Origin: a virus
Lineage: Duplodnaviria > Caudoviricetes
DNA length: 57,282 bases
Strand: one strand, 5' to 3'
IMG/VR virus record: IMGVR_UViG_3300037780_000037
Coordinates: 1 to 57,282 of that record
Each line of letters starts with the position of its first letter. Positions within the stretch are counted from its first letter, which is position 1. Position numbers and translations under genes: made by a program. Positions 1 to 57,282 of this stretch are shown here, piece by piece. The notes beneath the pieces are model-generated. The model did not search any database. It had not been told where the DNA came from and saw only the letters and a list, made by a program, of their open reading frames with translations.

Positions 1-147
1 ATCAACGGCCCCGCCTTCTTCCCAGGGAATCAACGTAGGGCGTAGCTTGACCGCTCAAGCTGAATGATTACCAGCCGGGGTTATTTATAAGCCGCGAACG
101 AACCCACTCACCCTACCCCCCCCCCCCACCAGAGTGCCCCCTCTACC
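1..147. repeat. Direct terminal repeat, left copy (or circular assembly overlap)
   Basis: Identical to 57137-57282 except for the poly-C tract (12 C here, 11 C there). Confidence 0.95.
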
Positions 148-619
148 TCCTGATGGCGTAACCCCCCACCCCCCGGCATAGTTGACATGTAAAGTATCCC
201 GAGGTAGCCGCAGCCGATACCGCACTTGTCGATCCTACGTACACGTACTATCCCGTTTCAGACCCGCAGCCGATGCTGGACCTGCTCAACCGCCTTCTAG
301 CCGCAGCCGTTCGTTTACCTGCTCTGATGGTTGAGGTGGTCGAGGTGCTGCACTAGTGATGCCGCCGATGCTGGTTCTATTCGTCCGAGTCGATTCCAGC
401 GGTGGGAATCGGTTTCTGTGCATGTCTAGCCCGATTCCCAATAAATTCCAGAATCCCCAAGTCCTTACGTTTCAACGGGTTATGGCTCAATCTTCTCAAA
501 CAATACCGGAAAGCCTATTGCCAACAATACAAGCCGCCGATATCCTGCTGTAGGCAGGACGCCAAAACGGTTGGCGTGGTCGCCTGGTTCGGTTCTCTCT
601 CTCTCTCTAGGTGTTAAAA

Positions 620-1039
620 ATGATTGACGATCAAAATTGCTGGGAACTAGGTTTGGATATGGTCCGCGAAGGGCGGGGCAGTTGGTCACTGTCTGCTAAT
701 TGTAAAGTAGCTTGTGGTTTGCGAGTGTTAGAATGCGTCACTACTGAGTACCAGAGTTGCTTAGATCGTGAATACTTGAAAGAGCTTGTTGATCAAGTCC
801 GCGGTGCTGGCGGTAATCAAGTTGCTCTTGCGTTCTTACGTCGCGTTAGATCGTTGGTCCATCCTTCGATCCGCGTGGGTCAAATTTACGGTCAGCGTGG
901 GAACGGATGCAATATCGAGATCATCGCGTTTGAATCCGATGGTTGGATTCGAGTCGAGTTCGAGGATAACGGTGAAATTTGCCTTTTCCATCGATCCGTA
1001 TTTTTTGACCATTTCCGGGGCGTAGTTTCTCGCGTTTGA
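620..1039 (+). CDS. Hypothetical protein
   Basis: ORF with ATG at 620, followed by a hairpin terminator. Confidence 0.6.
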   Translation: MIDDQNCWELGLDMVREGRGSWSLSANCKVACGLRVLECVTTEYQSCLDREYLKELVDQVRGAGGNQVALAFLRRVRSLVHPSIRVGQIYGQRGNGCNIEIIAFESDGWIRVEFEDNGEICLFHRSVFFDHFRGVVSRV

Positions 1040-1059
1040 ATCGCCGCCAGTCAATTATT

Positions 1060-1090
1060 GCCCCCGGTGCCTCGGTGCTGGGGTTTCTTC
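1060..1090 (+). terminator. Probable intrinsic terminator
   Basis: CCCCGGTGC-ctcg-GTGCTGGGG stem (with G-U pairs), then TTTCTT. Confidence 0.55.
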
Positions 1091-1136
1091 TGATCGTGCT
1101 TTGTTTTTCTCTCCCATTAGTTTTTAAGGTTCTAAA

Positions 1137-2366
1137 ATGTCTATTGCTTCAATCACTGCCGCTGATGTTATCCTGTCCTTGCAAGGTAAGACTCTGACTC
1201 TCGATGCTCCAACCACTTGGACCGTGCCCACTGCGGATTTGTACGTGGTTTGTGAATGGTGGCGATATCATGTCCAAGGCCCTGACCGTGTTAGGTTTCC
1301 CGACGTTCCCGCGATAATGTGGGAAGCTGAGTTAGGCAATCGATTAGAGCAAGCGGGTTATCCGGTTATGATGCGTGCGAGCGGTTGCACCCTGATAAAA
1401 CATGTAGACGGGCTTCCCAAGCCATCAAAGATTGTCGGCAAGTATTTTCACGAATTGCGGCAATTGATCGAGCCCCACTACATTACTCGGCCATTCGATC
1501 GCACTGCTATGGGCTACGCATACGGTGCTGATGCTGTCATGAGTGGTGAGACTGAGAAATTGGTTTTAGGTGGGATCAAGAAAACCAAGGTATCCGATTG
1601 CGTGCTGCACTTTTCGCGGCAGTGGTTCTCTGAGGATGGCATTTATGGCGATGCTGGCTCTTGTTTCTATCCTGGTCGCGACTATGGGCATTGCTCGGAT
1701 GGGATCATCGACAACGGTGGTCTAGTTGTTCGTGTCATTCATCCCGATTATGCCTCCCTGGCTGAATCTTCATATGTCGATGATGACGCGATAGACGAAG
1801 CGGGGGCGGCTTTGGGTCGTTGCTGGTTGATGCCGTGCGATAATGTGGACGGGGTTGTGGTGTGTAATTCGTACAACAAAACTGGTCACGGTTGGCTTAA
1901 TCGTGAAGTTATAGCTAATTGTTTGCGTGATCATATCGTGGAAAAGTTTGGTTGTGATTGGCAAGTGGTAAAAGCTGAATCAGGGGAGGCGTGTGGTTGG
2001 TACGTAAACGGTTCTTCTGGTTTCGTCGTCTCGTCTCATACTCCCCGGTACTTTGATCTACCAGACATTGAAGAAGATAAATCTGTAGAATGCGATTGTT
2101 GCGGCGATAGGTTCGATGATGACGAACTAGAGAGCGTAGCAAGTGGGGAGCGGGTTTGTTCTTCGTGTCTGTCTGATTCGTACTTCCTCTGTGAAGTCTG
2201 CGAGGAATACCACCCAACGGATGAAATGCAAACGGTCTATGATTGGTCTGACGGTATGGAACGGTATGTATGTGATTGCTGCATCTCGAACGATTCGGAT
2301 ATTCAGATGGTGCCCGATTGGATAGGTGGCAGTGAAGGTATTCACTACGTGGACATGAGTCGATAG
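1137..2366 (+). CDS. Hypothetical protein with C-terminal CxxC zinc-ribbon repeats; paralog of 49992-51530
   Basis: CDCC/CSSC/CEVC/CDCC at the C-terminus; shares GDxxSCFYPGR, GRxxxMP and YVN motifs with the 49992 ORF. Confidence 0.8.
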   Translation: MSIASITAADVILSLQGKTLTLDAPTTWTVPTADLYVVCEWWRYHVQGPDRVRFPDVPAIMWEAELGNRLEQAGYPVMMRASGCTLIKHVDGLPKPSKIVGKYFHELRQLIEPHYITRPFDRTAMGYAYGADAVMSGETEKLVLGGIKKTKVSDCVLHFSRQWFSEDGIYGDAGSCFYPGRDYGHCSDGIIDNGGLVVRVIHPDYASLAESSYVDDDAIDEAGAALGRCWLMPCDNVDGVVVCNSYNKTGHGWLNREVIANCLRDHIVEKFGCDWQVVKAESGEACGWYVNGSSGFVVSSHTPRYFDLPDIEEDKSVECDCCGDRFDDDELESVASGERVCSSCLSDSYFLCEVCEEYHPTDEMQTVYDWSDGMERYVCDCCISNDSDIQMVPDWIGGSEGIHYVDMSR

Positions 2367-2383
2367 TTAATTCCATCTCTCCG

Positions 2384-2411
2384 GCCCCTGGTGCTGTACT
2401 GGGGGCATTTG
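2384..2411 (+). terminator. Probable terminator hairpin
   Basis: GCCCCTGGT...ACTGGGGGC followed by ATTT. Confidence 0.45.
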
Positions 2412-2429
2412 TCTTTATGAGGTTTCACT

Positions 2430-2633
2430 ATGTCAAGAACGATTTTTTTCTGTGGTACTGAGTTGCGTTTGCGTGGTCGAATTAGCTTTAACTCGGTTGT
2501 TCTCCGTGGCGATGGTTGGGGCTGGGGTCGCGATCTCGCCGGTGATTGGTACGTTGTGCGTGGTGATCATGTCGAGCGGTTAGCAACGGGTGAGGATTTG
2601 TACCAGATGCGTTCGTTTGTGGAGTCGTTCTAA
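2430..2633 (+). CDS. Hypothetical protein
   Basis: GAGG Shine-Dalgarno-like sequence upstream; 67 aa. Confidence 0.6.
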   Translation: MSRTIFFCGTELRLRGRISFNSVVLRGDGWGWGRDLAGDWYVVRGDHVERLATGEDLYQMRSFVESF

Positions 2634-2634
2634 T

Positions 2635-2886
2635 ATGTTTGAACCATGCCCATTCCAGCCCCTGGCGAGTCATTTAGAACTGCGGGGGAATCTAATCGTG
2701 CTGGAACATAACGGGGGTTATTTGGTCGCGTGGGACGACTCGGCCCGGCGATTGTGCGAGTCGGTTCCTACTCTCCGGCTCCGACAATCCTGGTTCGGTG
2801 TTTGAAGTGTTTTGAGGTTCGCCCCTGGTGTTGGTCGTTTGGTGGCTGATCGTACTGGGGCGAACGTGGCTGTAGTTCGTGTTTAA
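2635..2886 (+). pseudogene. MutS domain-I-like mini-protein interrupted by TGA at 2803-2805
   Basis: The frame stays open after the TGA (SVLRFAPGVGRLVADRTGANVAVVRV) to TAA 2884-2886, which is directly followed by a terminator. The pattern resembles the MutS_I fold. Confidence 0.4.
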
Positions 2887-2891
2887 TTCCT

Positions 2892-2922
2892 AACCCCCTG
2901 GGGCGTGTGCTCTGGGGGTTTT
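2892..2922 (+). terminator. Intrinsic terminator
   Basis: AACCCCC...GGGGGTT stem followed by T residues. Confidence 0.6.
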
Positions 2923-3045
2923 CTCGTTGGTGGTGTACTGAATCGGGTAGGCTGGTTTGCGTGCGTTAGGTGGCATCCTGTTGCGTTGTGGCATAGGATG
3001 CTGGTATAGTCTGCGGTTTTAAGGTTTGAAACAATGGGGGCAAGA

Positions 3046-4200
3046 ATGGCTGATGAGGATAGGAAAGTGACTGGGAAGGGCAAGGGCAAGCGTCCGATGG
3101 CGGTGCGAATGATGAGCGAGAACCCGGAACAATTCGCTAGATTGCTCGATGTGCTCCGATTGGGTACGACGTTAACCAGTGCTGCAAGTCATGCGGGGAT
3201 TAGTCCGAGTGCTCTGAGATATGCTTGGAAGTGGTGCGAGGGTAACCCGAAACGTAAAGAGGCTAGACAGTGGCTAAAGGCTGTGAGAGGTGCAATCGCG
3301 GCGGCTAGGTCGCTAACGGAAGCGGAATTGCGTAAATCGTCGCCGTTAGTGTGGCTGGAACGTGGACCGGGAAAGTTATTAGGTGATGATTGGAATCAGT
3401 CTAGTAATGATGAATCTAATAAGTCAGAATCTAATACAATCACACAACGTGAATTGATAGCCGCACTTATCATATTACGTAACGCTCGCATCAGCATTGA
3501 TGAGTTGATAGATAGTGGCCGCATCTATGAGGCTATCAACCCAACGGAATCTAACATCATAGAAGCCGCATCTGTTGCTTCACCTGCACAAGCCAATCTA
3601 ACACATGAGGTTTCAGGTGCGGCCAATGACGATCAATCTCATAGTACGTCTACGTACCATACTAATGCGGGCGAAGGTACGGGTATGGGTGCGGGGGGCT
3701 ATATGGAGAGTCCTCATCACCTCCCTCCAAACAGTCAAGAAAACAATCCTTCCTCTCTGCGGGATAAAATGTCTGATGATGAGGTTGGTACTGTTGCTTC
3801 TATCATGGGGCCTCCTACCGAATCTAATAGCTCTGATGAGCCAGACACCCCGGTACCCTTAAATGATGATGGGGTGGGGGTAGATAATTTTTTTGATGAG
3901 TCTGATACAAGTGAGGTTCCTGCAAACAGTAACTTGTCACCTGACGATATTAGGAAGAAAGCTGTTGCTGATCTTGCGTCTAATAGTCGGCAATGGCGGG
4001 ATGATAATAAGGTGAAAGCTAAACGGGTAACACCTGTAAAGAAGGAGTCGGGTGTTGTGCGAAAGAAACGTACTAAGTTTTCGGTACCGCCTAATAAGGA
4101 TAAAACTGTTGAGGAGTTTGATAAGGAAGCTGTTGAAAAGATTGATAAGGAACTGGATCACTTACCGGAATCCCTTCGAAAATTCCTGGGAGAAGATTGA
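3046..4200 (+). CDS. Terminase small subunit-like HTH protein with long acidic/disordered extension
   Basis: N-terminal 'LRLGTTLTSAASHAGIS...W...G...A.A' and 'WLER' pattern typical of phage TerS-like proteins; lies upstream of terL. Confidence 0.6.
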   Translation: MADEDRKVTGKGKGKRPMAVRMMSENPEQFARLLDVLRLGTTLTSAASHAGISPSALRYAWKWCEGNPKRKEARQWLKAVRGAIAAARSLTEAELRKSSPLVWLERGPGKLLGDDWNQSSNDESNKSESNTITQRELIAALIILRNARISIDELIDSGRIYEAINPTESNIIEAASVASPAQANLTHEVSGAANDDQSHSTSTYHTNAGEGTGMGAGGYMESPHHLPPNSQENNPSSLRDKMSDDEVGTVASIMGPPTESNSSDEPDTPVPLNDDGVGVDNFFDESDTSEVPANSNLSPDDIRKKAVADLASNSRQWRDDNKVKAKRVTPVKKESGVVRKKRTKFSVPPNKDKTVEEFDKEAVEKIDKELDHLPESLRKFLGED

Positions 4201-4289
4201 TTATGACTATCGGAGATGGTATTAGTATGGCTGCGTTGTTTGTGTGTATGACTGTTTTTATGATTTACTGGTGTGAAAAGGAGAGTTAG

Positions 4290-4820
4290 ATGAGATTGTT
4301 ACTATTGTTGATGTTGGTGCCCGCTGCTGTTCATGCTCAAGTAGTTGTTGAGCCGGACAGAGGAAATCCTGAATTGGAGGTTCTGGTACCGTGGGAGAAT
4401 GGACCCTTCTTAGGTTTCTTTCTAGTGGAGACTAAGAACATTACCTATCTACCTGAGTTGGCTACTAATCCGGGTACTCAGTTTAATGTAGGGGTTGATC
4501 TGTTAGGTGATGCACTCCGGTTTGGTGAAGGTCATTTGCATGGTTGGGTATTTCGACTGAATAGAAACGGGGAGTTGATTAGGGATGATGGCCCTCTTCC
4601 CAGCCCTGCTGCTTATGCTAGGTTCTACGGGGCTGGCGGTGCTGAGTTCTTTGGTAACGAGCAAAAAGGGTACTACTTTAAGACGGATGATCTGAAAGAT
4701 CTTAGACGGGGGCGGTATCGAGTCTTCTTCCAAGCTCAACAGAATGATCATACGGCTATGACACAGATCAGTGCCCCCGCGTTTCCGGCTATTGCTTCTA
4801 GGGATTTTTGGGTTTGGTAG
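4290..4820 (+). CDS. Secreted His-rich protein (DUF4399/DUF6130-like)
   Basis: Signal peptide MRLLLLLMLVPAAVHA; GEGHLH and QNDH motifs. Confidence 0.55.
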   Translation: MRLLLLLMLVPAAVHAQVVVEPDRGNPELEVLVPWENGPFLGFFLVETKNITYLPELATNPGTQFNVGVDLLGDALRFGEGHLHGWVFRLNRNGELIRDDGPLPSPAAYARFYGAGGAEFFGNEQKGYYFKTDDLKDLRRGRYRVFFQAQQNDHTAMTQISAPAFPAIASRDFWVW

Positions 4821-4881
4821 TTTTTCGGTTACTTTACACCCCACAGTTTCAATGTATTCTGTGGGGTCTTAGGAATTTATT

Positions 4882-5496
4882 ATGAGTGAATCAAATGCTG
4901 ATGTACCGTTTTATACATTCGTTGTGTATCAAGACGGGGAGTACGATGTTCGCGGTAAACTGTATATGGGTAAAGAACTGGTAACCGATTTACATTGTAT
5001 CGATTTTAAGAATTTGCTCTCTGATGCTGAAATACACAAACTAGATTTGATGCACGCCCCTAATAACTTTCGCAATAAAGACTGGCTATACTCCCGGTTG
5101 AGAATGCACCCAACTGCTATCAGATCAGGCGGGGTGATTGATAATCAAGGGGTTATTCGCTATCTGAAAAAGCCCCCCTCTTCCCAGGAAACTCAAGGGG
5201 AAAAGCCCAAATCGGATGTAGTGTGTCCTGGTATTGATCAGGTGCCGTTTTGTTTGCTGGAACGGGTAGGTGCTATCTTTGCTGAGGGTGAGGTTAAATA
5301 TGGCAGGGATAACTGGAAGCAGGAACCTGATGATAAGAGTTACGATCAGGAACGTATGCGTCACGCTTTAAGACACCTACATTTGTATGCTGATGGCGAT
5401 AGGGCTGAAGATCATTTGGCTAAGGTTGCTTGGTTTTGTGCTACTACTATGTGGAGAGAAGATGCAAATAATAGCGTTAAACGGGCTCACGATTAA
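4882..5496 (+). CDS. dATP/dGTP diphosphohydrolase domain protein (DUF5664) with N-terminal extension
   Basis: GEVKYGRDNW, RHALRHL and EDHLAKVAW motifs. Confidence 0.8.
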   Translation: MSESNADVPFYTFVVYQDGEYDVRGKLYMGKELVTDLHCIDFKNLLSDAEIHKLDLMHAPNNFRNKDWLYSRLRMHPTAIRSGGVIDNQGVIRYLKKPPSSQETQGEKPKSDVVCPGIDQVPFCLLERVGAIFAEGEVKYGRDNWKQEPDDKSYDQERMRHALRHLHLYADGDRAEDHLAKVAWFCATTMWREDANNSVKRAHD

Positions 5497-5959
5497 ACCT
5501 GCTGTTGATGGTAGGATTGGTTCCTATCTCCCAGGAAGCGTTGAGGTTTATAGGTGGAACTGGAGAGCTAAAGATGTGTGTTGGACCCGTTGGACAATAT
5601 TTACCGAAATTGGTAGCGAACCTTATATCTTGGTTGGCTTTTCTGATGGTGGTACTATGGCTCACCGTGTTGCTCATTTGGACAATCGGTGCATTGGCTT
5701 GGTTGTGCATAGTGGTCTTAGAGCTTCCATACCACGTATACGAGATATACCGACGTTACTGGTGACTACGAATGGGGATAGGACTGGTTGTAGACAAGCG
5801 ACTGAGGATATGTATGATCGTTACACAGGCTATGTTACTAATTTAACTTTGGCTGGTGTACCATTTACTAGACCACATAGTTGGTACGAGCGTTTACTAA
5901 AACATCAATTCCATAACGCCTCTGGATTGATTAATGATTGGATTGCGTTGAACTACTAA
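5462..5959 (+). CDS. Alpha/beta hydrolase (esterase-like)
   Basis: Nucleophile elbow LVGFSDGG; downstream Asp (GDRT) and His candidates. Confidence 0.75.
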   Translation: MQIIALNGLTIKPAVDGRIGSYLPGSVEVYRWNWRAKDVCWTRWTIFTEIGSEPYILVGFSDGGTMAHRVAHLDNRCIGLVVHSGLRASIPRIRDIPTLLVTTNGDRTGCRQATEDMYDRYTGYVTNLTLAGVPFTRPHSWYERLLKHQFHNASGLINDWIALNY

Positions 5960-5968
5960 GGTTTAATT

Positions 5969-6322
5969 ATGGCTAAAACTAAGAATGATTCACTGTCTTT
6001 AGATGATCTTGATGGTATGGGTTCTCCTGTAGAACCGAATGATATGGAGGCTAGATTACAGAAAATCGAACTGTTTATGAAGCGGTTTGATGGCAGTAAT
6101 ATGAACCTAACAGATAGGCAAGTTGTGTATCATGCTGCTTATGTAGCTATCTTACAAGGGATGTTAAATTTTAATCCTTCTATGCTGAAAAAACCTGATT
6201 TGTTGTATACGTATCTTCGGGACGCCAAAGTTGCTGCCGAAATGGCTTTGGTTGTCCATGATGGAGGTACTAAAGGAGAATTTACTGGCGAGTTTAAGTT
6301 GAGAAGGGAGAAAGGTGAATAA
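5969..6322 (+). CDS. Hypothetical protein
   Basis: 117 aa ORF; TAATG overlap with the next gene. Confidence 0.7.
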   Translation: MAKTKNDSLSLDDLDGMGSPVEPNDMEARLQKIELFMKRFDGSNMNLTDRQVVYHAAYVAILQGMLNFNPSMLKKPDLLYTYLRDAKVAAEMALVVHDGGTKGEFTGEFKLRREKGE

Positions 6323-6903
6323 TGCCTAGACCTAAAAAATATAAGCTAATTGGTGCTTATCTTAGAAAACTTAGGGTGGCTAAAGGTATCGAACGCAATT
6401 GGTTAGCTAAAAAGCTATCCAGAAGCACTTCCGATTTAATGAATATGGAGTTGGGAATTAGGGCTATACCCAATCTTCGTACCTTGAAATCTTGGGTGCA
6501 TTATTTAGATGCTGTCGATAAGTTAGATACTGCGGTTAAACTGTATATGGCTGATGGTCATAAGTTAGAGGTTGATATACGTGCTTTAACCCTGGAAGAA
6601 AGACTTAGATTGGTGGCTATAACCAATGCGTTTAGAGCTAGGAAAGTGCATCCTAACTTGATTGAAGCTATTGATCAAGCGTTGTTTGAAAAACCTGTGA
6701 CAATCCAAAAATCTAAGCACGTAGCTCCAAGCGTGAAGATCGGTGAATCACCAGTTATGACTGAATTTGATTACAATCACACCACGGGAAACGTGGAAAA
6801 TACTAGGGAGTACACCAATGACGAATGGAAAAATCAAGGGCAAAAGGGGGGAGTTGGAGGCAGCAAATGTCTTGGGGACGGTCCTGGGCCTGAAGATGCG
6901 TAG
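6322..6903 (+). CDS. XRE-family HTH DNA-binding protein
   Basis: IGAYLRKLR...LAKKL...S..L.NME.G.R pattern. Confidence 0.75.
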   Translation: MPRPKKYKLIGAYLRKLRVAKGIERNWLAKKLSRSTSDLMNMELGIRAIPNLRTLKSWVHYLDAVDKLDTAVKLYMADGHKLEVDIRALTLEERLRLVAITNAFRARKVHPNLIEAIDQALFEKPVTIQKSKHVAPSVKIGESPVMTEFDYNHTTGNVENTREYTNDEWKNQGQKGGVGGSKCLGDGPGPEDA

Positions 6904-7222
6904 GTCTCAGCAATATGCGGGTATCAACGGGGATGCAGACATTGTAGGCGTTCCTGGACTGCATGTAGAGGTTAAACGCCAAGAGAAAATGGATATGTAC
7001 GGGGCAATGGAGCAGGCTCATAGAGATGCTGCTGAAGACGATGTACCAATTGTTATGCACCGTAAAAATCGTAGACCTTGGGTAGTTATCGTGCAAACAG
7101 ACGATCTATTGGAGTTCTGCCGAACCGTAGTTGCTGCTGCTGAACAAGCTCCTATAACCACACCTAAACCCGTAAAGAAAGCAAAACGGGCTGTTAGAGT
7201 ACGACGACCATCAGCGGAATAA
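6818..7222 (+). CDS. Holliday junction resolvase (Hjc-like PD-(D/E)XK nuclease)
   Basis: KGKRGELE...RSQQYAG..DADI...HVEVKR; AGGGAG SD before ATG 6818. Confidence 0.85.
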   Translation: MTNGKIKGKRGELEAANVLGTVLGLKMRRSQQYAGINGDADIVGVPGLHVEVKRQEKMDMYGAMEQAHRDAAEDDVPIVMHRKNRRPWVVIVQTDDLLEFCRTVVAAAEQAPITTPKPVKKAKRAVRVRRPSAE

Positions 7223-7273
7223 TGCTCTCTCCCAGGGAATGGTTTCTTTGGCAATTAAAAGAATACCATAACC

Positions 7274-8809
7274 ATGTTAATAAGTAAGTACGTACCTTCT
7301 AAGTTATTTCCAAAACAGATTGCTGTATCGATGCTTCCACATATGGAGGCTCTTTATGGTGGTCAGGCTGGAGGAGGTAAATCTGAACTATTGCTTGCAT
7401 TAGCTTTGCAGTATGTTCATATTCCTGGCTACTCAGCTATTGTATTCAGGCGTACTTTAACGGATTTGAAACAGCCTGGAGCTTTACTTGATAGGGCTCA
7501 CTCTTGGCTTAGAGGTGCTCCCGGATGTAGGTTTGCTGGTGATGAGCACACATACTATTTTGAAACTCATTGGCCTAATGGTGTTGTAGGACACCCTGCT
7601 AAATTAGCTTTTGGTTACATTGGCGAAGCTAATATACAAACTCGTTACCAATCGGCTGAGTATCAAACAATTCTTTGGGACGAGTTGACTCAGCATGAGG
7701 AGACTAACTATTTATATCTGTTTTCTCGATTGCGTAAGAAGGTATGCCCTGTCCATAAAACAACTAATGACGGCAAACCTAATTACAAATCTGACTGTAT
7801 GTACTGTCAGGTTTACAGTTCCTTACCTTTACGGGTAAGAGGAGCTACTAACCCAGGAGGTATTGGTCACCAGTGGGTAAGAGATAGGTTTCAGATTGAA
7901 CCTGCGGAAAACATACCTATTTATGAGATCAGGGAAGATGATACTAACATTAATTGGATTGGTAAACATCCTGATAGACCTTTTATTCAAGCATCTTACC
8001 GAGACAATCCGCACATTGATCAGGAAGGGTATGCTAAGGCTCTTGATGAATTACCACCTATTGAGAAAGCTCGTCTCAAATATGGTAATTGGGCTGTTAA
8101 TGTTGATGCCAGATTCAAACGTAGATGGGTAAAGCATTATTCAACTAGAGGTGATAGGTACTTTTCCCTGGGAAGAGATGGTGTTGGCAAAGTTGTTGAT
8201 TTCAAAAATGACATTCAACGTACTTTTGTTACCGTTGACCCTGCTGCATCTAAACGCGAGGGTATGACAGAAATGGTGGTTAACAAAGGTAAGGATGCTT
8301 CTTGGACTGTAATTGCTGTTTGGGCCCTTACTAATGACTACCATCTACTGTTGTTAGACGTTATTAGATTTCAAGACGAGATTCCTGCTGTTGTTCAAGC
8401 ATTAGTAGAAGTTAATAAACGATGGCGACCGGCTTATTTTAGAATTGAAGGTAATGGATTGGGTAAAGGTGTTGTTCAATACTCTCAAATATATGGGCTT
8501 ACAGTAAAAGAAGGTAAACGCTATACCGATAAAGTGGTTAATTCCACCGCTGCCCAACTTAGAATGGAACAAGGACGTATTTGGTTTCCTCAGTGGGCTT
8601 CTTGGCTCAAAGATTGGGAAGATGAAATATTTAACTGGACAGGGGATGATACCCAAGCTGATGACCAAGTAGACGTATTAGCAGATGCGGCTCAAGATGT
8701 AGTTTGGGAAGCAGGAGACGACCGAGATAATAAAGAAGAATACACAGGTTCTACAATGGATTACCCTGGTTGGTTTGGTTATGACAGTTTACCTACCTAT
8801 GGTATTTGA
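7274..8809 (+). CDS. terL: Terminase large subunit
   Basis: Walker A GGQAGGGKS, Walker B WDE, GATNPGG, nuclease motifs VDPAAS and DDQVD. Confidence 0.95.
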   Translation: MLISKYVPSKLFPKQIAVSMLPHMEALYGGQAGGGKSELLLALALQYVHIPGYSAIVFRRTLTDLKQPGALLDRAHSWLRGAPGCRFAGDEHTYYFETHWPNGVVGHPAKLAFGYIGEANIQTRYQSAEYQTILWDELTQHEETNYLYLFSRLRKKVCPVHKTTNDGKPNYKSDCMYCQVYSSLPLRVRGATNPGGIGHQWVRDRFQIEPAENIPIYEIREDDTNINWIGKHPDRPFIQASYRDNPHIDQEGYAKALDELPPIEKARLKYGNWAVNVDARFKRRWVKHYSTRGDRYFSLGRDGVGKVVDFKNDIQRTFVTVDPAASKREGMTEMVVNKGKDASWTVIAVWALTNDYHLLLLDVIRFQDEIPAVVQALVEVNKRWRPAYFRIEGNGLGKGVVQYSQIYGLTVKEGKRYTDKVVNSTAAQLRMEQGRIWFPQWASWLKDWEDEIFNWTGDDTQADDQVDVLADAAQDVVWEAGDDRDNKEEYTGSTMDYPGWFGYDSLPTYGI

Positions 8810-8854
8810 CAGAATGATCACGATATTGAATCTATTCACTTTGGAGGACCACAA

Positions 8855-9274
8855 ATGGCAGATATCTCTATAACTGCGAGTAATGTTGTCCCTGCTACAG
8901 ACGCTTCTACGGAAGTTATTCTGCTAGGTGCAGATGCTGATGCAGGGGATATTTTAGTTTATGACTCAACCGATGGCGATTGGGTGCTTGCTGCGAATTC
9001 GTCTGCTGCTCTTGCGGGTAATGGCGATCCGCTGCAATTAAGAATGGCTACATCAAGTGGCGTTGCTGGTCAAAGCGTGTCCGCTGTACGTCCTGGGAGT
9101 AAGGTTACAGTCGGTTCAGTATTAACAAAGGGTCGTTGGTATGTGCTATCTACTGGTGGAGCTATTAGCCCCGAATCAGACGCTACAACTAATGACTGGT
9201 CTACACTCATTGGATATGCTGTTTCGGCAACTCAACTCTCATTTCAACCAATTGTTACGGGAGTTCAAGTCTAA
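8855..9274 (+). CDS. Probable minor capsid/cement structural protein
   Basis: MADISITASNV start, Ala/Gly/Thr-rich, located in the head cluster. Confidence 0.55.
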   Translation: MADISITASNVVPATDASTEVILLGADADAGDILVYDSTDGDWVLAANSSAALAGNGDPLQLRMATSSGVAGQSVSAVRPGSKVTVGSVLTKGRWYVLSTGGAISPESDATTNDWSTLIGYAVSATQLSFQPIVTGVQV

Positions 9275-10506
9275 TGGCTAAATTTGTTAAACGAATCGTT
9301 ACTGAAGGAGAATACTTAGTATCCACTGCTTCGGGACAACGGAAAAAAGTAACTTTCTCACCTAAAGACCTGGAAGAAAGAGCATTAACTGCTACTCAAA
9401 TGCTAGAGTCCGGGTTAAAAATTCCTGCTCCGCGACAGCATACACTTGATGCTAAACCTGAGTTGGAAGAGTCTAAACCTGATGGTAAATACGAAAACTT
9501 AGGCTTTTGGGATAAGTTTTACGTCGGAGAGACTGAGGATGGTCGTTCCGCTCTGTATGGTGTGCTTGACGCTCCTGGTGATCGTAATGATCCAGCAACT
9601 CCTGCGGGACAAGTGGCGAAAGTAGTACAAGATGTTAGTATTTGTACTCATGATTTTGTTGACGGCAAAGAACGAGAATGGAAGAATGCTATTTGGCATG
9701 TCGCTTTACCAACACATCCTATTGAACCGCATCAAGAAAACTTCAAGGCATTGCCTGATGATTACGAAGTTGTAATGATGAGCCAGAGAGTAATGACCGT
9801 GGATACAGAAAAACTCTTGACAGCATTATCTAAATGCGGAATATCTTTACCATCTGATACAACGGATGATAATTTATTAGACCGATTGTACGTAGCTGTT
9901 ACCCAAAAAGCTGAGGGGTCTGATAGCAGCAGTTTGAATACTAAATCTTCTGGAACTAAAGTGGAGACTTACCCAATTATGATGTCACTTAACCAACAGC
10001 AAGTAGACGCTATTCTATCTGCTAATGTTATGGACCCTTCGACCGGCAAGCCATTTAGCAAAGATACATTTGCTGATAAGGGTGGAGAGCCGTCTGATTT
10101 GAAAAAGTACAAAGAATCAGTTGTGTTGATGAGCAACATGCTGAATAAGTCTTATAAAGAACGATATAGTGATCGGGTCAAAGGTTTGATCGCTACTGGT
10201 CGTATCTCGGAAGAATACGCAAAGAACAACTTGTTTCCAATGATTGAGAAGCTTGATGTTGGTGAAGCGATTCAAATGGGTTTGAATGAAGATGGTTCCC
10301 TGCCATCCAATGCGGTGGAAGTTACTATCTCCGCTCTTGAAAACCTCCAAGCACCTGCTCAAAGTGAAGGAAATGTTGGTAGTAACCAAAACCTTTGGAT
10401 GAGCAACAAGCCTAACGATTCTTCAACACAGCCTCGTCCAAATGATGTTGCTGAGCTTAATGATGAAGACGCAGACAAACTCATTGAGCAATTGTTGAAG
10501 TCTTAA
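9274..10506 (+). CDS. Capsid maturation protease/scaffold (Mu gpI-like)
   Basis: H, S and HVALPTHP protease-like motifs; acidic helical C-terminus; directly upstream of decoration and capsid genes. Confidence 0.7.
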   Translation: MAKFVKRIVTEGEYLVSTASGQRKKVTFSPKDLEERALTATQMLESGLKIPAPRQHTLDAKPELEESKPDGKYENLGFWDKFYVGETEDGRSALYGVLDAPGDRNDPATPAGQVAKVVQDVSICTHDFVDGKEREWKNAIWHVALPTHPIEPHQENFKALPDDYEVVMMSQRVMTVDTEKLLTALSKCGISLPSDTTDDNLLDRLYVAVTQKAEGSDSSSLNTKSSGTKVETYPIMMSLNQQQVDAILSANVMDPSTGKPFSKDTFADKGGEPSDLKKYKESVVLMSNMLNKSYKERYSDRVKGLIATGRISEEYAKNNLFPMIEKLDVGEAIQMGLNEDGSLPSNAVEVTISALENLQAPAQSEGNVGSNQNLWMSNKPNDSSTQPRPNDVAELNDEDADKLIEQLLKS

Positions 10507-10538
10507 TCCCCAAATTCAAATCCATATAGGAGATAAAA

Positions 10539-11378
10539 ATGATTTTATTCGATGGTGCGTTCGGTACTCCTGGTATCCGAGACTTGCTTGAAACTACTGA
10601 AAACCAATTTTGGGTTGGTCGGTATGAATTGCAAGAATGGGCTGGTGAAGTTGTTGACGGTTCAGCAACAGACACTGGTAATACCAGTCAGACAAGTGAT
10701 CTTCGAGCAGGTTTGCTTCTAGGTAAAGTTACCAGTGGTGCTGACGAAGGTAAGGTAAAGCAATGGAATCCCGCTGCCACTGATGGTACCGAGGATATCT
10801 ATGGTGTTCTTCCTTATATGTTGAACACTGACTTCCGTGGCTCTACTCTGGACCGTAAGACTGGAATTATGGTTGGTGGTTTGGTCGATGCAACCAAACT
10901 GCTGATCCCCGGCCAAACGGCTCTTGGTATTGCTGGTAATGCTAACGAGTTTCTTATCCGCAACCAAATGGTTGGTTCTGGTCGATTCAAGTTCTATAAG
11001 GATTTTGTTTCGATTGATCAAGGCTCATGGCGTAATGTTGTCGCTAAGACAGCAGATTACACTGTTACAACTTCGGATATTGGTACGCTGTTTACTAATC
11101 GTGGTGCTGCTGGTGCTGTAAACTTTACGTTACCGGCTACACCGTATAAAGGTTTCCGAGTTGGTTTTTACGCAGTTGCCGACCAAAACTTGGTTGTAAC
11201 CGCTGGGACTGCTGACACAATGGTGACCTTTAATGACGCCACTGCTGATTCAGTAGCTTTTCAAACTTCCAGTGAGATCATTGGAGGTATGTTTGAAGTA
11301 GTTGGCGACGGTACTGGTTGGCTAGTACTTCCTCGATTAGCTGCTGACAGTCAAACCATTACCATCGTTACTGCATAG
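10539..11378 (+). CDS. Head decoration protein (lambda gpD-like) with C-terminal beta extension
   Basis: LRAGLLLGKVT...W...ATDGTE...GVL motif; position before the major capsid gene. Confidence 0.8.
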   Translation: MILFDGAFGTPGIRDLLETTENQFWVGRYELQEWAGEVVDGSATDTGNTSQTSDLRAGLLLGKVTSGADEGKVKQWNPAATDGTEDIYGVLPYMLNTDFRGSTLDRKTGIMVGGLVDATKLLIPGQTALGIAGNANEFLIRNQMVGSGRFKFYKDFVSIDQGSWRNVVAKTADYTVTTSDIGTLFTNRGAAGAVNFTLPATPYKGFRVGFYAVADQNLVVTAGTADTMVTFNDATADSVAFQTSSEIIGGMFEVVGDGTGWLVLPRLAADSQTITIVTA

Positions 11379-11428
11379 GTTGATTCACACTAAACAGGGC
11401 TGTGAACCAGCCTATAGGAGATAAATAG

Positions 11429-12592
11429 ATGGGTTACGTATCGAGAGAGAAATTATTCCAAACCCCGGTTATCACGGGCCTTATCAGCCAGATTGATGTT
11501 CCGGGTAGTATCTTCCAACGTGCTTATGCGATGGGTGGTGCTGGTCGTAGGGTGCAAGGACGTACTGCTGCTTGGGATTTATTCCACAGCACACGTTCGG
11601 TTGCTAGTGTTCGGGCTCCACGAACTGGGCCTGCAATGCGAAGCCGTAAACCTTACGGGCAACGTGCGGCACAGATGCTGAGGCTTCATGAGAAAATGAT
11701 TGTTTTCGATGAAGACTTGATGCGTTTCCGTCCTGCTGGCTCACCTATTGGATCGATTGATGCCAGTGGTCAAGCCTACGTCCGTCAGCAATTAGGATAC
11801 TTCTCACAAGTATTCCGAAACACTCGGGAATGGGCTGTTAGTCGTATGTTTCGAGGTGGTTTTGGTGTCAAAGCCGTTGGCGATGAATTTCGGTTGTGTG
11901 AATCGGACGACTCTGATGCTCTTTACACAATCGATTACGGTATTCCTGCGGGACATAAGTCTCAACTGGATGTAGACGGTAATGGCGACATTATCGATAC
12001 TAGTTGGGATGATGCTGCTGCGGATATTGTGAGCCAATTCCAAAAGCTAGATTATCAAGCCGAACGTGTTTCCGGTTACCCAACCCGACACATTTGGATT
12101 AACGGTAATACGGCTCAATATTTGTTTGAAAACACACAACTTGCAAGTGTTCGTGGTACTTCAGTTCGGATTTTTGACAGTCTCAGTCGTCGAGAAATCG
12201 ATCCTGCATCTACACTACCTGATACTGGATACGATATTGTATTTGGTGCCATGCCATTGCATCGTTTCCATGTTTACAACGGTGGTTTGGTTACTCCGGG
12301 AACCTCGGAAGATTTTGATTCGCAGATCAGTGCAACCAATTTTGAACGGTTCATTCCTGATAACTATGCGATCATTACTCCTGATCCTGGTGATTGGTGT
12401 GAGATGATGACTGGTTCGGAATACATCCGAGAAAATGTCACTCGTCCGATGAGAGAAGTTTATGGGATGAATAGCTGGTCTACTCCGGTTACCAACCCTC
12501 CTGGTCAAGAGATTTACATGTTGGATAACTTCCTGCCAGTCTTGTATATCCCGCGAGCAGTCTACTACGCAGAAGTTATCTTTACTTCGTAG
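11429..12592 (+). CDS. Major capsid protein (lambda gpE-like, HK97 fold)
   Basis: 387 aa; 'R.TREW', 'IDYGIP..HK', 'W....ADI..' and 'LPVL..P.A' motifs; strong SD; terminator follows. Confidence 0.9.
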   Translation: MGYVSREKLFQTPVITGLISQIDVPGSIFQRAYAMGGAGRRVQGRTAAWDLFHSTRSVASVRAPRTGPAMRSRKPYGQRAAQMLRLHEKMIVFDEDLMRFRPAGSPIGSIDASGQAYVRQQLGYFSQVFRNTREWAVSRMFRGGFGVKAVGDEFRLCESDDSDALYTIDYGIPAGHKSQLDVDGNGDIIDTSWDDAAADIVSQFQKLDYQAERVSGYPTRHIWINGNTAQYLFENTQLASVRGTSVRIFDSLSRREIDPASTLPDTGYDIVFGAMPLHRFHVYNGGLVTPGTSEDFDSQISATNFERFIPDNYAIITPDPGDWCEMMTGSEYIRENVTRPMREVYGMNSWSTPVTNPPGQEIYMLDNFLPVLYIPRAVYYAEVIFTS

Positions 12593-12608
12593 TAATTAAT
12601 ATTTAATT

Positions 12609-12643
12609 ACCCGCCCTGAGAAATCCTTGGGGCGGGTGTTCTT
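12609..12643 (+). terminator. Terminator after the capsid gene
   Basis: ACCCGCCC...GGGCGGGT followed by GTTCTT. Confidence 0.7.
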
Positions 12644-12665
12644 CATAAATTCCAAGGTTCCCAAT

Positions 12666-12998
12666 ATGTCAAAAGAAAAAGTATCTGGTACGCTTACAGC
12701 AGATGGTGCTAGTACGGTTGTTAACTGGACTGGGCGTAGGGTAGGAAGTATCGCAGCTTATGGAACCTTTGGCGGTGGCACCCTTGTTTTCCAGTATTCA
12801 TTGGACGGTGGTGTTACTTGGAAAACGATCAACTCTATAGGTTCTGATTTAACATCAACGCCGTTATCGTTTACTGAAGACACAAACGGTCTAAACTTTG
12901 AAGCACCTAAATGCAAAGTTCGTTTCAGTTTGTCGGGGGCTACAGACCCAAATATTGAATACTTTATTTCCCCTTTGACTTGTATTTCTTCAGTTTAA
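12666..12998 (+). CDS. Small virion structural protein
   Basis: GTFGGGTL..QYSLDGG.TW motif common in phage structural proteins. Confidence 0.65.
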   Translation: MSKEKVSGTLTADGASTVVNWTGRRVGSIAAYGTFGGGTLVFQYSLDGGVTWKTINSIGSDLTSTPLSFTEDTNGLNFEAPKCKVRFSLSGATDPNIEYFISPLTCISSV

Positions 12999-13051
12999 GC
13001 GGTCGATCTACCATTGAGCGGCAACGAAAACATATTGACAGTTAGAAAACT

Positions 13052-16000
13052 ATGGCATTTTCAAAACGCGGATTTCATACCTACTGCGACACGATAAGTC
13101 GTGAAATGTGGGGGCTTTCCGATGGGGAGTCTACCGCAGGGGATACCGATATTTCGTTAGCGTCTCAGCCTAGCGGAGATGTTCGGGATAAATGCCTAGC
13201 CTTCACAACGAGCGGCGGTGCGGGAACTGGTTTTGTTGAGACGGAATTTCAGTATCTGCCGCATGGAGCAGTTATCGAATCGGCCAGTTTAGTAACTTCA
13301 TTCGCTGAAATGTGGCTGCGATTTCGGTTCTTAGTCTCAACCGCAACCACTCCATCAAGCGGCCAGTTGTCTTTAGTTGCTTTGCGTGCCAGTGGAAATA
13401 CGGTTTACCGATTGCTGTTAAATGCTAATGGAACGCTTGACCTAGAAACGAAACCAGCATCTAGCGGATCACTGACATCTGCGGGCACGGGCTCGACAGC
13501 GATCACGTACGGACAGTTTTTCGAGGTCATAATTCACATTGACCAAGATTCCGCAACAGCTACTGTCAAGCTTAAACGTGACAGCGACGAAAGTTATTCG
13601 ACGGAAATATCCGCTACCAGCATTTCGACACCTGCACCAGTGGAAGGTATGCGGTTTGGGCCATCGGCCAATACTTTATCTGGTAACGGATCAACGACTG
13701 TCTACGTTGACGATTTCGCGGTTAGTGACCGGCAAGAGGCAGACGTAGCAAACCGATTTTATATTGCAGGCTCCGGTTGTCGTGATGTTGACAGCACCTC
13801 ACTGGCAATGGCGTTATTTGTGCCGGATGGTTTGTTTGGCGCTACACATGCGAGAGTGCAGTATTCTACAAGCAGCGATTTTTCAAGCCCTTCGGCAACT
13901 GCACTAACAGCGATCGGCGGCAAATCCTCTGACGTTTTGCCGCTGACTGCCACCGGTTTAATTGCAGGCATGCGGTACTACTATCGGTTTCAGGTTTCGA
14001 CATCCAGCAGTGCTAGTGACATTGCTTGGACGAGCGACACCTACGAAGCAAGGACGCTTTTTATTACAAACCCATCGGGAGGAAAAAGAGCGATTTGCGT
14101 TGGTTCGTGTGCAGACCAGAATTCTATTTCCCACCCGTATGACGTGGAAGAAAACCTCTTAACACAAGTAGAATCGGACGCATCTAATTACCTTGGATTT
14201 TTTCATTTAGGTGACCAAGGTTATGAAACAGTTGACTTCGGCATATCGTCGCTTGATCCAAGTCCAGTACCAGAAGACACTGGCGGTTTCGAGCGTCAGT
14301 TGCGGCAATTTTTTGCCGATCACGCTTACGAGCAAATAACTAAAGCGGGCGTTTTTGTTGGCTTGCCAGACGACCACCAATTTATAAACGACGGTGACGG
14401 ACGGATGAGGCCAGGGGGAGCCCTTGCATCGACTTTGGCCAATGACTGGTCGGCAAAGCAGGCTACATATTCAGCCTCAACAACGCTCTCAGATTTATAC
14501 ACAGCGGGGATGACGGTATTCGACGATTGGTTTACCGACCATTGGTTTTCAAGACCAACCGCAGGCGAGCGATACAAGAGTTGGGTAGACGGAAACACGC
14601 GAATCGTGATGGTTGACACCAGGACGGAACGCAATCCGAGCACGCCTATCATGGTGTCCACGACACAACTTGACTGGATTAAGGGGCAGGTTGACGACTT
14701 CGCGGCAAACGCCAGCGAGTTGTTTTTGGTGTTTTTGTGTAATGGTGGGTGGAACACGCAAAACACAAAAGCAAGTGAAGGGTGGGAACGAGTTGCGGCG
14801 GCACAGTATTACGATTTAATCACATATCTGGACACAAACCTCCCAACTACCAAACGGTGTGTGGTTTTGCGGGGAGATGACCACGCCGGATATGTCGTGC
14901 AGCAACGACACGAAACCGCATCGGGAGTGCTTTCGACAAACGCGGGTCTTGGTCCAGAGTGCATCTTCAGTGGTGTTATGATGACAGCCACGACGTTGAC
15001 CGACCCAACGGGTGCTGGCGTTTTAGACCGATACCCAATCGCGACGACGGGGTTCCCTGCCAACGGAAGTCCCATACGTGTGAGCAGTGGTCTTATAACA
15101 ATAGATGATACAGAGGACCGACTCAACGCAAAGTCGTGGAGCCCCGAAGATGACAACCTTAATTACAGCATTGCTTCGTTCCCGGAAGGTGATGTTGAGA
15201 GTTACAACGACTTAATTGGAAAAGGCTCACATTCAGTACGACTTTCAACAGAAGTTTATTACGGACTGCAAGAGACGGCAGGTACGGCAATTTCCGACTC
15301 TTCCGAAAAAGATAGAGGCGGACTATTAGAAGGTGCCTCAAATCCGGCAACCGTAACAGGCCCAAAAACGTATTTATCCAGTGCCATATCGCTTGATGGC
15401 ACGGATGATCGAATCAGGATTCCGGGATCGGTAGTCGTCACTGGCAACAACGCTCGGACTTACGCAGCTTGGGTGAATATACCAGCGTTCAGCAGTGATA
15501 GTGCAAATGTAATTTTCGACCTAGGAGGAATCACGGGAGACAATGTTGGCGAAGGATTTGTCGTAATTGCAGAGGACGGGGCTATCAGCTTAGCGTGCTA
15601 TGGCAGCAGGAGAATAACGACCAAAAATGACCTAGCAACTGATACATGGTATCACATAGCTATAAGAATACCGGATGACGCAACGGTAACAACGGACGCA
15701 GAAATCCTTATAGACGGAGTAAACGAATCCACTACGCTTGAGGCGGGATCAGAAAGAACACTCGACACGCCGCAGCCTACGTATGGATACGTTGGTTATC
15801 AGACATCGCTTAATAATTACTCAGCAGTTAAGATTGCGGAGTTTGTTGCGTTTAGTGAGGCACTAAATGATGCGGCAATTGTGCAACTTGCGTCTGGACC
15901 TGAGCCGCTAAACACAGTAGCACCAGCAGCACCAGCGGGAACCGCAGAAGTCGGCGAGACTCTTACGGCAAGCACTGGGACGTGGGACGGCCAATCAAAC

Positions 16001-16288
16001 GGCACCATCAGCTACACATACCAGTGGGTACGAGCAAGCGACGCCAGTGGCACAAATGCGGTCGATATTTCTGGGGCAACATCAAATACATACGAAATTG
16101 TGTCAGCAGATTCCGGCAAGTACATTGCATGCAGGATCAGAGCATCTAACGACGGTGGTTTTGACGCTGCGGAGGACACGACATCACTTTATACATCGCG
16201 AGTCGCAATCGGTTTGGGAACAGGCGATTTACGCGGAAGAGTCGCAAGAAGAGCCACACGCTCTGCTGTTCGTAGGCTTTGTAGATAA
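13052..16288 (+). CDS. Multidomain virion protein: lectin-like N-terminus, fn3/PhoD-like metallophosphatase, LamG and Ig-like domains
   Basis: GSC, HLGDQGY, DDHQF.ND, DTRTER and LRGDDH motifs; LamG signature (LDGTDD..., AWVN, WYHIA, IDG); Ig-like 'GETLTASTGTW...YTYQW'. Confidence 0.8.
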   Translation: MAFSKRGFHTYCDTISREMWGLSDGESTAGDTDISLASQPSGDVRDKCLAFTTSGGAGTGFVETEFQYLPHGAVIESASLVTSFAEMWLRFRFLVSTATTPSSGQLSLVALRASGNTVYRLLLNANGTLDLETKPASSGSLTSAGTGSTAITYGQFFEVIIHIDQDSATATVKLKRDSDESYSTEISATSISTPAPVEGMRFGPSANTLSGNGSTTVYVDDFAVSDRQEADVANRFYIAGSGCRDVDSTSLAMALFVPDGLFGATHARVQYSTSSDFSSPSATALTAIGGKSSDVLPLTATGLIAGMRYYYRFQVSTSSSASDIAWTSDTYEARTLFITNPSGGKRAICVGSCADQNSISHPYDVEENLLTQVESDASNYLGFFHLGDQGYETVDFGISSLDPSPVPEDTGGFERQLRQFFADHAYEQITKAGVFVGLPDDHQFINDGDGRMRPGGALASTLANDWSAKQATYSASTTLSDLYTAGMTVFDDWFTDHWFSRPTAGERYKSWVDGNTRIVMVDTRTERNPSTPIMVSTTQLDWIKGQVDDFAANASELFLVFLCNGGWNTQNTKASEGWERVAAAQYYDLITYLDTNLPTTKRCVVLRGDDHAGYVVQQRHETASGVLSTNAGLGPECIFSGVMMTATTLTDPTGAGVLDRYPIATTGFPANGSPIRVSSGLITIDDTEDRLNAKSWSPEDDNLNYSIASFPEGDVESYNDLIGKGSHSVRLSTEVYYGLQETAGTAISDSSEKDRGGLLEGASNPATVTGPKTYLSSAISLDGTDDRIRIPGSVVVTGNNARTYAAWVNIPAFSSDSANVIFDLGGITGDNVGEGFVVIAEDGAISLACYGSRRITTKNDLATDTWYHIAIRIPDDATVTTDAEILIDGVNESTTLEAGSERTLDTPQPTYGYVGYQTSLNNYSAVKIAEFVAFSEALNDAAIVQLASGPEPLNTVAPAAPAGTAEVGETLTASTGTWDGQSNGTISYTYQWVRASDASGTNAVDISGATSNTYEIVSADSGKYIACRIRASNDGGFDAAEDTTSLYTSRVAIGLGTGDLRGRVARRATRSAVRRLCR

Positions 16289-16346
16289 ATACCCCTCAAT
16301 GACGCATTGAAGATTCTCGATTTTTAGTTGACAGGAAATAAGGTAA

Positions 16347-17789
16347 ATGGCCAAGCAAACAGTAGGCGTCGGATCGACAGCTAATGACGGCACAGGCGAT
16401 TCGTTGCGTGCTGGCTTCGTCAAGGTCAACGACAATTTCACCGAGTTATATGGTCCGATCGTGACAACGCCGGTTCCGGTCGGGCTGGTGTTTTCGGAGA
16501 ACTTCGAGGGATCGAGCTATGACACCGATGTGATTCGGCAGTTTTTCGCGACAGTCACGCACGACACGGGCAACGATCGACTCACGCTGACGGGCACGAA
16601 TCCAGCAATACGACTTGATAAGACGACGCTAGGGCTTGAGGTTGGCCAGTGGTATTCGCTGGTAATCGAGTGGGATGCAAATACTGCCGACATGGCTCAA
16701 GCGGTTGGCAGTTGGACCAATGCAGCGGCACGAACCACGTTTTACAACGATGGTGTGACTGGTGTTCTGATTTGGCAGCAAGAAGACGGAACGGACGCGA
16801 ATGTGTCTCCAGTGGTCTTGTTTCGGGCTGCTACGGGATCGTCTTGTACGGCATACATCAATGACATAAAGCTATACGCTGGAGTCGTTGGCTACGTCAA
16901 CCAAATCTACCAAGATGGGCCGCTCGTTTGGGGCGAGGATGTTCGCGTCACAAATAGCTTCTTAGCCAACGGCGTCGTTATCGGGAATGATATTGTTGTA
17001 ACGCTGACTGGCGGTGGTACGCATCCGGTTCTTATTGGCTCCGAAATTACAGGCAGCGGTGCGATTGATGCTTGCATTGCGATTGGGGAAGGAGCCAGCC
17101 TGACCAGTGACGAATCATTTGGAGGCTCGAACAATCCCGAGAGAGTTGTTATTGGACGATCGGCACAGGCTGGTTGCTGGCGTAATACCGTTGTCGGTGC
17201 ATTTGCTCACGCTCTCGACACGTCAGCTTCGGCTTGGGGCTTCGGTGCTTGCAGCGAGGTTAGCCACGGCAACGCATTAAGCCGTGGAGCCTACATTCCG
17301 CATGAAACAGGCGAGGCAAACCTTACGCTGTTTGCTGATTACGATTTGGTGCTTGGCAATGGGACCATGCACCGCTGCGATCAGTCACCCGCAAGCGTTA
17401 AGTACGGATCGGCATTGACGACCGAGGAAGACACGGGAGTCACGCCGAGTGGGACGGAGTGTAAGGTTCGTGGCAAGGATGCTTTCGACGCGAGAGCCAC
17501 GCCAAGCGATACGAACATCGCAGGCGGTCATATTGCTGTTTGTGCTGGTCGTGGCACTGGAAGCGGAGTTGGCGGCAAAGTCCGATTGCAGACTGCTCCC
17601 GCAGGATCGAGCGGAGCAGCGAAAAACGCATGGGCGACAGCAATCGAAGTTGACGCGGTGGCAACAGGTGGCAGCGAGGAAACGCGATTCCTTTTGCTGG
17701 ACCTGACCGATGGCACTTTGAAACGAGTTAGTTTTGGTGCGGACGATTCAGCCGGAACCGGATTCAAGACGTTAAGGGTGGCAAACTAA
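16347..17789 (+). CDS. Tail fibre/receptor-binding protein
   Basis: N-terminal GSTANDGTGDSLRAGF.KVN.NF.ELY attachment motif; IG/VG beta-repeat (YadA-like) segments. Confidence 0.7.
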   Translation: MAKQTVGVGSTANDGTGDSLRAGFVKVNDNFTELYGPIVTTPVPVGLVFSENFEGSSYDTDVIRQFFATVTHDTGNDRLTLTGTNPAIRLDKTTLGLEVGQWYSLVIEWDANTADMAQAVGSWTNAAARTTFYNDGVTGVLIWQQEDGTDANVSPVVLFRAATGSSCTAYINDIKLYAGVVGYVNQIYQDGPLVWGEDVRVTNSFLANGVVIGNDIVVTLTGGGTHPVLIGSEITGSGAIDACIAIGEGASLTSDESFGGSNNPERVVIGRSAQAGCWRNTVVGAFAHALDTSASAWGFGACSEVSHGNALSRGAYIPHETGEANLTLFADYDLVLGNGTMHRCDQSPASVKYGSALTTEEDTGVTPSGTECKVRGKDAFDARATPSDTNIAGGHIAVCAGRGTGSGVGGKVRLQTAPAGSSGAAKNAWATAIEVDAVATGGSEETRFLLLDLTDGTLKRVSFGADDSAGTGFKTLRVAN

Positions 17790-18373
17790 TGGCAATCCCA
17801 ATCACATGCGATCAAACTACGCTATCGGTTGACCTGACGGACTGGGCCGCACAGGTCACAAGTTCGGTGCGTGCAAACCTTGACGCTACACCGATCGAAG
17901 CCGATTTGACTGCCAATGCCATATCGAGCGTGACGAATTCCATCAAAGCAGACCCACCTACAGTGAATCTGTCATCGGCAGCTATAGAAAGTATTATAGC
18001 TACAGGTGTGATTGGTGTTGCTGTTCCAGATCAACCTGTATCGCTTACTAATAATTTAAGTGTTAATCAAGGAGAAACTATTTCGCAAACTGTTACCCTT
18101 TTACAATCTGATAATGAAACTCCTTTAGATTTGAGCGGGTTAACACTAGAATTAGTTTTTAGTACCAAGGACGGTGACTTTATAGATGTTATTGAAAACA
18201 GTAATATCACGGTAAGCGGTGACAATAGCAACATTGTTACATTCACTTACCCATCTTCTTTAACGGATTTTGTAGGTCAGTATATTTGGTCTCTTAGAGA
18301 GGCGACCGCTGAAAACAAACTACGTGTTAAAGGGTACGTTAGCGTACTACGTGCAGCAACTAATATTTCTTGA
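17789..18373 (+). CDS. Virion protein with BppU-like C-terminal domain
   Basis: QGET...T.....P.DLSG.T pattern. Confidence 0.5.
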   Translation: MAIPITCDQTTLSVDLTDWAAQVTSSVRANLDATPIEADLTANAISSVTNSIKADPPTVNLSSAAIESIIATGVIGVAVPDQPVSLTNNLSVNQGETISQTVTLLQSDNETPLDLSGLTLELVFSTKDGDFIDVIENSNITVSGDNSNIVTFTYPSSLTDFVGQYIWSLREATAENKLRVKGYVSVLRAATNIS

Positions 18374-18398
18374 CTGATCACAATAGATTTGAACAATT

Positions 18399-18764
18399 AT
18401 GCACTACAGCAGCACTATCTTTGGTCAATTAGTCATCTTAGGGGCAGCTATAAGCACTGTTATGGGTTCTTTTACACCAGATGTTTTCTCGCAGATAATT
18501 ACTACGTTAGGCACCTTAGTAGTGTTAGCTTGGTACATGTACTACAATCAAACAAAGACTATGCCTGATCTACAGGAGAAACATACCAGTCTTGTAAGAG
18601 AAATTCTGAAAGATAATCGAGAAACTACTGAAAGCATTACTAATAAGTTTACTCAATCATTAGCTGAGGAGAGAATCAATCGAAAAGAAGAATTAGATTC
18701 TCTTAAAGAGTGGATGGAAGATAACGTCTGTAAAGTGCCATGTAACCCCGAACATACAGAATAA
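18399..18764 (+). CDS. Membrane protein (holin-like)
   Basis: Two N-terminal hydrophobic helices plus a charged coiled coil. Confidence 0.45.
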   Translation: MHYSSTIFGQLVILGAAISTVMGSFTPDVFSQIITTLGTLVVLAWYMYYNQTKTMPDLQEKHTSLVREILKDNRETTESITNKFTQSLAEERINRKEELDSLKEWMEDNVCKVPCNPEHTE

Positions 18765-18769
18765 CAATC

Positions 18770-19270
18770 ATGACCTTTACAAATTACGCTTACACCTACA
18801 CTTCCGAAACAGAAATTGATAGGTTGTTATCTACAGCAGGAAGTGATGGTTGGTTAGATGATCTTACACCTTCTGATAAAACTAGCTACTACAACGAAAT
18901 CATCCAAGACGCAACTGGTACTATCAATCAATATCTTGAAAAGATGTATAACCCAGTTGATATGCAGACTAGTCCTTGGGTAAGAAGACGTGCAACATAC
19001 CTAGCTACATACCATTTAACTAAACGTCGTGGTGATCCTGGATTATATGGTGACGACTACGGACGTATAATCGAAGAATTAATGGAAGCTAGTGAAGGTA
19101 TAATCCAGATTCCCGGACTGGCATATAGCAGCGGGATGTTAGCTGTGATGCAGAATCCATTAGTTGATCAACGATTCAATCGTTCTAAGAGCCGAGTTGC
19201 TGCAAGTATCTCAACAGATACAAGTGGTCGTGAACCTCTTACTTATTGGCTACCGTTTGAATGGCTGTAG
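18770..19270 (+). CDS. Head-tail adaptor (Mu gp36/DUF1320-like)
   Basis: Y....I...I.DAT..IN.YL...Y pattern; position. Confidence 0.75.
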   Translation: MTFTNYAYTYTSETEIDRLLSTAGSDGWLDDLTPSDKTSYYNEIIQDATGTINQYLEKMYNPVDMQTSPWVRRRATYLATYHLTKRRGDPGLYGDDYGRIIEELMEASEGIIQIPGLAYSSGMLAVMQNPLVDQRFNRSKSRVAASISTDTSGREPLTYWLPFEWL

Positions 19271-19740
19271 ACCTTAAAGAGCGTTATAAAGCATTGGTGT
19301 TATACCACCTTTTTAGCATTATCCATAAAAACTTTGTAATTAAAAGCAAAGGAGGTACTGATAGCCTCGGTAATAGATGGTTACCTTTATCTGAAAAAAC
19401 AAGAATCTACAAACCACTGAGCCCTAGCGAAAAAAGGAAATACAAACTCAAAGGACGAACCAAAAAAGAAGTGCTTATGAATAGGCAACCGTTGATTCTG
19501 ATTTTAACCCGTAGGCTTGAAAGGTCTTTACGTCCGGGACAAGTAGTTGGAGACATGTATATCCCCTCACCAGAACAAATTGCCAAAGTTGATAACGGCA
19601 GAGTTATTGTTGGTTCTGAAGTTCCTTACGCGGGAGACGTATCAGTTAAACGACCTGCGATACCAACCAACATCAATCCGTGGATAGCTGAAGCGGCTAG
19701 AAAAGCAACAAACCAGATACGTAGGGAAACTAGGAATTAA
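19261..19740 (+). CDS. Tail completion/virion morphogenesis protein (Mu gpG-like)
   Basis: G.RW.PLS..T, L..T.RL..S and VGS.VPYA...RP motifs. Confidence 0.75.
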   Translation: MAVDLKERYKALVLYHLFSIIHKNFVIKSKGGTDSLGNRWLPLSEKTRIYKPLSPSEKRKYKLKGRTKKEVLMNRQPLILILTRRLERSLRPGQVVGDMYIPSPEQIAKVDNGRVIVGSEVPYAGDVSVKRPAIPTNINPWIAEAARKATNQIRRETRN

Positions 19741-19745
19741 CTCAG

Positions 19746-20300
19746 ATGATTCATCATTGGCTAAAAGAGGTGCGGGATTTACTCCGTGATTCGCTCACCG
19801 ATACAGAAGTAACCTCTCGGGACCGAAACATCCTGGTTATGCCTGATGGACAACCATCAGCTTCATGCGGTGACATGTTTATCGCAGTATACAGCGGCGG
19901 AGTTATCTCTACTCAGCAACTTGGGGGGCCTGCATATCTCGAATCCTATAGCGTGGTCTGTACCGTAACACAGAGGGTCCGCCATTCTCCTGAAGACCGC
20001 GACGGTGACGCTATCTTTCTCGGGGCTACCAAATCTCTGTCTAAGACCGCCAGTAAGGTGTCTAGCTTCGTTTCTAACAGCGATTCTCTGCTTCAGACAG
20101 TAATCACAGCGGTTCAGGCAGAGAATGCGTCAGCGGGCGTCCTAGAGCCTTTGTTCCTATCGAGCGTTTCTCCCCCCACACCAAGGTATAAAGACTGGTT
20201 CTATTCAGTTGATCCCTACGACGGCGATAGGCAACCGGCTGGATACTCCGTTGATGTGTCTTTTACGGGGGGTTCAGTAATGACAAAGGTGGACTGCTAA
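19746..20300 (+). CDS. Probable tail terminator protein
   Basis: Size and position between the neck and tail tube genes. Confidence 0.55.
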   Translation: MIHHWLKEVRDLLRDSLTDTEVTSRDRNILVMPDGQPSASCGDMFIAVYSGGVISTQQLGGPAYLESYSVVCTVTQRVRHSPEDRDGDAIFLGATKSLSKTASKVSSFVSNSDSLLQTVITAVQAENASAGVLEPLFLSSVSPPTPRYKDWFYSVDPYDGDRQPAGYSVDVSFTGGSVMTKVDC

Positions 20301-20329
20301 AAAATTTTTGAAAATTGGTTTTACCCCCA

Positions 20330-20358
20330 TTTACGCACCCTCGATTTGAAATTACACT
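20330..20358 (+). promoter_or_regulatory. Sigma70-like promoter
   Basis: TTTACG-N17-TACACT with an AT-rich upstream element. Confidence 0.5.
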
Positions 20359-20395
20359 GAGGTGGGCGGCGGGGGGAAAGGAAAGATATTAGTTT

Positions 20396-20580
20396 ACTAT
20401 AGTATACAGTAATTACAGTAAACTATTTAATTACTGTATTCTTCTATTTACAGTAATTACTTTATTAAAGTATCTACAGTACCTACAGGACTACTGGAAT
20501 TTATTCCATTACTGTACTTAGGTAATAAATTCCAACTATCCCAATGGTACATATAGTAGTTATTTACTTAATAGTACCGT
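20396..20580. repeat. AT-rich non-coding island with TACAGTA direct and inverted repeats
   Basis: TACAGTA at 20405, 20414, 20449 and 20475; TACTGTA at 20432 and 20510; inverted repeat GGAATTTATT (20496)/AATAAATTCC (20524). Confidence 0.85.
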
Positions 20581-20607
20581 TTTCTATACCCTGTAGGAGT
20601 CTTTAAC

Positions 20608-21054
20608 ATGAGTGCTGCGTTCGATTCAGAGCAACCTGACAACAGCGACCCACCTCTTTCCCAGGAAACCGTTTCGGCAGACGAAACAATACAACAAAAG
20701 GTTTCCATCATTGGAACGCTCCCATTGTTCTGCCGTACTTGTACGGATATTCGCTACACTAAAGATTTGACAACATGCCCAACATGCCAATCATCATCGG
20801 TTGTTAAATGTGCGGTGGTTCACTATGCCGAGACTTGTGAAGAAGGCGAGCATGATCCGCGATTCAAACCTGGAAGGTCTTCAACATTCAAAACAGGTTA
20901 TTTTCGCATCCCTTGCCAAACCTCACCATTCTCCAGCGTTAAACCAAAAAACTTATCACCAACACTTGATGCGGTTACATGCCCTCGTTGCTTAGATGCA
21001 ATTGGGGCTGAAATTAATGAATATGGCAGGTTGTTAGACCTACAGGAGTATTAA
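20608..21054 (+). CDS. Cys-rich zinc-finger protein
   Basis: CRTC, CPTC, H...C and VTCPRC motifs; AGGAG SD. Confidence 0.7.
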   Translation: MSAAFDSEQPDNSDPPLSQETVSADETIQQKVSIIGTLPLFCRTCTDIRYTKDLTTCPTCQSSSVVKCAVVHYAETCEEGEHDPRFKPGRSSTFKTGYFRIPCQTSPFSSVKPKNLSPTLDAVTCPRCLDAIGAEINEYGRLLDLQEY

Positions 21055-21057
21055 ACT

Positions 21058-21546
21058 ATGACGTTTGTAGCTGGTGCTTATAGTGCGGTTTACAATTCAC
21101 TTGACCTTGGACTGATTGAAGATGGTTTCACTTTGAATTACCGTCGAATGTCAGAGCGTATCCAAACAGATGTTACTGGGGACGCTTTACAAGACGGTGT
21201 TTATAGAGGTATGGAACTTACTTTAGATTTCATTTTAAGTGAATGGGATGCTGAAGGGGCTCAAGCAGCTTTCTGGCCTGTTGACGGAACTCTCGGCGAA
21301 CTTGGTACGCTAGGTCGTCTCGATACAGATATGGCCGAAGCGTTGGTACTTACTAGTTGCGGTGCTGCGTCCCCCACCACCATCACATTCCACCAAGCAT
21401 TGTTATCACCCAACTTTGACGTGCAACACCTATTTGCAAACAGGCATCGTAAGGTACCATTGCAAATGACTATTTACCCAATCGTTGCTAACTCAGGTTC
21501 TACGTTGGGTCAGTGTGTTGAAATGAAACTCTTTACGACAGCATAA
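21058..21546 (+). CDS. Major tail tube protein
   Basis: 162 aa; 'LG..EDG..L......I..D..G.....D' siphovirus tube pattern. Confidence 0.75.
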   Translation: MTFVAGAYSAVYNSLDLGLIEDGFTLNYRRMSERIQTDVTGDALQDGVYRGMELTLDFILSEWDAEGAQAAFWPVDGTLGELGTLGRLDTDMAEALVLTSCGAASPTTITFHQALLSPNFDVQHLFANRHRKVPLQMTIYPIVANSGSTLGQCVEMKLFTTA

Positions 21547-21548
21547 AA

Positions 21549-23924
21549 ATGCCTGATTATACTGTTTCCGGTTCTTTACCAGATGATCCTAATAGCAACC
21601 AACCTCCTAAGCGGACTCGGGCAGGCCAAGTTCCGTTAAAGGATTTGATTCGCGAACAGGTTGAAAACTTTGTAGGTGAAGACCGGAAACAGGCAGAGCA
21701 GTTAATCAAGGAAGTTCTCAACGATCTCTACCAAGAGAAACTAGTTGAGTATGAGGAAACCAAATCTTCTTTCCAGGAAGTGCTTGGGAACTTTGGAATT
21801 AAAGGTAGATCAATTGGTACCTTTAAGACCAATATGAAAAAGATTCTCGAAAAATCTGACACCGATAAGGTAAAGAAATTTGACGAGATGACTGAGTTCG
21901 CACGTAAGTATGCGGCTCAAATTCTACCAGAGGGTTCTGATGATGCTGAGGGATTAGCCAACGCATTAATTTCTAATTACCCACAGAGACCCAAAAAGCG
22001 TGACTTAGTAGGTGATGCTTTCAATCGTGCTATTGATATGGGTGCTTTTGGGGAGGACTATTTTGATTACTCAGTATTTAATCAAGAAAATCCTTCCCAA
22101 GAAGAAATAGCAGATTTACTTGCTTACAATACGGATCGTCGAAGACATGCAGAAATTAGGGATAAGATTCTAAACACTTCCTTCGATGATGATTACGATA
22201 AAGCAGAAGAACGGGGTGTTATGTCCGATGACCCCGATTCTTATGAACCAATCAATATTGATAATGAAAACACCGTTTCTGATCAATCAGACGAAGCTGC
22301 TGCTAGAACACCACCGCCTTCTTCCCAGGAAACTTCAGAAAGGTTGCCGTTAGATGATCTAGTACAGAATGAATTCTTCTCCCCAGAAGAAATGCAGGAA
22401 ATGCTTCGTGGTGCTAGAAGCGGCGGTAAAAAATCTGACGATTCTGATAGGATAGATAATCTTAGATTTTCAGCCGTTGAATCTATCGCCTCCCAATTAA
22501 TGTCTCGGGCGTTCGGTACCAGCTTCTATCCAGTTCTAACAGCTTTACGTACAGCACGCGAAGTTACTAAATTAGAAACTGATGAAGATGTTGGTATAGG
22601 AGATGTAATTCGCTTCACTACCGATTCAACAGGTAAATTATTAACAAGAGGTGCTGATGCTTTAGGATTAGGAAGTATTGGGGAAAGCATTAGTAAGATG
22701 CTCGGTTTTAGTGATGAATCATCCCTAGAACATACGGGAGCTATGCCTTTAGCAGATTTGCCATCAGATGATTTGTCCCGTGCTGCTCAGGACCTTAGTG
22801 GTGCTGCTTCATCTTTAGATGCTTCGTCAGATGTTTTAGATAGCCTTGCAGAGAATGGCGGTTTCGGTGGAGGTGGTGGTGATAATATAGACCCCAGTGG
22901 TTTCAATACGCCCGATGATGACGACCCTGAAAATGAAGATGAAATGTCACCGGCTGAAATTATTGCAGGTTTGGCAGGATTAGGTGCTATCGGTATTATC
23001 GCCGGTACAGTTGGTAAACATGTATTTAGCACCCTTAGTGATACGGTATCGGATCAAGTTAGATACACATCTCAATTAGCTTATAATTCGATGGCATCGC
23101 CAGGGAGTGTGTCTGGTGTTCAAATGGCTGGACAACCTTTTAAGGCTGCTGCGGGTGTAGCTAACGCTTTTTCGCCTATCGCTGGTGGTGTAGCGGGTGC
23201 AGCAATTGGTAAAGCTCTTGGCCCCGGTATAGGTAAAGTCGCTGGCGGTATTGCTGGTAAAACAGCAGCAGGAGGTGTGGGGCGTGCAGTGGGCGGAGCT
23301 ATTGGCTCATTTATACCTATTCCATTTGTGGGAACTTTAATAGGTATTGCTGCTGGAGGAGTCATAGGTGATATGATTTCCAGCACGGTCGGTGCATCGA
23401 TAGATATATTGAAGTCTATTGATGAAGGTATCCAAGAATTGTCGGTAACCTTAACACCTTTCAGTTCTGATTTAGTAGGTGCAACAGTTGAAGCTGACAT
23501 AGCTCGATTAGAAGCACAGATGAGACAAGCTGATCAACTAGGAGGGTTGTTGGCCGAGAATGTTAGGTCAAGAAGCGAGTTTGAATTAGCCGTAACAGAT
23601 TTGGGAACTCAAATAGCTTACGCTATGACTCCGATGATGACCCAATTATATGATTTACTAACACCACTAGTTTCTATAGCATCTACTAATGTGAGACAAG
23701 GTGTTGATATATTAAATGCTATTAATCAAATATCAGGAGTCTTTGGTATTAGTATTGGGAACACTCTTGATGATGTTACTAAGTTATTGAATTTAATTGC
23801 TGGTAACACTAAAGACGATGTTGCATTTATGCAAGAGCTTGATGATTTTCTCAACCCTCAAACCAACCCACTTGATCCAAAGATGCTTACTAACGTAGGT
23901 GCGTTCGGGGGCTTTACATTATGA
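21549..23924 (+). CDS. Tape measure-like protein
   Basis: Gly/Ala-rich hydrophobic repeats (GGAIGSFIPIPFVGTLIG) and a helical C-terminus; follows the tail tube gene. Confidence 0.65.
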   Translation: MPDYTVSGSLPDDPNSNQPPKRTRAGQVPLKDLIREQVENFVGEDRKQAEQLIKEVLNDLYQEKLVEYEETKSSFQEVLGNFGIKGRSIGTFKTNMKKILEKSDTDKVKKFDEMTEFARKYAAQILPEGSDDAEGLANALISNYPQRPKKRDLVGDAFNRAIDMGAFGEDYFDYSVFNQENPSQEEIADLLAYNTDRRRHAEIRDKILNTSFDDDYDKAEERGVMSDDPDSYEPINIDNENTVSDQSDEAAARTPPPSSQETSERLPLDDLVQNEFFSPEEMQEMLRGARSGGKKSDDSDRIDNLRFSAVESIASQLMSRAFGTSFYPVLTALRTAREVTKLETDEDVGIGDVIRFTTDSTGKLLTRGADALGLGSIGESISKMLGFSDESSLEHTGAMPLADLPSDDLSRAAQDLSGAASSLDASSDVLDSLAENGGFGGGGGDNIDPSGFNTPDDDDPENEDEMSPAEIIAGLAGLGAIGIIAGTVGKHVFSTLSDTVSDQVRYTSQLAYNSMASPGSVSGVQMAGQPFKAAAGVANAFSPIAGGVAGAAIGKALGPGIGKVAGGIAGKTAAGGVGRAVGGAIGSFIPIPFVGTLIGIAAGGVIGDMISSTVGASIDILKSIDEGIQELSVTLTPFSSDLVGATVEADIARLEAQMRQADQLGGLLAENVRSRSEFELAVTDLGTQIAYAMTPMMTQLYDLLTPLVSIASTNVRQGVDILNAINQISGVFGISIGNTLDDVTKLLNLIAGNTKDDVAFMQELDDFLNPQTNPLDPKMLTNVGAFGGFTL

Positions 23925-25780
23925 TTCCAGCATATGGGGCAGTATTTTATAACGAATACACATTTCCTGCTACTTACCAAATGAGTTTGCAGTCAGAACC
24001 TGTATACACCCCAAATACAGGAGTGCTAAAGTTTTACCAGCATACTCTGAACATTGAATTTATAATCAATAGTCCTGATTTAATATCTACTACTAACGCA
24101 GCGAACAGCGTTGATAGTGAGATGTTTTTGATAAAGCAGGCATTACAAGAACCTAGACGAGCTTTATCTTTTACTTACCAAGGTTCTGGTTTTACTACTG
24201 CTATTACATCAGGTACAGGAGGTGTTACGGATGACGTTAATGGTGGACCGCTACCTCAAATTAATTCCTGGGAGCCGTTAGCTACTAATGCCGCTGCGAG
24301 AGTAAAATGGTCCTGCGTATTTTTTACAACACACTGTATGACTTTCAGTGGTTCTCAGAGTAAATTCTTATCATACCATGACGAGCACACCTTTATGTTA
24401 AATGAAGATGGTACTGCTCGTATTCGTAGAAGTTTTGAAGCTGTAAAAAGACATGCGGCAGTAGGGGGTAACCCAAACAGTATCAACCATGTTGATAACA
24501 ACAGGCAAGAAATACTGTTTAACTTACCAACAGGTTTCCGCAGAATTAAACAAAGTTATACGGTATCAGCAGACGGAAGAACGCTGTCTGGAGAAGTTAT
24601 TGATGATGAAGAACCATCTAATAACACACCATTCCCTTACACAATTAAGGTAACTGGTGACCATACAATGGAATCTTCATTAATGCCTGATGGGAAGTTA
24701 AAAGGTTCTGGCTTCTTTTCGTGGGATAACACAGTCTCAGCGTCTATTCAGATTGCTCCAGGCTACCCACCAGCACTAGCTTGGGCTGTTTTTCAATGGA
24801 TTGTTTATCAGCGATACACAAGAGCTAATGGTTTAGCAGGTGCAATAACTCAAGATGAGAAACAGAGAACAAAAGTAGTAGAACCGAAAAATATCCTTAC
24901 GCGATTAAGGATAAAAGAATCTTTATACACTCGCGTACATACATTTGAGGCGTCTTACTTTGGAGTTTATAAACTAACTGACTTGTTACTTCAATCAGGT
25001 TTATTCACACCAGTTTATACTATAAAGGATAGTAACAATAGAACTCCTTGGGAAACTAATTACATCCCTAATCAATTAAATGAATGGGCTCGATGGAGAA
25101 CTACAGTAGCCGATAAGGTTCTAACACCTCTAGGTTATCGACAAGCTAGAATGGACCCGTCAAAAGGTTATATTGTTTTTGATACATGTTCAGGACCGTT
25201 TGCTTCTACGGATGTAGTAGCTGGTTCTCTACCGCAAGGTAGTACTGATGATGATGTTGATCCATTTTTTGATCCTGAAGAAAAAAGCTATTTGAAGTAC
25301 CAAAATGATTTCATAATTATCGAAGATACTCGTAACTATCCTATCGGTGTTCAAGATTATGACTCGTACATTAAATCCTATAAAGGTTCAGATAGTAGCG
25401 ATATCTCTAATGTCAATTCTGTTTTGCCCAACAAATTTGTTATGAGCAACAAAGGCACAAACACTGGTTTCCCTTCCGAAGACCGAGCGTTGCTAGGTGT
25501 TGGAGGAGGTAGTACTTTCAAACTCAGAATGCAGGGCTACAGTATTCGACAAAAATTCCCGACTCCCTCCCCCTCCATAGTTTCCTTTGGGGGAAGACCC
25601 GTTGAACGAATTGGTACTCCGGTGTACGCTACGAAACAACTGTCAGAAGGGACAGGTCCGTTGTTTGCTACCAAGTGGTTAATAGACTATTTAATACCGT
25701 TTGAAGTGGTGAGCGATATTCTTGGTTCGATAACGGGCAACCCCTTTATGTTAGATAGATTTGATTACCCATCCTCGTAG
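23921..25780 (+). CDS. Tail tip/distal tail protein
   Basis: 619 aa, beta-rich, immediately after the tape measure-like gene. Confidence 0.5.
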   Translation: MIPAYGAVFYNEYTFPATYQMSLQSEPVYTPNTGVLKFYQHTLNIEFIINSPDLISTTNAANSVDSEMFLIKQALQEPRRALSFTYQGSGFTTAITSGTGGVTDDVNGGPLPQINSWEPLATNAAARVKWSCVFFTTHCMTFSGSQSKFLSYHDEHTFMLNEDGTARIRRSFEAVKRHAAVGGNPNSINHVDNNRQEILFNLPTGFRRIKQSYTVSADGRTLSGEVIDDEEPSNNTPFPYTIKVTGDHTMESSLMPDGKLKGSGFFSWDNTVSASIQIAPGYPPALAWAVFQWIVYQRYTRANGLAGAITQDEKQRTKVVEPKNILTRLRIKESLYTRVHTFEASYFGVYKLTDLLLQSGLFTPVYTIKDSNNRTPWETNYIPNQLNEWARWRTTVADKVLTPLGYRQARMDPSKGYIVFDTCSGPFASTDVVAGSLPQGSTDDDVDPFFDPEEKSYLKYQNDFIIIEDTRNYPIGVQDYDSYIKSYKGSDSSDISNVNSVLPNKFVMSNKGTNTGFPSEDRALLGVGGGSTFKLRMQGYSIRQKFPTPSPSIVSFGGRPVERIGTPVYATKQLSEGTGPLFATKWLIDYLIPFEVVSDILGSITGNPFMLDRFDYPSS

Positions 25781-25788
25781 GTGATTGC

Positions 25789-26124
25789 ATGTCGGATTTT
25801 ATTGTTAATGAACTAGACGAGAGCTTGATCAACTTGAAAGACGGTAGCGGTAAGACTATCGGTTCTGTTGAAGCTGTAGACGTTATCGACTTCTGGGTAT
25901 CAGCCCGTCATGTAGCTACTGAGAACGGTAATAAAGATGATTGGTTTATGTATTTCCAAGGGGACTTTAAGAAAGCGACGGGTGTTACTTTAAGTAAGAC
26001 CAACGCTGTTATGCTTTATCGTCATGCCTGTGAAGTTGTTGAGTCATTAAAAAAAAGTGGCTTCGACGAATCAGAGCATTACGAACCCTCCGATACAGCC
26101 CCAACTTCTCCGAAAGAGACCTAA
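25789..26124 (+). CDS. Tail assembly chaperone (short form, gpG-like)
   Basis: Contains the slippery run TTAAAAAAAAG near its 3' end. Confidence 0.7.
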   Translation: MSDFIVNELDESLINLKDGSGKTIGSVEAVDVIDFWVSARHVATENGNKDDWFMYFQGDFKKATGVTLSKTNAVMLYRHACEVVESLKKSGFDESEHYEPSDTAPTSPKET

Positions 26125-26315
26125 AGGTTGTCCAGTTCCTTCAGACTGCGATTGATGCTGAAGATGAATTACGGGAACGTACCAAAGCGTCCCAATTAAC
26201 ACCTGATCGTTACAAACAATTGTTAGTGTTAATTGGGACTAATGAAAATGAAGCGGAAACAGCACGGGCTCGTATGGAACTAGATCAGCGGAGTAGAAAA
26301 TCATGGCGGAAGTAA
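25789..26315 (+). CDS. Tail assembly chaperone, -1 frameshifted long form (gpGT-like)
   Basis: The -1 frame after the A8 run (26049-26056) is open to TAA 26313-26315 and fills the gap before the portal gene. Confidence 0.7.
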
Positions 26316-27547
26316 CCCAACAAGAACTCGCACAGGTATTTACAGCGGATTATGAACCAACAGGGTTTATAAGAAACTACATGCCTGCTGCTCCGCATCA
26401 TCGCCCAGTATTTACTACTTGGGCTATTGAGCAAATGCTGCAAGACGCTCGTATTAATTTTGGTCTTGAGCTAATCAAAGGCCCAATACACGCATTCACC
26501 AAATTCTTTTCTGAAGAAGAATCTAATAATCCAGCCGTTCATAAGATGCTAGTCGAATCGGATATTCGATTCCCTTATGTTGTAAAATGCGAGAACAAAC
26601 AAGTAGGTGATTTCATCCTCAGCAGTCTGCGAAGATTCTGGCAAACAGGTGCAATAAAAGCACTCAACGCAATTGAATGGGGATTCTCTGGCAGTGAAGT
26701 AATGTATAAGAAGGGCAAGTCCGGTGATAAGGATGTTCTATTATATGATAACCTTAAAGATTTAGACCCCCGTGACCTTGCTTGCGTTACTCAACGAGGA
26801 GGCATTGTTGGGTTTGAATTAAATCCGATGAAAACCAATCCAGAGTACATAGGTATTCCGAAAGGGTTTTGGCACGTACATGCTAGGGAACGCAACCGCT
26901 ACTACGGACAATCCCGCCTTTTCGGAGCCTATGGACCCTGGTGGGAAATTTGGGGTGAAGGCGGAGCCCGTGACATTCGGAGGAACTGGTACTATCGAAA
27001 CGCCTTCGACGGTGGCGAGATGCGGTACCCGCTCGGTTACACCCAGCTACCAGACGGTACGAAGATCAGTAACCGCGACTTAGCTTTGGAAATGCTATCC
27101 AAGAAGCGGTCGGGGGGTTACATGGTTTTCCCAAATCAAGACCTAAATGGTAAACCTGCGTGGGAGTATATTCCCGCTGTAGCGTCAGTTGAGCCACAGG
27201 GCCTACAAAGCTATCTGGCGACACTTTCCGACGAGGAGCTAGAAGGACTCGGAATCCCGCCCGAAGTGATTCAGGGAGGGGCTGCGGGCCTTGGATCATC
27301 ATCTGGTCGAGAGATTCCAATGATCGCTTACTTTTCTACGCTACAAAAGGTTGTAGACTTCTTGATTCAGGATTTCTCAGCCCAAATACTGGACTTTATC
27401 ATCCCCCTCAACTTCCGAGAGTTGCCATTTTACGAGGTGGTACCAGTAATCCCGTATCGAGCCTACGAAGAAGAAATGAAAAAGCAAATAGGCGAGGACA
27501 AACCTTCTTCCCAGGAACCTACTCCGGCGAAGCCAGCTAAGGAATAA
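26303..27547 (+). CDS. Portal protein (Mu gp29/DUF935-like)
   Basis: M..DARI, AI.WGFS..E..Y, and YYGQSRL...Y.PW motifs. Confidence 0.85.
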   Translation: MAEVTQQELAQVFTADYEPTGFIRNYMPAAPHHRPVFTTWAIEQMLQDARINFGLELIKGPIHAFTKFFSEEESNNPAVHKMLVESDIRFPYVVKCENKQVGDFILSSLRRFWQTGAIKALNAIEWGFSGSEVMYKKGKSGDKDVLLYDNLKDLDPRDLACVTQRGGIVGFELNPMKTNPEYIGIPKGFWHVHARERNRYYGQSRLFGAYGPWWEIWGEGGARDIRRNWYYRNAFDGGEMRYPLGYTQLPDGTKISNRDLALEMLSKKRSGGYMVFPNQDLNGKPAWEYIPAVASVEPQGLQSYLATLSDEELEGLGIPPEVIQGGAAGLGSSSGREIPMIAYFSTLQKVVDFLIQDFSAQILDFIIPLNFRELPFYEVVPVIPYRAYEEEMKKQIGEDKPSSQEPTPAKPAKE

Positions 27548-27553
27548 ATTCCA

Positions 27554-28966
27554 GTGTTCCTAATCAATGGTACGTACAAATGCTTGGAACCGAACGACGT
27601 TATCAAGGCGTTGCAGAATGAAGGTCTGCCCACGCATCTCGTAGAAAAAGCTAACTCCTGGACCGTACATCACGGACCTGTGCCGAACACTGGTTACTTT
27701 TTAATTTCTCATTCAGACTTTCAAAACATTAAAAATGTAGAGTTACCTACTCTAACACTAACTATAAAAGACCGGAGTGGTAACACAGTAGAGTTTGAAA
27801 ATCTGACACTTACAGCAGCTACTAATGTTCTTGGTAAAGCAGATACTAAAGGCAGCATTATACTGATTAAGATTGAAGATTATCGTTGGTGGATGAAAAG
27901 AATCTACTGTGGTGATGTAAAAGCTAATTGGGTTGCGACAAACGACGATTTTAATAACAACTATTTACAAGTTGATACTACTAATTCAGGATCGTTCTAT
28001 ACAGTAGCACAAATCTTGTCATCAATATTAAGTACGTTTAGGTCCGATGCTAACCATACTTCATTTAATAACGCTACATATGGTTCCGCAGCAACGTATA
28101 GCGATACGTTAAATAATATAGACTTTTCAGGTATGACAGTGCTGGATGCACTCAACACGTTATGCGAGACTTGTAGACTAAACTATATTATTAAACCGAA
28201 TGGACAAGTTTATTTTAATACTGGGTTTGCTACATGGCCTACATATGATACTGAGTTTATTAACAGTATTGAGTTGGGGTCGCCACTACCATCTACTATA
28301 ACAGCCGTAGCTCAAGATCGAGAATATGAACTATTTGATGACCGATGCAGCAATATTAGGCCACAAACAACATATAACTATGATCATACTGTATCGTCGG
28401 GAACAATTAACAGTACGTACCTTATTAGAGCACCCTACATAGTACAATCTGATTCTTTAAGTAACACAACAGTAGTTAATGGTGTTCTAGCAACTATAGC
28501 AGCAAGATATGTGGATATTCTTAAAGCTCGGCCAAGAATATCCTACTGCCAAGATTATGTAAACTTTCATGACAGCATCAATTTTGGATTAGATGAAGTA
28601 GTCTATTTCAATAAAGGTGCTGGTATGATATCTATGGCTGTAGGGAAAGAGTTAGAGCAATACAAATTAAACTATACTGACCCACCGTTTCCCGTTTATC
28701 ACGCAGACCCACATGGAATATTTCTTTACAGATTTACTCTCAAGCAGGAATGGTTCAACAACATTGCATTAAGTGATATATTTCGACACGATGGAACTGA
28801 TACAGGTTATGATGAGTCAGTAAGAGACCCATTCAGTATCTTTGAAGATTTGAGTGTAGGCGATTCTGGTTGGTGTATTGAAGTATGCGGATTCTATTAC
28901 GCTATACAAGCACCTTGTTATGACCCATCTGATCCAGCACCTGATCCTGATCCACCACCTGATTGA
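27554..28966 (+). CDS. Tail tip/baseplate hub-like protein
   Basis: I.I.DYRW, 'G.TVLDAL..LC' hub-like pattern; Pro/Asp-rich tail. Confidence 0.55.
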   Translation: MFLINGTYKCLEPNDVIKALQNEGLPTHLVEKANSWTVHHGPVPNTGYFLISHSDFQNIKNVELPTLTLTIKDRSGNTVEFENLTLTAATNVLGKADTKGSIILIKIEDYRWWMKRIYCGDVKANWVATNDDFNNNYLQVDTTNSGSFYTVAQILSSILSTFRSDANHTSFNNATYGSAATYSDTLNNIDFSGMTVLDALNTLCETCRLNYIIKPNGQVYFNTGFATWPTYDTEFINSIELGSPLPSTITAVAQDREYELFDDRCSNIRPQTTYNYDHTVSSGTINSTYLIRAPYIVQSDSLSNTTVVNGVLATIAARYVDILKARPRISYCQDYVNFHDSINFGLDEVVYFNKGAGMISMAVGKELEQYKLNYTDPPFPVYHADPHGIFLYRFTLKQEWFNNIALSDIFRHDGTDTGYDESVRDPFSIFEDLSVGDSGWCIEVCGFYYAIQAPCYDPSDPAPDPDPPPD

Positions 28967-29475
28967 TAATGCCGAGAAGACATGGACCTAGCGGAGAGTG
29001 TGGGTGTTGTGTAACTCCTTCGAGTAGCAGCAGTAGCTCATCGTCTAGTTCGAGCAGTTCGAGTTCATCATCATCCAGTTCATCATCATCATCATCATCA
29101 TCATCCAGTTCTAGCAGTAGTAGTTCTAGTTCAAGCAGTTCATCAAGTTCGAGCAGTAGCAGTTCATCTAGCTCTAGTTCAAGCAGTTCATCATCGAGTG
29201 TGCCTAGCTCAAGCAGTAGCTCAAGTTCATCATCTAGTGGTTCAGATGTTCCAGTAGTAACAGACTGCATTGATGGTTTAACTTGTGTTTATGAATGGGA
29301 TGGAACATCGTGGGCCATTGTCACACCTTCAGATAGAGTTTGTGCAGTAAAGAATGTAGGAGGCGTAGAAGAAATCTGTTTATGCCCTCCAGCATTTGGT
29401 CTATCGCCAGGATCGTTTGAAGGTGAACAAACTACAGAATCTTGTACTGAAGATGGTGGAGGAGGTCCGTTATGA
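28963..29475 (+). CDS. Poly-serine, Cys-containing protein (putative glycosylated virion appendage)
   Basis: CGCC, then 60 Ser, VP, 11 Ser, then a Cys-rich C-terminal domain. The start could be 28969. Confidence 0.8.
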   Translation: MIMPRRHGPSGECGCCVTPSSSSSSSSSSSSSSSSSSSSSSSSSSSSSSSSSSSSSSSSSSSSSSSSSSSSSSSSSSSSVPSSSSSSSSSSSGSDVPVVTDCIDGLTCVYEWDGTSWAIVTPSDRVCAVKNVGGVEEICLCPPAFGLSPGSFEGEQTTESCTEDGGGGPL

Positions 29476-29963
29476 TAAAATGTTCTCACGCAAAAAATGG
29501 GTTATGCGAAGTAAGTACTAAACTTGCTAATATTGACGTACCTCTTGCTGAAGACGCTTGTTTAGCTTGTGTTAATCACGATCCAGCACAAAGCATTAAT
29601 CATGTTACAGCGTCTAAAGCTATCTATGTTTTAAGAAAACAAAATTTAGAAGTACCTATCCACTTATATAAACATATTAAACCAATAGAAAATAAGGGAC
29701 CAGGAACCGAATTATCGAAATTAATTTCTTGGTTCAAAGCTATTACAGACTCAAAATGTAAATGTAATAAACGAGTACGTAAAATGAACCAATGGGGGCC
29801 GGATGAATGCGAGCGACGAAGACCCACTATTCGTAGATGGTTGAGGCATTCAGCACATACTTACAAGGTTCCGTATAACAGTACAGTAGCTGATTCATTG
29901 ATAACAAGAGCAATCAAAAATGCAAGAGCCAAAATGGGTAGTAGCAGTAGCAACAGCACCTAG
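29472..29963 (+). CDS. Cys-rich protein; paralog of 32774-33052
   Basis: KGPG...C.C.KRV..MN.WGPD.CE..R.TI..WLR motif shared with the 32774 ORF. Confidence 0.8.
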   Translation: MIKCSHAKNGLCEVSTKLANIDVPLAEDACLACVNHDPAQSINHVTASKAIYVLRKQNLEVPIHLYKHIKPIENKGPGTELSKLISWFKAITDSKCKCNKRVRKMNQWGPDECERRRPTIRRWLRHSAHTYKVPYNSTVADSLITRAIKNARAKMGSSSSNST

Positions 29964-30684
29964 AAAAGACTGTACGCTAAACCTTTGCGTAGAGCACATA
30001 CGTGTTTGCGGTTGGGAACCTATCGTATTTGCAGAACCTAACAGCACTGAAACAGATTGTCAGACTATATGGAATGAGCAACGAAAAGGTGTTTGGTATA
30101 ATTGGTTACACTCTGCTAAGTGGTGTTTAGAAAATACAGATGCAGACGCTATTCTAACAATCCAAGATGATACTATACTTCATCCAGACTCAAAGACGTT
30201 CGCAGAGAAATGTTTATGGCCTGCACCGGATTGCGGGTTTTTATCGTTGTACACGCCCAAGCACTATTCTTTCTACAAGATGAAAAGTCTAAGAGACCCA
30301 GGGGTAAATCGTATACGGACGAAGGGGTTATGGGGTGCCTGTGCTTTAATCTTTCCCAGGGAAGTCTTAGGGCGTGCAGTTAATTCCAGAATAGCCAACC
30401 AATGGTTAGGGGCTCCACCGAGATCAGGTAAACCATCAGTCTATGAGAAACGCAAACTTGATCCGACGCTTGTAGTTAATAGCGATACGGCTATTGGTAA
30501 AATAATGAACTCAATGGGTCGAAGCATGTGGTTCATCGACCCATCACCAGGATTTCATGCGGCTAAATACTCTACCTGTAGTCATGGCGATAATACTGGC
30601 AGACGTAATGCTTATAGACCAGCTAACTTCGACATACCACTGGAAGATCAGGTACCTTTAAGAGAGTGCTATGACATTAAATGA
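29920..30684 (+). CDS. Glycosyltransferase (GT-A-like)
   Basis: IQDD (DxD-like) motif, WGACAL, SD..IG and a C-terminal His. Confidence 0.7.
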   Translation: MQEPKWVVAVATAPRKDCTLNLCVEHIRVCGWEPIVFAEPNSTETDCQTIWNEQRKGVWYNWLHSAKWCLENTDADAILTIQDDTILHPDSKTFAEKCLWPAPDCGFLSLYTPKHYSFYKMKSLRDPGVNRIRTKGLWGACALIFPREVLGRAVNSRIANQWLGAPPRSGKPSVYEKRKLDPTLVVNSDTAIGKIMNSMGRSMWFIDPSPGFHAAKYSTCSHGDNTGRRNAYRPANFDIPLEDQVPLRECYDIK

Positions 30685-31304
30685 AATATGAAATAACATT
30701 CCTCGACAAGAAATTTAGTATCACCACTAACAACACTCATATAGCCAAATCGTATAAAGCAAATAAAATATACGAGCATCAATTGTTACATAGCTTATTA
30801 CGGTGTAAAGGCTTGTATGTAGATGTAGGTTCTCATGTAGGCAACCACGTTATTTTCTTATCTTTATTTTCTTCTTTTGAGCATATAGTAGCGTTTGAGC
30901 CGTGCCCTGAGCATTTTGACATGCTTAAAAGAAATATAAAAGATAACAATTTACAAAATGTAACTGCTTATAACTTAGCTATAGGAGAAGAAGATAGCTC
31001 AGTTAACATAATTAGAAAAGGCCCAAACGACGGCAGCTACAGTGTAACTAATGGATCAGAAGTCAATGTTAAAACTTTGGATAGTTTCAGTTTACAACCT
31101 TCTGTAATTAAATATGATGTTGAAGGTTATGAAGTAAAAGCACTAGAAGGTTCTAAAAATACTATCTTAACTAACAAACCAAAAGTGTACATTGAGATGA
31201 ATGACAACAAAAATGCTATACAGTCTATTGTAACAAGTATGGGTTATAAACTGAATAGGTTAATTAAGATGGGTAGCCCGATGGCAGAGTTTGTTTATGG
31301 TTAA
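30681..31304 (+). CDS. FkbM-family methyltransferase
   Basis: VDVGSHVGNH, AFEP and IKYDVEGYE motifs. Confidence 0.9.
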   Translation: MKYEITFLDKKFSITTNNTHIAKSYKANKIYEHQLLHSLLRCKGLYVDVGSHVGNHVIFLSLFSSFEHIVAFEPCPEHFDMLKRNIKDNNLQNVTAYNLAIGEEDSSVNIIRKGPNDGSYSVTNGSEVNVKTLDSFSLQPSVIKYDVEGYEVKALEGSKNTILTNKPKVYIEMNDNKNAIQSIVTSMGYKLNRLIKMGSPMAEFVYG

Positions 31305-32058
31305 AATACGTATAAAAAAAAGTGTTGAGTCGCTAAAAGACCTTATTAATAACTTAAATAACCAAGATAGAGTTACTTATGTGAGGTTTGGAGATAACGA
31401 TGTTTTTCATATGTATGGTAAAGACGCAAAACAAAGGGTTATAAAAAAACCACTAGGTAATAACAAAACAATATACAGTAAGCAATTGCAACTTGATTTG
31501 AAAATTAGTTTTGACATTGAACATCCTCATTTTATGAAAGCAGTGGGTTGTAGATGGCCTATAGAAGCTGGGATGATGAAAAACGGCTTTTCTGGTAACA
31601 AAATACCAAGAGTTGTTAATCATTATGTTGGCAGACTTACAAAAACGAGGGAATTCTACCACCCTATTCTTTTTTCTTATTTGGCTTGTTTAAGACCTAG
31701 TATATGGAACTACTTTAATTGCAGGCATATCAAATCAAGAGATAAGGTATTTGTTGGTTGCAACAATCCTGATCAATTAAAACAGTTAGGAAGTTTTAGA
31801 GAATGGGTTTCTACACCCGCGAAAAACGCAACTTCTGAAACAGATATTATATTTGATAATTTATGTAAATGCGTAAAACCTCACGACATGGTGATTTTAG
31901 GTTGTGGTCAACTATCTAGGGTTCTAGCTGGAAAACTATGGCAAACTAATATCCCTTTACATGTTTTAGACATTGGTAGTCATATAGATGGGTACGCAGG
32001 AAAAACTACAAGAAAGTATTTAAGAAAGTACAGTGAATGTCTACAGCAATCAGTCTAG
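31297..32058 (+). CDS. GT-D fold-like glycosyltransferase (DUF1792-like)
   Basis: YVRFGDND, ILGCG...RVL and LDIGS motifs. Confidence 0.7.
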   Translation: MVKIRIKKSVESLKDLINNLNNQDRVTYVRFGDNDVFHMYGKDAKQRVIKKPLGNNKTIYSKQLQLDLKISFDIEHPHFMKAVGCRWPIEAGMMKNGFSGNKIPRVVNHYVGRLTKTREFYHPILFSYLACLRPSIWNYFNCRHIKSRDKVFVGCNNPDQLKQLGSFREWVSTPAKNATSETDIIFDNLCKCVKPHDMVILGCGQLSRVLAGKLWQTNIPLHVLDIGSHIDGYAGKTTRKYLRKYSECLQQSV

Positions 32059-32777
32059 CGACAATCCCTGGTAGAGAATCAGGATTGTATAAGTCTTTAG
32101 AATGTCTTAGAAATCAAACAATTAAATTACCGATATACGTATACTCTCCAGAAGTATTAAAAAGGGCAGGTCGCTGCTTAGATCAACAGCTTATTAAAAA
32201 TATAGTTGATCAATTTGAAGATGTTAATTTGTTTATAACTAAAGAAGATAATGGTAGTATAGATAAAATCTACCACGCACTAGATTTGCCTTTTGATAAT
32301 ATTATAACAGTAGATGATGATATGTTCTACCCAAATATGTTGGTAGAGCAGTTATTGTTGAACGCTGACAAGCATCCTAACACAGCCCTGTGTTACAGAG
32401 GTAAACAACTAAAAGGACAGCCCTATGATCAGACACAACTCTTAGAAGGTAATAGAGATAGAAAATATCCTAATAATAAAACAAGGCATGTGTTTAATGT
32501 TCGGGTAGATATAATAACAGGTGTTTGGGGAGCTTTATACCCTAGAAAATTAATAGATAAAGACGCACTGCTGAAGCTATCTAAACAATACCCAACAACA
32601 GATGATATCGTTATTAGTTACATATTAGCTGAGTGCAACGTAGATAGGTTGTTAGTGCATTTACCAAAAAGACCAAAGCCGTTACCTCAACACGAAGTTT
32701 ACGAGTTATACAAGATTAATAAAAACAAAAAGAAAAATGATGTTGCGTTAAATAACCTCTTTTATAAGACAAGATGA
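32037..32777 (+). CDS. Glycosyltransferase family 2-like
   Basis: ISLATIP.R, L..QT, ITVDDD..YP, G..GALY and DDI.IS motifs. Confidence 0.85.
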   Translation: MSTAISLATIPGRESGLYKSLECLRNQTIKLPIYVYSPEVLKRAGRCLDQQLIKNIVDQFEDVNLFITKEDNGSIDKIYHALDLPFDNIITVDDDMFYPNMLVEQLLLNADKHPNTALCYRGKQLKGQPYDQTQLLEGNRDRKYPNNKTRHVFNVRVDIITGVWGALYPRKLIDKDALLKLSKQYPTTDDIVISYILAECNVDRLLVHLPKRPKPLPQHEVYELYKINKNKKKNDVALNNLFYKTR

Positions 32778-33052
32778 TGAAAGGCCCTGGTGACCATTTA
32801 GCCAATCTAATTGATTGGGCGACACCGTTTCTGATGAACAAGGATCAGTGTGCATCCTGTCGCAAGCGTGTTAAGCTAATGAACATCTGGGGGCCGGATG
32901 GTTGTGAAATCAACCGAGAAACGATCCTAGAGTGGCTCAGACGGGCAGCACATGAATCAGGTGTGCCCTTTAATTCCATATTCGCCAACCTCATGATCAG
33001 TGAAGCAATACGTAGGGCTAGAAACGAAAAAACCCCGCCACCAGTTTCCTAG
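32774..33052 (+). CDS. Cys-rich protein; paralog of 29472-29963
   Basis: KGPGDHL...CASC.KRV..MN.WGPDGCE..RETI.EWLR. Confidence 0.75.
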   Translation: MMKGPGDHLANLIDWATPFLMNKDQCASCRKRVKLMNIWGPDGCEINRETILEWLRRAAHESGVPFNSIFANLMISEAIRRARNEKTPPPVS

Positions 33053-33060
33053 TGACGGGG
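33027..33060 (-). terminator. Intrinsic terminator for the helicase gene
   Basis: On the minus strand: CCCCGTCACTAG-GAAA-CTGGTGGCGGGG followed by TTTTTT. Confidence 0.8.
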
Positions 33061-33078
33061 CTCGACCACGTTCCTTGA

Positions 33079-34602
33079 TTATTCCTCTGTGGACTCAATA
33101 ACGTAGCTGAGAATGTGAATTGCTCTAGTCTCAGCAACATACTTCAGATTCCATTCCTGTAACCCGTTAGCCTTATCAATCAACTTAGGGTGGGGTAGCA
33201 AATGTGGTTTGAAGATGTAAACTCGATCCGCTTCCAACCCCTTAGCTTTATGCACGCTGCTAAGGACGATTGTATCTTTAATATCGGTATTGTCTTGGAA
33301 CAGCCGACCTAACTTGTTAATTAAGTCATTGGTTGTTTTGCAATCACCAGACAGTACGCGAATACAATCAACCTTATCGTTGAGAGCGATCAGCTTTTCA
33401 TCTACTCCATACTTGTACCTACGGAGAATTTTAGTTTCTTCCTGACTAGCGTACTCGTTGAGAGCATTAATCATCTTATCGACGTTGTTAGACTTTCCAG
33501 CCAGCTTTTCTACCAACTTGATAAGACCCTGCCCGATATCACGACCACGGATAACAACCTTAATTTCCTGCTTCAGCAATTTGAAAGCTAGGGATACCAA
33601 AGGTGCATTCGTTCGACAAAGTACCATAGTAGTCTGATCGGTGACAGCGACCGTTCTTAATTCCTCAATCAGAGCCTCACGCTGGACGTTGCGAACCTCA
33701 CCTTCAGGGTTCCCATCAGCAGCACGATAAGCAGGAACCAGTTTCTTAGCCTGCTCAACAATCTTCTTACCACAACGACGAGTCATCGTTAAAGGTAAGA
33801 TATCAACACCGCCACGATCCGCAAGCATTTCTTCCAACCTGCCCATACTAATTGAATCAGCACCAGCGAAACCATAGATAGCTTGGTTAACATCACCGAC
33901 GCAAATTACCTGATCGGATTGCATCATAACTAAGCCCTGCTGAGACCTGTTCAAATCCTGACACTCATCAACGATAAGACCGTCAATCTTACTGCATTTC
34001 ATTTGATGAAATACCGGCATCCAAATCATGTCACTGAAATCAACTACTTTGAAGTCATTGGAACCACTAGCAAGCGTTTTGTTGCAGTAATCCAGTAACT
34101 GGTCGGTAGTCAGTTCAGCTTCGATATCAAAACCTTCCTGAAGCGTCTGAATGTCGCCTGGAGCCAGTTCCAGCACCCCACCCGTTTCATAACCCAGCAT
34201 GTTAGCCCTAGCCAGATCAAGGACTTTAGTGACGGTATTACGGACAACGTAATCTTCAGACTTCTTAGGCTCACCAAACAGCCGGTCCATCACCTTGCGA
34301 TACTTCCAGCTATCGACTTTGATACCGCGACCGTGATTCATCTTGATGATGCTCAGACCGCTGCTGTGGCACGTAGACGCCTCACAGTTGGCTGGAACCT
34401 TCTTAGACAACTCAGTAGCGATTGCTTTGTTGAACGCTAGGAAACGGTACCTATCGATCCCCTGAGCCTGCACCCAGTCACGGATAGCTACTTGCTCATC
34501 CGAAAGCGTCATGTTGCGGGGAGTCCTGCCAACAGACCAAACCATCGTTGAAGTCTTCCCAGTACCAGCCAACGCCTTAACCATCAAATTTTTAGCCATC
34601 AT
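33079..34602 (-). CDS. UvrD/Rep-like SF1 helicase
   Basis: AGTGKT, VDECQD, VGD..QAIYGF.GA, RTNA, HKAKGLE and YVA.TRA motifs. Confidence 0.92.
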   Translation of the reverse strand: MMAKNLMVKALAGTGKTSTMVWSVGRTPRNMTLSDEQVAIRDWVQAQGIDRYRFLAFNKAIATELSKKVPANCEASTCHSSGLSIIKMNHGRGIKVDSWKYRKVMDRLFGEPKKSEDYVVRNTVTKVLDLARANMLGYETGGVLELAPGDIQTLQEGFDIEAELTTDQLLDYCNKTLASGSNDFKVVDFSDMIWMPVFHQMKCSKIDGLIVDECQDLNRSQQGLVMMQSDQVICVGDVNQAIYGFAGADSISMGRLEEMLADRGGVDILPLTMTRRCGKKIVEQAKKLVPAYRAADGNPEGEVRNVQREALIEELRTVAVTDQTTMVLCRTNAPLVSLAFKLLKQEIKVVIRGRDIGQGLIKLVEKLAGKSNNVDKMINALNEYASQEETKILRRYKYGVDEKLIALNDKVDCIRVLSGDCKTTNDLINKLGRLFQDNTDIKDTIVLSSVHKAKGLEADRVYIFKPHLLPHPKLIDKANGLQEWNLKYVAETRAIHILSYVIESTEE

Positions 34603-34733
34603 CTTTATCCCAGGAACATCCTGCGAGAAACGAAACAATGTCAGCAACAATGCCAACAACAATACTAAAGATACCCAATTCATCGGTTGGTCGCAAGAGG
34701 AAACTTGAAAAATTTTCTTTGGAAGAAACCCTG

Positions 34734-34762
34734 TTGACAACCCTGCGATCAACCGATACACT
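34734..34762 (+). promoter_or_regulatory. Sigma70-like promoter for the replication operon
   Basis: TTGACA-N17-TACACT. Confidence 0.8.
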
Positions 34763-34828
34763 CAATCGTGTCGGCCCAAATTCTGTTTCACAAACCCTTG
34801 CGGAAGGAACCTAGCATACGGAGGTACC

Positions 34829-35416
34829 ATGCCTATTAAGCGAGCCCAGTACACAACCCAGTCGAACAAAGGTTACTCGGGGAAGACCACCAAACTGAGC
34901 ATCAGTCAGTTCGTCCACTACCTTTTTGATATCAACGAATCCAGTCCACCAGATGGAAAGAAACTACGCGATGAAGACATAATCGAATCCGTTCGATCTG
35001 AATTCGGGACCAAACCAATTACGGTACGAAAGATCGCAGACCCCAATAGCAATTCTTCATTGAGTGCTCAGCGTGCTCGATATAACAAGACGAGACCTTC
35101 ACTTCTATCTATTAGGTATGACGGTAATGAACACCCTTGTAGAAATTACAACAGTAATATCGATATTGATGATCTACGGGTTAAAGCTTGGCGATACGGT
35201 ATCGTTGACCCCCGCCTATTTACTGTCGATGAAATCAAAGCAGTTTTGATTCACCAACAGGATAATCCAAGGAAGACTGAAAGGTTTGTATTACCTACTA
35301 GAGATTTAATAAAGGATCATCCTTATGGCAGTATAAAGTTTTCATCATCAGTAGGTCATTTACCACGTACACGGATCGATACAGATACTTTGGAGTTAAT
35401 TCGTGCGGATTCATAG
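34829..35416 (+). CDS. Hypothetical protein
   Basis: GGAGG SD; first gene after the promoter. Confidence 0.7.
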   Translation: MPIKRAQYTTQSNKGYSGKTTKLSISQFVHYLFDINESSPPDGKKLRDEDIIESVRSEFGTKPITVRKIADPNSNSSLSAQRARYNKTRPSLLSIRYDGNEHPCRNYNSNIDIDDLRVKAWRYGIVDPRLFTVDEIKAVLIHQQDNPRKTERFVLPTRDLIKDHPYGSIKFSSSVGHLPRTRIDTDTLELIRADS

Positions 35417-35933
35417 TCGCTGGAAAACTTGTACTGATTGCAACCTATGCAACTTTCCAAGGGTATTCCTGCGAACCAGTGAAAATAAAAAACCACCTAT
35501 CGATGCTCTCTTTATTGGAGAAGCACCGGGAGAAAATGAGGTAATACTTAAAGAACCGTTTGTAGGAGTTTCTGGCAGATTGTTACAAAGTGCTATTGAC
35601 AAAGTTAGGTTACATAATGATTTTACTTACGTCATAACCAACTCAGTTATATGCACGCCTTATGACGAAACAAAAACAGAAATCGATAAACCTACACCAG
35701 CACAGGCTAATAGCTGCTTCTTCCACATCGAAGATTGTATTAGAGTGTACCAACCTAAAGTTATCTTTGGTTTGGGAAACGTATCACAGGGTGTCCTAAA
35801 GAGGCATAAGATAGAACATGTTGCTTTACGGCATCCAGCATTTGTACTAAGACGGGGCGGGCAGGGTTCCTTAGAGTATAAGAAATTCTTCCTGTTAATC
35901 CGCCGGGAAATAATCAATGCCCAGAAAGAGTAA
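35403..35933 (+). CDS. udg: Uracil-DNA glycosylase family 4 (Fe-S)
   Basis: CxxCxLC, GEAPG..E....PFVG.SG, N.V.C.P and HPA motifs. Confidence 0.9.
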   Translation: MRIHSRWKTCTDCNLCNFPRVFLRTSENKKPPIDALFIGEAPGENEVILKEPFVGVSGRLLQSAIDKVRLHNDFTYVITNSVICTPYDETKTEIDKPTPAQANSCFFHIEDCIRVYQPKVIFGLGNVSQGVLKRHKIEHVALRHPAFVLRRGGQGSLEYKKFFLLIRREIINAQKE

Positions 35934-36909
35934 ATCTAAATGGGATTTGTACGAAGACGGTATTTCATATTCAGCGTTATCTAAGTTCGTCAACGACAGA
36001 GAACGATTTCGTATTCGTGCCGTTGAAGGTTTAGCACCAGGAGGTTCCAGCGAAGCATTAGAGTTTGGTAATGTGTTTCATAACTTACTCGAATGGTATT
36101 CATCGGGGGTTAATTCAGCATCGGTATTACAAAGGCGGCTCAGTAGGTACCTGCGGGAGACGGGAGCCGATTCAAATAGTACCAAGCTGGCGAACCAAGC
36201 ATTTGAAGTGTTTATCCTGTACCGAGAGTATTGGGATGACAAACACATGAACTTTATTGAGCAAGAAGAAAAATTCCGAGTTTCCGTACCCTTATCAACT
36301 GGGAGATCAGTACCTATCGTTGGCAGACGTGACGCAATTTATCGAGACACGTCACCAGGACAATCCGGTTGTCTCTATTTAATGGAGAACAAAACTAAAG
36401 CACAGATAGATCATGTTTGGCTTGAATCGGCATTACCTTTTAATCTTCAGACGATGATGTATTGCTACAGCATCCAAAGAGATTATAACGAGATTCCAGC
36501 AGGTGTACTTTATAATGTCATACGCCGACCGGGACTTCGACAAAAGGTTAAGGAGACCGATAGAGACTTTCAGAAACGTATCAGAGAGGATATATCATCC
36601 AGACCTGAACATTATTTCGTCAGGCATCGTGTAGATTTTGCACCTAACGACTTAAACAACTTTGTAGACCGAGTATTACAACCTCTGTTAGAACAAGTTG
36701 CTGTATGGTGGGAGTCCATTAAACACGACCCTTTCGATCCTTGGACCCTATCGGACGGGTCCAGAAATCCACATCACTTCGTAAGACCGTTCGGGATATT
36801 CGATCAACTAGCAAACGGAAAAGGCGACTACTTCGATTACGTAACAAGGGGAAGTCGCGTAGGGCTAGTGGAAGTCGATACACTGTTCCCCGAACTCGTA
36901 GATGATTAA
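35917..36909 (+). CDS. PD-(D/E)XK exonuclease (RecB/Cas4-like)
   Basis: SYS.L, FG..FH, G..D, ENKT and Q...Y motifs. Confidence 0.85.
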   Translation: MPRKSKSKWDLYEDGISYSALSKFVNDRERFRIRAVEGLAPGGSSEALEFGNVFHNLLEWYSSGVNSASVLQRRLSRYLRETGADSNSTKLANQAFEVFILYREYWDDKHMNFIEQEEKFRVSVPLSTGRSVPIVGRRDAIYRDTSPGQSGCLYLMENKTKAQIDHVWLESALPFNLQTMMYCYSIQRDYNEIPAGVLYNVIRRPGLRQKVKETDRDFQKRIREDISSRPEHYFVRHRVDFAPNDLNNFVDRVLQPLLEQVAVWWESIKHDPFDPWTLSDGSRNPHHFVRPFGIFDQLANGKGDYFDYVTRGSRVGLVEVDTLFPELVDD

Positions 36910-36941
36910 TTTTTTCACCCTCTCCCAAATTGGAGAACACT

Positions 36942-37286
36942 ATGGCTAACGGTAAGAAGAACATCCTAGATAACTCTGGCAAGATTCGTTTGGTTAAATG
37001 GTTGATGCAAAATGAAGCATCACTACAAGGCTGGACTATTCAAGCGATTACTGATCGTGTCAGCAAAGAGTTGAAGATCAGCCTAGCAGTATCTACTGTG
37101 AAGCGAACGATTGATGACGGCGATCTTGGGATTAAATACAAGAGAGCAAACGGCGGGGCTCCCCCAATGACTCAGTTATTCAAACGAGTTGATCGTTTAG
37201 AAGAAGCCTTGCAGAAGTTGTGCATTGCTGTGGGGATTAGCCCTAACGATGTTTTACCTCCCAAAGACGAAGACGCTAACGAGTAA
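36942..37286 (+). CDS. Hypothetical protein, possible HTH
   Basis: GGAG SD; 'S.STVKR' helix. Confidence 0.6.
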   Translation: MANGKKNILDNSGKIRLVKWLMQNEASLQGWTIQAITDRVSKELKISLAVSTVKRTIDDGDLGIKYKRANGGAPPMTQLFKRVDRLEEALQKLCIAVGISPNDVLPPKDEDANE

Positions 37287-38329
37287 TGAGTGATTTGAGA
37301 TATGATTTACTACCAGACTTGGACAAGATACAAAGTATATGTTCGTCTAACCCAAGTCTGGTAGCGTTGGCAAATCATTTAGATAGTTTGCCAGAAGCAC
37401 CTGATGCGTTTGATTACGATAACGCAGAGTATGATGATTACCAATCACCACCAGAAACTATTATGCCTAGAAAAAAAGCTGCTGTTAAAAAACCTACTAC
37501 TTCGTTACTACCAGATGTAGATGACTTAAATGTTCCACCTGATAATTTCCTAGAATACACAACCTGTATCTATGGGGCTAAGGGGATCGGTAAGACAACC
37601 TTAGCATCTTCTTTCCCAGGATTCGTTACGATTATGACGGAGCCCTTGCGAAAGAACCTTGCAATTAGAATGAAGGCTCTGCAATGCTACGACTACGATA
37701 GTATCACAGAGAAGGGTGCTCCCGACGCATGGCCCTTGTTCAAAGAAATGATTGATGAGGGTATTGAACGGGACGATATTCAAGGATTTAATATCGACAC
37801 AGTTGATAGGTTATATGAATCCTGCTTGACTCATCACTGCGTTGTTGAAGGTGTCAGGCATCCTGGTGGCCTCAATGACTTCGGAGCCTTATGGTCTATC
37901 ATTAAGGACGATTTTGAAACGACCTTAAACAGCATCCGAGAAAATAATCTTGGATTAGTTCTTGTCTCTCACGCAAAGGAAGATGATATTGAATTAAACA
38001 CTGGGCTGAAAGGAAAGATGTACGCACCCAGTTGTTCGGGAGCCGCGACCAAGTATCTTAAAGCGGCTTGTGATTACGCATTCTTTTATGGTTATCATGC
38101 TAAAAAAAGGGCGTTACACTTTCGTGGCTTTGATTTTATCTGGACTTCGTGCGGTGTCAGGGATAGATTCATTAGCAAATCAGGCGATCCGTTGACGTTG
38201 GTTTACGTGGAAAAAGACCATATTGACAACGGGTACGAATTATTACAAGCTGGTTTTGAAAATCGACTTTGGAACTATGATGAAGAACCAGAGGACGAGG
38301 AACCAACTACCAAGAGAAAACGTAAGTAA
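37286..38329 (+). CDS. AAA_24/Sak4-like ATPase (recombinase)
   Basis: YGAKGIGKTT, IDTVD and SHAK motifs; adjacent to an exonuclease and an SSB-like gene. Confidence 0.85.
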   Translation: MSDLRYDLLPDLDKIQSICSSNPSLVALANHLDSLPEAPDAFDYDNAEYDDYQSPPETIMPRKKAAVKKPTTSLLPDVDDLNVPPDNFLEYTTCIYGAKGIGKTTLASSFPGFVTIMTEPLRKNLAIRMKALQCYDYDSITEKGAPDAWPLFKEMIDEGIERDDIQGFNIDTVDRLYESCLTHHCVVEGVRHPGGLNDFGALWSIIKDDFETTLNSIRENNLGLVLVSHAKEDDIELNTGLKGKMYAPSCSGAATKYLKAACDYAFFYGYHAKKRALHFRGFDFIWTSCGVRDRFISKSGDPLTLVYVEKDHIDNGYELLQAGFENRLWNYDEEPEDEEPTTKRKRK

Positions 38330-38365
38330 CTTTTTTTAAGATTCCCCAAGAGGTATTGATTCGTT

Positions 38366-39211
38366 ATGGCTAAGAAAAAATCAGCATTCGTCATGGCAGG
38401 CGAGCAGGCTAAAGAAGTAGTCCGCGAAGCGTCAAAGACAACTCGTAGCAACATCATTGATACGGGACAAATTATCGAGGCCCTAAACCTCAGTGAAGGC
38501 CAAACAGTTAGTCTAATCTGTAAGGTAGCGTCCATTAAAACGGATACGCACACTACTGACAAAACTGACAGCAAGTACGACGAAGACCGAGCAGGTTTGC
38601 CCTACGTCAACTTCCAATTCGTCCCAACGAGCGGGCCATTGAAAGGAGGTAGTATTGGTAATTTCATGGCTTGTTATGATAAGAAGGATTTTGAGATCAG
38701 CCAATCTGCTTTGGAGTGGGTGTTCCGAGAATTTCAGGGACTGGATTATGAGACAGAGGGTTGGACCCTGGCTGAAATCGAGGAGCACGCTGAGGAGATC
38801 AACGGAGCATCTGATAAGCCGGTTGTTTCATTGGTTATGAAGTGCAACAAGATCAAGTCCGGTAAAAACAAAGGACAACTAGCCGTCAACTGCCGTATTG
38901 GTCGATTGATCGAAGACGGTGCTGACGACGAAGATGATCAAGTTGATCAAGAGCCAGAAGCACCAGCAGCAAAGCCTACTCGCGGTCGTAAAGCAGCAGC
39001 GAAGCCCGTTGAAAAAGCTGAAGAAGACGACGACAAGCCTTTCGTACCTAAAATCGGTGATAAGGTTAATTATACCTTTGTCGATGGTGACGATGAGGAA
39101 GAATTGGTTTGTACGGTAACTAAGGTCAATCCTCGTAAGAAGACCTGCGATCTAAGCGATGGTGAGTACGATTACGACGACGTTAAGTTTGACGAAGTAT
39201 CCCCTGTATAG
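38366..39211 (+). CDS. Probable ssDNA-binding protein with acidic linker and small C-terminal beta domain
   Basis: Position after the Sak4-like gene; OB-like N-terminus; acidic C-terminus. Confidence 0.55.
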   Translation: MAKKKSAFVMAGEQAKEVVREASKTTRSNIIDTGQIIEALNLSEGQTVSLICKVASIKTDTHTTDKTDSKYDEDRAGLPYVNFQFVPTSGPLKGGSIGNFMACYDKKDFEISQSALEWVFREFQGLDYETEGWTLAEIEEHAEEINGASDKPVVSLVMKCNKIKSGKNKGQLAVNCRIGRLIEDGADDEDDQVDQEPEAPAAKPTRGRKAAAKPVEKAEEDDDKPFVPKIGDKVNYTFVDGDDEEELVCTVTKVNPRKKTCDLSDGEYDYDDVKFDEVSPV

Positions 39212-39253
39212 TAACCTTGAAGCGGTTGTGGAATGATTCTAACCTAATCAAGT

Positions 39254-39291
39254 AGAGCCGCTGTTGTCTGAGGATGGCAGCGGCTCTTTTT
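39254..39291 (+). terminator. Intrinsic terminator
   Basis: AGAGCCGCTG...CAGCGGCTCT followed by TTTT. Confidence 0.85.
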
Positions 39292-39312
39292 GTCTCTCTC
39301 CCAGGAAACATA

Positions 39313-41271
39313 ATGGTAACTAGAAAAAAGCGTCATCCTGATAGGATAAACGCTATCGCAATCGATACGGAAACAACAGGTCCATCATTATACCACGGTT
39401 GCGAAGCATTCATGGTAACGGCTTGTGACATTGATGGAGACCTTTATTGTTGGGAAGGTTTGATCAACCCCTACAATCGGAAAGTATCGTGGTCAGATAA
39501 CGATATAAAAGAGATGATTGAGGTATTTTCACAATATGCTCATATCGTTTTCCATAATGCTACGTTTGATCTACGGGCTATTGAGCTTATAGATCAGGAA
39601 CTATACAACGTCATCATTGATAAGATTGTTGATGATACTATTATACAATCACATATAGTAAACTCAGCAGGTTCTCATAAACTTAAAGACTTAGCTATCT
39701 ATTACTTAGATTTGCTAGATGATGACGAAGCTGAGTTGAAACTAGCTGTTCAACAAGCCAGAACACTTGCTAATAAAGTCTATCCTGATTGGGTTATTGC
39801 TGGTCAGAATATTGAGTCTCTACCAAACTACACTGGTAGTTACTCATTTTGTGATTATTGGTTACCAGCAGCTATTGCTCGCCACCTTAAATATCCCGAG
39901 AATCACCCCTGGTATACAGTCTGTCAAAAGTATGGTGAGCGTGACGTTGAGAGGACTATATCACTTTATTGCAGTTTCATAAAGTACTTGAGACAAGCAT
40001 ATCAAGATGGTATCTATGAGGATCACTGCGAAGTTATCCATGTTGTTAAGGCGATTCAAGATGGTGGGTTCCACTTCTTCAAGGATAAAGCCGAAGCTGC
40101 CATTGAGCAACTAACAAGCGAGATAACCCCATATACGGAACTGATAGCTCATCTAGTCGGTCCTGATTTTAATATCAACTCACCTAAGCAACTATGTGAG
40201 TTACTGTACGATCATTACGGTTTACCGATATTAAAAGTTACTGATAAAGGGTCAGCATCTACGGACGCGGAAACACTTAATGAACTTGCCGTAGACTTTT
40301 GTGATGGGTCAAGCAGTTATGAAGAAGCTGGTTTATTCCTGAACGCCCTGCTGGAAGTTAGGGTTAGGAACACAACATGTAACTACATTAACAACTATCT
40401 TAAATATGCTAAACCTTACAATGTCTGGTACAGCGACGGGTCACAATACTGTCTGTATTACCTGCACCCATCACTAAATCAAACTGGTACTGCTACTACT
40501 AGATTTTCTTGCTCTAATCCTAACTCGCAAAACATCAGCAAAGGGAAGGAAGAAGAAGACGACCAGGGTAACAAACGACGAGTGTTTAACCTGCGAGAAT
40601 TATTCGGACCACCTCCCGGTTACAACTGGATAGCTATTGATTATAAATCATTGCAGCTAATCATTTTCGCTTACGAGTCAGGTGACGAAGGACTGATACG
40701 GACGTTCTTAGAGGGGGGTGACCCTCATAATTATGTAGCCTGCCAACTATTTGACACGTCAGCACCAACCGAATTAGAAAGGCGTATCGCTAAGAATGTG
40801 AACTACGCTTTGATATTCGGGGCGGGAGCAAACAAACTAGACAGGACAGCGGGTAGAGCCGGTATTAGAGACTTGTATCGCAGTCAATTTCCTAGCACCG
40901 ATTCTTACATGCAAAAGGTCATTAAACAGGGTCGGTTTCAAGGTTATGTAAAAACAGCTTGGGGCTATCCAATCACGGTGTCACCCGACAAAGCTTACAA
41001 AGGGGTTAACTACATTATTCAAGGTGATGAAGGTGAGATCGTCAAACGTGCGATGGTCAACACACATCAATTTCTTTTCCAGGAGCATCCAGAATGCAGA
41101 TTGATTATGCAGATTCATGATGAGTTAATTTTTGAGTTTCCCGAGTGGTATAAATTCCCGCTCGAAGATATTAAACGTGAAATGATGGAACCAGCGGCGT
41201 CTATTGGTTGGTGTACGCCGGTTGATGCAGCACTTATTACTGAACATTGGGGTAAGAAAATAGAATGTTAG
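39313..41271 (+). CDS. polA: DNA polymerase family A with 3'-5' exonuclease
   Basis: DTETTG, HNA.FD, T.RFS...PN.QN, motif A DYKSLQL, motif B R...K..NY...FG, motif C IHDEL. Confidence 0.95.
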   Translation: MVTRKKRHPDRINAIAIDTETTGPSLYHGCEAFMVTACDIDGDLYCWEGLINPYNRKVSWSDNDIKEMIEVFSQYAHIVFHNATFDLRAIELIDQELYNVIIDKIVDDTIIQSHIVNSAGSHKLKDLAIYYLDLLDDDEAELKLAVQQARTLANKVYPDWVIAGQNIESLPNYTGSYSFCDYWLPAAIARHLKYPENHPWYTVCQKYGERDVERTISLYCSFIKYLRQAYQDGIYEDHCEVIHVVKAIQDGGFHFFKDKAEAAIEQLTSEITPYTELIAHLVGPDFNINSPKQLCELLYDHYGLPILKVTDKGSASTDAETLNELAVDFCDGSSSYEEAGLFLNALLEVRVRNTTCNYINNYLKYAKPYNVWYSDGSQYCLYYLHPSLNQTGTATTRFSCSNPNSQNISKGKEEEDDQGNKRRVFNLRELFGPPPGYNWIAIDYKSLQLIIFAYESGDEGLIRTFLEGGDPHNYVACQLFDTSAPTELERRIAKNVNYALIFGAGANKLDRTAGRAGIRDLYRSQFPSTDSYMQKVIKQGRFQGYVKTAWGYPITVSPDKAYKGVNYIIQGDEGEIVKRAMVNTHQFLFQEHPECRLIMQIHDELIFEFPEWYKFPLEDIKREMMEPAASIGWCTPVDAALITEHWGKKIEC

Positions 41272-41600
41272 AAATTTTTGTAGGTAATAAGTCTAAAGGA
41301 CATACAGGTTATTACTGTGGAAGACCGTCACCTCTAGGCAACCCTTTTAAGATAGGTGCTGACGGCGATAGAGATATGGTAGTAGATAATTACGCAGTGT
41401 ATTTATTAAACAACTATCGTAATTCTAGCAAGATAAAAATTTGTATAGATAGGTTAGTAGACTACGTTATAAAGTATGAAAAGTATACTTTAGTATGCTG
41501 GTGCTCGCCCGATAGGTGTCATGCGGACGTAATAGCGGAGTTAGTAAAACAATTACTTGAGGAAAGAGGTTATGATGTTAGAATTACTAAACTTTCATAA
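41265..41600 (+). CDS. DUF4326 domain protein
   Basis: YCGRPSPLGNPF and L.CWC.P..CHADV motifs. Confidence 0.9.
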   Translation: MLEIFVGNKSKGHTGYYCGRPSPLGNPFKIGADGDRDMVVDNYAVYLLNNYRNSSKIKICIDRLVDYVIKYEKYTLVCWCSPDRCHADVIAELVKQLLEERGYDVRITKLS

Positions 41601-42342
41601 GATTGAAGTTTATCCTGTCACCGCGTCAAAACCGGATGAGCATTATAAAGGTGATTGCCCATTTTGTGACTCACCTAAATTTCACGTTAACATCCAGAAA
41701 CAGATGTGGGATTGTAAGAAATGTAGTAACGAAGGCAATCAGTATACATTTCTAACTAGAATCTACGAGCAGTGCGAAGCTGCTAGTGAAGACTATGATA
41801 AACTAGCATCGCAGCGTAAAGGCATCCTAGCTACAACACTGGAAGAAGCTGGTTTTGTTTGGGATAACTTAAACAGTCGTTGGTTAGTGCCGTATCAAAA
41901 CGGATCAGAGTTCCTAAATAACTTGGGAGCGTTCCGACCCGAATACGGTTTCAGGATATTCAAATCACCAGGGATGCCCCTGAAGCTTTACAGACCGTTT
42001 GACAAAAAGAGTTTCAAAGATACGGTAGTAATCGTCGAGGGCGAATGGGACTTACTCGCAATTAAACCCTTCCTTCCCAGGGAGTATTCCGTAACGGCAG
42101 TTCCAGGGGCTATGACTTTCAAAGAGGAGTTTATTTCTGATTTCCGAGGTAAGCATGTTATTCTATGCTACGACAAAGACGACTCCGGCAAAGCTGGAAT
42201 CGCGAAGGCTGTAAGATTACTGAATCCTGTTGCCGAATCCATTAAGTTCCTACAGTGGCCGGATGATTTTCATTTCCGCTCTGCTGACGACTCGAATGAA
42301 GATGGTAAGGATTTACGCGACCTTGTAACGCATTTGAGTTGA
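41572..42342 (+). CDS. DNA primase (zinc ribbon + TOPRIM)
   Basis: CPFC...C.KC, VEGEWD, YDKD.SG and KD.RD motifs. Confidence 0.9.
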   Translation: MMLELLNFHKIEVYPVTASKPDEHYKGDCPFCDSPKFHVNIQKQMWDCKKCSNEGNQYTFLTRIYEQCEAASEDYDKLASQRKGILATTLEEAGFVWDNLNSRWLVPYQNGSEFLNNLGAFRPEYGFRIFKSPGMPLKLYRPFDKKSFKDTVVIVEGEWDLLAIKPFLPREYSVTAVPGAMTFKEEFISDFRGKHVILCYDKDDSGKAGIAKAVRLLNPVAESIKFLQWPDDFHFRSADDSNEDGKDLRDLVTHLS

Positions 42343-42343
42343 A

Positions 42344-42553
42344 ATGTATAAACCAGTACCTCCATACTTTGTTATTGATATGCCTTTGAATGAGGCTGGT
42401 GAAGGGCCGGAATTGGATCAAAGTCTAGTACGCCAAGTAGTGTTCCAGATATGGGATTCAAATAATGTGACTGTGAAAACTTTCAAGTCACCAAGGAAAG
42501 CACAATCTATATGCAACAAAATGAATGAATCAGCAGGTTATAAGAATGGCTAA
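42344..42553 (+). CDS. Hypothetical protein
   Basis: 69 aa ORF between the primase and helicase genes. Confidence 0.55.
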   Translation: MYKPVPPYFVIDMPLNEAGEGPELDQSLVRQVVFQIWDSNNVTVKTFKSPRKAQSICNKMNESAGYKNG

Positions 42554-44012
42554 GCGAAAGAAGAAAAAAGCTACGGACGTTTGGAGTTTCATCAGTAGTA
42601 ATTTAATACCTGCTGTAGAAATGGAAGCGTCTGAGTACATCGATACTAAGTACACATTGCCTGAAACTGATCCGATTAAATCCTGGGAGGAATTAAGAGA
42701 CGTATTCCACAATAGTGGCTTATATCTAACAGAGGGCAATGATTATGCGATTGCTGTTTGTATTGCTACGGTGCTTTCACCCTATCTCCCAGGGGAACCG
42801 ATCTGGGTGTTTTTAGTAGGTCTCCCATCGAGTGGTAAGACCACAATCATCGAATCATTCGGATCATCCAATATGTACTGTGAGGCTCAATCTCAGCTTC
42901 ATGATACAATGCTGGTATCCGGTGCTAAGAGTGCTGATGGTAAGGATTCGTCATTCTTACCAACCTTGAAGAAGCGTACTCTACTTATTAAAGATTACAC
43001 TACGGTCGTATCGATGGACCATCGTAGTCAAGAATCTTTATATGGTATCCTACGGGACGCTTTCGATGGTACATTCAAAAAGCGGTATGGCAACCGAGAG
43101 ATTAGAGTATTCACCCAGTTGAAGTTTGGTTTTATTGCTGGAGTCACTCGAGTCATTCACGGCGACTCACGATCATCATTGGGTGAACGGTTTCTGAAGA
43201 TCGAGTATCATGAAGAAGATGAATTCGATGAGCAGACTCACGCACTAGCAGCAATGCGGTCATCAGCTAATAAAGATGAACGGACTTCAATGCTCGAACG
43301 ATCAATGCTAGGTTTTATTGATCATCTAATCAGTAATATGCCTGACAACGATTCTCGACCAAAGATTGAAAACGGATCAGAATTTGAATTACAGATTGTG
43401 AAGCTGGCTTTACTTGTTTCATACCTTCGAGCCCAAGTAGATCGTCGTGGTGATGATTCGTTGTTGTACCGTCCAGGTAAAGAAATAGCATCCCGCCTAT
43501 CAGTCCAATTCAAAAAAGTAACTGAATGTCTGATGCTAATATTTAATGTTACAGAACCTAATAACTTAATCTATAAGGTCATTCGCAAGTTAGCATTAGA
43601 TTCGTGCATCCCATTCAATGTTGAGTTTGCTCGTTTACTATACAACAATCCCGCTGGCATCTCCCGTAGTGATTTAGAGATTGAATTACAAATACCCAGC
43701 ACGAATATACATCGAATCTGTAACGACTTGTTGCAGTTAGGTATCATTAAAGTTAGTCGAGTACCTAACGGGAAAAAATCTGGTAGAGATAAACACGTTT
43801 ACGTTCTTAACCCTGTCATAGCTCAGCTATGGGAAGAAACCATCGAGGTACAAGATTATGTTCGCGTTCAATCTAAGACTACTCGCGTTCGCAAGCGGAA
43901 ATCAGTTCGAGGTAGTTCAGTCGATTCAGACGAAGCAATTGACGTACCCACAGATCGTCCGACCCGAAAGCGTGTTAAGCGAACTTCAAGAACAAATGCT
44001 GAAGAAACTTAA
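42546..44012 (+). CDS. MCM-like AAA+ replicative helicase with C-terminal winged helix
   Basis: GLPSSGKT, LIKD, LRDAFDG, GERFL arginine finger, C-terminal HTH. Confidence 0.75.
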   Translation: MAKRKKKKATDVWSFISSNLIPAVEMEASEYIDTKYTLPETDPIKSWEELRDVFHNSGLYLTEGNDYAIAVCIATVLSPYLPGEPIWVFLVGLPSSGKTTIIESFGSSNMYCEAQSQLHDTMLVSGAKSADGKDSSFLPTLKKRTLLIKDYTTVVSMDHRSQESLYGILRDAFDGTFKKRYGNREIRVFTQLKFGFIAGVTRVIHGDSRSSLGERFLKIEYHEEDEFDEQTHALAAMRSSANKDERTSMLERSMLGFIDHLISNMPDNDSRPKIENGSEFELQIVKLALLVSYLRAQVDRRGDDSLLYRPGKEIASRLSVQFKKVTECLMLIFNVTEPNNLIYKVIRKLALDSCIPFNVEFARLLYNNPAGISRSDLEIELQIPSTNIHRICNDLLQLGIIKVSRVPNGKKSGRDKHVYVLNPVIAQLWEETIEVQDYVRVQSKTTRVRKRKSVRGSSVDSDEAIDVPTDRPTRKRVKRTSRTNAEET

Positions 44013-44187
44013 TGAAAGTTCCGTAGCAAATCCCGCAATGCCGGAAGAAAATCTTTCCGCAACAGCACTGGAACTATTGGCGGCATCAGTTCGAGCGGGT
44101 AAAATCGGGGGTGAAGAAGTTTGGGGTCGCACGGACGGTAACGGCGATCTATTGGTTACAATTCGTTACAAATCTAAGAAAGGGTAG
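43996..44187 (+). CDS. Hypothetical protein
   Basis: Short ORF overlapping the helicase stop codon. Confidence 0.45.
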   Translation: MLKKLNESSVANPAMPEENLSATALELLAASVRAGKIGGEEVWGRTDGNGDLLVTIRYKSKKG

Positions 44188-44195
44188 AGTGCTTT

Positions 44196-44546
44196 ATGAC
44201 ACAGTTATCAACAGAAGTAATGGCTGAGCAGGTAGCAAATAGTCTAGTCGATGCACTAGGTGGTTCGCTAGTCGAAGGAGAAGCATCGTTCACACCATCT
44301 GCAATGTCTGCTAAAGTCACGGGTACTATCTTGGGAGCTATTGCTAAGTTCTTAGCAGAAAATTCCGACTTTCTGCCACCCAAAGAAGCAGTTCTACGTG
44401 CCGTTAATTCAGCCGTTGATATGGCTTTGGCTCGATTGGGTCGCCCTTGGTTAACTGCATTAATCTCAGTCCCAATCAAGAACATGATTGAGAGAGCGGT
44501 TGATTCTATGTATGACGCTATTTTGAATCCTCAAACAGAAGTCTAA
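44196..44546 (+). CDS. Hypothetical amphipathic protein
   Basis: 116 aa; first gene of the secreted/membrane cluster. Confidence 0.6.
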   Translation: MTQLSTEVMAEQVANSLVDALGGSLVEGEASFTPSAMSAKVTGTILGAIAKFLAENSDFLPPKEAVLRAVNSAVDMALARLGRPWLTALISVPIKNMIERAVDSMYDAILNPQTEV

Positions 44547-44553
44547 ACCAGTT

Positions 44554-45156
44554 ATGAGATCATTAATACTTACGCTGTTGGCGATCTTATCCTCAACAGC
44601 AATGGGACAACCCCCGTTAACGATTACCTCATCGGGTTACTACATTACGGAGATAAACGCTGATGGTGTTCCGAAGTTAGTAAAGATTACGGTGGTAGTT
44701 GATTTAACTGGCGGTAATGCACCAGCACCTAACCCGCCCGATGTAGCTGATATTGATACAGCAGTTGTTAAGCAAGTTAAGGAATGGTCCGAAACTGTTA
44801 ACGACCCACAAGGTGCTCAAGCGATTGCAGCAGTCTATTCTCATATCAAAGGGGCTGTAGACGATACATTACTGGATGTTGTAAGCGTGTGGCCCGCATT
44901 AAAGGATGCTACCGATAATGCAATCACTATTGTTGACAGTACTGAAAAATGGAAAACCTTTCGCGACCAACTTTCCGCTTTAGTAACGGAAGGACGGCAA
45001 AGAGGTACATTGCAAAATAAAAAAGCTGTATCAGTTTTTCTGAGATCAGTTCAGCAGGGTCTTGAGTTATCTGCTGATGGTAGTAACGCTTTGTCATTAG
45101 ACACACTTACTGCTATCGCTACAAAAACGAATGAGGCTATTGATGCAAACAAATAA
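44554..45156 (+). CDS. Secreted protein
   Basis: Signal peptide MRSLILTLLAILSSTAMG; Pro-rich linker. Confidence 0.7.
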   Translation: MRSLILTLLAILSSTAMGQPPLTITSSGYYITEINADGVPKLVKITVVVDLTGGNAPAPNPPDVADIDTAVVKQVKEWSETVNDPQGAQAIAAVYSHIKGAVDDTLLDVVSVWPALKDATDNAITIVDSTEKWKTFRDQLSALVTEGRQRGTLQNKKAVSVFLRSVQQGLELSADGSNALSLDTLTAIATKTNEAIDANK

Positions 45157-46063
45157 AGTTATAGCGGAGCTATACAGACTAGGCCACTTCCACAACCCAG
45201 CACACCCAACAGGTGTTGTAGAGAATGACCTACCCCGCTTAAAACTCACAGATGATCCAGTACGTAAAGCCATTGCTTCCTACCAGGAATTTATGGCGAC
45301 GGACTTTGATAGACTATCTATGAGTGAACACGGGCGTATCGGTATTGCTGATGGAGAAGTCGGCCCAGCAACTGAACGATTGTTTGATGTTGAAAGATGC
45401 GGGCTACCTGACTACGCGGTAGAAGAAACTGGTCGGGGTTCATGGCCCGTAGGGTGTCACCCAGAGTTTCCCGGTATCCACTCATTTTCTCTTTACATCG
45501 ACAAATCAGGGATGCCAGGATTTCTACGGACCTACTTTGATGATGCTTGGTTGTTATGCCGCCAAGCTTATGCAGATATCGGCATTGCATTCTTTGAAGT
45601 AGACTCACCATCCCGAGCTAACACGGTTGTTACTTGGACCCGTGGCAATGGCTGGATTGGCTTAGCTATTGTACCACGATCCCCACAATGTAGAGAACGC
45701 ATCTGGGCTAAGTTTGATAATCGATATCAACCAGCCGATATGCTTAATCAATGGGCTCGTTTATTAGCTCATGAATTCTGTCACAATATGGGGCTATCCC
45801 ACACTCGCGGTGGCATCATGAACCCATCAATTACTTCAGGCCCTTTTACTCCCAGGGCGTGGCGAGGCGATCCTAGTGAACCGGCATTGGTACGATTCTT
45901 TGGAGGGGTGCCAGTTGATTTAGGAATTGGCAAGCCTGAACCTGAGCCCGAACCTGATCCACCCAAAGAACCAAATGAATATTGGTTCAAGGGACATTTC
46001 TCACTTATGAAAGGTGATGAAAATCTTGGTGATTACATCCTCACTCCAAAACCAAAGGTATAA
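45143..46063 (+). CDS. Matrixin (M10/MMP-like) zinc metalloprotease with prodomain
   Basis: HEFCHNMGLSH zinc motif, Met-turn IMNP, cysteine switch RCGLPD, PG-binding-like DG.VGPAT. Confidence 0.9.
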   Translation: MQTNKVIAELYRLGHFHNPAHPTGVVENDLPRLKLTDDPVRKAIASYQEFMATDFDRLSMSEHGRIGIADGEVGPATERLFDVERCGLPDYAVEETGRGSWPVGCHPEFPGIHSFSLYIDKSGMPGFLRTYFDDAWLLCRQAYADIGIAFFEVDSPSRANTVVTWTRGNGWIGLAIVPRSPQCRERIWAKFDNRYQPADMLNQWARLLAHEFCHNMGLSHTRGGIMNPSITSGPFTPRAWRGDPSEPALVRFFGGVPVDLGIGKPEPEPEPDPPKEPNEYWFKGHFSLMKGDENLGDYILTPKPKV

Positions 46064-46064
46064 A

Positions 46065-46682
46065 ATGAAGACACTACTATTTCTATTACCGCTTGTACTG
46101 ATCACAGCACCCGTACAAGCCCAACGGATTTTCAGAGCATCCTCAATTGATCTTGAACAAAATGATCGACTCGATGTTCTGGAAGCAAAATTTTCAGCAA
46201 TTGAAAACTCGATTAATAAGCTATCAGTTGCGATTGAGACGGCATCAGCCAAAGAAGTAGTTACTGTTGCTGTCACTGAAAAACCAAAAACAACTGAAGT
46301 TGCTACTTCTAGCAAACCCGTTGTACTATCACCGCCAACTGTAATTTATTCGCAACCAGCAACGGTGTCTTACACGCCCCCTGTACCCACCCAAAAAATC
46401 GTCACTACATCATCAGGATATTATGATGGTACGAGTCAACGGACTTACCCAGGCGATATTAGAAGTCATCTCCAGGGAACCCACGGGGTTGGAAGCACTG
46501 CGGGCATGACTAAAGATCAGATGGAAGCACTTCACGACTCTTTACATAACGGCTCTCGATCAGTTTCTAGGTCAAGGACGGTAACACGATCAGTTCAGCA
46601 ATCAGCTTGTCCTGGTGGTGTATGCCCTTCACCAGCTAGTCGTTCTACGGTTCGTCGTGGTATTTTTGGTTGGAGGCGATAA
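46065..46682 (+). CDS. Secreted protein with His/Cys-rich C-terminus
   Basis: Signal peptide, coiled coil, HL...H...LH..LH, CPGGVCP and RRGIFGWRR. Confidence 0.75.
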   Translation: MKTLLFLLPLVLITAPVQAQRIFRASSIDLEQNDRLDVLEAKFSAIENSINKLSVAIETASAKEVVTVAVTEKPKTTEVATSSKPVVLSPPTVIYSQPATVSYTPPVPTQKIVTTSSGYYDGTSQRTYPGDIRSHLQGTHGVGSTAGMTKDQMEALHDSLHNGSRSVSRSRTVTRSVQQSACPGGVCPSPASRSTVRRGIFGWRR

Positions 46683-46951
46683 TGAATATATTTGATGTTG
46701 AAGCTGCCCTAATGGAAGCTATCGAGGAATCTGATCTTCGACCGATCCAAAAGCTGCGATTGCGATTAGCCTTACGTTTCCGTCCGATGGTTAGAGCCGA
46801 AATGCTAGGTGCTGTCCAAATGCACTGCGTCATGCAAGGTGTAGTAACTGAAGCTGGCGAAGTTCAAGCAGCAATCGATTGGAAACAGGTTATTGATATT
46901 ATCATTCAGTACCTCCCAACATTGCTGTCACTGCTATTAATGTTTATCTGA
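46682..46951 (+). CDS. Membrane protein (holin-like)
   Basis: C-terminal hydrophobic helix IDW..IIDIIIQYLPTLLSLLLMFI. Confidence 0.55.
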   Translation: MNIFDVEAALMEAIEESDLRPIQKLRLRLALRFRPMVRAEMLGAVQMHCVMQGVVTEAGEVQAAIDWKQVIDIIIQYLPTLLSLLLMFI

Positions 46952-47027
46952 TCTGCTAGTTTGGCTGAGTAGCACACCTTCTACCCAGTCATGTTTTCCG
47001 TGACCCCTTTAATGAAAGGAGTTTATC

Positions 47028-47231
47028 ATGAGAGGTGTTAGAGTTGGTAACGACGACTTCTACTTGTTTGACTACAATGAAGATCGTTCACAGTTGATCG
47101 TGGATAAGAGCAACGTCAAGAATGCGGTAGGCCGAGAACTATTCTCATGCCTAGCGAAACGTCGTGACAAGAAGTTACCTGTAACGGTAATGACTAAATC
47201 CCAAGTCAACAAAGCGGCAAAAGCTGCATAG
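47028..47231 (+). CDS. Hypothetical protein
   Basis: Strong SD AAAGGAG. Confidence 0.65.
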   Translation: MRGVRVGNDDFYLFDYNEDRSQLIVDKSNVKNAVGRELFSCLAKRRDKKLPVTVMTKSQVNKAAKAA

Positions 47232-47432
47232 TAGTTTATTCCAAATATCCAAGCCGGTAGGATACTGGCTTTTCGTAGGTGAAACATGAATCTCTGGGTA
47301 GTCTTAGAGCAGGTTTGGATCGAACAGGATAAAATGTATCTTGCTACCTTAAAACGAGGTGCCAAGATTATTAAGCGTTATTACCCGTACCCCTTAGAGA
47401 TACATACGCTTGTATCCATTTAGGAAATCAAA

Positions 47433-47528
47433 GTGCCTTACACTACATCAAAACCCAAAGATAAAAAATGCGGTACCAAAAAAGGTCCGTCAAAACCAGC
47501 TAAGCCAGCAAAACCAAAGGGTAAGTGA
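47433..47528 (+). CDS. 31-aa Lys/Pro-rich basic peptide (not in ORF track)
   Basis: AGGA SD; GTG start; MPYTTSKPKDKKCGTKKGPSKPAKPAKPKGK; TGATG coupling to the next gene. Confidence 0.55.
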   Translation: MPYTTSKPKDKKCGTKKGPSKPAKPAKPKGK

Positions 47529-47659
47529 TGCCAAAGAAAACATCATCTAAACCAAAGAACCGCTGTTGGAAAGGATACGAGCCTACTCCTGGCAAAAAAG
47601 CCTACAGTGACGGTTCCTGTCAGAAGGCTAAAAAGTCTAAAAAATCCAACAAGAAGTAG
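47528..47659 (+). CDS. 43-aa basic peptide with CWKGY...GSC motif (not in ORF track)
   Basis: MPKKTSSKPKNRCWKGYEPTPGKKAYSDGSCQKAKKSKKSNKK; translationally coupled on both sides. Confidence 0.65.
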   Translation: MPKKTSSKPKNRCWKGYEPTPGKKAYSDGSCQKAKKSKKSNKK

Positions 47660-47660
47660 C

Positions 47661-49013
47661 ATGGCTAAAAGAACTAAGAAACTTGACCAACTCGAATCGA
47701 CTTCTTCTACGCCCCTTCGATTCGAGTATTTGGACCCAAAGAGCATCAAACTCAACGCTAAAAACTGGCGGGTTCACCCACGACGGCAACGACAAGCCTA
47801 CAACGCATTCAAAAACCAAGTCGGTTGGGCCGGTGCAGTCCTAATCAATGAAACTACAGGGAACCTCCTCGATGGTCACATGCGAGTTGATGAAGCTATC
47901 AAAAACGAAGACCCTTCAGTACCCTGCCTGATAGGCTCCTGGACCGAAGAAAAGGAAAACTTGATTCTCCAGTCGCTTGACCCCCTCGGAACGCTTGCAA
48001 GCACCGATAGAGAGGCCCTAGCAAGCCTTACCGAAGCTAACCGGAAAAAACTCACGGACTTGGGCAACGACCACACCCGCAAACTAGCCCAATTAACCGA
48101 AGACCTGAAAGCCCTATCCCAATCCGAGGAATCCGGTCCTCTACTGAAGCAAACCAAGCCACTACGCAAACCAAAGCCTCTCTCCCAGGAAGACCCTGAT
48201 GAAGAACTAAACAATACTGATAACGATACAGAAGACAATATTGATGTATCGTACCAACCCCCAAAGAACAACAAAGATATTCGGCGGGAGATCATCGAGT
48301 CTGACGTTTTCTTTGCGTCTGATGATTACGCGGTTACTATCCCGCTCCAGTTGCCGACGCTGCTACCCCATATGTTAGCAACGCCTGATATGGCACCACG
48401 TCAGACCTTTAATCGTTCACGATCCCAACAACATACACCGGATACTTATTATTGCATTTCATCGGTACCTTGGCCTGAATCCCGAGATGGTGGCGTATTA
48501 GGTTTCTTCACCGAAGATTACCGATTCAATAACTGTTATGATTTTGCAGCAGACTTCTTAGAAGAAATACTAGACGAAGACTGGACTACAATCTTACTCC
48601 CAGATTATTCATTATACGATCACTACCCACTAGCCATGAAACTATGGAATTTATACCGTAGTCGATGGTGCGGTCGTTATTGGCAAGAAGCAGGTTTTCA
48701 TGTAGTACCTATTATTCAAGGTTGTCAATTAGGTTCTGAATCTGACGCTTCTATGACACGACCCATATGTATAGATACTCTGCCCAATAATACACCAATG
48801 ATTGCTTGTCAAATGAGAAGCACCAAAGGTTATCAAGATTTCTGCGAAGATATTAACTACGCTGTAGAAACTAAAAACATTGAAACGGTTTTAATCTATG
48901 GGGGCCTTGATAGGCAAAAGGTACTTCATGGTTATTTGACAGATAAAGCCGAGATCATATACTTGCCTTCATTCATCAAAGCACGCAAAGAAGTGTTAAA
49001 GAGGGAGAGTTAA
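47661..49013 (+). CDS. ParB-like N-terminal domain fused to DUF4417
   Basis: NWR.H, VG...V..N...G.L.DGH.R; C-terminal FFTEDYRF, PDYSLY and WN.YRSRW.G.YWQ..G..V.P. Confidence 0.85.
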   Translation: MAKRTKKLDQLESTSSTPLRFEYLDPKSIKLNAKNWRVHPRRQRQAYNAFKNQVGWAGAVLINETTGNLLDGHMRVDEAIKNEDPSVPCLIGSWTEEKENLILQSLDPLGTLASTDREALASLTEANRKKLTDLGNDHTRKLAQLTEDLKALSQSEESGPLLKQTKPLRKPKPLSQEDPDEELNNTDNDTEDNIDVSYQPPKNNKDIRREIIESDVFFASDDYAVTIPLQLPTLLPHMLATPDMAPRQTFNRSRSQQHTPDTYYCISSVPWPESRDGGVLGFFTEDYRFNNCYDFAADFLEEILDEDWTTILLPDYSLYDHYPLAMKLWNLYRSRWCGRYWQEAGFHVVPIIQGCQLGSESDASMTRPICIDTLPNNTPMIACQMRSTKGYQDFCEDINYAVETKNIETVLIYGGLDRQKVLHGYLTDKAEIIYLPSFIKARKEVLKRES

Positions 49014-49016
49014 TAA

Positions 49017-49496
49017 ATGGCTCCGCGAAAACCCAGAAAAGTAGGCACGATGAAGGTCGGGAATAAAACAATTCCTGACTATGGTAAAAGGCAAGGTAGG
49101 GGTCGGCTTGGTGGTAATAAATCTACTGATACTGGGGCAAGAGTTGATCCTGTACCTGCGAGAGTTTCACGAAGCAAACCAAAACCTACGGGTGGTAAAA
49201 ACGCTTCTGAAGCCGCTGGACAAAAGAAAGGCACGAAAACGAAATCAGCCCGTAAGGTAGCAACTAAAGCAGCAAAAAAGGCAGGTGGCGGTGCAAAGAA
49301 AGCAGCAACAAGAGCCGAAAGTGCGGCCAAGAAGAAAGCCGCTTCCGAGAGGGCAACTAAAAAAGCCTCAAAGAAGTCCAGCAAAAAAGCTACCACCACC
49401 AGAAAAACCAGCGGCCCCAAACGGAAAGTCAAAACCCCCGGCAAAAGGTCTGTCGGCAGAGTTAAAAATAGAGCTACCCGCAAAAAATATGGATAG
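49017..49496 (+). CDS. Histone H1-like Lys/Ala/Arg-rich protein
   Basis: KKA-rich low-complexity basic sequence. Confidence 0.75.
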   Translation: MAPRKPRKVGTMKVGNKTIPDYGKRQGRGRLGGNKSTDTGARVDPVPARVSRSKPKPTGGKNASEAAGQKKGTKTKSARKVATKAAKKAGGGAKKAATRAESAAKKKAASERATKKASKKSSKKATTTRKTSGPKRKVKTPGKRSVGRVKNRATRKKYG

Positions 49497-49560
49497 CACG
49501 TTCGACTTGGACGATTGTTTATCCAACTTCCATCTCGAATAAATTCCAGGAACCCCAATC

Positions 49561-49722
49561 ATGGCTAAAGGCAAAGGTAAATTAACGCAGGCAGCAAAGA
49601 CCCTCGGATCAGCCGGAGGTAAAAAAGGCGGACCAGCCCGAGCAACAGCCCTTTCAAAATCCCGTCGATCAGCAATCGCAAAACAGGGCGGCAAGGCTAG
49701 ACAGGCCAAGAAAAACGGCTAG
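49561..49722 (+). CDS. 53-aa basic KGG-motif protein (not in ORF track)
   Basis: MAKGKGKLTQAAKTLGSAGGKKGGPARATALSKSRRSAIAKQGGKARQAKKNG; AGGA SD. Confidence 0.7.
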   Translation: MAKGKGKLTQAAKTLGSAGGKKGGPARATALSKSRRSAIAKQGGKARQAKKNG

Positions 49723-49769
49723 AATACATTAGTTGAGTTGGCGCATTCTCTTGGGAGAGGGAATCCGAA

Positions 49770-49805
49770 GCCCCGATATGGTCAAAAGCTGTATCGGGGT
49801 TTTTT
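49770..49805 (+). terminator. Intrinsic terminator
   Basis: CCCCGATATGG...CTGTATCGGGG followed by T6. Confidence 0.85.
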
Positions 49806-49828
49806 CGTAAAAATTCCTAGAAACCCTA

Positions 49829-49857
49829 TTGCAAAGCATAAAACCATCCGATACAAC
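49829..49857 (+). promoter_or_regulatory. Sigma70-like promoter
   Basis: TTGCAA-N17-TACAAC, preceded by AAACCCT as at the 34734 promoter. Confidence 0.6.
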
Positions 49858-49900
49858 CTATAGACAGTTGATGTGACTCCAGCGAGAGTCATTTATCACG

Positions 49901-49953
49901 GGGGCTAGAGGCTGGTGCTTTTCCGGTCCGGGTTCGATTCCCGGTAGCCGCCA
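49901..49953 (+). ncRNA. Minimal D-armless tRNA-like element ending in CCA
   Basis: GGCTA/TAGCC acceptor stem, perfect T arm CCGGG-TTCGATT-CCCGG, one 5-bp/7-nt hairpin, 3' G-CCA. Confidence 0.55.
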
Positions 49954-49991
49954 TTCTGTTAGTTTCGTATCTCTCTCCCAGGAAATTTCTT

Positions 49992-51530
49992 ATGTTACGT
50001 TCAGGACAAGGTGCGTTCGGTTACTTGATAAATAATCTAGTCGATAAAGTATTAGAGTTGGAAACAGATAAGATTACCGTCTTTAAGAATTATCAAAGTT
50101 TCTCGAACATAATGTACGAAATAGCTAGGCATATTAAGGACTATGATTCCTTAAAGCATTCAACCAGCACGCTTGAAGGGTACATCCAACATGAAACTAG
50201 AAAGAATGGCTATGACACGAATGACTTGTTTATTCTGTCAGAAGTAAGTAGGGATAGTAACAGAGACGATAAGTTTTTTCGCACATTAAGTAATGTGCCG
50301 AAACTAGCTACGATGATACGTTCGTATGTCAGTTCTATTCGCAAATGCTTAAATGAAATAATTAACGAAAAAAGACAGGATTACGATGAATTAGAATTTC
50401 AGAAAATTTTGTTCTGTCACATGCAAATTGAAATGTGGTTTTCTCTTATTCGTGATGGTCAAAAAAGCAAAACTACATTCCTGGACAAGTTCCTCGCGGA
50501 AAACATTGGGACCATTCAAAGTACGAAACTAAAGTGTTTGATCACCAACGATTGGCCTAAGTATCGAGGTATGTTTGGTGACCATAATTCTTGTTTCTAC
50601 CCAGGTAGGGAGCACGAAGCTGGGATGCGTGCTGCAATGAGGTTCGGGTACATCGCTAGGTTTTACACTGCTGACGTGTCTAATGATCAGATATTGAGCA
50701 ACCCAGACAATCCGCTGTTAGTTGAAGAACCTCTGGACACGTTGAAGGATTCTAGTCACGATAGAGAGGTTCGAGGTACTGATGGTTGTGCTGGGCGTGT
50801 ATTGATTATGCCTTCAGTAATTACAGAACATTACGCAGACCGATTAATTCCGTTGAATCAACAAGATATCGCAGTTTACAATTGCTATCTTCATGGCAGC
50901 AAATGCCCTTCATTATCGAAGTCTTTAATCGCGGATTGGCTTCGCACTCTTATCCCAGAAAGTTTTAATCACGGTAAAAAAACAATTCAAAGAACAGGAA
51001 ATCTTTACGTCAACAATTCAACTTGTTATGTAGTGTCTTTTACACCTCCGCAGCATGTATCACAAAGGGCTTACGACAAGGGAGTAGTCTACGCAGGTAA
51101 ATATCAAACTGATTTAATCGACGCAGCTTATGAAGTTTTAGATCAGGACGATGATTGGGACGGCTCAGACTTTGACTGGGAAGAATATCTCAATGATTAC
51201 GAAAGCAGTTTAACTGATCTCGCATCAACAGATGAACCACAAGTTACTCAAACAGAGGAACCTTTTTCTGATCAACTGTCGTTACAAAGGGCAAAAAACG
51301 ATTTTGCTAATTCAGTATATCGCGATGTAAGATATGTCATCGGTGATAACCATCAAGAACTGCGAGTACACTTCCTTAATGATACAGACCTATGCGTTCA
51401 TTATGGGGCCGCTCGGATCGGCTTAACCAGAGATTTAATAGCAGCAGGTTGGTTAGGGATGAATCTAACGAACCAAGTTATGTACGTCCGCGAGACTGCT
51501 TACGAAATAAGAAGACGGTTATTGGCCTAA
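49992..51530 (+). CDS. Hypothetical protein; paralog of 1137-2366
   Basis: GDHNSCFYPGR, GRVLIMP, VYNCY and LYVNNS. Confidence 0.8.
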   Translation: MLRSGQGAFGYLINNLVDKVLELETDKITVFKNYQSFSNIMYEIARHIKDYDSLKHSTSTLEGYIQHETRKNGYDTNDLFILSEVSRDSNRDDKFFRTLSNVPKLATMIRSYVSSIRKCLNEIINEKRQDYDELEFQKILFCHMQIEMWFSLIRDGQKSKTTFLDKFLAENIGTIQSTKLKCLITNDWPKYRGMFGDHNSCFYPGREHEAGMRAAMRFGYIARFYTADVSNDQILSNPDNPLLVEEPLDTLKDSSHDREVRGTDGCAGRVLIMPSVITEHYADRLIPLNQQDIAVYNCYLHGSKCPSLSKSLIADWLRTLIPESFNHGKKTIQRTGNLYVNNSTCYVVSFTPPQHVSQRAYDKGVVYAGKYQTDLIDAAYEVLDQDDDWDGSDFDWEEYLNDYESSLTDLASTDEPQVTQTEEPFSDQLSLQRAKNDFANSVYRDVRYVIGDNHQELRVHFLNDTDLCVHYGAARIGLTRDLIAAGWLGMNLTNQVMYVRETAYEIRRRLLA

Positions 51531-51535
51531 AGCCC

Positions 51536-51564
51536 TTGACAAACCCTGCCGATAACCCTACAAT
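51536..51564 (+). promoter_or_regulatory. Sigma70-like promoter
   Basis: TTGACA-N17-TACAAT. Confidence 0.85.
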
Positions 51565-51605
51565 AGAGTTTCATCAGTAAATTCCACTCTCCCCAAGGGA
51601 AACCC

Positions 51606-53093
51606 ATGTTCAACATTTATGACCACGCCGAATCCATTATCCGACGCTGCAACCAGCCCAAAAGCGATCTGCTCGGACACGGCAAGAAAAAAGAAGATTA
51701 CCTGTTCATCCCGTCCAAGTCGCACAAGCCCCGTGCTCTGGCTGTAGCCCACTGCGACACGGTATTCGGGGACATTCCTTCTTCCCAGGAGATGGCTCGC
51801 CGGGAGGCATCAGCCCAAGCAAGTTATCAAGACAAACTCACTAAATTTGAAAATGGTGAGCAGAAGGTTAAGCCTGTTTACTACGCCCCGAGTTTCCTGT
51901 CACCAGCGAGACGTGAAGGCAGTAACAGGATCGTTAGCGGTGCTTTGGACGACCGTTTAGGTGTAGCAATCATCTTAGACATTCTCCCGCATTTTATGCC
52001 TGAGTTTGCTTTCGATATTCTGCTTACTGACGACGAGGAGACCGGAAATTCAACCGCCCGTGACTTCTCTCAGGATTATCTTGCGGGCGGCGAGTGGGGC
52101 GAGTACATCGATAGTCGGTTGCTCAACTACCAGTTCATTTTCGAGTTTGATCGTATGGGTGTTGACGCAGCAACTTACGATTTTGGTAATTCTAAAGCAT
52201 CTAATTTACTTTCCGATACTGGTTGGGAAGAATCACAGGGTTCATTCACTGATATCTGCGATTTAGACTCGTTCGACTTATGGGCTTGTAACTTTGGCTG
52301 TGGTTATCACAATCAGCACACCCGAAGTTGTTCAGTTGATCTACGAGAATTGTACATCAACTTGCTCAAGTTCAGCTATTTTGTAGAAGAATTAGGTGAT
52401 ACGGTTCTGTACAACGAACCCAAACCACGTTATCGGGGCTGGAGTAACGCTTACAACTACAGCAAAAGCAGCAAAGTAGATTCTTATGCTCCTTACGAAA
52501 CTTACGTCGATGATGACGATTACTACAAAGACGAGAAGTACGACAGTTACGTTATCGGGCGACCAAAACCTGCGACACAACCAAGTACAAACAATACCTT
52601 TATTCGGACTACAAATACTGTAGTACAATCAGGTATCAGCTTTTTTCAAGCAGCTATTAAAATTGCTAATCAATTAAAAGTAGCTTATCGTTTAAGTTTA
52701 CTTCATAGTGATCCGGCAACAAAGAAGCTGTATGAAGACAACTTTACTAAAGGGCCTTGTGGTGAGATATTCGTTAAAAATGATCAGTACGACGAATATG
52801 ATGCTGAGTGGCAGGAATACATAAACGCCCTAGCTGAAGCACACCCTAGCATATCTGAACTCATTGACGAGGTTGGATTGGATGAGCCTGATACCGAAGT
52901 TGTTGACGACTCAGTTTTTTATGTTCAAGATGATACCTCCAGGGCTTGGGACGAAACCTGGGATCATTATCGAGATCAGTATGGTGAAGAATCCGATCCA
53001 TATGATGATGACGATGATCAAGCTGTAATTTTCATAGCTGATCCGAAACAAATCGAAGGTGATGATGATGATGAAATCATTACCGCTAAATAA
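51606..53093 (+). CDS. M28/M20-clan zinc peptidase with acidic C-terminal extension
   Basis: AHCDTV, GALDDRLG, DEETG, EFDR.G, GSFTDI and N.G.GYH..HT. Confidence 0.88.
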   Translation: MFNIYDHAESIIRRCNQPKSDLLGHGKKKEDYLFIPSKSHKPRALAVAHCDTVFGDIPSSQEMARREASAQASYQDKLTKFENGEQKVKPVYYAPSFLSPARREGSNRIVSGALDDRLGVAIILDILPHFMPEFAFDILLTDDEETGNSTARDFSQDYLAGGEWGEYIDSRLLNYQFIFEFDRMGVDAATYDFGNSKASNLLSDTGWEESQGSFTDICDLDSFDLWACNFGCGYHNQHTRSCSVDLRELYINLLKFSYFVEELGDTVLYNEPKPRYRGWSNAYNYSKSSKVDSYAPYETYVDDDDYYKDEKYDSYVIGRPKPATQPSTNNTFIRTTNTVVQSGISFFQAAIKIANQLKVAYRLSLLHSDPATKKLYEDNFTKGPCGEIFVKNDQYDEYDAEWQEYINALAEAHPSISELIDEVGLDEPDTEVVDDSVFYVQDDTSRAWDETWDHYRDQYGEESDPYDDDDDQAVIFIADPKQIEGDDDDEIITAK

Positions 53094-53317
53094 CACTACG
53101 AGGGAAAAAGTGGATTCTGAAACAAATTGCACGCAGGTAAGCCGTTCATGGAAAGTCTGGAAGCACGGTCCAAGAAATTACACCGCTAAGCGTGCTGGTG
53201 AACCTGGGTGGCTAGAGCAAACGCGGTTTTATTTTAGCCGCGAATCGCTGGAAGCTGATCTTGGAAAGATGATTTTTGCTGACGAGTTAAAGCGTCAATA
53301 AACCTTTGAGGACTAGA

Positions 53318-53587
53318 ATGGGAAAGTTCAGAAAGAAACCAGTTGAGATTGAAGCGTGGCTATGGGACGAAACAAAAGAGACGTTCGCGATATTGCAAGA
53401 AGCAGGGATGAAATGCGGACATTACGACTCGCACGTCACAGAAAACTTTATCCGGAATATCGGGATAGACACGCTGGAAGGCATGATGAGAGCGGACAAA
53501 GGCGATTGGATTATCAAAGGCATTAAGGGCGAGTTTTACCCGTGTAAGCCTGATATTTTCGCAGCGACATACGATCCGGTTCAGTAG
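53318..53587 (+). CDS. Conserved phage hypothetical protein
   Basis: KFRKKPVEIEA...TLEG.M.A..GDWII.G..GEFYPCKPDIF..TY family motif. Confidence 0.85.
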   Translation: MGKFRKKPVEIEAWLWDETKETFAILQEAGMKCGHYDSHVTENFIRNIGIDTLEGMMRADKGDWIIKGIKGEFYPCKPDIFAATYDPVQ

Positions 53588-53609
53588 TTCAGTTTTTAGT
53601 TTAAGGAAT

Positions 53610-53705
53610 GGGCCGTCTTTGGGTAAGCGTGAGGGTTGTCCCTAAGTCTGGTTAGCAGTCACGAACAGGATAGCTAGTGATCGGGTTCGAGTCCCGAACG
53701 GTCCA
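53610..53705 (+). ncRNA. Non-canonical tRNA-like RNA
   Basis: 7-bp acceptor GGGCCGT/ACGGTCC plus discriminator A; T arm TCGGG-TTCGAGT-CCCGA; no standard D or anticodon arm. Confidence 0.6.
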
Positions 53706-53802
53706 ATGCAGTAATGCCGCGAGATACTGCGATATCAACAATACGCGGGACAGCCGGAGAGACGGCATTTTAACGGTTTAGGTTTTATATCGAGAGAAGA
53801 AA

Positions 53803-53994
53803 ATGAAGGTCTTTAATGCGTTTCAGATTACAGCGGCATTTGTGGCTTGGCCGTTCCTGATCTCTTGGCTTTCGGAAGCCGCATTTCGAGGTGCTTCCGT
53901 GGCATTCTTTGCGGCTTGCGGACTTTACGTTGTGGCATTCTTCGCGATGGTAGCGTCCGTCCATATGTCGATGGCAACGTGGGATAAGTGGTGA
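53803..53994 (+). CDS. Small membrane protein
   Basis: Two hydrophobic helices. Confidence 0.6.
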   Translation: MKVFNAFQITAAFVAWPFLISWLSEAAFRGASVAFFAACGLYVVAFFAMVASVHMSMATWDKW

Positions 53995-53997
53995 TTT

Positions 53998-54216
53998 ATG
54001 GCGAAGCGACTGTGCCCTGTGTGCAGGGTCCAACTTGATCGCGTGCCGCCGTCGAATTGGATGAACTCTGAGCAGTGGGAATCAATGAAAGCGGGCGATT
54101 ACTTTTGTCGAGTTTGTCCCGACAACGGCAGAGGCGGTTCAGGTTTGTGTTATTGGAATGCATCGGAAGTCGATGCAGCAGAGCAGAAGCAAATTGACGC
54201 GATGATGCGTGTTTAG
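53998..54216 (+). CDS. Small zinc-binding hypothetical protein
   Basis: CPVC and CRVC. Confidence 0.6.
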   Translation: MAKRLCPVCRVQLDRVPPSNWMNSEQWESMKAGDYFCRVCPDNGRGGSGLCYWNASEVDAAEQKQIDAMMRV

Positions 54217-54491
54217 TGGCGTATGAAGATATGAGGGAAGAAATGAGATTGGTGAAAAATGAAGACGGAAGTTGGCGAAGCTGGGACAGCTTGCGAGACG
54301 ACGCTACGGATAAAGTTGAGACGATGGAGGTTGTCCCCGTTGATCGGCTAAAAGAACTTGACCAATACTTAATGCAGTCGATAACGGAAGAACGCGGTAA
54401 CGTGGACAGAGGGATTCGCGGAGCTTATCGCGTTGTCGATGCTTTGCGATTTGTTCGCACTAGACTGAATTCTTTGTTTAGCGGCCAATGA
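54216..54491 (+). CDS. Hypothetical protein
   Basis: Coupled ORF. Confidence 0.55.
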   Translation: MAYEDMREEMRLVKNEDGSWRSWDSLRDDATDKVETMEVVPVDRLKELDQYLMQSITEERGNVDRGIRGAYRVVDALRFVRTRLNSLFSGQ

Positions 54492-54527
54492 GATATTGGA
54501 GTCACACCATTTTTAGTCGAGGGGAAG

Positions 54528-54809
54528 ATGAGCAAGCAACAGTTGCATCAAAGTGTTGGGGTCGCTGCCGGTAGCGTCTACGAGCAAAAACGACGAACGC
54601 CCGTTGTTACACTTAGCTTCGTGAAAGACTTTTCGGCATTGGACGACCTAGAAGACGGTCACTACGATCCAGAGGACGGTAGATGGCACAACTTTGCTTT
54701 AACCGTTCGTGCGGCACGGCAAATGATTGCTGATTTAGAGGAAGCTATCGACATTGCGATCAACGAAGGTCAGTTGCCGGAAGGTGCTGACCCTGAAAAG
54801 TGGGAATGA
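54528..54809 (+). CDS. Hypothetical protein
   Basis: GAGGGG SD. Confidence 0.65.
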   Translation: MSKQQLHQSVGVAAGSVYEQKRRTPVVTLSFVKDFSALDDLEDGHYDPEDGRWHNFALTVRAARQMIADLEEAIDIAINEGQLPEGADPEKWE

Positions 54810-54838
54810 AGGTCATATTTACATACTGGGGATAATAG

Positions 54839-55063
54839 ATGACGGTAGATGAAGCGATTGAGCGACTGGAGCAACTGCGTCAGGAACATGGCGGGAGCAC
54901 ACCGTTGTGCGTCGAGAAGGAATCACTAGGATCAGGTAGGGCCAATTTATTTGAGCCCGCCAAAATTGATATCTACAACGCTGTCGAGGTGCCATCCAGA
55001 GACAAGACTCACTGGGTCTGCCTTATGGCCGGAAATAACAAGCAAATTGCGGTTGTGTGGTGA
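54839..55063 (+). CDS. Hypothetical protein
   Basis: MTV.E.IE.L start common in small phage proteins. Confidence 0.65.
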   Translation: MTVDEAIERLEQLRQEHGGSTPLCVEKESLGSGRANLFEPAKIDIYNAVEVPSRDKTHWVCLMAGNNKQIAVVW

Positions 55064-55100
55064 TCCACGTTGACCGTCATAACACTATCGAAGGAATAAC

Positions 55101-55403
55101 ATGCCACTGCGATTGGAGCCAAAGAGACTGCCTTCGCGAATGAAGCACTTGACGCACTCAGACGCATTGCGGTTGCTAGGGAGTGAAGTGTTTATCTACC
55201 GAGAGACGTTTCAGTATGAAGGGCCGGTAGTATTGGATCGTATAACGAAAGCGGGGCATTGTGTAGTACTAAGCAAGTGGCCACTGGAACCCGCGAAGCG
55301 ACCAACGAAGTACATAAACCACAAGCAAGGTGACAGATACCGATCAACGGTCAAGACTTATGCTCTTGCGGTACCAGCGGACTCACCGAGTAACACTAAT
55401 TGA
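55101..55403 (+). CDS. Hypothetical protein
   Basis: AAGGA SD; stop codon abuts the attC-like site. Confidence 0.6.
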   Translation: MPLRLEPKRLPSRMKHLTHSDALRLLGSEVFIYRETFQYEGPVVLDRITKAGHCVVLSKWPLEPAKRPTKYINHKQGDRYRSTVKTYALAVPADSPSNTN

Positions 55404-55406
55404 CGT

Positions 55407-55497
55407 TTAGAACGCTACCAATCACCCGGCCCGCCCCGAGTGATCTTCCATTTCAAACAGACTCGATGGTGGGCTCGGGTGCATTGGTTTGTTCGTG
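55407..55497 (+). mobile_element. Integron attC-like recombination site
   Basis: TTAGAAC...GTTCGTG core sites; imperfect inverted repeat ACCAAT-CACCCG-GCCCGCC / GGTGGGC-T-CGGGTG-C-ATTGGT with two extrahelical bases. Confidence 0.75.
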
Positions 55498-55506
55498 GGT
55501 GCGATT

Positions 55507-55923
55507 ATGAGAGACGTGTGGAACAAAGACCCGGCAGCGTGGGAAGCGTTGACGCTCAATGAGCGACTGGAAGCAATACGCAGGTGGCATTGCACGGGAC
55601 CAAGTGGGCAATGTGCATCGTCGATGAATACTCGCGAAACGCTGAACAGGACGATTCGCGAGGTCCAGCATGAAATGGCGACGGCGAAGAAGCTAAGCTA
55701 TCGCGACGATGAAAGGCTTGGCGAGGCGTTGAGCGTCATGCTTGTGGAGTTGGCAGACGCAAGGGCAGCATGTGCGAGAATGGCGGAAAAACAAGACGAC
55801 GAAGGGATGCGACTGTATCACGAAGGGCAAGCAGACGCGTATCTGATGGTCAAACGTGGTGTGGAAAAACATTTGGCGAAGTTGCCGCAAGCAGAAGACT
55901 GCCGCAGTGTAGGGCCGTTTTAG
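55507..55923 (+). CDS. Hypothetical protein carried on an apparent gene cassette
   Basis: Bounded by GTTCGTGGG (55491) and its reverse complement CCCACGAAC (55927). Confidence 0.6.
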   Translation: MRDVWNKDPAAWEALTLNERLEAIRRWHCTGPSGQCASSMNTRETLNRTIREVQHEMATAKKLSYRDDERLGEALSVMLVELADARAACARMAEKQDDEGMRLYHEGQADAYLMVKRGVEKHLAKLPQAEDCRSVGPF

Positions 55924-56040
55924 TATCCCACGAACGATATTTTCAGGCTGGTTGAATCACACCGAAATTGACGGCCAATACGCGATAGGCGGTGAGAAAT
56001 GGCATTACCAGGAATTAAAACAGCTTAAAAGGAATTAACT

Positions 56041-56268
56041 ATGTTAGTACTAAAAGTGCCAAACCAGAAACATATTTTTATCATAAATAAGGAAACTGGT
56101 GAGCAGATAAAGTTATTAATTAAAAATTCCACACATGCGGGTGTATCAGTATGTATTGAAGCACCCGAAAAATACCGTATATTACGTGAAGCACTTATGT
56201 TAGAAGACAACCCAGGGGAATTTGTTAATGCCAACATTGAGAGAAATAGCAAAAGCAAAATTAATTAA
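56041..56268 (+). CDS. csrA: CsrA/RsmA-like RNA-binding protein
   Basis: MLVL......I.I......I.L......V.V.IEAP....I.RE.L pattern; AAAGGA SD. Confidence 0.7.
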   Translation: MLVLKVPNQKHIFIINKETGEQIKLLIKNSTHAGVSVCIEAPEKYRILREALMLEDNPGEFVNANIERNSKSKIN

Positions 56269-56464
56269 TCAAGCTAAACGCTGTCAATTAATATGCGGCA
56301 GCTTCGATGGTAACTTATGGGTTTGTTTATGTCCTGGACCTGAATCATGCCCATTAACAGCCGAGCAAAGGACCGCTCTCTCCCAGGAAGACGAGGTTCA
56401 ACAACGTATAAAAGAAAACAAATTTCAATATGCAGAGATGATGAATGACCGAACAGATAGTTAA
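56228..56464 (+). CDS. Small Cys-rich hypothetical protein
   Basis: Five Cys; overlaps the end of csrA. Confidence 0.5.
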   Translation: MPTLREIAKAKLINQAKRCQLICGSFDGNLWVCLCPGPESCPLTAEQRTALSQEDEVQQRIKENKFQYAEMMNDRTDS

Positions 56465-56697
56465 TCATTACCAGCCACAGACTATAGCAATGATATACAC
56501 CGTTATCATCTTTGCTCTTGGCTGGGCAGCGGGTGCAGTAACCATTACAGCATTCAGGCATACGTTCATGAGACGTGACAATCATCTTCACCGCTCAAGG
56601 TGAATAAATTCCATAATCCCGGCACTGGTATACGCGAGCATATTACCACCCAAACTGCCACCGATACCAAACCCTCTCCCAACTTTGGAAGCGAAAA

Positions 56698-56970
56698 ATG
56701 GATACTGAACTACGTGATTTTTTAATCGAAAACGGTAGGAAATCTGGCGAGGGTTATTTTGTTAGTTACGAGATTGTAATTTGTACTGGCCCGAAGGGGG
56801 CTGAGTTGGTAGTTGACCATTTCCCAGAGTTGGGTAATCGAATTTGTTTAAGTAGCAGGTCACCCCGATCAGAGTTCAGCGAGCTTCTACTGGCGAACAT
56901 AACAATGCAACAGTTTGTGGCTCTGCTGGCAGCGTTTACCCCAGACTTGCCAAAAACCCCTGAACCATAG
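56698..56970 (+). CDS. Hypothetical protein
   Basis: 90 aa; last ORF before the non-coding terminal region. Confidence 0.6.
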   Translation: MDTELRDFLIENGRKSGEGYFVSYEIVICTGPKGAELVVDHFPELGNRICLSSRSPRSEFSELLLANITMQQFVALLAAFTPDLPKTPEP

Positions 56971-57136
56971 GTATAACAATTGCGGTCTATAGTTAAAAAA
57001 AGACCCACCCACCCCTCTGCTGGTACTGCACGTTAAATAAGGACGCTGTGGTGCCTGCTGAGGGGTTTTCTCGTTTTAGGCTGTGATTACACCAACCCAA
57101 CTCAGAACAACGCACAGACGAGGGCTGAGAGGCTGT

Positions 57137-57282
57137 ATCAACGGCCCCGCCTTCTTCCCAGGGAATCAACGTAGGGCGTAGCTTGACCGCTCAAGCTGAA
57201 TGATTACCAGCCGGGGTTATTTATAAGCCGCGAACGAACCCACTCACCCTACCCCCCCCCCCACCAGAGTGCCCCCTCTACC
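57137..57282. repeat. Direct terminal repeat, right copy
   Basis: ATCAACGGCC...CTCTACC matches 1-147. Confidence 0.95.

Follow-up and report, generated by a model that had tools for sequence, protein, structure and literature searches.

A strand-biased word in the window

The window, by which we mean the whole 57,282-nucleotide stretch of Caudoviricetes DNA analysed here, encodes a DnaG-type primase, an MCM-like AAA+ ATPase, a ParB-DUF4417 protein, a UvrD-like helicase, a PD-(D/E)XK exonuclease and a Sak4-like protein, and carries repeated copies of the heptamer TCCCAGG (Table 1). The plus strand holds 18 unique copies and one more in the end repeat (57156), the minus strand six (4185, 8167, 9092, 24267, 42682, 52957); all 25 positions listed in a preliminary description of this DNA, 19 on plus and 6 on minus, are exact. 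Of all plus-strand 7-mers TCCCAGG shows the strongest enrichment when judged by an order-3 Markov model, which predicts 2.6 copies where 18 occur (Poisson p = 3.8e-10), and dinucleotide shuffles give a mean of 4.86 and a maximum of 9 with both strands summed. The enrichment survives the codon-aware null that the preliminary description had set as its refutation test: across 500 synonymous-codon shuffles, the 15 coding copies on the plus strand compare with a null mean of 2.23 (maximum 7). The six coding copies on the minus strand are at chance level, because the same shuffles yield a mean of 3.93 (maximum 11).

Conservation around the heptamer extends from -6 to +9, bearing out the pyrimidines upstream and GAA/AA downstream that had been described, and delimits a full 16-base word, CCTYYYTCCCAGGRAA. 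A matrix built from the plus-strand copies, which favours that strand because those copies were its training set, scores at least 16 at 18 places on plus and one on minus, in line with the oriented site proposed earlier. An initial tally of about 24 copies is therefore made up of ~18-19 genuine oriented sites and of minus-strand copies that occur by chance. Within genes the heptamer falls in the S-Q-E phase seven times (eight if ORF 56222-56464 is real) and three times in each of the other two phases, the rest being intergenic, as the claim of different reading frames had it; in 8 of the 12 window cases S-Q-E uses TCC and CAG, both rare codons. At the 42781 site the related genome G001 codes a similar peptide (FPG vs LPG) with different codons and without the site. 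Together, codon shuffles and the use of all phases uphold selection on nucleic acid rather than protein. Two supposedly foreign blocks (13052-17960 and 53100-55980) do lack copies of TCCCAGG, although this absence alone is not significant because only ~2.5 copies would be expected there. We take 39313 as the likely start of the DNA polymerase, a relative's polymerase aligning from M14.

Table 1. Motif copies and candidate reader genes in the window
Feature	Position	Strand	Matrix score	Context
Motif copy 1	14..29	+	23.5	In 146-base end repeat, 14 bases from contig start; intergenic
Second copy of site 1	57150..57165	+		Other end-repeat copy
Motif copy	5176..5191	+	20.9	In ORF 4882-5496, S-Q-E phase
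Motif copy	5523..5538	+	22.5	In ORF 5505-5765, S-Q-E phase
Motif copy	7224..7239	+	22.5	Intergenic, 44 bases upstream of terminase start
Motif copy	20653..20668	+	25.3	
Variant copy, single core change (TTCCAGG)	21765..21780	+	16.3	
Motif copy	22317..22332	+	24.2	Tape-measure-like gene; 0 mismatches to CTTCTTCCCAGGAAA
Motif copy	27503..27518	+	22.6	45 bases upstream of next start; decayed copy at homologous place in G001
Motif copy	30348..30363	+	17.6	
Motif copy	34602..34617	+	18.6	Antisense within UvrD-like helicase gene (33079-34761, sole long minus-strand gene)
Motif copy	37608..37623	+	17.2	Sak4-like gene
Motif copy	39293..39308	+	23.8	Just upstream of likely true DNA polymerase start
Motif copy	42069..42084	+	21.2	Primase gene
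Motif copy	42781..42796	+	20.3	
Weak copy, core only	45844..45859	+	13.6	
Motif copy	48177..48192	+	24.9	ParB-DUF4417 gene
Motif copy	49970..49985	+	23.8	16 bases upstream of start 49992
Motif copy	51777..51792	+	21.9	
Motif copy	56375..56390	+	22.5	
DnaG-type primase (CHC2 zinc ribbon + Toprim)	41557..42342	+		Candidate motif reader
MCM-like AAA+ ATPase, C-terminal winged helix	42525..44012	+		Candidate motif reader
ParB-DUF4417 protein	47607..49013	+		Marker of phage family; putative link to motif

Lineage-specific words in the phage family

Beyond what the preliminary description contained, comparison of the available genome sequences indicates that the motif is a property of a whole phage family with lineage-specific versions and is not private to this contig. 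Relatives carry yTyTCCCAGGAA, and one relative of 29.7 kb has YTCCCAGGR 12 times forward and 0 times in reverse. More distant phages of 46-60 kb with a full-length ParB-DUF4417 gene bear words of their own in a single grammar, a pyrimidine tract followed by CAG (CAA in one lineage) and a purine run. Of the copies found by lineage-specific matrices in 13 genomes, 235 point the majority way and 45 the opposite way, a ratio that overstates the bias because the matrices were trained on majority-strand copies; fixed-pattern strand counts include 21:1, 18:1, 21:3 and 12:0, but also 25:11, 18:13 and 20:17, and the core in the G001 lineage occurs nine times on plus and six on minus. Pooled over 383 kb, Y5-CAG-R3 is found 162 times on plus and 51 on minus, whereas the 63 alternative central triplets average 32. 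Enrichment persists under synonymous-codon shuffles in G017, G009 and G014, and the family's copies divide 67/70/33 among codon phases, 42 of 235 being intergenic. Between two genomes of 88.9% identity 12 of 12 sites are kept, with 0/168 mismatches in the motif versus 31/960 in its flanks, and at 93.5% identity 10 of 11 are kept, the conservation in close relatives that had been looked for; between relatives at <= 77% identity sites turn over.

A full-length ParB-DUF4417 gene is present in, or led to the discovery of, each genome that bears the motif, and none of 60 loci matching a single ParB-DUF4417 domain (L083-L142) has as many as five plus-strand copies of the grammar, most having 0-3. 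Both observations favour loading or binding sites (parS-, NBS- or KorB-operator-like) for the ParB-DUF4417 protein, as do matches of the N-terminal 150 residues of its structural model to ParB, Noc and KorB (Foldseek E ~1e-4) and the window core TTCCCAGGAAA, which lies one base off the centre of what we take to be the Noc-binding palindrome. The genomes are related to one another, however, and kinship alone could account for the co-occurrence. Proteins of the ParB family bind palindromic sites as dimers; the present motif is asymmetric and strongly oriented, with neither palindromy nor clustering, and the Noc site has no counterpart in the words of other lineages. DUF4417 has no known function (10.1101/2025.10.10.680097). 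We therefore consider the parS-like role suggested earlier unlikely, although the protein does have a ParB/Noc/KorB-like N-terminal part.

Direction, spacing and the candidate readers

With genes called by our own longest-ORF rule in 13 genomes, reliable minus-strand genes (46.6 kb) contain 17 majority-direction and 4 minority-direction copies, and plus-strand genes (569 kb) 170 and 30; in G017 four forward copies are retained where cistrons meet within a minus-strand block of ten genes. RNA folding of ten window sites gives nothing beyond shuffles (z -1.15 to +1.99) and no Rfam family matches the motif. Because direction is kept in minus-strand genes, and given the pattern of spacing and conservation and the lack of a fold or Rfam family, the motif is a genome-level DNA signal, neither an mRNA nor a codon effect. 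An element acting in mRNA, such as an S1, CsrA or NusB/E (boxA-like) binding site or an RNase site, would draw on the fact that almost every copy is transcribed in sense, since nearly all genes share the motif strand, on a pyrimidine tract followed by purines that recalls boxA and S1 sites, and on a few copies (39299, 49976) that place a Shine-Dalgarno-like AGGA directly ahead of a start. Copies in minus-strand genes are nonetheless antisense to the local mRNA, and these results together make the RNA or CsrA element raised in the preliminary description the least probable reading of all.

Protein-binding sites linked to transcription, whether places where an elongation factor reloads or stoperator-like blocks for a repressor such as the XRE protein (6322-6903), find their precedent in Cluster A mycobacteriophages, and in many mycobacteriophages with genomes of 50-53 kb a DUF4417 relative is encoded by gene 1 or gene 2. 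Such sites are also favoured by three minority-direction copies just upstream of minus-strand genes in G014, where one reverse copy faces two forward copies across a divergent gap, and by several G019 copies directly upstream of starts. Against them, direction does not flip with gene strand, most window copies are intragenic and by our comparison no closer to starts than chance, and a Pfam scan of window ORFs detects neither integrase nor ParA. Searches of the PDB and the phage collection give no match and no repressor relative for the XRE protein, and its L009 homologue is only ~45% identical (tblastx segment) yet accompanied by an unchanged word. The XRE stoperator once envisaged therefore fails two defining features, direction relative to transcription and an associated integrase, ParA or repressor relative, and transcription-linked sites in general seem improbable.

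Spacing is more even than random in six lineages (G019, G013, G017, G018, G015 and G011; gap CV 0.48-0.67, p = 0.0004 to 0.035; Fisher's method over 10 lineages, 5e-6), and the mean gap is 1.9-4.3 kb in 12 of 13 genomes, the exception being G020 (10.1 kb, 5 sites). The ATPase has a predicted structure (pLDDT 85.7, pTM 0.80) that matches MCM subunits (Foldseek E 5e-8), as well as winged-helix Pfam matches, and in most of the homologues listed the primase is fused to it.

We conclude that the motif is probably read by the phage's own DNA-replication machinery. Our preferred reading, which the preliminary description did not consider, is tentative (probability roughly 0.3): the copies may be dedicated lagging-strand priming sites, a cis-acting DNA signal read one way along the whole genome. 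The DnaG-type primase, working with the MCM-like ATPase that ends in a winged helix, would start primers at a composite word of ~15 bases, consisting of an invariant CAG core (CTG on the other strand) between a pyrimidine tract of 8-10 bases and a run of 4-7 purines. If one strand were always the lagging-strand template, as in rolling-circle replication, this would explain the near-uniform direction of copies whatever the local gene direction, as well as the 2-3 kb intervals and the drift of places at a kept number; lineage-specific words would be expected if word and reader protein change together.

This reading must be tempered by several observations. A trinucleotide suffices for known DnaG-type primases, and we know of no primase word as long and conserved as this one. 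MCM-type helicases travel 3'-5' along the leading-strand template, which does not fit easily into a simple T7-like scheme. Spacing in the window is not even (gap CV 0.98, p = 0.66), and its 13.4-kb stretch devoid of plus-strand copies could not remain unprimed. The 45 of 280 matrix hits in the opposite direction, the counts of nine and six in the G001 lineage, a GC skew whose sign varies across the family, and the G014 minority copies, which look transcription-linked, count against priming as well.

The main rival to priming, rather unlikely in our estimate, is that a nickase encoded by the phage interrupts a single strand of the mature DNA at each copy or close to it. It has precedent in T5, phiKMV-like phages and tf, and would fit the family's copy numbers, which are comparable to those of nick sites, the genome-level strand specificity, the lineage-specific words and the copy so close to the contig start in the end repeat. 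Nevertheless, Pfam and PHROGs scans of window ORFs reveal no domain of nickase type (HNH, GIY-YIG), TIM-barrel-like structures are matched only weakly by the DUF4417 part of the ParB-DUF4417 model, one contig of the only run that contains the window, kept as assembled contigs, spans 14147-57249 without breaks at motif sites, and the long degenerate pyrimidine run is unlike known nick words. A Chi-like self marker that halts one-way degradation by a helicase-nuclease, either the host's or one formed by the phage UvrD-like helicase and PD-(D/E)XK nuclease, we regard as very improbable. It is suggested by oriented, dispersed sites without positional conservation in all frames, and by the phage's own helicase, exonuclease and Sak4-like genes. 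Known Chi words, however, have 5-8 bases, while the present word conserves 12-16 positions, some of them in a degenerate pyrimidine tract, and searches that might have pointed to a host found no tRNA in the window and no prophage relative among the genome contigs.

Comparison with known systems

Cluster K mycobacteriophages reportedly repeat an asymmetric 13-bp start-associated sequence with a Shine-Dalgarno-like core before many genes; here only 2-4 of 18 window copies lie just before a start and most lie deep inside genes. Cluster A mycobacteriophages resemble this family in having 20-30 asymmetric, oriented sites of 13-14 bp over ~50 kb with lineage-specific variants (PMC6550527), and a DUF4417 protein is common to such phages. 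Stoperators depend on an immunity repressor and are aligned with transcription, whereas this motif ignores gene strand and searches with proteins of the window gave no integrase, ParA or relative of a repressor.

The nicks of T5, phiKMV-like phages and tf share a one-strand, lineage-specific consensus inside genes in 4-14 or more copies. Pseudomonas putida phage tf has 14, all in the top strand within 5'-TACT/RTGMC-3', a site absent from the other strand; T5 and phiKMV use other consensus words, and nick function is not known even in these phages (PMC3517423). Known nick words have no pyrimidine tract, and tf nicks crowd one half of the genome, unlike the putative nick sites here, which are evenly spaced in six lineages.

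T7 gp4 differs in that its flanks are loose biochemical preferences, invisible by eye or to k-mer statistics, unlike the 12-16 positions conserved here, and in that the putative helicase partner in this family is MCM-like with a winged helix and not DnaB-like. Active sites of T7 primase are described as a trinucleotide with 2 bases of 5' flank and 10 bases of 3' flank (PMC12839067), with flanks altering binding up to 10-fold (PMC6136900), and number 26, or 14 when consolidated, at ~1-6 kb intervals in one chain right of the origin (PMC12839067). Both systems have words of ~15 bases with a short invariant core and flanks; each genome has a dozen or two of them, a few kb apart, and for most of its length they keep to one strand.

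An oriented word selected at the nucleotide level

Every position at which the preliminary description had placed the TCCCAGG core by eye proved exact, and the enrichment it claimed is borne out: the plus strand carries 18 copies in unique sequence, where an order-3 Markov model predicts 2.6 (p = 3.8e-10), making TCCCAGG the top-enriched 7-mer of that strand. The order-3 model replaced a maximum-order Markov k-mer test, which is uninformative here, since the sub-words of a long motif are inflated by the motif itself. In 500 synonymous-codon shuffles preserving each protein and its codon usage, plus-strand coding copies averaged 2.2 and never exceeded 7, against 15 observed, and the 6 minus-strand copies (mean 3.9 in shuffles) are at chance level. 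In the window TCC-CAG-GAR spells Ser-Gln-Glu in 8 of 12 cases, despite using the rarest of the serine codons (TCC) and the minor glutamine codon (CAG). Flanks common to the copies (-6 to +9) give the full word, CCTYYYTCCCAGGRAA, and a matrix trained on the plus-strand copies scores at least 16 at 18 places on that strand and 1 on the other. Copies fall in all three reading phases and between genes, as first noted. Because the k-mer, codon-shuffle, matrix and phase results agree, the enrichment is real, strand-specific and selected at the nucleotide level.

The two blocks described earlier as compositionally foreign indeed contain no copy. Their GC is higher than elsewhere, their genes are tail-fibre-like (Laminin_G_3, T4 gp9/10-like N-terminus) or small and unknown, and in the related 37 kb contig G001 the first is replaced by other genes; such features would fit recent acquisition of both.

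The window, a complete IMG/VR viral record of 57,282 bases from a siphovirus-like phage, carries an end repeat that is perfect save for one C in a poly-C run (12 versus 11), a mismatch that probably underlies the linear class given by the source. A Logan contig of the sole run containing the window (stored as assembled contigs) ends just short of that poly-C run. The first motif copy is flanked by the direct repeat ATCAACG, and a distant relative, G013, has a weak TTTCCAGAAG with its CAG likewise at contig bases 23-25, within an 87-base end repeat; this coincidence may be chance or a real terminus. Several fragments also have a copy less than 300 bases from a contig end, which we judged not significant.

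Nearly all ORFs lie on the plus strand. Pfam and PHROGs recognise head and tail genes (large terminase, lambda-type capsid, decoration protein, tape measure), replication genes (family-A DNA polymerase, DnaG-type primase with zinc ribbon and Toprim), a UvrD-like helicase that is the sole long minus-strand gene, a PD-(D/E)XK exonuclease, a Sak4-like protein, a UDG-family protein, an XRE-type helix-turn-helix protein and a ParB-DUF4417 protein. Pfam detected no integrase or ParA among the window ORFs scanned, an absence by sequence search that is not proof, and a tRNA scan of the window found none. A nucleotide search of a phage collection gave no match, and protein searches of it with terminase, ParB-DUF4417, XRE and polymerase gave no close cultured relative. 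Scanning metagenomes with the polymerase returned one distant contig only; a capsid-alignment scan of genome contigs found no prophage relative, and a ParB-DUF4417 scan of them only distant DUF4417 proteins (Anaerolineae, Nitrospirota, other MAGs), giving no host clue.

Three gene-level observations accompany this annotation. The polymerase most likely starts at the downstream of two candidate starts, since the alignment with its G001 homologue begins at residue 14; directly upstream is a motif copy with AGGAAA. One ORF matches the N-terminal domain of a dATP/dGTP diphosphohydrolase (PF18909, E 2.4e-11), a family tied to phage genomes with modified bases. The G001 terminase has a mid-region about 900 bases longer than that of the window, a surplus that an intein, an intron or an inserted gene might account for.

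Coordinates of features in the window and its relatives
Feature	Position	Remark
End repeat	1-146; 57137-57282	
Direct repeat ATCAACG	1-7; 28-34	CAG of first motif copy at 23-25
Diphosphohydrolase-like ORF	4882-5496	
XRE-type protein	6322-6903	
Interval without plus-strand copy	7230-20659	between the two copies at its ends
Higher-GC blocks	13052-17960; 53100-55980	
Logan contig	37283-57249	of the compared stretch
DNA polymerase start	39313	rather than 39274
Primase	41557-42342	
MCM-like ATPase	42525-44012	
ParB-DUF4417 protein	47607-49013	
Motif copies 14-16 bases before a start	39299; 49976	
Motif copies 44-45 bases before a start	7230; 27509	
Terminase surplus, G001	~500-1400	L014 / G001 sense strand; compare 7672 in window
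Minus-strand ORF block, G017	49865-54022	ten ORFs
AAAGAGGGCCG cluster, G020	13910-16347	positions in L068

Conservation and lineage-specific versions

Related IMG/VR contigs were collected through capsid and polymerase alignments. L009 (capsid 78% identity) has two full-flank copies at positions without a copy in the window. In G001, TTCCCAGGAA is the top-enriched 10-mer (7 sense versus 1 on the other strand, 0.11 expected), with the bare core at 9 versus 6 by strand, and in G009 (29.7 kb) YTCCCAGGR occurs 12 times forward and never in reverse, the reversed control giving 0/0. The clade consensus is yTyTCCCAGGAA. Homologous places mostly differ across lineages: at 42787, for example, the window encodes Leu-Pro-Gly where G001 encodes Phe-Pro-Gly with other codons and has no site.

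Conservation in close relatives, on which the preliminary description had staked its motif, is evident at 89-94% identity: G009 and G010 (88.9%) share 12 of 12 sites, with mismatches at 0 of 168 positions in the word and 31 of 960 in the flanks, and L077 and L075 (93.5%) share 10 of 11. At 77% identity or less, site positions are lost, though the sites decay somewhat less than their flanks; the pair L076/L069, whose hits have no pyrimidine tract, shows no site conservation.

The ParB-DUF4417 protein has 74 homologues at E <=1e-10, and an alignment of 69 of them led to 80 viral loci. Loci with full-length homologues (30-54% identity), on whole contigs of 46-60 kb and on fragments, each have their own strand-biased, over-represented word, written in one grammar of pyrimidine tract, CAG and purine run. 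Pooled over 17 loci (383 kb), Y5-CAG-R3 occurs 162 times in the sense direction and 51 times on the other strand, whereas the other 63 central triplets average 32 in the same pattern; CAG is thus singled out among 64, the runners-up being the word itself read in shifted registers. The T seven bases ahead of the C of CAG is conserved as well, as is the C directly ahead of that triplet. Of the 60 loci matching one ParB-DUF4417 domain only, none reaches five plus-strand copies of the grammar, most having 0-3. The bias is weaker in G001, G012, G019 and G020, and the low G018 count arises because its word uses CAA. Synonymous-codon shuffles again fall below observation (21 observed versus a mean of 7.7 in G017, 27 versus 9.1 in G009, 25 versus 12.6 in G014).

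Lineage words and fixed-pattern counts (majority:minority direction)
Genomes	Word	Counts	Bias
G013, G015, G016, G017	ccTCTCCAGAAA	15:6, 21:3, 18:1, 21:1	strong
G014, L074	ctctcCCAGAAAAAA	25:11 (G014)	strong
G012	cccCTCCAGAAG	18:13	weak
G011	CTCCAGAGAA	25:18	weak
G019	ttttcTTTCAGGA	16:11	weak
G020		20:17	weak
G018	ttCTTCCAAAGAA (CAA in place of CAG)	5:4	

Two further repeats were seen. G020 has six copies of another word, AAAGAGGGCCG, preceded by a conserved G/T, on one strand and clustered in three intergenic gaps; this cluster, distinct from the dispersed motif, looks like iterons or operators. L081 (IMG/VR, 16,969 bases) has many long poly-G runs on one strand, with GGGGGGGGGG present 13 times against 0.02 expected.

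Direction, placement and spacing

Because almost all genes lie on one strand, the rare opposite-strand genes were examined in 13 genomes (~690 kb) with lineage-specific matrices and genes from our own longest-ORF caller. Hits number 235 in the majority and 45 in the minority direction, a ratio inflated by training on the majority strand. Reliable minus-strand genes (46.6 kb) hold 17 majority and 4 minority copies (0.365 and 0.086 per kb) and plus-strand genes (569 kb) hold 170 and 30 (0.299 and 0.053 per kb). As these densities are similar, copy direction is independent of the gene and does not flip with its strand; G013, G016 and G017 are mutually related, and the counts are to that extent not fully independent. 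In G017, the four forward copies in a block of minus-strand ORFs all lie close to an ORF end (within ~30 bases). The counter-case is G014, where three reverse copies lie directly upstream of minus-strand genes, and some lineages have clusters of minority copies.

These counts bear on two proposals of the preliminary description. An RNA element is disfavoured, since direction does not turn with the gene, ten window sites show no fold beyond shuffles, and an Rfam search of the window returned no family. Stoperator-like sites for the XRE protein are likewise disfavoured by a direction that does not follow transcription (17 versus 4 in minus-strand genes), by the lack of a Pfam integrase or ParA, and by an XRE protein without match in the PDB or the phage collection.

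Other gene-linked readings were also set aside. We rejected promoters as a general account on the minus-strand operons with forward copies and on distances that look random in the window and most lineages; in L072/G014, the next called start comes 60-140 bases after 9 of the 12 copies. Translation starts were rejected for the window, where most copies have no start codon after them and only two lie just before one. Avoidance of a Type III-like restriction system, weighed by reasoning only, would account for the strand bias and not for the 7-fold enrichment.

Gaps between majority copies are evener than random in G019 (CV 0.48, p = 0.0004), G013 (p = 0.0008), G017 (p = 0.0016; largest gap 4.2 kb versus 8.1 kb expected), G015 (p = 0.025), G018 (p = 0.027) and G011 (p = 0.035), with a combined value of 5e-6 over ten lineages by Fisher's method. 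Mean gaps are 1.9-4.3 kb in 12 of 13 genomes. Spacing is not even in the window (CV 0.98), G009 or G001; the long copy-free interval of the window holds conserved head genes and the first block of different composition. About twice as many copies lie between genes (42 of 235) as the non-coding fraction predicts; copies occur in all codon phases. Within proteins they fall in stretches rich in Pro, Ser, Gln and Glu, as would suit a word that settles at any point where the protein can accommodate it. Across the family, GC skew has no consistent pattern.

Candidate readers and known systems

A word of about 15 bases in one direction genome-wide, whatever the gene direction, with copies every ~2-3 kb (evenly spaced in several lineages) whose places drift while their number stays constant, and with lineage versions, points to a DNA transaction carried out by the phage that would need regularly placed one-strand sites. 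Its invariant CAG stands between purines and a run of pyrimidine positions that are degenerate within their class. Our preferred reading is that the phage primase uses the copies as priming sites. Next to the start, a tract of a single base class would come naturally to a template or to a track for single-strand binding, and is unusual for a duplex-binding repressor.

The DnaG-type primase is followed by a gene with which it is fused in most homologues listed (fused forms ~640-800 residues, split forms 461-488); the two are separate in the window and its nearest relatives. The structure model of this second product (pLDDT 85.7, pTM 0.80) matches MCM helicase subunits and AAA+ ATPases of the same clade (Foldseek E from 5e-8, TM to query 0.35-0.45), with a C-terminal winged helix (Pfam HTH_IclR and MarR_2 hits). 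Lagging-strand synthesis by the primase, with its MCM-like helicase and winged-helix protein, would begin only at the lineage's ~15-base word, and the genome would therefore need a copy each 2-3 kb along one strand. The word would co-evolve with the enzyme, giving the phage a replication system that picks out its own DNA and passes over that of the host. We give roughly one chance in four to such a priming code, in which the family (46-60 kb contigs where complete) primes only at its lineage-specific word.

The ParB-DUF4417 protein is the other candidate reader. In its model (pLDDT 85.1), the N-terminal ~150 residues match ParB, Noc and KorB (predicted structure, TM to target 0.45-0.50), and the C-terminal DUF4417 has weak TIM-barrel-like matches only, with no nuclease fold recognised. 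On its own, DUF4417 is also found in many mycobacteriophages as a 'nuclease' encoded by gene 1 or 2, at the left end, and a preprint counts ParB-DUF4417, with its function unknown, among the common phage fusions (10.1101/2025.10.10.680097). A parS-like role, as once proposed, sits poorly with the word, which is asymmetric and direction-biased and, unlike parS, the Noc-binding site and the KorB operator, has no palindrome for dimer binding.

The main rival to priming would be site-specific nicking as in phages T5, phiKMV and tf, and the two are inseparable by sequence alone; stoperator-like sites, ParB-type sites, a Chi-like marker and an RNA element each fail at least one test. The open-access papers and preprints searched describe no such phage word. 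Oriented genome-wide words are already known as a kind in a few phages (nick sites, stoperators, T7 priming preferences), and the purpose of nick sites is still unknown after decades; the present word belongs to an uncultured family. It makes a useful case, being visible by simple statistics, conserved in grammar across a broad family with lineage-specific versions, independent of gene direction and evenly spaced in several lineages, a combination that argues for a DNA transaction needing a one-strand site every few kb. A natural allelic series of word and candidate readers is at hand. If the copies serve priming or nicking, they would explain a constraint on phage genome evolution, seen in newly acquired blocks without the word and in sites squeezed into protein linkers and gene junctions, and would provide a sequence marker for spotting the family in metagenomes.

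Chi words, of 5-8 bases, show enrichment and skew in the chromosome of the host; the motif is longer than any Chi word known to us. Unlike the start-associated sequences of Cluster K, most window copies do not lie immediately upstream of start codons. Cluster A mycobacteriophage stoperators resemble the motif in number and asymmetry (20-30 sites of 13-14 bp per genome) and differ in that the direction here does not follow local transcription and no Rep-family repressor, integrase or ParA was found by sequence search. With the nick sites of T5, phiKMV and tf the motif shares a consensus largely on one strand (18:1 in the window at matrix scores of at least 16, 12:0 in G009, 21:1 in G017). T7-type composite priming sites are the nearest described case. 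According to PMC12839067, active T7 sites comprise a 2-base 5' flank, a trinucleotide and a 10-base 3' flank, and number 26, or 14 when consolidated, at 1-6 kb intervals in one chain right of the origin; PMC6136900 has T7 primase binding tuned by flanks. The motif likewise has flanks around an invariant trinucleotide and recurs every one to a few kb, with uneven spacing in the window.

Follow-up and report, generated by a model that had tools for sequence, protein, structure and literature searches.

The window, the whole 57,282-nt stretch of DNA from an uncultured phage that was analyzed, carries a DNA-level signal under positive selection that keeps one orientation genome-wide. The motif, with TCCCAGG as its core, is real, selected as nucleotides and tied to the DNA strand. 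We tentatively read it as Chi-like, acting on a helicase-nuclease that comes in from one end, an explanation that we prefer and hold at clearly less than an even chance.

Abundance and form of the motif in the window

TCCCAGG occurs 25 times in the window (19 on + and 6 on −), and every copy lies where a sequence-only reading of this DNA had placed it (Table 1). Dinucleotide shuffling of the window (n = 100) gave an expected total of 4.86 (sd 2.15, largest 9), and 25 was reached in 0 of 100 shuffles. Bases 1–146 are identical to 57137–57282, bar one C in a poly-C run; because of this 146-bp terminal redundancy, the copy at 57156 is a duplicate of that at 20, and 24 unique copies (18 +, 6 −) are left once it is removed. 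Under an order-3 Markov model, a comparison that the sequence-only reading had proposed, TCCCAGG was the top-enriched + strand 7-mer (19 versus 2.6 expected). The 14-mer YTYTYTCCCAGGRA, with up to two mismatches, matched the window 30 times versus 3.9 expected (largest 8).

The enrichment was also compared with a codon-aware null, in which protein sequences and codon usage were held fixed over 500 shuffles. On the + strand, 18 copies of TCCCAGG stood against 4.02 expected (sd 1.44, max 8); on the − strand the count was near chance (6 versus 3.31 expected, not significant). The flanked form [CT]3TCCCAGG[AG] reached 14 on + versus 2.19 expected and 3 on − versus 0.43. The + excess, which was to vanish under such a null if the sequence-only reading was wrong, thus persists, and the oriented signal that it had proposed is borne out.

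In this phage, the motif takes the form of a G-poor pyrimidine run, CCCAG, G or A and then purines, spanning ~12–14 nt. Predicted ORFs contain 23 of the 25 TCCCAGG copies; among the 13 sense copies, seven are read in the frame TCC-CAG-G (Ser-Gln) and three in each other frame. TCCCAGG-free stretches run from 9092 to 20659 and from 52957 to 56381. Both compositionally foreign blocks (13052–17960 and 53100–55980) are indeed empty of it, as had been noted before, and motif-free foreign blocks would suit a Chi-like site.

Table 1 Positions, strands and settings of motif copies in the window
Element	Sequence	Position	Strand	Setting
Motif copy	CTTCTTCCCAGGGA	15..28	+	In non-coding terminal redundancy
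Motif copy		5177..5190	+	Within ORF 4882-5496 (MazZ-like domain protein)
Motif copy		5524..5537	+	Within an ORF
Motif copy	CTCTCTCCCAGGGA	7225..7238	+	36 nt upstream of terminase gene start (7274)
Motif copy		20654..20667	+	Within ORF 20608-21054
Motif copy		22318..22331	+	Within tape-measure-like ORF
Motif copy		27504..27517	+	3' end of ORF 26303-27547
Motif copy		30349..30362	+	Within ORF 29920-30684
Motif copy		34603..34616	+	Antisense within minus-strand UvrD-like helicase gene (33079-34761)
Motif copy		37609..37622	+	Within AAA_24/Sak4-like ORF
Motif copy	CTCTCTCCCAGGAA	39294..39307	+	7 nt upstream of in-frame ATG (39313), PolA gene
Motif copy		42070..42083	+	Within primase ORF
Motif copy		42782..42795	+	Within ORF 42525-44012
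Motif copy		45845..45858	+	Within ORF 45131-46063
Motif copy	CTCTCTCCCAGGAA	48178..48191	+	Within ParB-like/DUF4417 ORF
Motif copy	CTCTCTCCCAGGAA	49971..49984	+	Intergenic, 9 nt upstream of start at 49992
Motif copy		51778..51791	+	Within ORF 51606-53093
Motif copy	CTCTCTCCCAGGAA	56376..56389	+	In + ORF 56222-56464, translated ..LSQED..
Motif copy		57151..57164	+	Repeat of 15-28 copy via terminal redundancy
Inverted copy	TCTTCTCCCAGGAA	4183..4196	−	Full flank
Inverted copy	TCTCTTCCCAGGGA	8165..8178	−	Full flank
Inverted copy	CTTACTCCCAGGAC	9090..9103	−	Partial flank
Core only		24267..24273	−	Flank unmatched; probably chance
Core only		42682..42688	−	Probably chance
Core only		52957..52963	−	Probably chance

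Orientation, conservation and distribution among related phages

The same polarity was found in relatives. Counts of CCCAGGA on + and − were 27:1 in G001, 19:2 in G002, 47:9 in G010, 56:6 in G011 and 14:2 in G012, and those of YYCCCAGRR were 33:7 in G773, 14:2 in G776 and 17:5 in G774. The flanked motif was nearly strand-exclusive in G001 (20:0), G012 (13:0) and G002 (15:1), with further flanked ratios of 38:4, 28:6 and 17:5, and so shows the one-strand consensus by which nick (sci) sites are recognized. Some relatives use a CCCAGA variant in place of CCCAGG, likewise abundant and one-stranded; the CCCAG core (complement CTGGG) is invariant across both. Motif-rich phages hold up to 56–66 copies per 50 kb at mean gaps of 0.9–4.5 kb, with roughly random spacing (CV 0.68–1.08) and no pile-up at either end. 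Intergenic copies made up 2/23, 2/27, 7/53 and 7/66 in four genomes, so that any intergenic preference is not strong, and all three frames are used.

Were the motif an mRNA element (one bound by a CsrA-like RNA-binding protein, or one acting in processing or anti-termination), its strand bias would be only apparent and would come from nearly all genes facing one way. In line with this, 67 of the 74 predicted genes of the window are on +, and some copies stand 7–18 nt before start codons, where AGGA could serve as a Shine-Dalgarno sequence. The + orientation is kept, however, in minus-strand gene blocks: the minus-strand helicase gene of the window contains one + copy, a minus block of G002 has two, and a 5-kb minus block around the helicase of G776 has + copies at 5155, 5814, 8858 and 9880 and zero − copies. 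Predicted minus ORFs totaling 15.7 kb, many of them unverified, hold 12 + oriented copies versus one − oriented copy; verification extends to the helicase genes and to the block in G776. We take the retained orientation as evidence for a signal at the level of DNA and against one in mRNA. Moreover, the variant CCCAGAGAA is without GGA, no Rfam family matched, and the information of the motif is limited to about −6 to +9, with no conserved structure context outside that span. We regard an mRNA element as very improbable. CsrA sites in particular, which had been suggested from the GGA within many copies, were rejected, as a GGA core on the sense strand is neither general to the variants nor linked to orientation.

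Site conservation was assessed between G010 and G011, which share 72% DNA identity. Intact + copies numbered 12/25 and 12/32, against a flank-based expectation of 4–5% (4% for the former), whereas 1/7 and 1/5 of the − copies and 0/10 and 0/8 of near-motif control copies were intact. In this pair, purifying selection acts on + copies only. Conservation in close relatives had been named as a check on the motif, and the result upholds the earlier view that selection is on the nucleic acid, as do the use of all frames and the codon-aware null. Within the clade of the window, motif positions turn over fast.

These data bear on whether the motif arises as a side effect of bias in codons, amino acids or composition, or through avoidance of head-to-head Type III-like restriction sites, whereby polarity would arise without motif function. 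The Ser-Gln frame does account for 7 of the 13 sense copies, and in T7 all EcoP15I sites are reportedly in one orientation. The excess nevertheless stays with proteins and codon usage fixed, all three frames as well as intergenic places are occupied, and + copies are conserved beyond their flanks. Avoidance would account for absent − copies but not for a 4- to 10-fold + excess. Such an origin is largely refuted by the codon-aware null and the G010/G011 conservation, and we consider it hardly credible.

Distribution of the motif among related phages is patchy. In PolA and primase trees, motif-rich genomes form three separate supported clades with motif-poor relatives between them, a pattern compatible with a determinant that is not part of the phage lineage, the host for instance. 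The part common to distant motif-rich relatives is the PolA/primase/helicase/nuclease module only; replication genes are likewise the only genes shared by BLASTP among the window, G001 and G002, and a CHC2-Toprim primase, PolA and a helicase are present in all motif-rich genomes. Because every motif-rich contig found has the same replication module, a lineage-encoded reader is also possible. Scans of a viral collection for exact 14-mers (115, 118 and 104 stretches) gave no unrelated motif-rich phage among the matches listed. Both the common module and this result count against a Chi-like site.

Candidate phage-encoded readers

The copies could be sites for a phage DNA-binding protein, whether stoperator-like for an XRE protein, ParB-like loading sites or sites for a genome-coating protein. 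Genes for an XRE and a ParB-like/DUF4417 protein are both present in the window, and at its right end G010 has an array of motif-like units that is non-coding and 950 bp long. In form, the motif resembles the stoperators of Cluster A mycobacteriophages, which are described as >20 asymmetric ~13 bp sites spread genome-wide in uniform orientation (PMC9283540). Stoperators, by the same account, occupy promoters and short gaps between genes and are oriented along transcription (PMC9283540); unlike them, the copies here are mostly intragenic (23/25 in ORFs) and indifferent to local gene direction, with orientation persisting in minus-strand genes and blocks, and no shared repressor gene was found. 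Homologues of the XRE and DUF4417 proteins were absent from G001, G002, G010 and G011, in which they were sought. A binding-site function is therefore judged decidedly improbable. Both specific proposals of the sequence-only reading fell: stoperators on location, orientation and the lack of a BLASTP homologue of the XRE protein (6322–6903) in G001/G002, and parS sites as DUF4417 occurs in only one of five other motif-rich records and the protein at 47607–49013 has no BLASTP homologue in G001/G002.

The main rival to Chi, although we consider it unlikely, is that the copies are localized single-strand nick sites like those of T5, phiKMV and tf. Every copy in mature DNA would then be a place where a phage-encoded nickase interrupts the + strand or its complement, and the nicks might let in the UvrD-like helicase as well as a family-A polymerase with strand-displacing activity. 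To our knowledge, every known nick-bearing phage group uses a family-A polymerase, as do the phages studied here. The near strand-exclusivity of the flanked motif and the partial conservation of positions between G010 and G011 agree with nick sites. As precedent, phage tf is described as having 14 TACT/RTGMC copies, all on the same strand, in a genome whose two gene sets converge, and its relatives 8–9 such sites at similar locations (PMC3517423). The likeness to these LUZ24-like phages, phiKMV-like phages and T5 extends to a one-strand consensus regardless of gene direction, copy numbers from several to many in each genome and consensus variants among relatives (PMC3517423). Known nick systems, however, are reported with 4–14 major sites (PMC3517423), whereas here there are 18–66 sequence copies, and 56–66 copies per 50 kb far exceeds known nick numbers. 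Rapid turnover of positions in the window clade and the three motif clades with motif-poor clades between also speak against nicking. The motif is not accompanied by any candidate nickase gene, in that no gene is common to all motif-rich genomes yet missing from motif-poor relatives; the shared genes appear to be those of the common replication module, remote homology being possible. An HMM search of the window, G012 and G776 gave no homologue of the 457-aa protein adjoining the G010 terminal array.

The shared module might itself read the motif as a replication signal, for example, as the place where the DnaG-type primase would start on the template of the lagging strand. CTG is present in the complement of the core, and AGGRAA would be the sequence of a primer begun at that point; the polarity would then follow from unidirectional forks. 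The presence of the primase, PolA and helicase in all motif-rich genomes and the invariant CCCAG core in both variants are consistent with this, and the mean gap of 0.9–4.5 kb falls within the size range of Okazaki fragments. Nevertheless, the primase tree fails to split motif-rich from motif-poor phages, spacing is irregular and the implied fork direction would run against transcription. A primase signal is also without precedent, because the DnaG-type primases known to us require trinucleotides only, and we think it improbable.

A Chi-like site and the search for a host

A Chi-like site is the reading that we favor. A RecBCD/AddAB-type helicase-nuclease, probably host-encoded, would load at a single exposed double-strand end of linear or concatemeric phage DNA and, on meeting a properly oriented motif, would halt degradation and switch to recombination. 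Because the enzyme is proposed to stop degrading at the motif, many equally oriented copies would shield the genome and supply recombination-dependent replication. We infer both the enzyme reading the motif and this downstream consequence. As expected of Chi, the motif is a short asymmetric word that is over-represented and almost all in one orientation.

Among the closest known systems are Chi-rich lambdoid phages (Zheng et al. 2025, PMC12315714). According to that account, 62 lambdoid phages have at least eight Chi sites; Escherichia coli phage LLS has 23, 20 of them in the active orientation, and all 32 Pseudomonas Chi sites of Pseudomonas aeruginosa phage MD8 point the same way (PMC12315714). 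Like the motif, these are short asymmetric words within genes at about one per 1–3 kb, with orientation ratios of 20:3 and 32:0 (PMC12315714) compared to 18:6, 27:1 and 56:6 here. In lambdoid phages, Chi is described as clustered near one end (PMC12315714), whereas the sites here are spread and the motif has a longer, degenerate pyrimidine flank; scattered copies without a pile-up at one end are an observation against Chi. Lambdoid phages with abundant Chi are also reported to be without a recombination module (PMC12315714). This pattern, in which the phage has no recombination or anti-RecBCD module of its own, is a trend rather than a strict definition and is not seen here; the phages encode a PD-(D/E)XK nuclease and an annealase-like AAA_24/Sak4-like protein, which counts against Chi. 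The lambdoid word is the known Chi of a known host, enriched on its chromosome as described (PMC12315714), whereas no enriched bacterial genome was found here.

A Chi sequence is also over-represented in the chromosome of its host, usually with a skew linked to replication. Host enrichment had been put forward as a check, and none of about 900 sampled bacterial genomes proved enriched. The sample comprised 301 Bacteroidota, 301 Pseudomonadota, 151 Cyanobacteriota and 151 Actinomycetota, the last including seven unpublished genomes (G896, G777, G824, G794, G924, G858 and G864) that enter the negative count only. The density of YYCCCAGGAA was at most about 35–50 per Mb, and that of the shorter CCCAGGAA reached 137 per Mb in Bacteroidota; phage motif density is ~150–600 per Mb by rough estimate. 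All 120 matches listed for the exact 14-mer in bacterial genome contigs were single hits, and two bacterial genomes examined in sequence displayed neither motif excess nor polarity.

KOPS (read by FtsK) and SRS (read by SpoIIIE) are chromosomal polar motifs. They share with the present motif the character of polar purine- or pyrimidine-rich 7–8-mers and are read directionally by a translocase, but they are features of bacterial replichores whose orientation flips at dif, and no host chromosome with a polarized motif was found here. Why a lytic phage should accumulate motifs of this type is not apparent to us. KOPS are among the subjects covered in PMC13342612.

The three well-formed inverted copies, from 4183, 8165 and 9090, are confined to the first 9.1 kb of the window. 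Considered post hoc, inverted copies at that place are what guarding the opposite end would need if the motif were Chi-like.

Enrichment and polarity of TCCCAGG in the window

TCCCAGG was the most enriched 7-mer of the window under an order-3 Markov model. Its copies, 19 on the plus strand and 6 on the minus strand, lie exactly where the sequence-only reading had placed them, one of the plus copies being a duplicate within the terminal redundancy; the total expected was 4.9, and the largest in 100 shuffles was 9. The sequence-only reading would have been refuted by loss of the enrichment under a codon-aware null, but the enrichment persisted when synonymous codons were permuted in 500 shuffles that preserved all protein sequences and codon usage: 18 plus copies were observed versus 4.0 expected (maximum 8), and 6 minus copies versus 3.3. 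With an excess on the plus strand and near-null counts on the minus strand, the motif is a plus-strand feature. Of the minus copies, those at 4185, 8167 and 9092 are well flanked, and the remaining three seem fortuitous. Aligned copies gave a longer consensus of about CC-T-Y-T-Y-TCCCAGG-R-A-A. As proposed from sequence alone, different frames are used (7, 3 and 3 of the 13 sense copies), two copies are intergenic and two compositionally odd stretches of the window are devoid of TCCCAGG. A test for regular spacing of the copies found none.

Occurrence and preservation in related phages

The window, an IMG/VR virus record of 57,282 bp, looks complete. Its first 146 bases recur at its end, save one C in a poly-C run, which leaves 57,136 unique bases and indicates either terminal redundancy or circular assembly; the recurring stretch could be a genuine direct terminal repeat or an overlap left by assembly. 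Structural and packaging genes recognized were those for the large terminase, a decoration protein and the major head protein, and tape-measure-like and portal-like proteins are also encoded. The minus strand carries a gene for a UvrD-like helicase. Also recognized were a UDG-family protein, a PD-(D/E)XK nuclease, an AAA_24/Sak4-like protein, a family-A DNA polymerase (PolA), a primase of the CHC2-Toprim type and a ParB-like/DUF4417 'nuclease'. Further genes encode an XRE-type HTH protein, a MazZ-like domain protein and an FkbM-type methyltransferase. The window has no close cultured relative: a DNA search gave no match, and the terminase and PolA are less than 60% identical to those of any phage record.

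Two short relatives, of 7 kb (terminase 77% identical) and 8.6 kb, have well-formed motif copies at other positions. Two larger contigs were reached through a scan of the viral collection for an exact 14-mer: G001 (53.8 kb; CCCAGGA 27 on plus and 1 on minus, CCCAGGAA 20:0) and G002 (68.2 kb; CCCAGGA 19:2), for which the codon-aware nulls were 4.0/1.3 and 5.9/1.3, respectively. By BLASTP, the only genes common to these two and the window encode the helicase, UDG-like protein, nuclease, AAA_24 protein, PolA and primase, at 20–35% identity. Further motif-rich genomes came from 80 loci collected with a PolA alignment: CCCAGG counts were 53:13 in G010, 66:10 in G011 and 26:4 in G012. G773, a close relative of G010, has YYCCCAGRR at 33:7. 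In G774 (17:5), G775 (8:1) and G776 (14:2), CCCAGA replaces CCCAGG within the same architecture. Motif information is restricted to about 6 nt upstream of the core and 9 nt counted from its first base. Copy density is as high as one per 0.9 kb, and the motif, in two allelic forms, is spread over several phage lineages that are distantly related. Further candidate 'polar 7-mers' among PolA relatives proved to be tandem repeats or local clusters instead of dispersed motifs and were rejected.

Trees of PolA and primase placed the motif-rich genomes in three supported clades (the window with six loci, G001 with G010/G011, and G002), with motif-poor relatives between them; several of the latter have zero CCCAGG or CCTGGG in 15–22 kb. 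No accessory gene tracking the motif was found among the motif-rich genomes compared.

Preservation was scored for copies in aligned DNA of G010 and G011 (72% identity over 27 kb). Plus copies were fully intact in 12 of 25 cases and reciprocally in 12 of 32, where flank identity predicts 4–5%, compared to 1/7 and 1/5 for minus copies and 0/10 and 0/8 for a near-motif control; a first look at site conservation gave 8/14 versus 1/5. Between G010 and G773 (94% identity), 25 of 32 and 24 of 29 copies were intact versus 58–59% expected. Because many copies lie in unalignable DNA, sites have been gained as well as kept. On these data, a directional DNA word is under strong selection. The codon-aware null and the preserved plus copies of G010/G011 together uphold the original view of the motif as real, oriented and selected as nucleic acid. 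The motif is real, selected and tied to a strand, it recurs in several lineages of uncultured phages, and an artefact is scarcely credible.

Nature of the signal and its candidate readers

DNA and RNA signals are hard to separate because almost all genes face one way (67 of the 74 predicted ORFs of the window are rightward). A plus copy lies inside the window's minus-strand helicase gene. G776 has a 5-kb block of minus-strand ORFs around its helicase homologue, with plus copies at 5155, 5814, 8858 and 9880 and no minus copy, and two plus copies of G002 lie in a block of five minus-strand ORFs. Predicted minus-strand ORFs of four genomes (15.7 kb) hold 12 plus copies versus 1 minus copy, many of these ORFs being only predicted and two in the window doubtful. 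The signal probably sits on DNA. An RNA element, earlier suggested through the GGA core recognized by CsrA, is highly doubtful, as GGA is missing from the CCCAGAGAA variant, no Rfam family matched, and plus copies occur inside minus-strand blocks.

We consider sites for a phage DNA-binding protein quite improbable. The XRE and ParB-DUF4417 proteins of the window, once put forward as readers, are not common to the other motif-rich genomes. Stoperators occupy promoters and short intergenic gaps and follow the direction of transcription (PMC9283540), whereas the motif does neither, which speaks against the proposed stoperator-like role.

The patchy clade distribution, the lack of a tracking gene and a precedent in lambdoid phages favour, tentatively, a Chi-like site; patchiness across clades is what a host-determined signal would give. 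A helicase-nuclease would enter the phage DNA at one exposed end, and the motif would switch it from degradation to recombination. Lambdoid phages rich in host Chi sites that share one orientation offer the closest precedent (LLS, 20/23; MD8, 32 versus 0; PMC12315714). Several observations weigh against a Chi-like role: the replication module is present in every motif-rich contig found so far, nuclease and annealase-like genes are carried by the phages themselves, and the copies are spread roughly at random.

Nor did the host search lend it support. An exact 14-mer gave at least 120 matches in the genome collection, and those listed were all scattered singles, none locally motif-rich; genome samples of four phyla contained none at phage-like motif density. 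Neither of two bacterial genomes examined in sequence showed excess or polarity of the motif. In the Bacteroidota genome G260, an apparent polarity (100/100 CCCAGGA matches on plus over 1.6 Mb) was an artefact of listing order, in which forward matches come first; twenty 20-kb samples contained both orientations whatever the sign of GC skew, with CCCAGGA at 44 observed versus 50 expected. In G768, the best cyanobacterium, orientation was mixed within contigs, GCGATCGC dominated and CCCAGGA stood at 119 versus 91 expected; GCGATCGC was absent from all six phage genomes examined. High motif/control ratios in genome samples are not evidence of enrichment, because the reversed-pattern control contains GGWCC and is itself depleted. 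Many Bacteroidota and Cyanobacteriota genomes are strongly depleted of the reversed word AAGGACCC(YY), often to 0–5 copies per genome, probably owing to the GGWCC within it. Shine-Dalgarno-like words precede 45–72% of phage ORFs versus 15–19% of random 17-mers, which argues against Bacteroidota hosts. A literature search returned nothing on a CCCAGG motif or on Chi/KOPS in the candidate host phyla. If the motif is a Chi-like word of the host, its sequence would help to link uncultured freshwater phages with a host group, and it would reveal the control sequence of the break-repair enzyme of that host; such sequences are, to our knowledge, known for only a few bacteria.

The main rival, which we regard as unlikely, is that the copies are nick sites. 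Phage tf has 14 copies of a 9-mer nick-site word, all on one strand (PMC3517423), and the motif here is likewise largely confined to one strand. The assembled contigs of sequencing runs X1, from which this DNA may derive, and X2, when aligned with the window, gave no starts or ends to inspect, and none of the differences listed (40 of 1014) lay at a motif site. A replication signal, such as a priming site, read by the shared module is improbable. Rather unlikely, too, is a signal that is read not by the host but by the phage group's own replication/recombination module: a sequence-specific nick or priming site of 8–12 nt would start strand-displacement or lagging-strand synthesis at about one site per 1–3 kb, and its CCCAGG and CCCAGA forms would have co-evolved with the reader. 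We know of no described counterpart of such a site as a phage replication strategy. Should the copies prove to be nick or priming sites, they would extend a class of phage genome features that is poorly understood, or else define a new class. The question becomes directly testable once the host or virion DNA is in hand.

Further features of the window and related loci

Coordinates of additional features in the window, in G010 and in related loci (L-numbers)
Feature	Location	Size or copies	Remarks
Terminal redundancy	window 1-146 and 57137-57282	146/145 bp	one-C difference in poly-C run of 11-12; non-coding; one motif copy
(CT)n run TTCTCTCTCTCTCTCTCTAGG	window 590-612		directly before ORF starting at 611; similar to the pyrimidine arm of the motif, though ending in TAGG
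MazZ-like ORF	window 4882-5496		dATP/dGTP diphosphohydrolase N-terminal domain, PF18909, E 2.4e-11
ATAAATTCCA	window 441, 12645, 20495(-), 20525, 27544, 48645(-), 49539, 56604	8 exact copies	inverted pair at 20495/20525
C/T-rich array	G010 (record of L275), right end, PolA orientation, about 51,400-52,350	~950 bp	non-coding; units GCTCTT, CTTCC, GAGCTC; seven CCCAGG/CCTGGG cores, pyrimidine run before each, one strand
AGTCGAG cluster	L280:1-2500	14 copies within 2.4 kb	same strand; often GGC-AGTCGAG-G; iteron-like
Interrupted terminase gene	L193:2466-3529	~1 kb	interrupting stretch absent from window and L009; could be an intein, intron or inserted gene

The MazZ-like ORF may be tied to nucleotide-pool manipulation or DNA modification; no other family was recognized in the large ORFs neighbouring it. 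Atlas look-alikes of the 1078-aa protein gave LamG-type leads only, and a tRNA search found none. A 457-aa ORF adjoining the G010 array is common to G001, G002, G011 and G773 and absent from the window. Short contigs of a related phage in run X2, mostly less than 95% alike, covered 28 of 30 bins over window 34001–54000, indicating that a natural variant population exists.

Among the PolA relatives, L257, L258, L260–L262, L265, L266, L268, L291, L294, L297, L298, L312 and L315 have no CCCAGG/CCTGGG in 6–22 kb, in contrast to the enrichment in sister lineages; this total lack may be avoidance of CCWGG-type restriction sites. L257 and L271 have a dispersed, non-polar and palindrome-like excess of TGATATA/TATATCA (26:27 in 22 kb and 41:41 in 20.5 kb, respectively).

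The second repeated word of the window, ATAAATTCCA, occurs 20 times within one mismatch versus 6.2 expected. Its exact copies lie mostly at gene boundaries or in non-coding gaps, and it is a better promoter or operator candidate than the CCCAGG motif.

What the first reader, a model, noticed from the sequence alone, without database searches (positions are those of the whole stretch)
28963..33052. Putative phage virion O-glycosylation system: poly-Ser acceptor, three glycosyltransferases (one GT-D-like) and an FkbM methylase, bracketed by paralogous Cys-rich proteins
Seen: directly after the tail-tip gene, seven overlapping genes run poly-Ser protein, Cys-rich protein A, GT-A-like GT, FkbM methyltransferase, GT-D-like GT (RFGD..., DIGS), GT2, Cys-rich protein B. 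Known: GT-D (DUF1792) was defined in streptococcal serine-rich repeat protein (Fap1) glycosylation, and some actinophages glycosylate their virions. Inference: this is a self-contained pathway that builds a methyl-capped glycan on the Ser tract, giving a mucin-like virion appendage for shielding or adhesion. The Cys-rich pair may be adaptors that recruit the enzymes.
Basis: partly seen in the sequence, partly recalled or inferred. Interest (0 to 1): 0.88.

Follow-up and report, generated by a model that had tools for sequence, protein, structure and literature searches.

The report
Poly-serine phage tail glycosylation cassette
A phage gene cluster pairs a tail-end protein carrying a run of 60 serines with its own sugar-adding enzymes and a previously undescribed cysteine-rich docking domain, and the same pairing recurs in many uncultured phages and prophages, so it probably builds a sugar-coated, mucin-like tail thread.

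Summary
Seven overlapping + strand genes lie at 28963-33052 of a phage contig: a CGCC/poly-Ser/six-Cys protein, Cys protein A, a GT-A-fold glycosyltransferase (GT), an FkbM methyltransferase, a GT-D-fold GT, a GT2-like GT and Cys protein B.

- I fetched 33 viral loci through the Cys domain alone. In 26, a Ser/Thr-rich ORF sits directly upstream of the Cys gene, against 13 of 519 other ORFs.
- A GT follows the Cys gene or is fused to it. Fourteen loci carry the ORF3 type, seven of them fused. At least three others carry GT25.
- In two syntenic phages and in prophages of Pirellula-family chromosomes, the poly-Ser tract is the C-terminal part of a tail-end protein near the tape measure.
- The Cys module is a large uncharacterised family of 1544 cluster representatives. 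It has no Pfam or PDB match, and in longer proteins it is fused mostly to GTs.

Best reading (about 0.55): phage-encoded cytoplasmic O-glycosylation of a poly-Ser tail thread, with the Cys module as an enzyme-docking domain. No glycosylation was shown here. No GenBank phage carries the Cys protein A or ORF3 genes, and I found no paper describing the system.

The parts
27554..28966 (+). 470-aa tail-end protein of unknown family (context). Its homologues in L009 and L010 carry the CC motif, poly-Ser tract and C-terminal Cys domain as their own C-terminus.
   Evidence: No Pfam, PHROG or NCBIfam match. blastp to the L009 624-aa and L010 638-aa ORFs gives E 9e-25 and 2e-21. Its C-terminal 65 residues match the ORFs upstream of the poly-Ser genes in L007 and L003. 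The fused architecture is seen.
28963..29475 (+). Candidate acceptor protein, 170 aa: short N-terminus with a CGCC motif, a poly-Ser tract and a C-terminal six-Cys domain.
   Evidence: The same three-part architecture sits directly upstream of the Cys gene in relatives.
28999..29010 (+). CGCC motif (residues 13-16), just before the Ser tract.
   Evidence: A CC, CCC or CxCC motif lies within about 12 residues before the first Ser-rich stretch in 17 of 19 acceptor proteins listed.
29020..29238 (+). Ser tract: 60 consecutive Ser, then Val-Pro, then 11 Ser.
   Evidence: All six Ser codons are used.
29257..29472 (+). C-terminal small Cys-containing domain (residues 99-170).
   Evidence: It aligns with the C-termini of acceptor proteins from L002, L008, L009, L010, L011, L021, L029 and L049. 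A profile search of PDB found nothing.
29472..29963 (+). Cys protein A. It has an N module (invariant C4, C12, C30, C33; nt 29481-29570) and a C module (invariant G78, C96, C98, W108, G109, C113; nt 29694-29930).
   Evidence: 1544 cluster representatives at E <= 1e-3. Invariant columns come from the 38-sequence alignment A1. AlphaFold2 pLDDT 92.7, mostly helical. No fold match: Foldseek best E 1.4, VIA best Z 5.2. No significant Pfam family: the only row at E <= 1 is a chance-level zinc-finger match, E 0.039, 14.4 bits against a cut-off of 27.
29920..30684 (+). GT-A-fold glycosyltransferase of an unnamed family (ORF3), with a QDD motif at nt 30163-30171. D83 is invariant in the 18-sequence alignment A3.
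   Evidence: AlphaFold2 pLDDT 90.7. Foldseek matches: POMGnT1 5ggi E 3.9e-7, GnT-I, COLGALT1, mimivirus R655 and ppGalNAc-T2. It is fused to the Cys protein in relatives: P0020 is 54% identical, E 1e-107. A homologue lies next to, or fused with, the Cys gene in 14 of 33 loci.
30681..31304 (+). FkbM-family SAM-dependent methyltransferase.
   Evidence: PF05050 E 1.3e-14, TIGR01444 E 7e-26, phrog_8156 E 9.4e-26. Homologues occur in L008 and L013.
31291..32058 (+). GT-D-fold glycosyltransferase-like protein. The RFGDND motif (nt 31384-31401) and DIGS motif (nt 31969-31980) are invariant in its two relatives.
   Evidence: ESM Atlas structure search TM 0.70-0.80 to GT-D clusters. TIGR03728 E 0.002, far below the cut-off. 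Only 2 relatives besides the window's own protein, the third row, in a word-indexed search of 5.8 billion proteins. Alignment A4.
32037..32777 (+). GT2-like GT-A-fold glycosyltransferase with a DDD motif (nt 32313-32321).
   Evidence: PF00535 E 0.071, below the cut-off. ESM Atlas TM 0.81-0.86 to GT2 clusters. Coordinates.
32774..33052 (+). Cys protein B: the C module alone (Cys 26, 29, 44).
   Evidence: 49% identical to residues 75-152 of Cys protein A. A second Cys-domain ORF also closes the cassette in L003 (13105-13383) and in the L012 group (13451-13906).
33030..33063 (-). A 15-pair hairpin followed by a T run, between the cassette end and the convergent helicase gene.
   Evidence: Terminator-like sites overall are not more frequent than in shuffles.

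Best explanation
This is a phage-encoded, cytoplasmic protein O-glycosylation cassette whose substrate is the poly-Ser protein encoded at its head.

Inferred mechanism:
1. The acceptor belongs to the distal tail. It is a separate gene here and the C-terminal extension of the tail-end protein in relatives.
2. Its two or three adjacent cysteines mark the point where the folded tail protein gives way to a disordered Ser thread. That thread ends in a small Cys-stabilised knob.
3. Cys protein A is a two-module, probably metal-binding, helical protein. It works with the ORF3 GT-A enzyme, with which it forms one polypeptide in relatives. Together they dock on the acceptor and add the first sugar to Ser hydroxyls.
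4. The GT-D-fold and GT2-like enzymes extend the glycan. Cys protein B is a second copy of the docking module.
5. The FkbM enzyme O-methylates a sugar.

The result would be a mucin-like glycosylated tail thread.

Shown here: the gene content, the folds, the fusions and the conserved linkage. Inferred: everything about chemistry, order of steps, virion location and function.
For: (1) Linkage. I fetched 33 viral loci with the Cys domain alone. In 26 of them (21 of 28 after dropping five near-identical loci), the ORF ending at the Cys gene's start has at least 50% Ser/Thr in a 30-residue window. The figure for other ORFs of 100 aa or more in the same loci is 13 of 519. Fisher's exact test gives p = 1e-28, or 2e-23 dereplicated. 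The loci span 33-65% GC, and their Cys proteins are 26-52% identical to the window's.

(2) The gene after the Cys gene, or fused to it, is a GT. It is the ORF3 type in 14 of 33 loci, 7 of them fused. It is GT25 in L002, L009 and L012 and in the prophage L049.

(3) Fusions. P0020 is Cys protein plus ORF3. One search listed 120 longer proteins that carry the module, and 25 have a Pfam domain. Eighteen of those 25 carry GT families: GT2 in 11, GT4 in 2, GT25 in 3 (two of them with a sulfotransferase), and PF11051 with FkbM and PF11397 in one each.

(4) Tail association.
- In L009 and L010 the CC motif, poly-Ser tract and knob form the C-terminus of the homologue of the window's 470-aa protein.
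- In L049 a 775-aa ORF two genes after a tape measure protein (phrog_28, E 3.4e-80) has the same layout and is followed by the Cys gene.

(5) Both hydroxyl amino acids occur. Poly-Thr versions sit in the same position in L024 and in L026/L030.

(6) Neighbouring tailoring genes are glycan enzymes: methyltransferases, an NAD-dependent epimerase/dehydratase, a GT34-like domain, a GT2 fused to radical SAM, and a sulfotransferase.

(7) None of the seven proteins has a hydrophobic segment of membrane-spanning strength. The highest 19-residue Kyte-Doolittle mean is 1.38. This fits a soluble cytoplasmic pathway.

(8) The poly-Ser protein is the only Ser/Thr-rich ORF in the window (1 of 171).
Against: - Nothing here shows a sugar on the protein, or the protein in a virion.
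- Poly-Ser tracts also serve as plain flexible linkers.
- The GT-D and GT2 genes have no blastp homologue in any of the 33 loci. FkbM has one in only 2.
- 7 of 33 loci have no Ser/Thr-rich ORF upstream.
- In the poly-Thr loci, the genes after the Cys gene have no Pfam match and no profile similarity to ORF3.
- Of 20 downstream proteins scanned, 9 had no family and 2 had only sub-threshold matches.
- The Cys module is not exclusive to GTs. Of the 25 annotated fusions, 6 are to redoxin or peroxiredoxin domains and 1 to a phosphoribosyltransferase.
- The loci were found through one shared domain and share ancestry, so part of the linkage may be common descent and not repeated selection.
- The 470-aa 'tail' protein has no family match.
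Confidence: 0.55

Rival explanations
1. The Ser/Thr tract is an unmodified flexible linker of a tail fibre. The GT cassette next to it is a cargo ('moron') set that alters host envelope glycans, for example for superinfection exclusion or to release progeny from debris. Such cargo genes often sit beside tail fibre genes.
For: Conversion genes commonly lie next to tail fibre genes in temperate phages (established knowledge, recalled). Many carriers are prophages: 31 of 201 genomes of the Pirellula-MAG family have the Cys gene, and chromosomal regions were examined. The tailoring enzymes vary from locus to locus, as polysaccharide clusters do. GT25, GT2 and FkbM families are typical of lipopolysaccharide and capsule synthesis (Pfam descriptions).
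Against: - The cassette also occurs in genomes with their own DNA polymerase and helicase, such as the window and L008-L010.
- The acceptor, Cys gene and GT are joined by overlapping stop and start codons.
- The Cys module is fused to the GTs, and it always sits immediately after the Ser/Thr-rich gene: 26 of 33 against a background of 13 of 519.
- No membrane segments, flippase or polymerase genes were seen in the window cassette.
Confidence: 0.2
2. The enzymes glycosylate other virion proteins, such as capsid or tail tube, as in mycobacteriophages. The poly-Ser protein is only a neighbour.
For: Phage-encoded GTs glycosylate capsid and tail tube proteins in Che8, Corndog and Myrna (passages in PMC12363180 that cite Freeman et al. 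2023). The cassette lies at the end of the structural module.
Against: No other ORF in the window has a Ser/Thr-rich stretch. The conserved neighbour across loci is the Ser/Thr-rich gene, not the capsid gene.
Confidence: 0.1
3. The conserved core carries out a different modification of the Cys/Ser-rich protein, and the GTs are secondary. Candidates are redox or disulfide chemistry, radical-SAM cross-links, or phospho-sugar or sulfate addition.
For: The Cys module is fused to redoxin or peroxiredoxin domains in 6 of 25 annotated fusions. Radical SAM genes occur in the cassettes of L007, L009 and L049. A sulfotransferase is fused to GT25 in L049, and to GT25 together with the Cys module in P0177 and P0179. 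L007 gives a weak Stealth match (18 bits, below the cut-off).
Against: A GT is the most constant partner of the Cys module (18 of 25 fusions; 14 of 33 loci for ORF3 alone). The window's own cassette has no redoxin, radical SAM or sulfotransferase gene.
Confidence: 0.08
4. The GTs modify phage DNA (sugar hypermodification of bases) to evade restriction.
For: The cassette abuts the replication module in the window. A helicase gene lies at 33079-34761 on the - strand, and exonuclease and DNA polymerase genes lie downstream.
Against: In the prophages and in most loci the cassette lies inside the tail module, far from replication genes. No base-modifying enzyme such as a hydroxymethylase was seen next to it. 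FkbM and GT25 families are sugar and glycan enzymes.
Confidence: 0.03

Closest known systems
Virion glycosylation of mycobacteriophages (Che8, Corndog, Myrna; Freeman et al. 2023). Seen only through citing passages in PMC12363180 and PMC12691614. The paper itself is not held.
   Same: Phage-encoded GTs modify the phage's own structural proteins in the host cytoplasm.
   Different: There the acceptors are capsid and tail tube subunits. Here the candidate acceptor is a dedicated poly-Ser/Thr tail-end protein, with a Cys docking domain and an unnamed GT-A family. No homologue of the Cys protein or of ORF3 is found in 50,697 GenBank phage records. Glycosylation here is inferred, not shown.
Serine-rich repeat glycoprotein (Fap1/GspB) O-glycosylation in streptococci, including dGT1 = DUF1792 (GT-D) + GT-A CgT with a helical binding domain (PMC5063993; abstract and passages read).
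   Same: A Ser-rich acceptor is encoded beside several cytoplasmic GTs. The run of a GT-D-fold enzyme, then a GT-A enzyme, then a small helical module (ORF5, ORF6, Cys protein B) mirrors the domain order of dGT1. In both cases a non-catalytic helical part is needed or present beside the GT.
   Different: No GtfA/GtfB-type initiating pair, no accessory Sec export genes and no cell-wall anchor were seen. The acceptor is a homopolymeric Ser run, not dipeptide repeats. The helical module is Cys-rich and unrelated by fold search. The carrier is a phage, with a likely planctomycete host.
Giant-virus fibril glycosylation (mimivirus). The role is recalled; only the structural neighbour comes from a call.
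   Same: A virus-encoded, host-independent glycosylation set decorates a virion surface appendage. Mimivirus R655 (9crz) is among the structural neighbours of ORF3 (E 8.1e-6).
   Different: That is a eukaryotic virus with different acceptor proteins. The similarity is at the level of the general GT-A fold (TM about 0.43).
Polyserine linkers of carbohydrate-active enzymes in marine Gammaproteobacteria (recalled; not checked in a paper).
   Same: Long homopolymeric Ser runs, encoded by mixed codons, join folded domains.
   Different: Those linkers are not encoded beside a dedicated GT set. One longer Cys-module protein is named by its source as from a Porticoccaceae bacterium (P0213), which is only a hint of overlap.
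Terminal O-methylation of the Vibrio cholerae O1 antigen by RfbT (function recalled).
   Same: The window's FkbM protein gives a weak match to PF05575 V_cholerae_RfbT (E 4.7e-4, 20 bits, below the 27.9 cut-off). This offers a precedent for a methyl cap on a glycan.
   Different: The match is sub-threshold, and the substrate there is a lipid-linked polysaccharide.

Membership tests
FkbM methyltransferase family (PF05050 / TIGR01444) | Profile match above the curated cut-off. | tested here: met
   PF05050 55.2 bits against 22.7, and TIGR01444 91.4 bits against 37.7.
GT-D glycosyltransferases (DUF1792, PF08759 / PF22882) | Sequence-profile match to the family. | tested here: not met
   No PF08759 or PF22882 row at E <= 1. 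TIGR03728 (SP_1767 family) gives E 0.002 and 17.6 bits against a cut-off of 290.75.
GT-D glycosyltransferases (DUF1792, PF08759 / PF22882) | GT-D fold. | tested here: met
   The ESM Atlas model of this protein (pTM 0.85) aligns at TM 0.70-0.80 over 208-239 residues. The matching clusters have an aligned part that meets the bar for PF08759. The ten best feature hits share the family or clan. Both sides are predicted models, and I made no model of my own.
GT-D glycosyltransferases (DUF1792, PF08759 / PF22882) | Acidic metal-binding motif near the N-terminus (the form of the motif is recalled from the DUF1792 structure paper, which I did not read here). | tested here: inconclusive
   RFGDND at residues 32-37 is invariant in the protein and its two relatives. 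Whether it is equivalent to the family motif was not checked against a structure.
Glycosyltransferase family 2 (PF00535), GT-A fold | Profile match above the cut-off. | tested here: not met
   ORF6: 13.5 bits against 23.3, E 0.071.
Glycosyltransferase family 2 (PF00535), GT-A fold | GT-A fold with an acidic DxD-type motif. | tested here: met
   ORF6: Atlas TM 0.81-0.86 to GT2 clusters over residues 1-246; DDD at residues 93-95. ORF3: AlphaFold2 pLDDT 90.7 and Foldseek E 3.9e-7 to GT13, GT25 and GT27 structures; QDD at residues 82-84, with D83 invariant.
Serine-rich repeat glycoprotein system (accessory Sec locus) | GtfA/GtfB initiating pair, SecA2/SecY2 export genes and an anchored SRR adhesin. 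| tested here: not met
   None of the seven proteins matches such families in Pfam or NCBIfam. No membrane-spanning or anchor segment was found. Only the Ser-rich acceptor and the GT-D-fold enzyme are shared.
Mycobacteriophage virion glycosylation genes | Homology to the GTs of glycosylated phages, with capsid or tail tube acceptors. | tested here: not met
   tblastn of Cys protein A and of ORF3 against 50,697 phage records gave no match at E <= 1e-3. megablast of 26000-35000 gave no match. The GT-D, GT2 and FkbM proteins were not searched against that collection.
Cys module family (unnamed; defined here by alignment A1) | N module with four invariant Cys, and C module with G..C.C..WG..C. | tested here: met
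   Cys protein A has C4, C12, C30, C33, G78, C96, C98, W108, G109 and C113. Cys protein B has the C module with three Cys.

The most novel reading that the evidence does not exclude
The Cys module is a general docking domain that brings a changing set of enzymes to one substrate. The enzymes include GTs of at least five families, methyltransferases, a sulfotransferase and redoxins. The substrate is the cysteine-stapled base of a multimeric poly-Ser/Thr tail thread.

Phages of Planctomycetota and neighbouring phyla would thus build, in the host cytoplasm, a mucin-like tail filament that is sometimes methylated or sulfated and ends in a small Cys knob. The filament would serve as an adhesin, or as bait for the host's glycan-capturing surface.

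This would be a new class of phage receptor-binding appendage and a viral counterpart of serine-rich repeat glycoproteins.
Probability: 0.3. Interest if true: 0.9.

Novelty: new variant of a known kind. Interest (0 to 1): 0.8.

Why it matters
If true, phage self-glycosylation extends beyond actinophage capsids to a dedicated, mucin-like tail appendage. The lineages that carry it are almost unstudied: phages and prophages of the Pirellula family and related uncultured groups.

It would also give a function to two things:
- a large orphan domain family (1544 cluster representatives) with no Pfam, PDB or literature match found here;
- an unnamed GT-A family.

The system is compact and has a genetically encoded homopolymeric acceptor. 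That makes it directly testable by co-expression. It could also be useful as a simple O-glycosylation module.

It bears on an open question as well: how phages attach to planctomycete cell surfaces.

Tried and rejected
- Close-relative scans of viral contigs with ORF5 and with Cys protein B alone found nothing. The 38-sequence alignment was too diverse for the pattern scan, so I used an 8-sequence alignment.
- Sequence searches of PDB gave only chance-level rows or none. This covered ORF3, ORF5 and ORF6, the Cys family profile and the knob domain profile.
- Fold searches with the Cys protein A model gave no convincing match. Foldseek's best was E 1.4. VIA-align's best was Z 5.2 over residues 75-157, within the range the tool calls common for helical models. 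The N module was barely tested by these searches.
- Complex prediction of Cys protein A with the whole poly-Ser protein returned no verdict (score 0.02, mark 0.32). It is evidence neither for nor against binding.
- A programmed frameshift or readthrough joining the 470-aa gene to the poly-Ser gene is unlikely. The stop is TGA followed by TAA, and the poly-Ser frame has several stops just upstream.
- Profile comparison of the ORF3 family with the genes downstream of the Cys gene in poly-Thr loci was negative. With the L009 GT25 it was marginal (E 0.02).
- A word-based search for longer proteins with Cys protein B alone found none. The alignment-based search did find them.
- There are no tRNA genes in the window, and no excess of promoter-like or terminator-like sites.
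- Eight literature searches found no paper that describes a poly-Ser phage tail protein with a GT cassette, or the Cys domain. The library lacks most subscription journals, and supplements are closed.

Full report
**What the window is**

The window is a 57,282-bp linear virus record, estimated 53% complete. Its structural genes include:
- a terminase large subunit (7274-8809);
- a major head protein (11429-12592);
- a tail-fibre-like protein (16347-17789);
- a tape-measure-like or lysin-like protein (21549-23924).

A helicase on the - strand (33079-34761), an exonuclease and a DNA polymerase follow. It has no near match among 50,697 GenBank phage records and no tRNA genes.

**The observation**

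Each overlaps the next by 4 to 44 nt. The first overlaps the stop codon of the upstream 470-aa gene.

The poly-Ser protein reads as follows:
- a short N-terminus with CGCC at residues 13-16;
- 60 consecutive Ser, then Val-Pro, then 11 Ser;
- a 72-residue C-terminal part with six Cys.

All six Ser codons are used. Selection is therefore on the protein. The Leu/Glu/Asp-rich ORF on the opposite strand (28902-29270) is a by-product of those codons. The poly-Ser protein is the only one of 171 window ORFs of at least 60 aa with half or more Ser/Thr in any 30-residue window.

**The enzymes**

- FkbM (30681-31304) passes the curated cut-offs of PF05050 and TIGR01444.
- ORF5 (31291-32058) has no Pfam GT-D match. 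Its match to the SP_1767 family is far below threshold. A word-indexed search of 5.8 billion proteins found only two relatives besides the window's own protein. The ESM Atlas model of this very protein aligns at TM 0.70-0.80 with clusters that carry PF08759, many of them viral.
- ORF6 (32037-32777) is below the GT2 cut-off. It aligns at TM 0.81-0.86 with GT2 clusters and has a DDD motif.
- ORF3 (29920-30684) has no family at all. An AlphaFold2 model built from 18 sequences (pLDDT 90.7) is a GT-A fold. Its best solved neighbours are POMGnT1, GnT-I, the collagen galactosyltransferase COLGALT1, mimivirus R655 and ppGalNAc-T2 (E 3.9e-7 and weaker, TM about 0.45-0.57). D83 of its QDD motif is invariant.

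None of the seven proteins has a membrane-type hydrophobic segment.

**The Cys proteins**

Proteins A and B share 49% identity over 81 residues. Protein A belongs to a large family: 1544 cluster representatives at E <= 1e-3, and 237 at E <= 1e-10.

An alignment of 38 members shows two modules:
- an N module with four invariant Cys;
- a C module with invariant G78, C96, C98, W108, G109 and C113.

The model is confident (pLDDT 92.7) and mostly helical. It has no convincing solved neighbour and no Pfam family beyond a chance-level row.

The family also occurs inside longer proteins:
- P0015, P0020 and P0084 are Cys protein A joined to an ORF3-type enzyme. P0020 residues 166-432 are 54% identical to ORF3, E 1e-107.
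- P0125 is a GT4 enzyme with the C module at its end.

A search for longer proteins found 403 with the module at E <= 1e-6. Of the 120 listed, 25 carry a precomputed Pfam domain:
- 18 carry GT families: GT2 in 11, GT4 in 2, GT25 in 3 (two of them with a sulfotransferase), and PF11051 with FkbM and PF11397 in one each;
- 6 carry redoxin or peroxiredoxin domains;
- 1 carries a phosphoribosyltransferase domain.

The module is thus a mobile partner of enzymes, mostly GTs.

**Linkage in relatives**

A pattern scan of viral contigs with an 8-sequence alignment of the Cys family returned 33 loci. I called ORFs in them and compared them with the window's proteins.
- An ORF3 homologue lies next to the Cys gene in 7 loci and is fused to it in 7 more.
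- FkbM homologues occur in 2 loci.
- The GT-D and GT2 proteins have none.

The striking result concerns the gene before the Cys gene. In 26 of 33 loci it has at least 50% Ser/Thr in a 30-residue window, often an uninterrupted run of 8 to more than 40 Ser. After dropping L005, L014, L015, L027 and L030 as near-identical copies, the count is 21 of 28. The background is 13 of 519 other ORFs of 100 aa or more in the same loci. Fisher's p is 1e-28, or 2e-23 dereplicated.

L024 and L026/L030 have poly-Thr instead. L023 is only borderline: its upstream ORF just reaches 0.50 Ser+Thr, and its 12-Thr run lies in a gene further upstream.

The seven loci without such a tract have Cys-rich proteins or truncated context upstream.

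The acceptor proteins share more than composition:
- A CC, CCC or CxCC motif sits just before the first Ser-rich stretch in 17 of 19 listed.
- Many end in a similar small domain with a C..C.W.W.G..W...C...C.C...G.F.G....C pattern.

**Tail association**

L008, L009 and L010 are syntenic with the window. They run from the 619-aa and portal-like genes through the Cys gene to the convergent helicase. In L009 and L010 the homologue of the 470-aa protein simply continues into CC, 38-39 Ser and the knob, as one ORF of 624 or 638 aa. In L002, L003, L004/L006 and L018 the acceptor gene closes a run of tail genes after a long tape-measure-like ORF (read by position, not by family match).

**Host**

A scan of one genome per prokaryotic species found 9 loci. 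Eight are in records titled Pirellula sp. MAG. Three of these (L035, L036, L037) show a CCC-Ser-rich ORF before the Cys gene.

With the family profile, 31 of 201 genomes of that MAG's family have a match. In a phylum-wide sample only 2 of 301 do, and one of those is the MAG itself.

I fetched ten chromosomal regions:
- Eight (L049-L056) have a 775-974-aa ORF with a Ser/Thr-rich region of at least 90% directly before the Cys gene.
- L058 has a weaker candidate 444 bp away.
- L057 has none.

In L049 this ORF lies two genes after a tape measure protein (phrog_28, E 3.4e-80). It has CRCC before the first Ser run and ends in a knob-like sequence. It is followed by the Cys gene, a GT25-sulfotransferase fusion, a GT2 and a radical SAM enzyme.

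The system is therefore common in prophages of this planctomycete family. The window's own host is unknown. Its GC content is 44%, against about 50% for those contigs. Source names of longer homologues also include Verrucomicrobia and Porticoccaceae.

**The variable part**

I scanned 20 proteins encoded after the Cys gene in other loci.
- 9 match families above the cut-off: GT25 three times, methyltransferases, a GT34-like domain, an NAD-dependent epimerase/dehydratase, radical SAM, a GT2 fused to radical SAM, and DUF6492 fused to a methyltransferase.
- 2 match only below the cut-off.
- 9 match nothing.

The conserved core is acceptor, Cys protein and first GT. The rest is a shifting tailoring set, of which the window's FkbM, GT-D and GT2 genes are one version. 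A second Cys-domain gene closing the cassette, as in the window, also occurs in L003 and in the L012 group.

**Interpretation**

The cassette is a cytoplasmic O-glycosylation system for a Ser/Thr thread that hangs from the tail end. The Cys module is the part that ties enzymes to that substrate.

The adjacent cysteines at the base of the thread recall the cystine knot that staples the three chains at the end of type III collagen. That comparison is recalled, not tested. If tail-end proteins are trimeric, the motif could staple three threads together.

The order ORF5 (GT-D fold), ORF6 (GT-A) and Cys protein B (helical) resembles the streptococcal dGT1. There a DUF1792 domain and a GT-A domain with a helical binding domain carry out successive steps on Fap1 (PMC5063993; abstract and passages).

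What is shown here is gene content, folds, fusions and linkage. Glycosylation itself, the sugar, the order of steps, the virion location and the function are inferred. I put the reading at about 0.55.

The main rival is a plain linker beside a host-glycan conversion cassette, at 0.2. Glycosylation of other virion proteins, another kind of modification, and DNA modification share most of the remainder.

**Comparison with what is known**

Phage-encoded glycosylation of capsid and tail tube proteins is known in mycobacteriophages. I know this from passages citing Freeman et al. 2023; the paper itself is not held. Ser-rich repeat adhesins with GT-D enzymes are known in Gram-positive cocci.

The following were not found in the Pfam, PDB or GenBank-phage searches run for each: the Cys module, the ORF3 family and the knob domain. 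PDB sequence and fold searches returned nothing for the Cys module and nothing beyond the general GT-A fold for ORF3. Eight full-text searches found no paper describing the combination with a homopolymeric Ser/Thr tail protein.

I therefore rate the system a new variant of a known kind, with a sizeable chance that it is a new class of tail appendage.

Noticed in passing
window 26303-27547: A 414-aa ORF after the tape-measure-like gene matches portal families: phrog_113 E 7.1e-10, and PF06074 E 1.7e-4, just below the cut-off. It is 62% identical to ORFs in L009 and L010. The ORF in the usual portal position after the terminase (9274-10506) matches nothing in Pfam or PHROGs. Which one is the portal is open.
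   Followed up: partly
window 13052-16288: A 1078-aa protein carries a concanavalin A-like lectin/glucanase domain (PF13385, E 2.3e-11). It is a likely carbohydrate-binding fibre or decoration protein.
   Followed up: no
L004 vs L006; L009 vs L010; L019 vs L020: Closely related loci differ in the length of the Ser-rich tract. The acceptor is 291 aa in L004 and 428 aa in L006, which has many more SSSNP-type repeats. Runs are 39 against 38 Ser, and 10 against 6 Ser. This repeat-length variation resembles that of mucins and serine-rich adhesins.
   Followed up: no
L003 9543-10004; L007 9456-10004: In these two acceptors the C-terminal Cys domain appears circularly permuted. The PG.F.GE part comes before the C.W.W.G..W part.
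   Followed up: no
L024 344-1930; L026 8022-9776; L030 8025-9779; L023 4129-6126: Poly-Thr replaces poly-Ser in the tail protein directly before the Cys gene in L024, L026 and L030. In L023 the 12-Thr run lies in a gene further upstream. The genes after the Cys gene have no Pfam match and no similarity to ORF3. Their enzymes, if any, are unknown.
   Followed up: partly
proteins P0225, P0235, P0242, P0249, P0252, P0259: The Cys module is fused to redoxin or AhpC/TSA ('peroxiredoxin') domains in six proteins. This hints at thiol-disulfide chemistry on the Cys-rich acceptor.
   Followed up: no
L049 8517-9989; proteins P0177, P0179: GT25 is fused to a sulfotransferase domain directly after the Cys gene in a planctomycete prophage. 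In P0177 and P0179 it is fused together with the Cys module. The glycan may be sulfated in some lineages.
   Followed up: no
window 29920-29963: Cys protein A and ORF3 overlap by 44 nt, with ORF3 in the +1 frame, while relatives encode both as one polypeptide. Stand-alone homologues (P0004, P0008) end with the same Ser-rich tail as the window's Cys protein A, so the split looks real. I did not examine whether some ribosomes shift frame to make a fused protein.
   Followed up: no
window 28902-29270 (- strand): A 122-aa ORF rich in Leu, Glu and Asp lies opposite the Ser tract. It is most likely an artefact of the reverse complement of Ser codons, not a gene.
   Followed up: partly
L028 8135-8899: One of the seven loci without a Ser/Thr-rich tract still has a CCC motif inside the Cys-rich protein before the Cys gene. 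The cysteine motif may be more constant than the Ser tract.
   Followed up: no
window 33030-33063: A 15-pair GC-rich hairpin with a T run lies on the - strand between the cassette end and the convergent helicase gene. It is a likely terminator that serves the helicase transcript.
   Followed up: no
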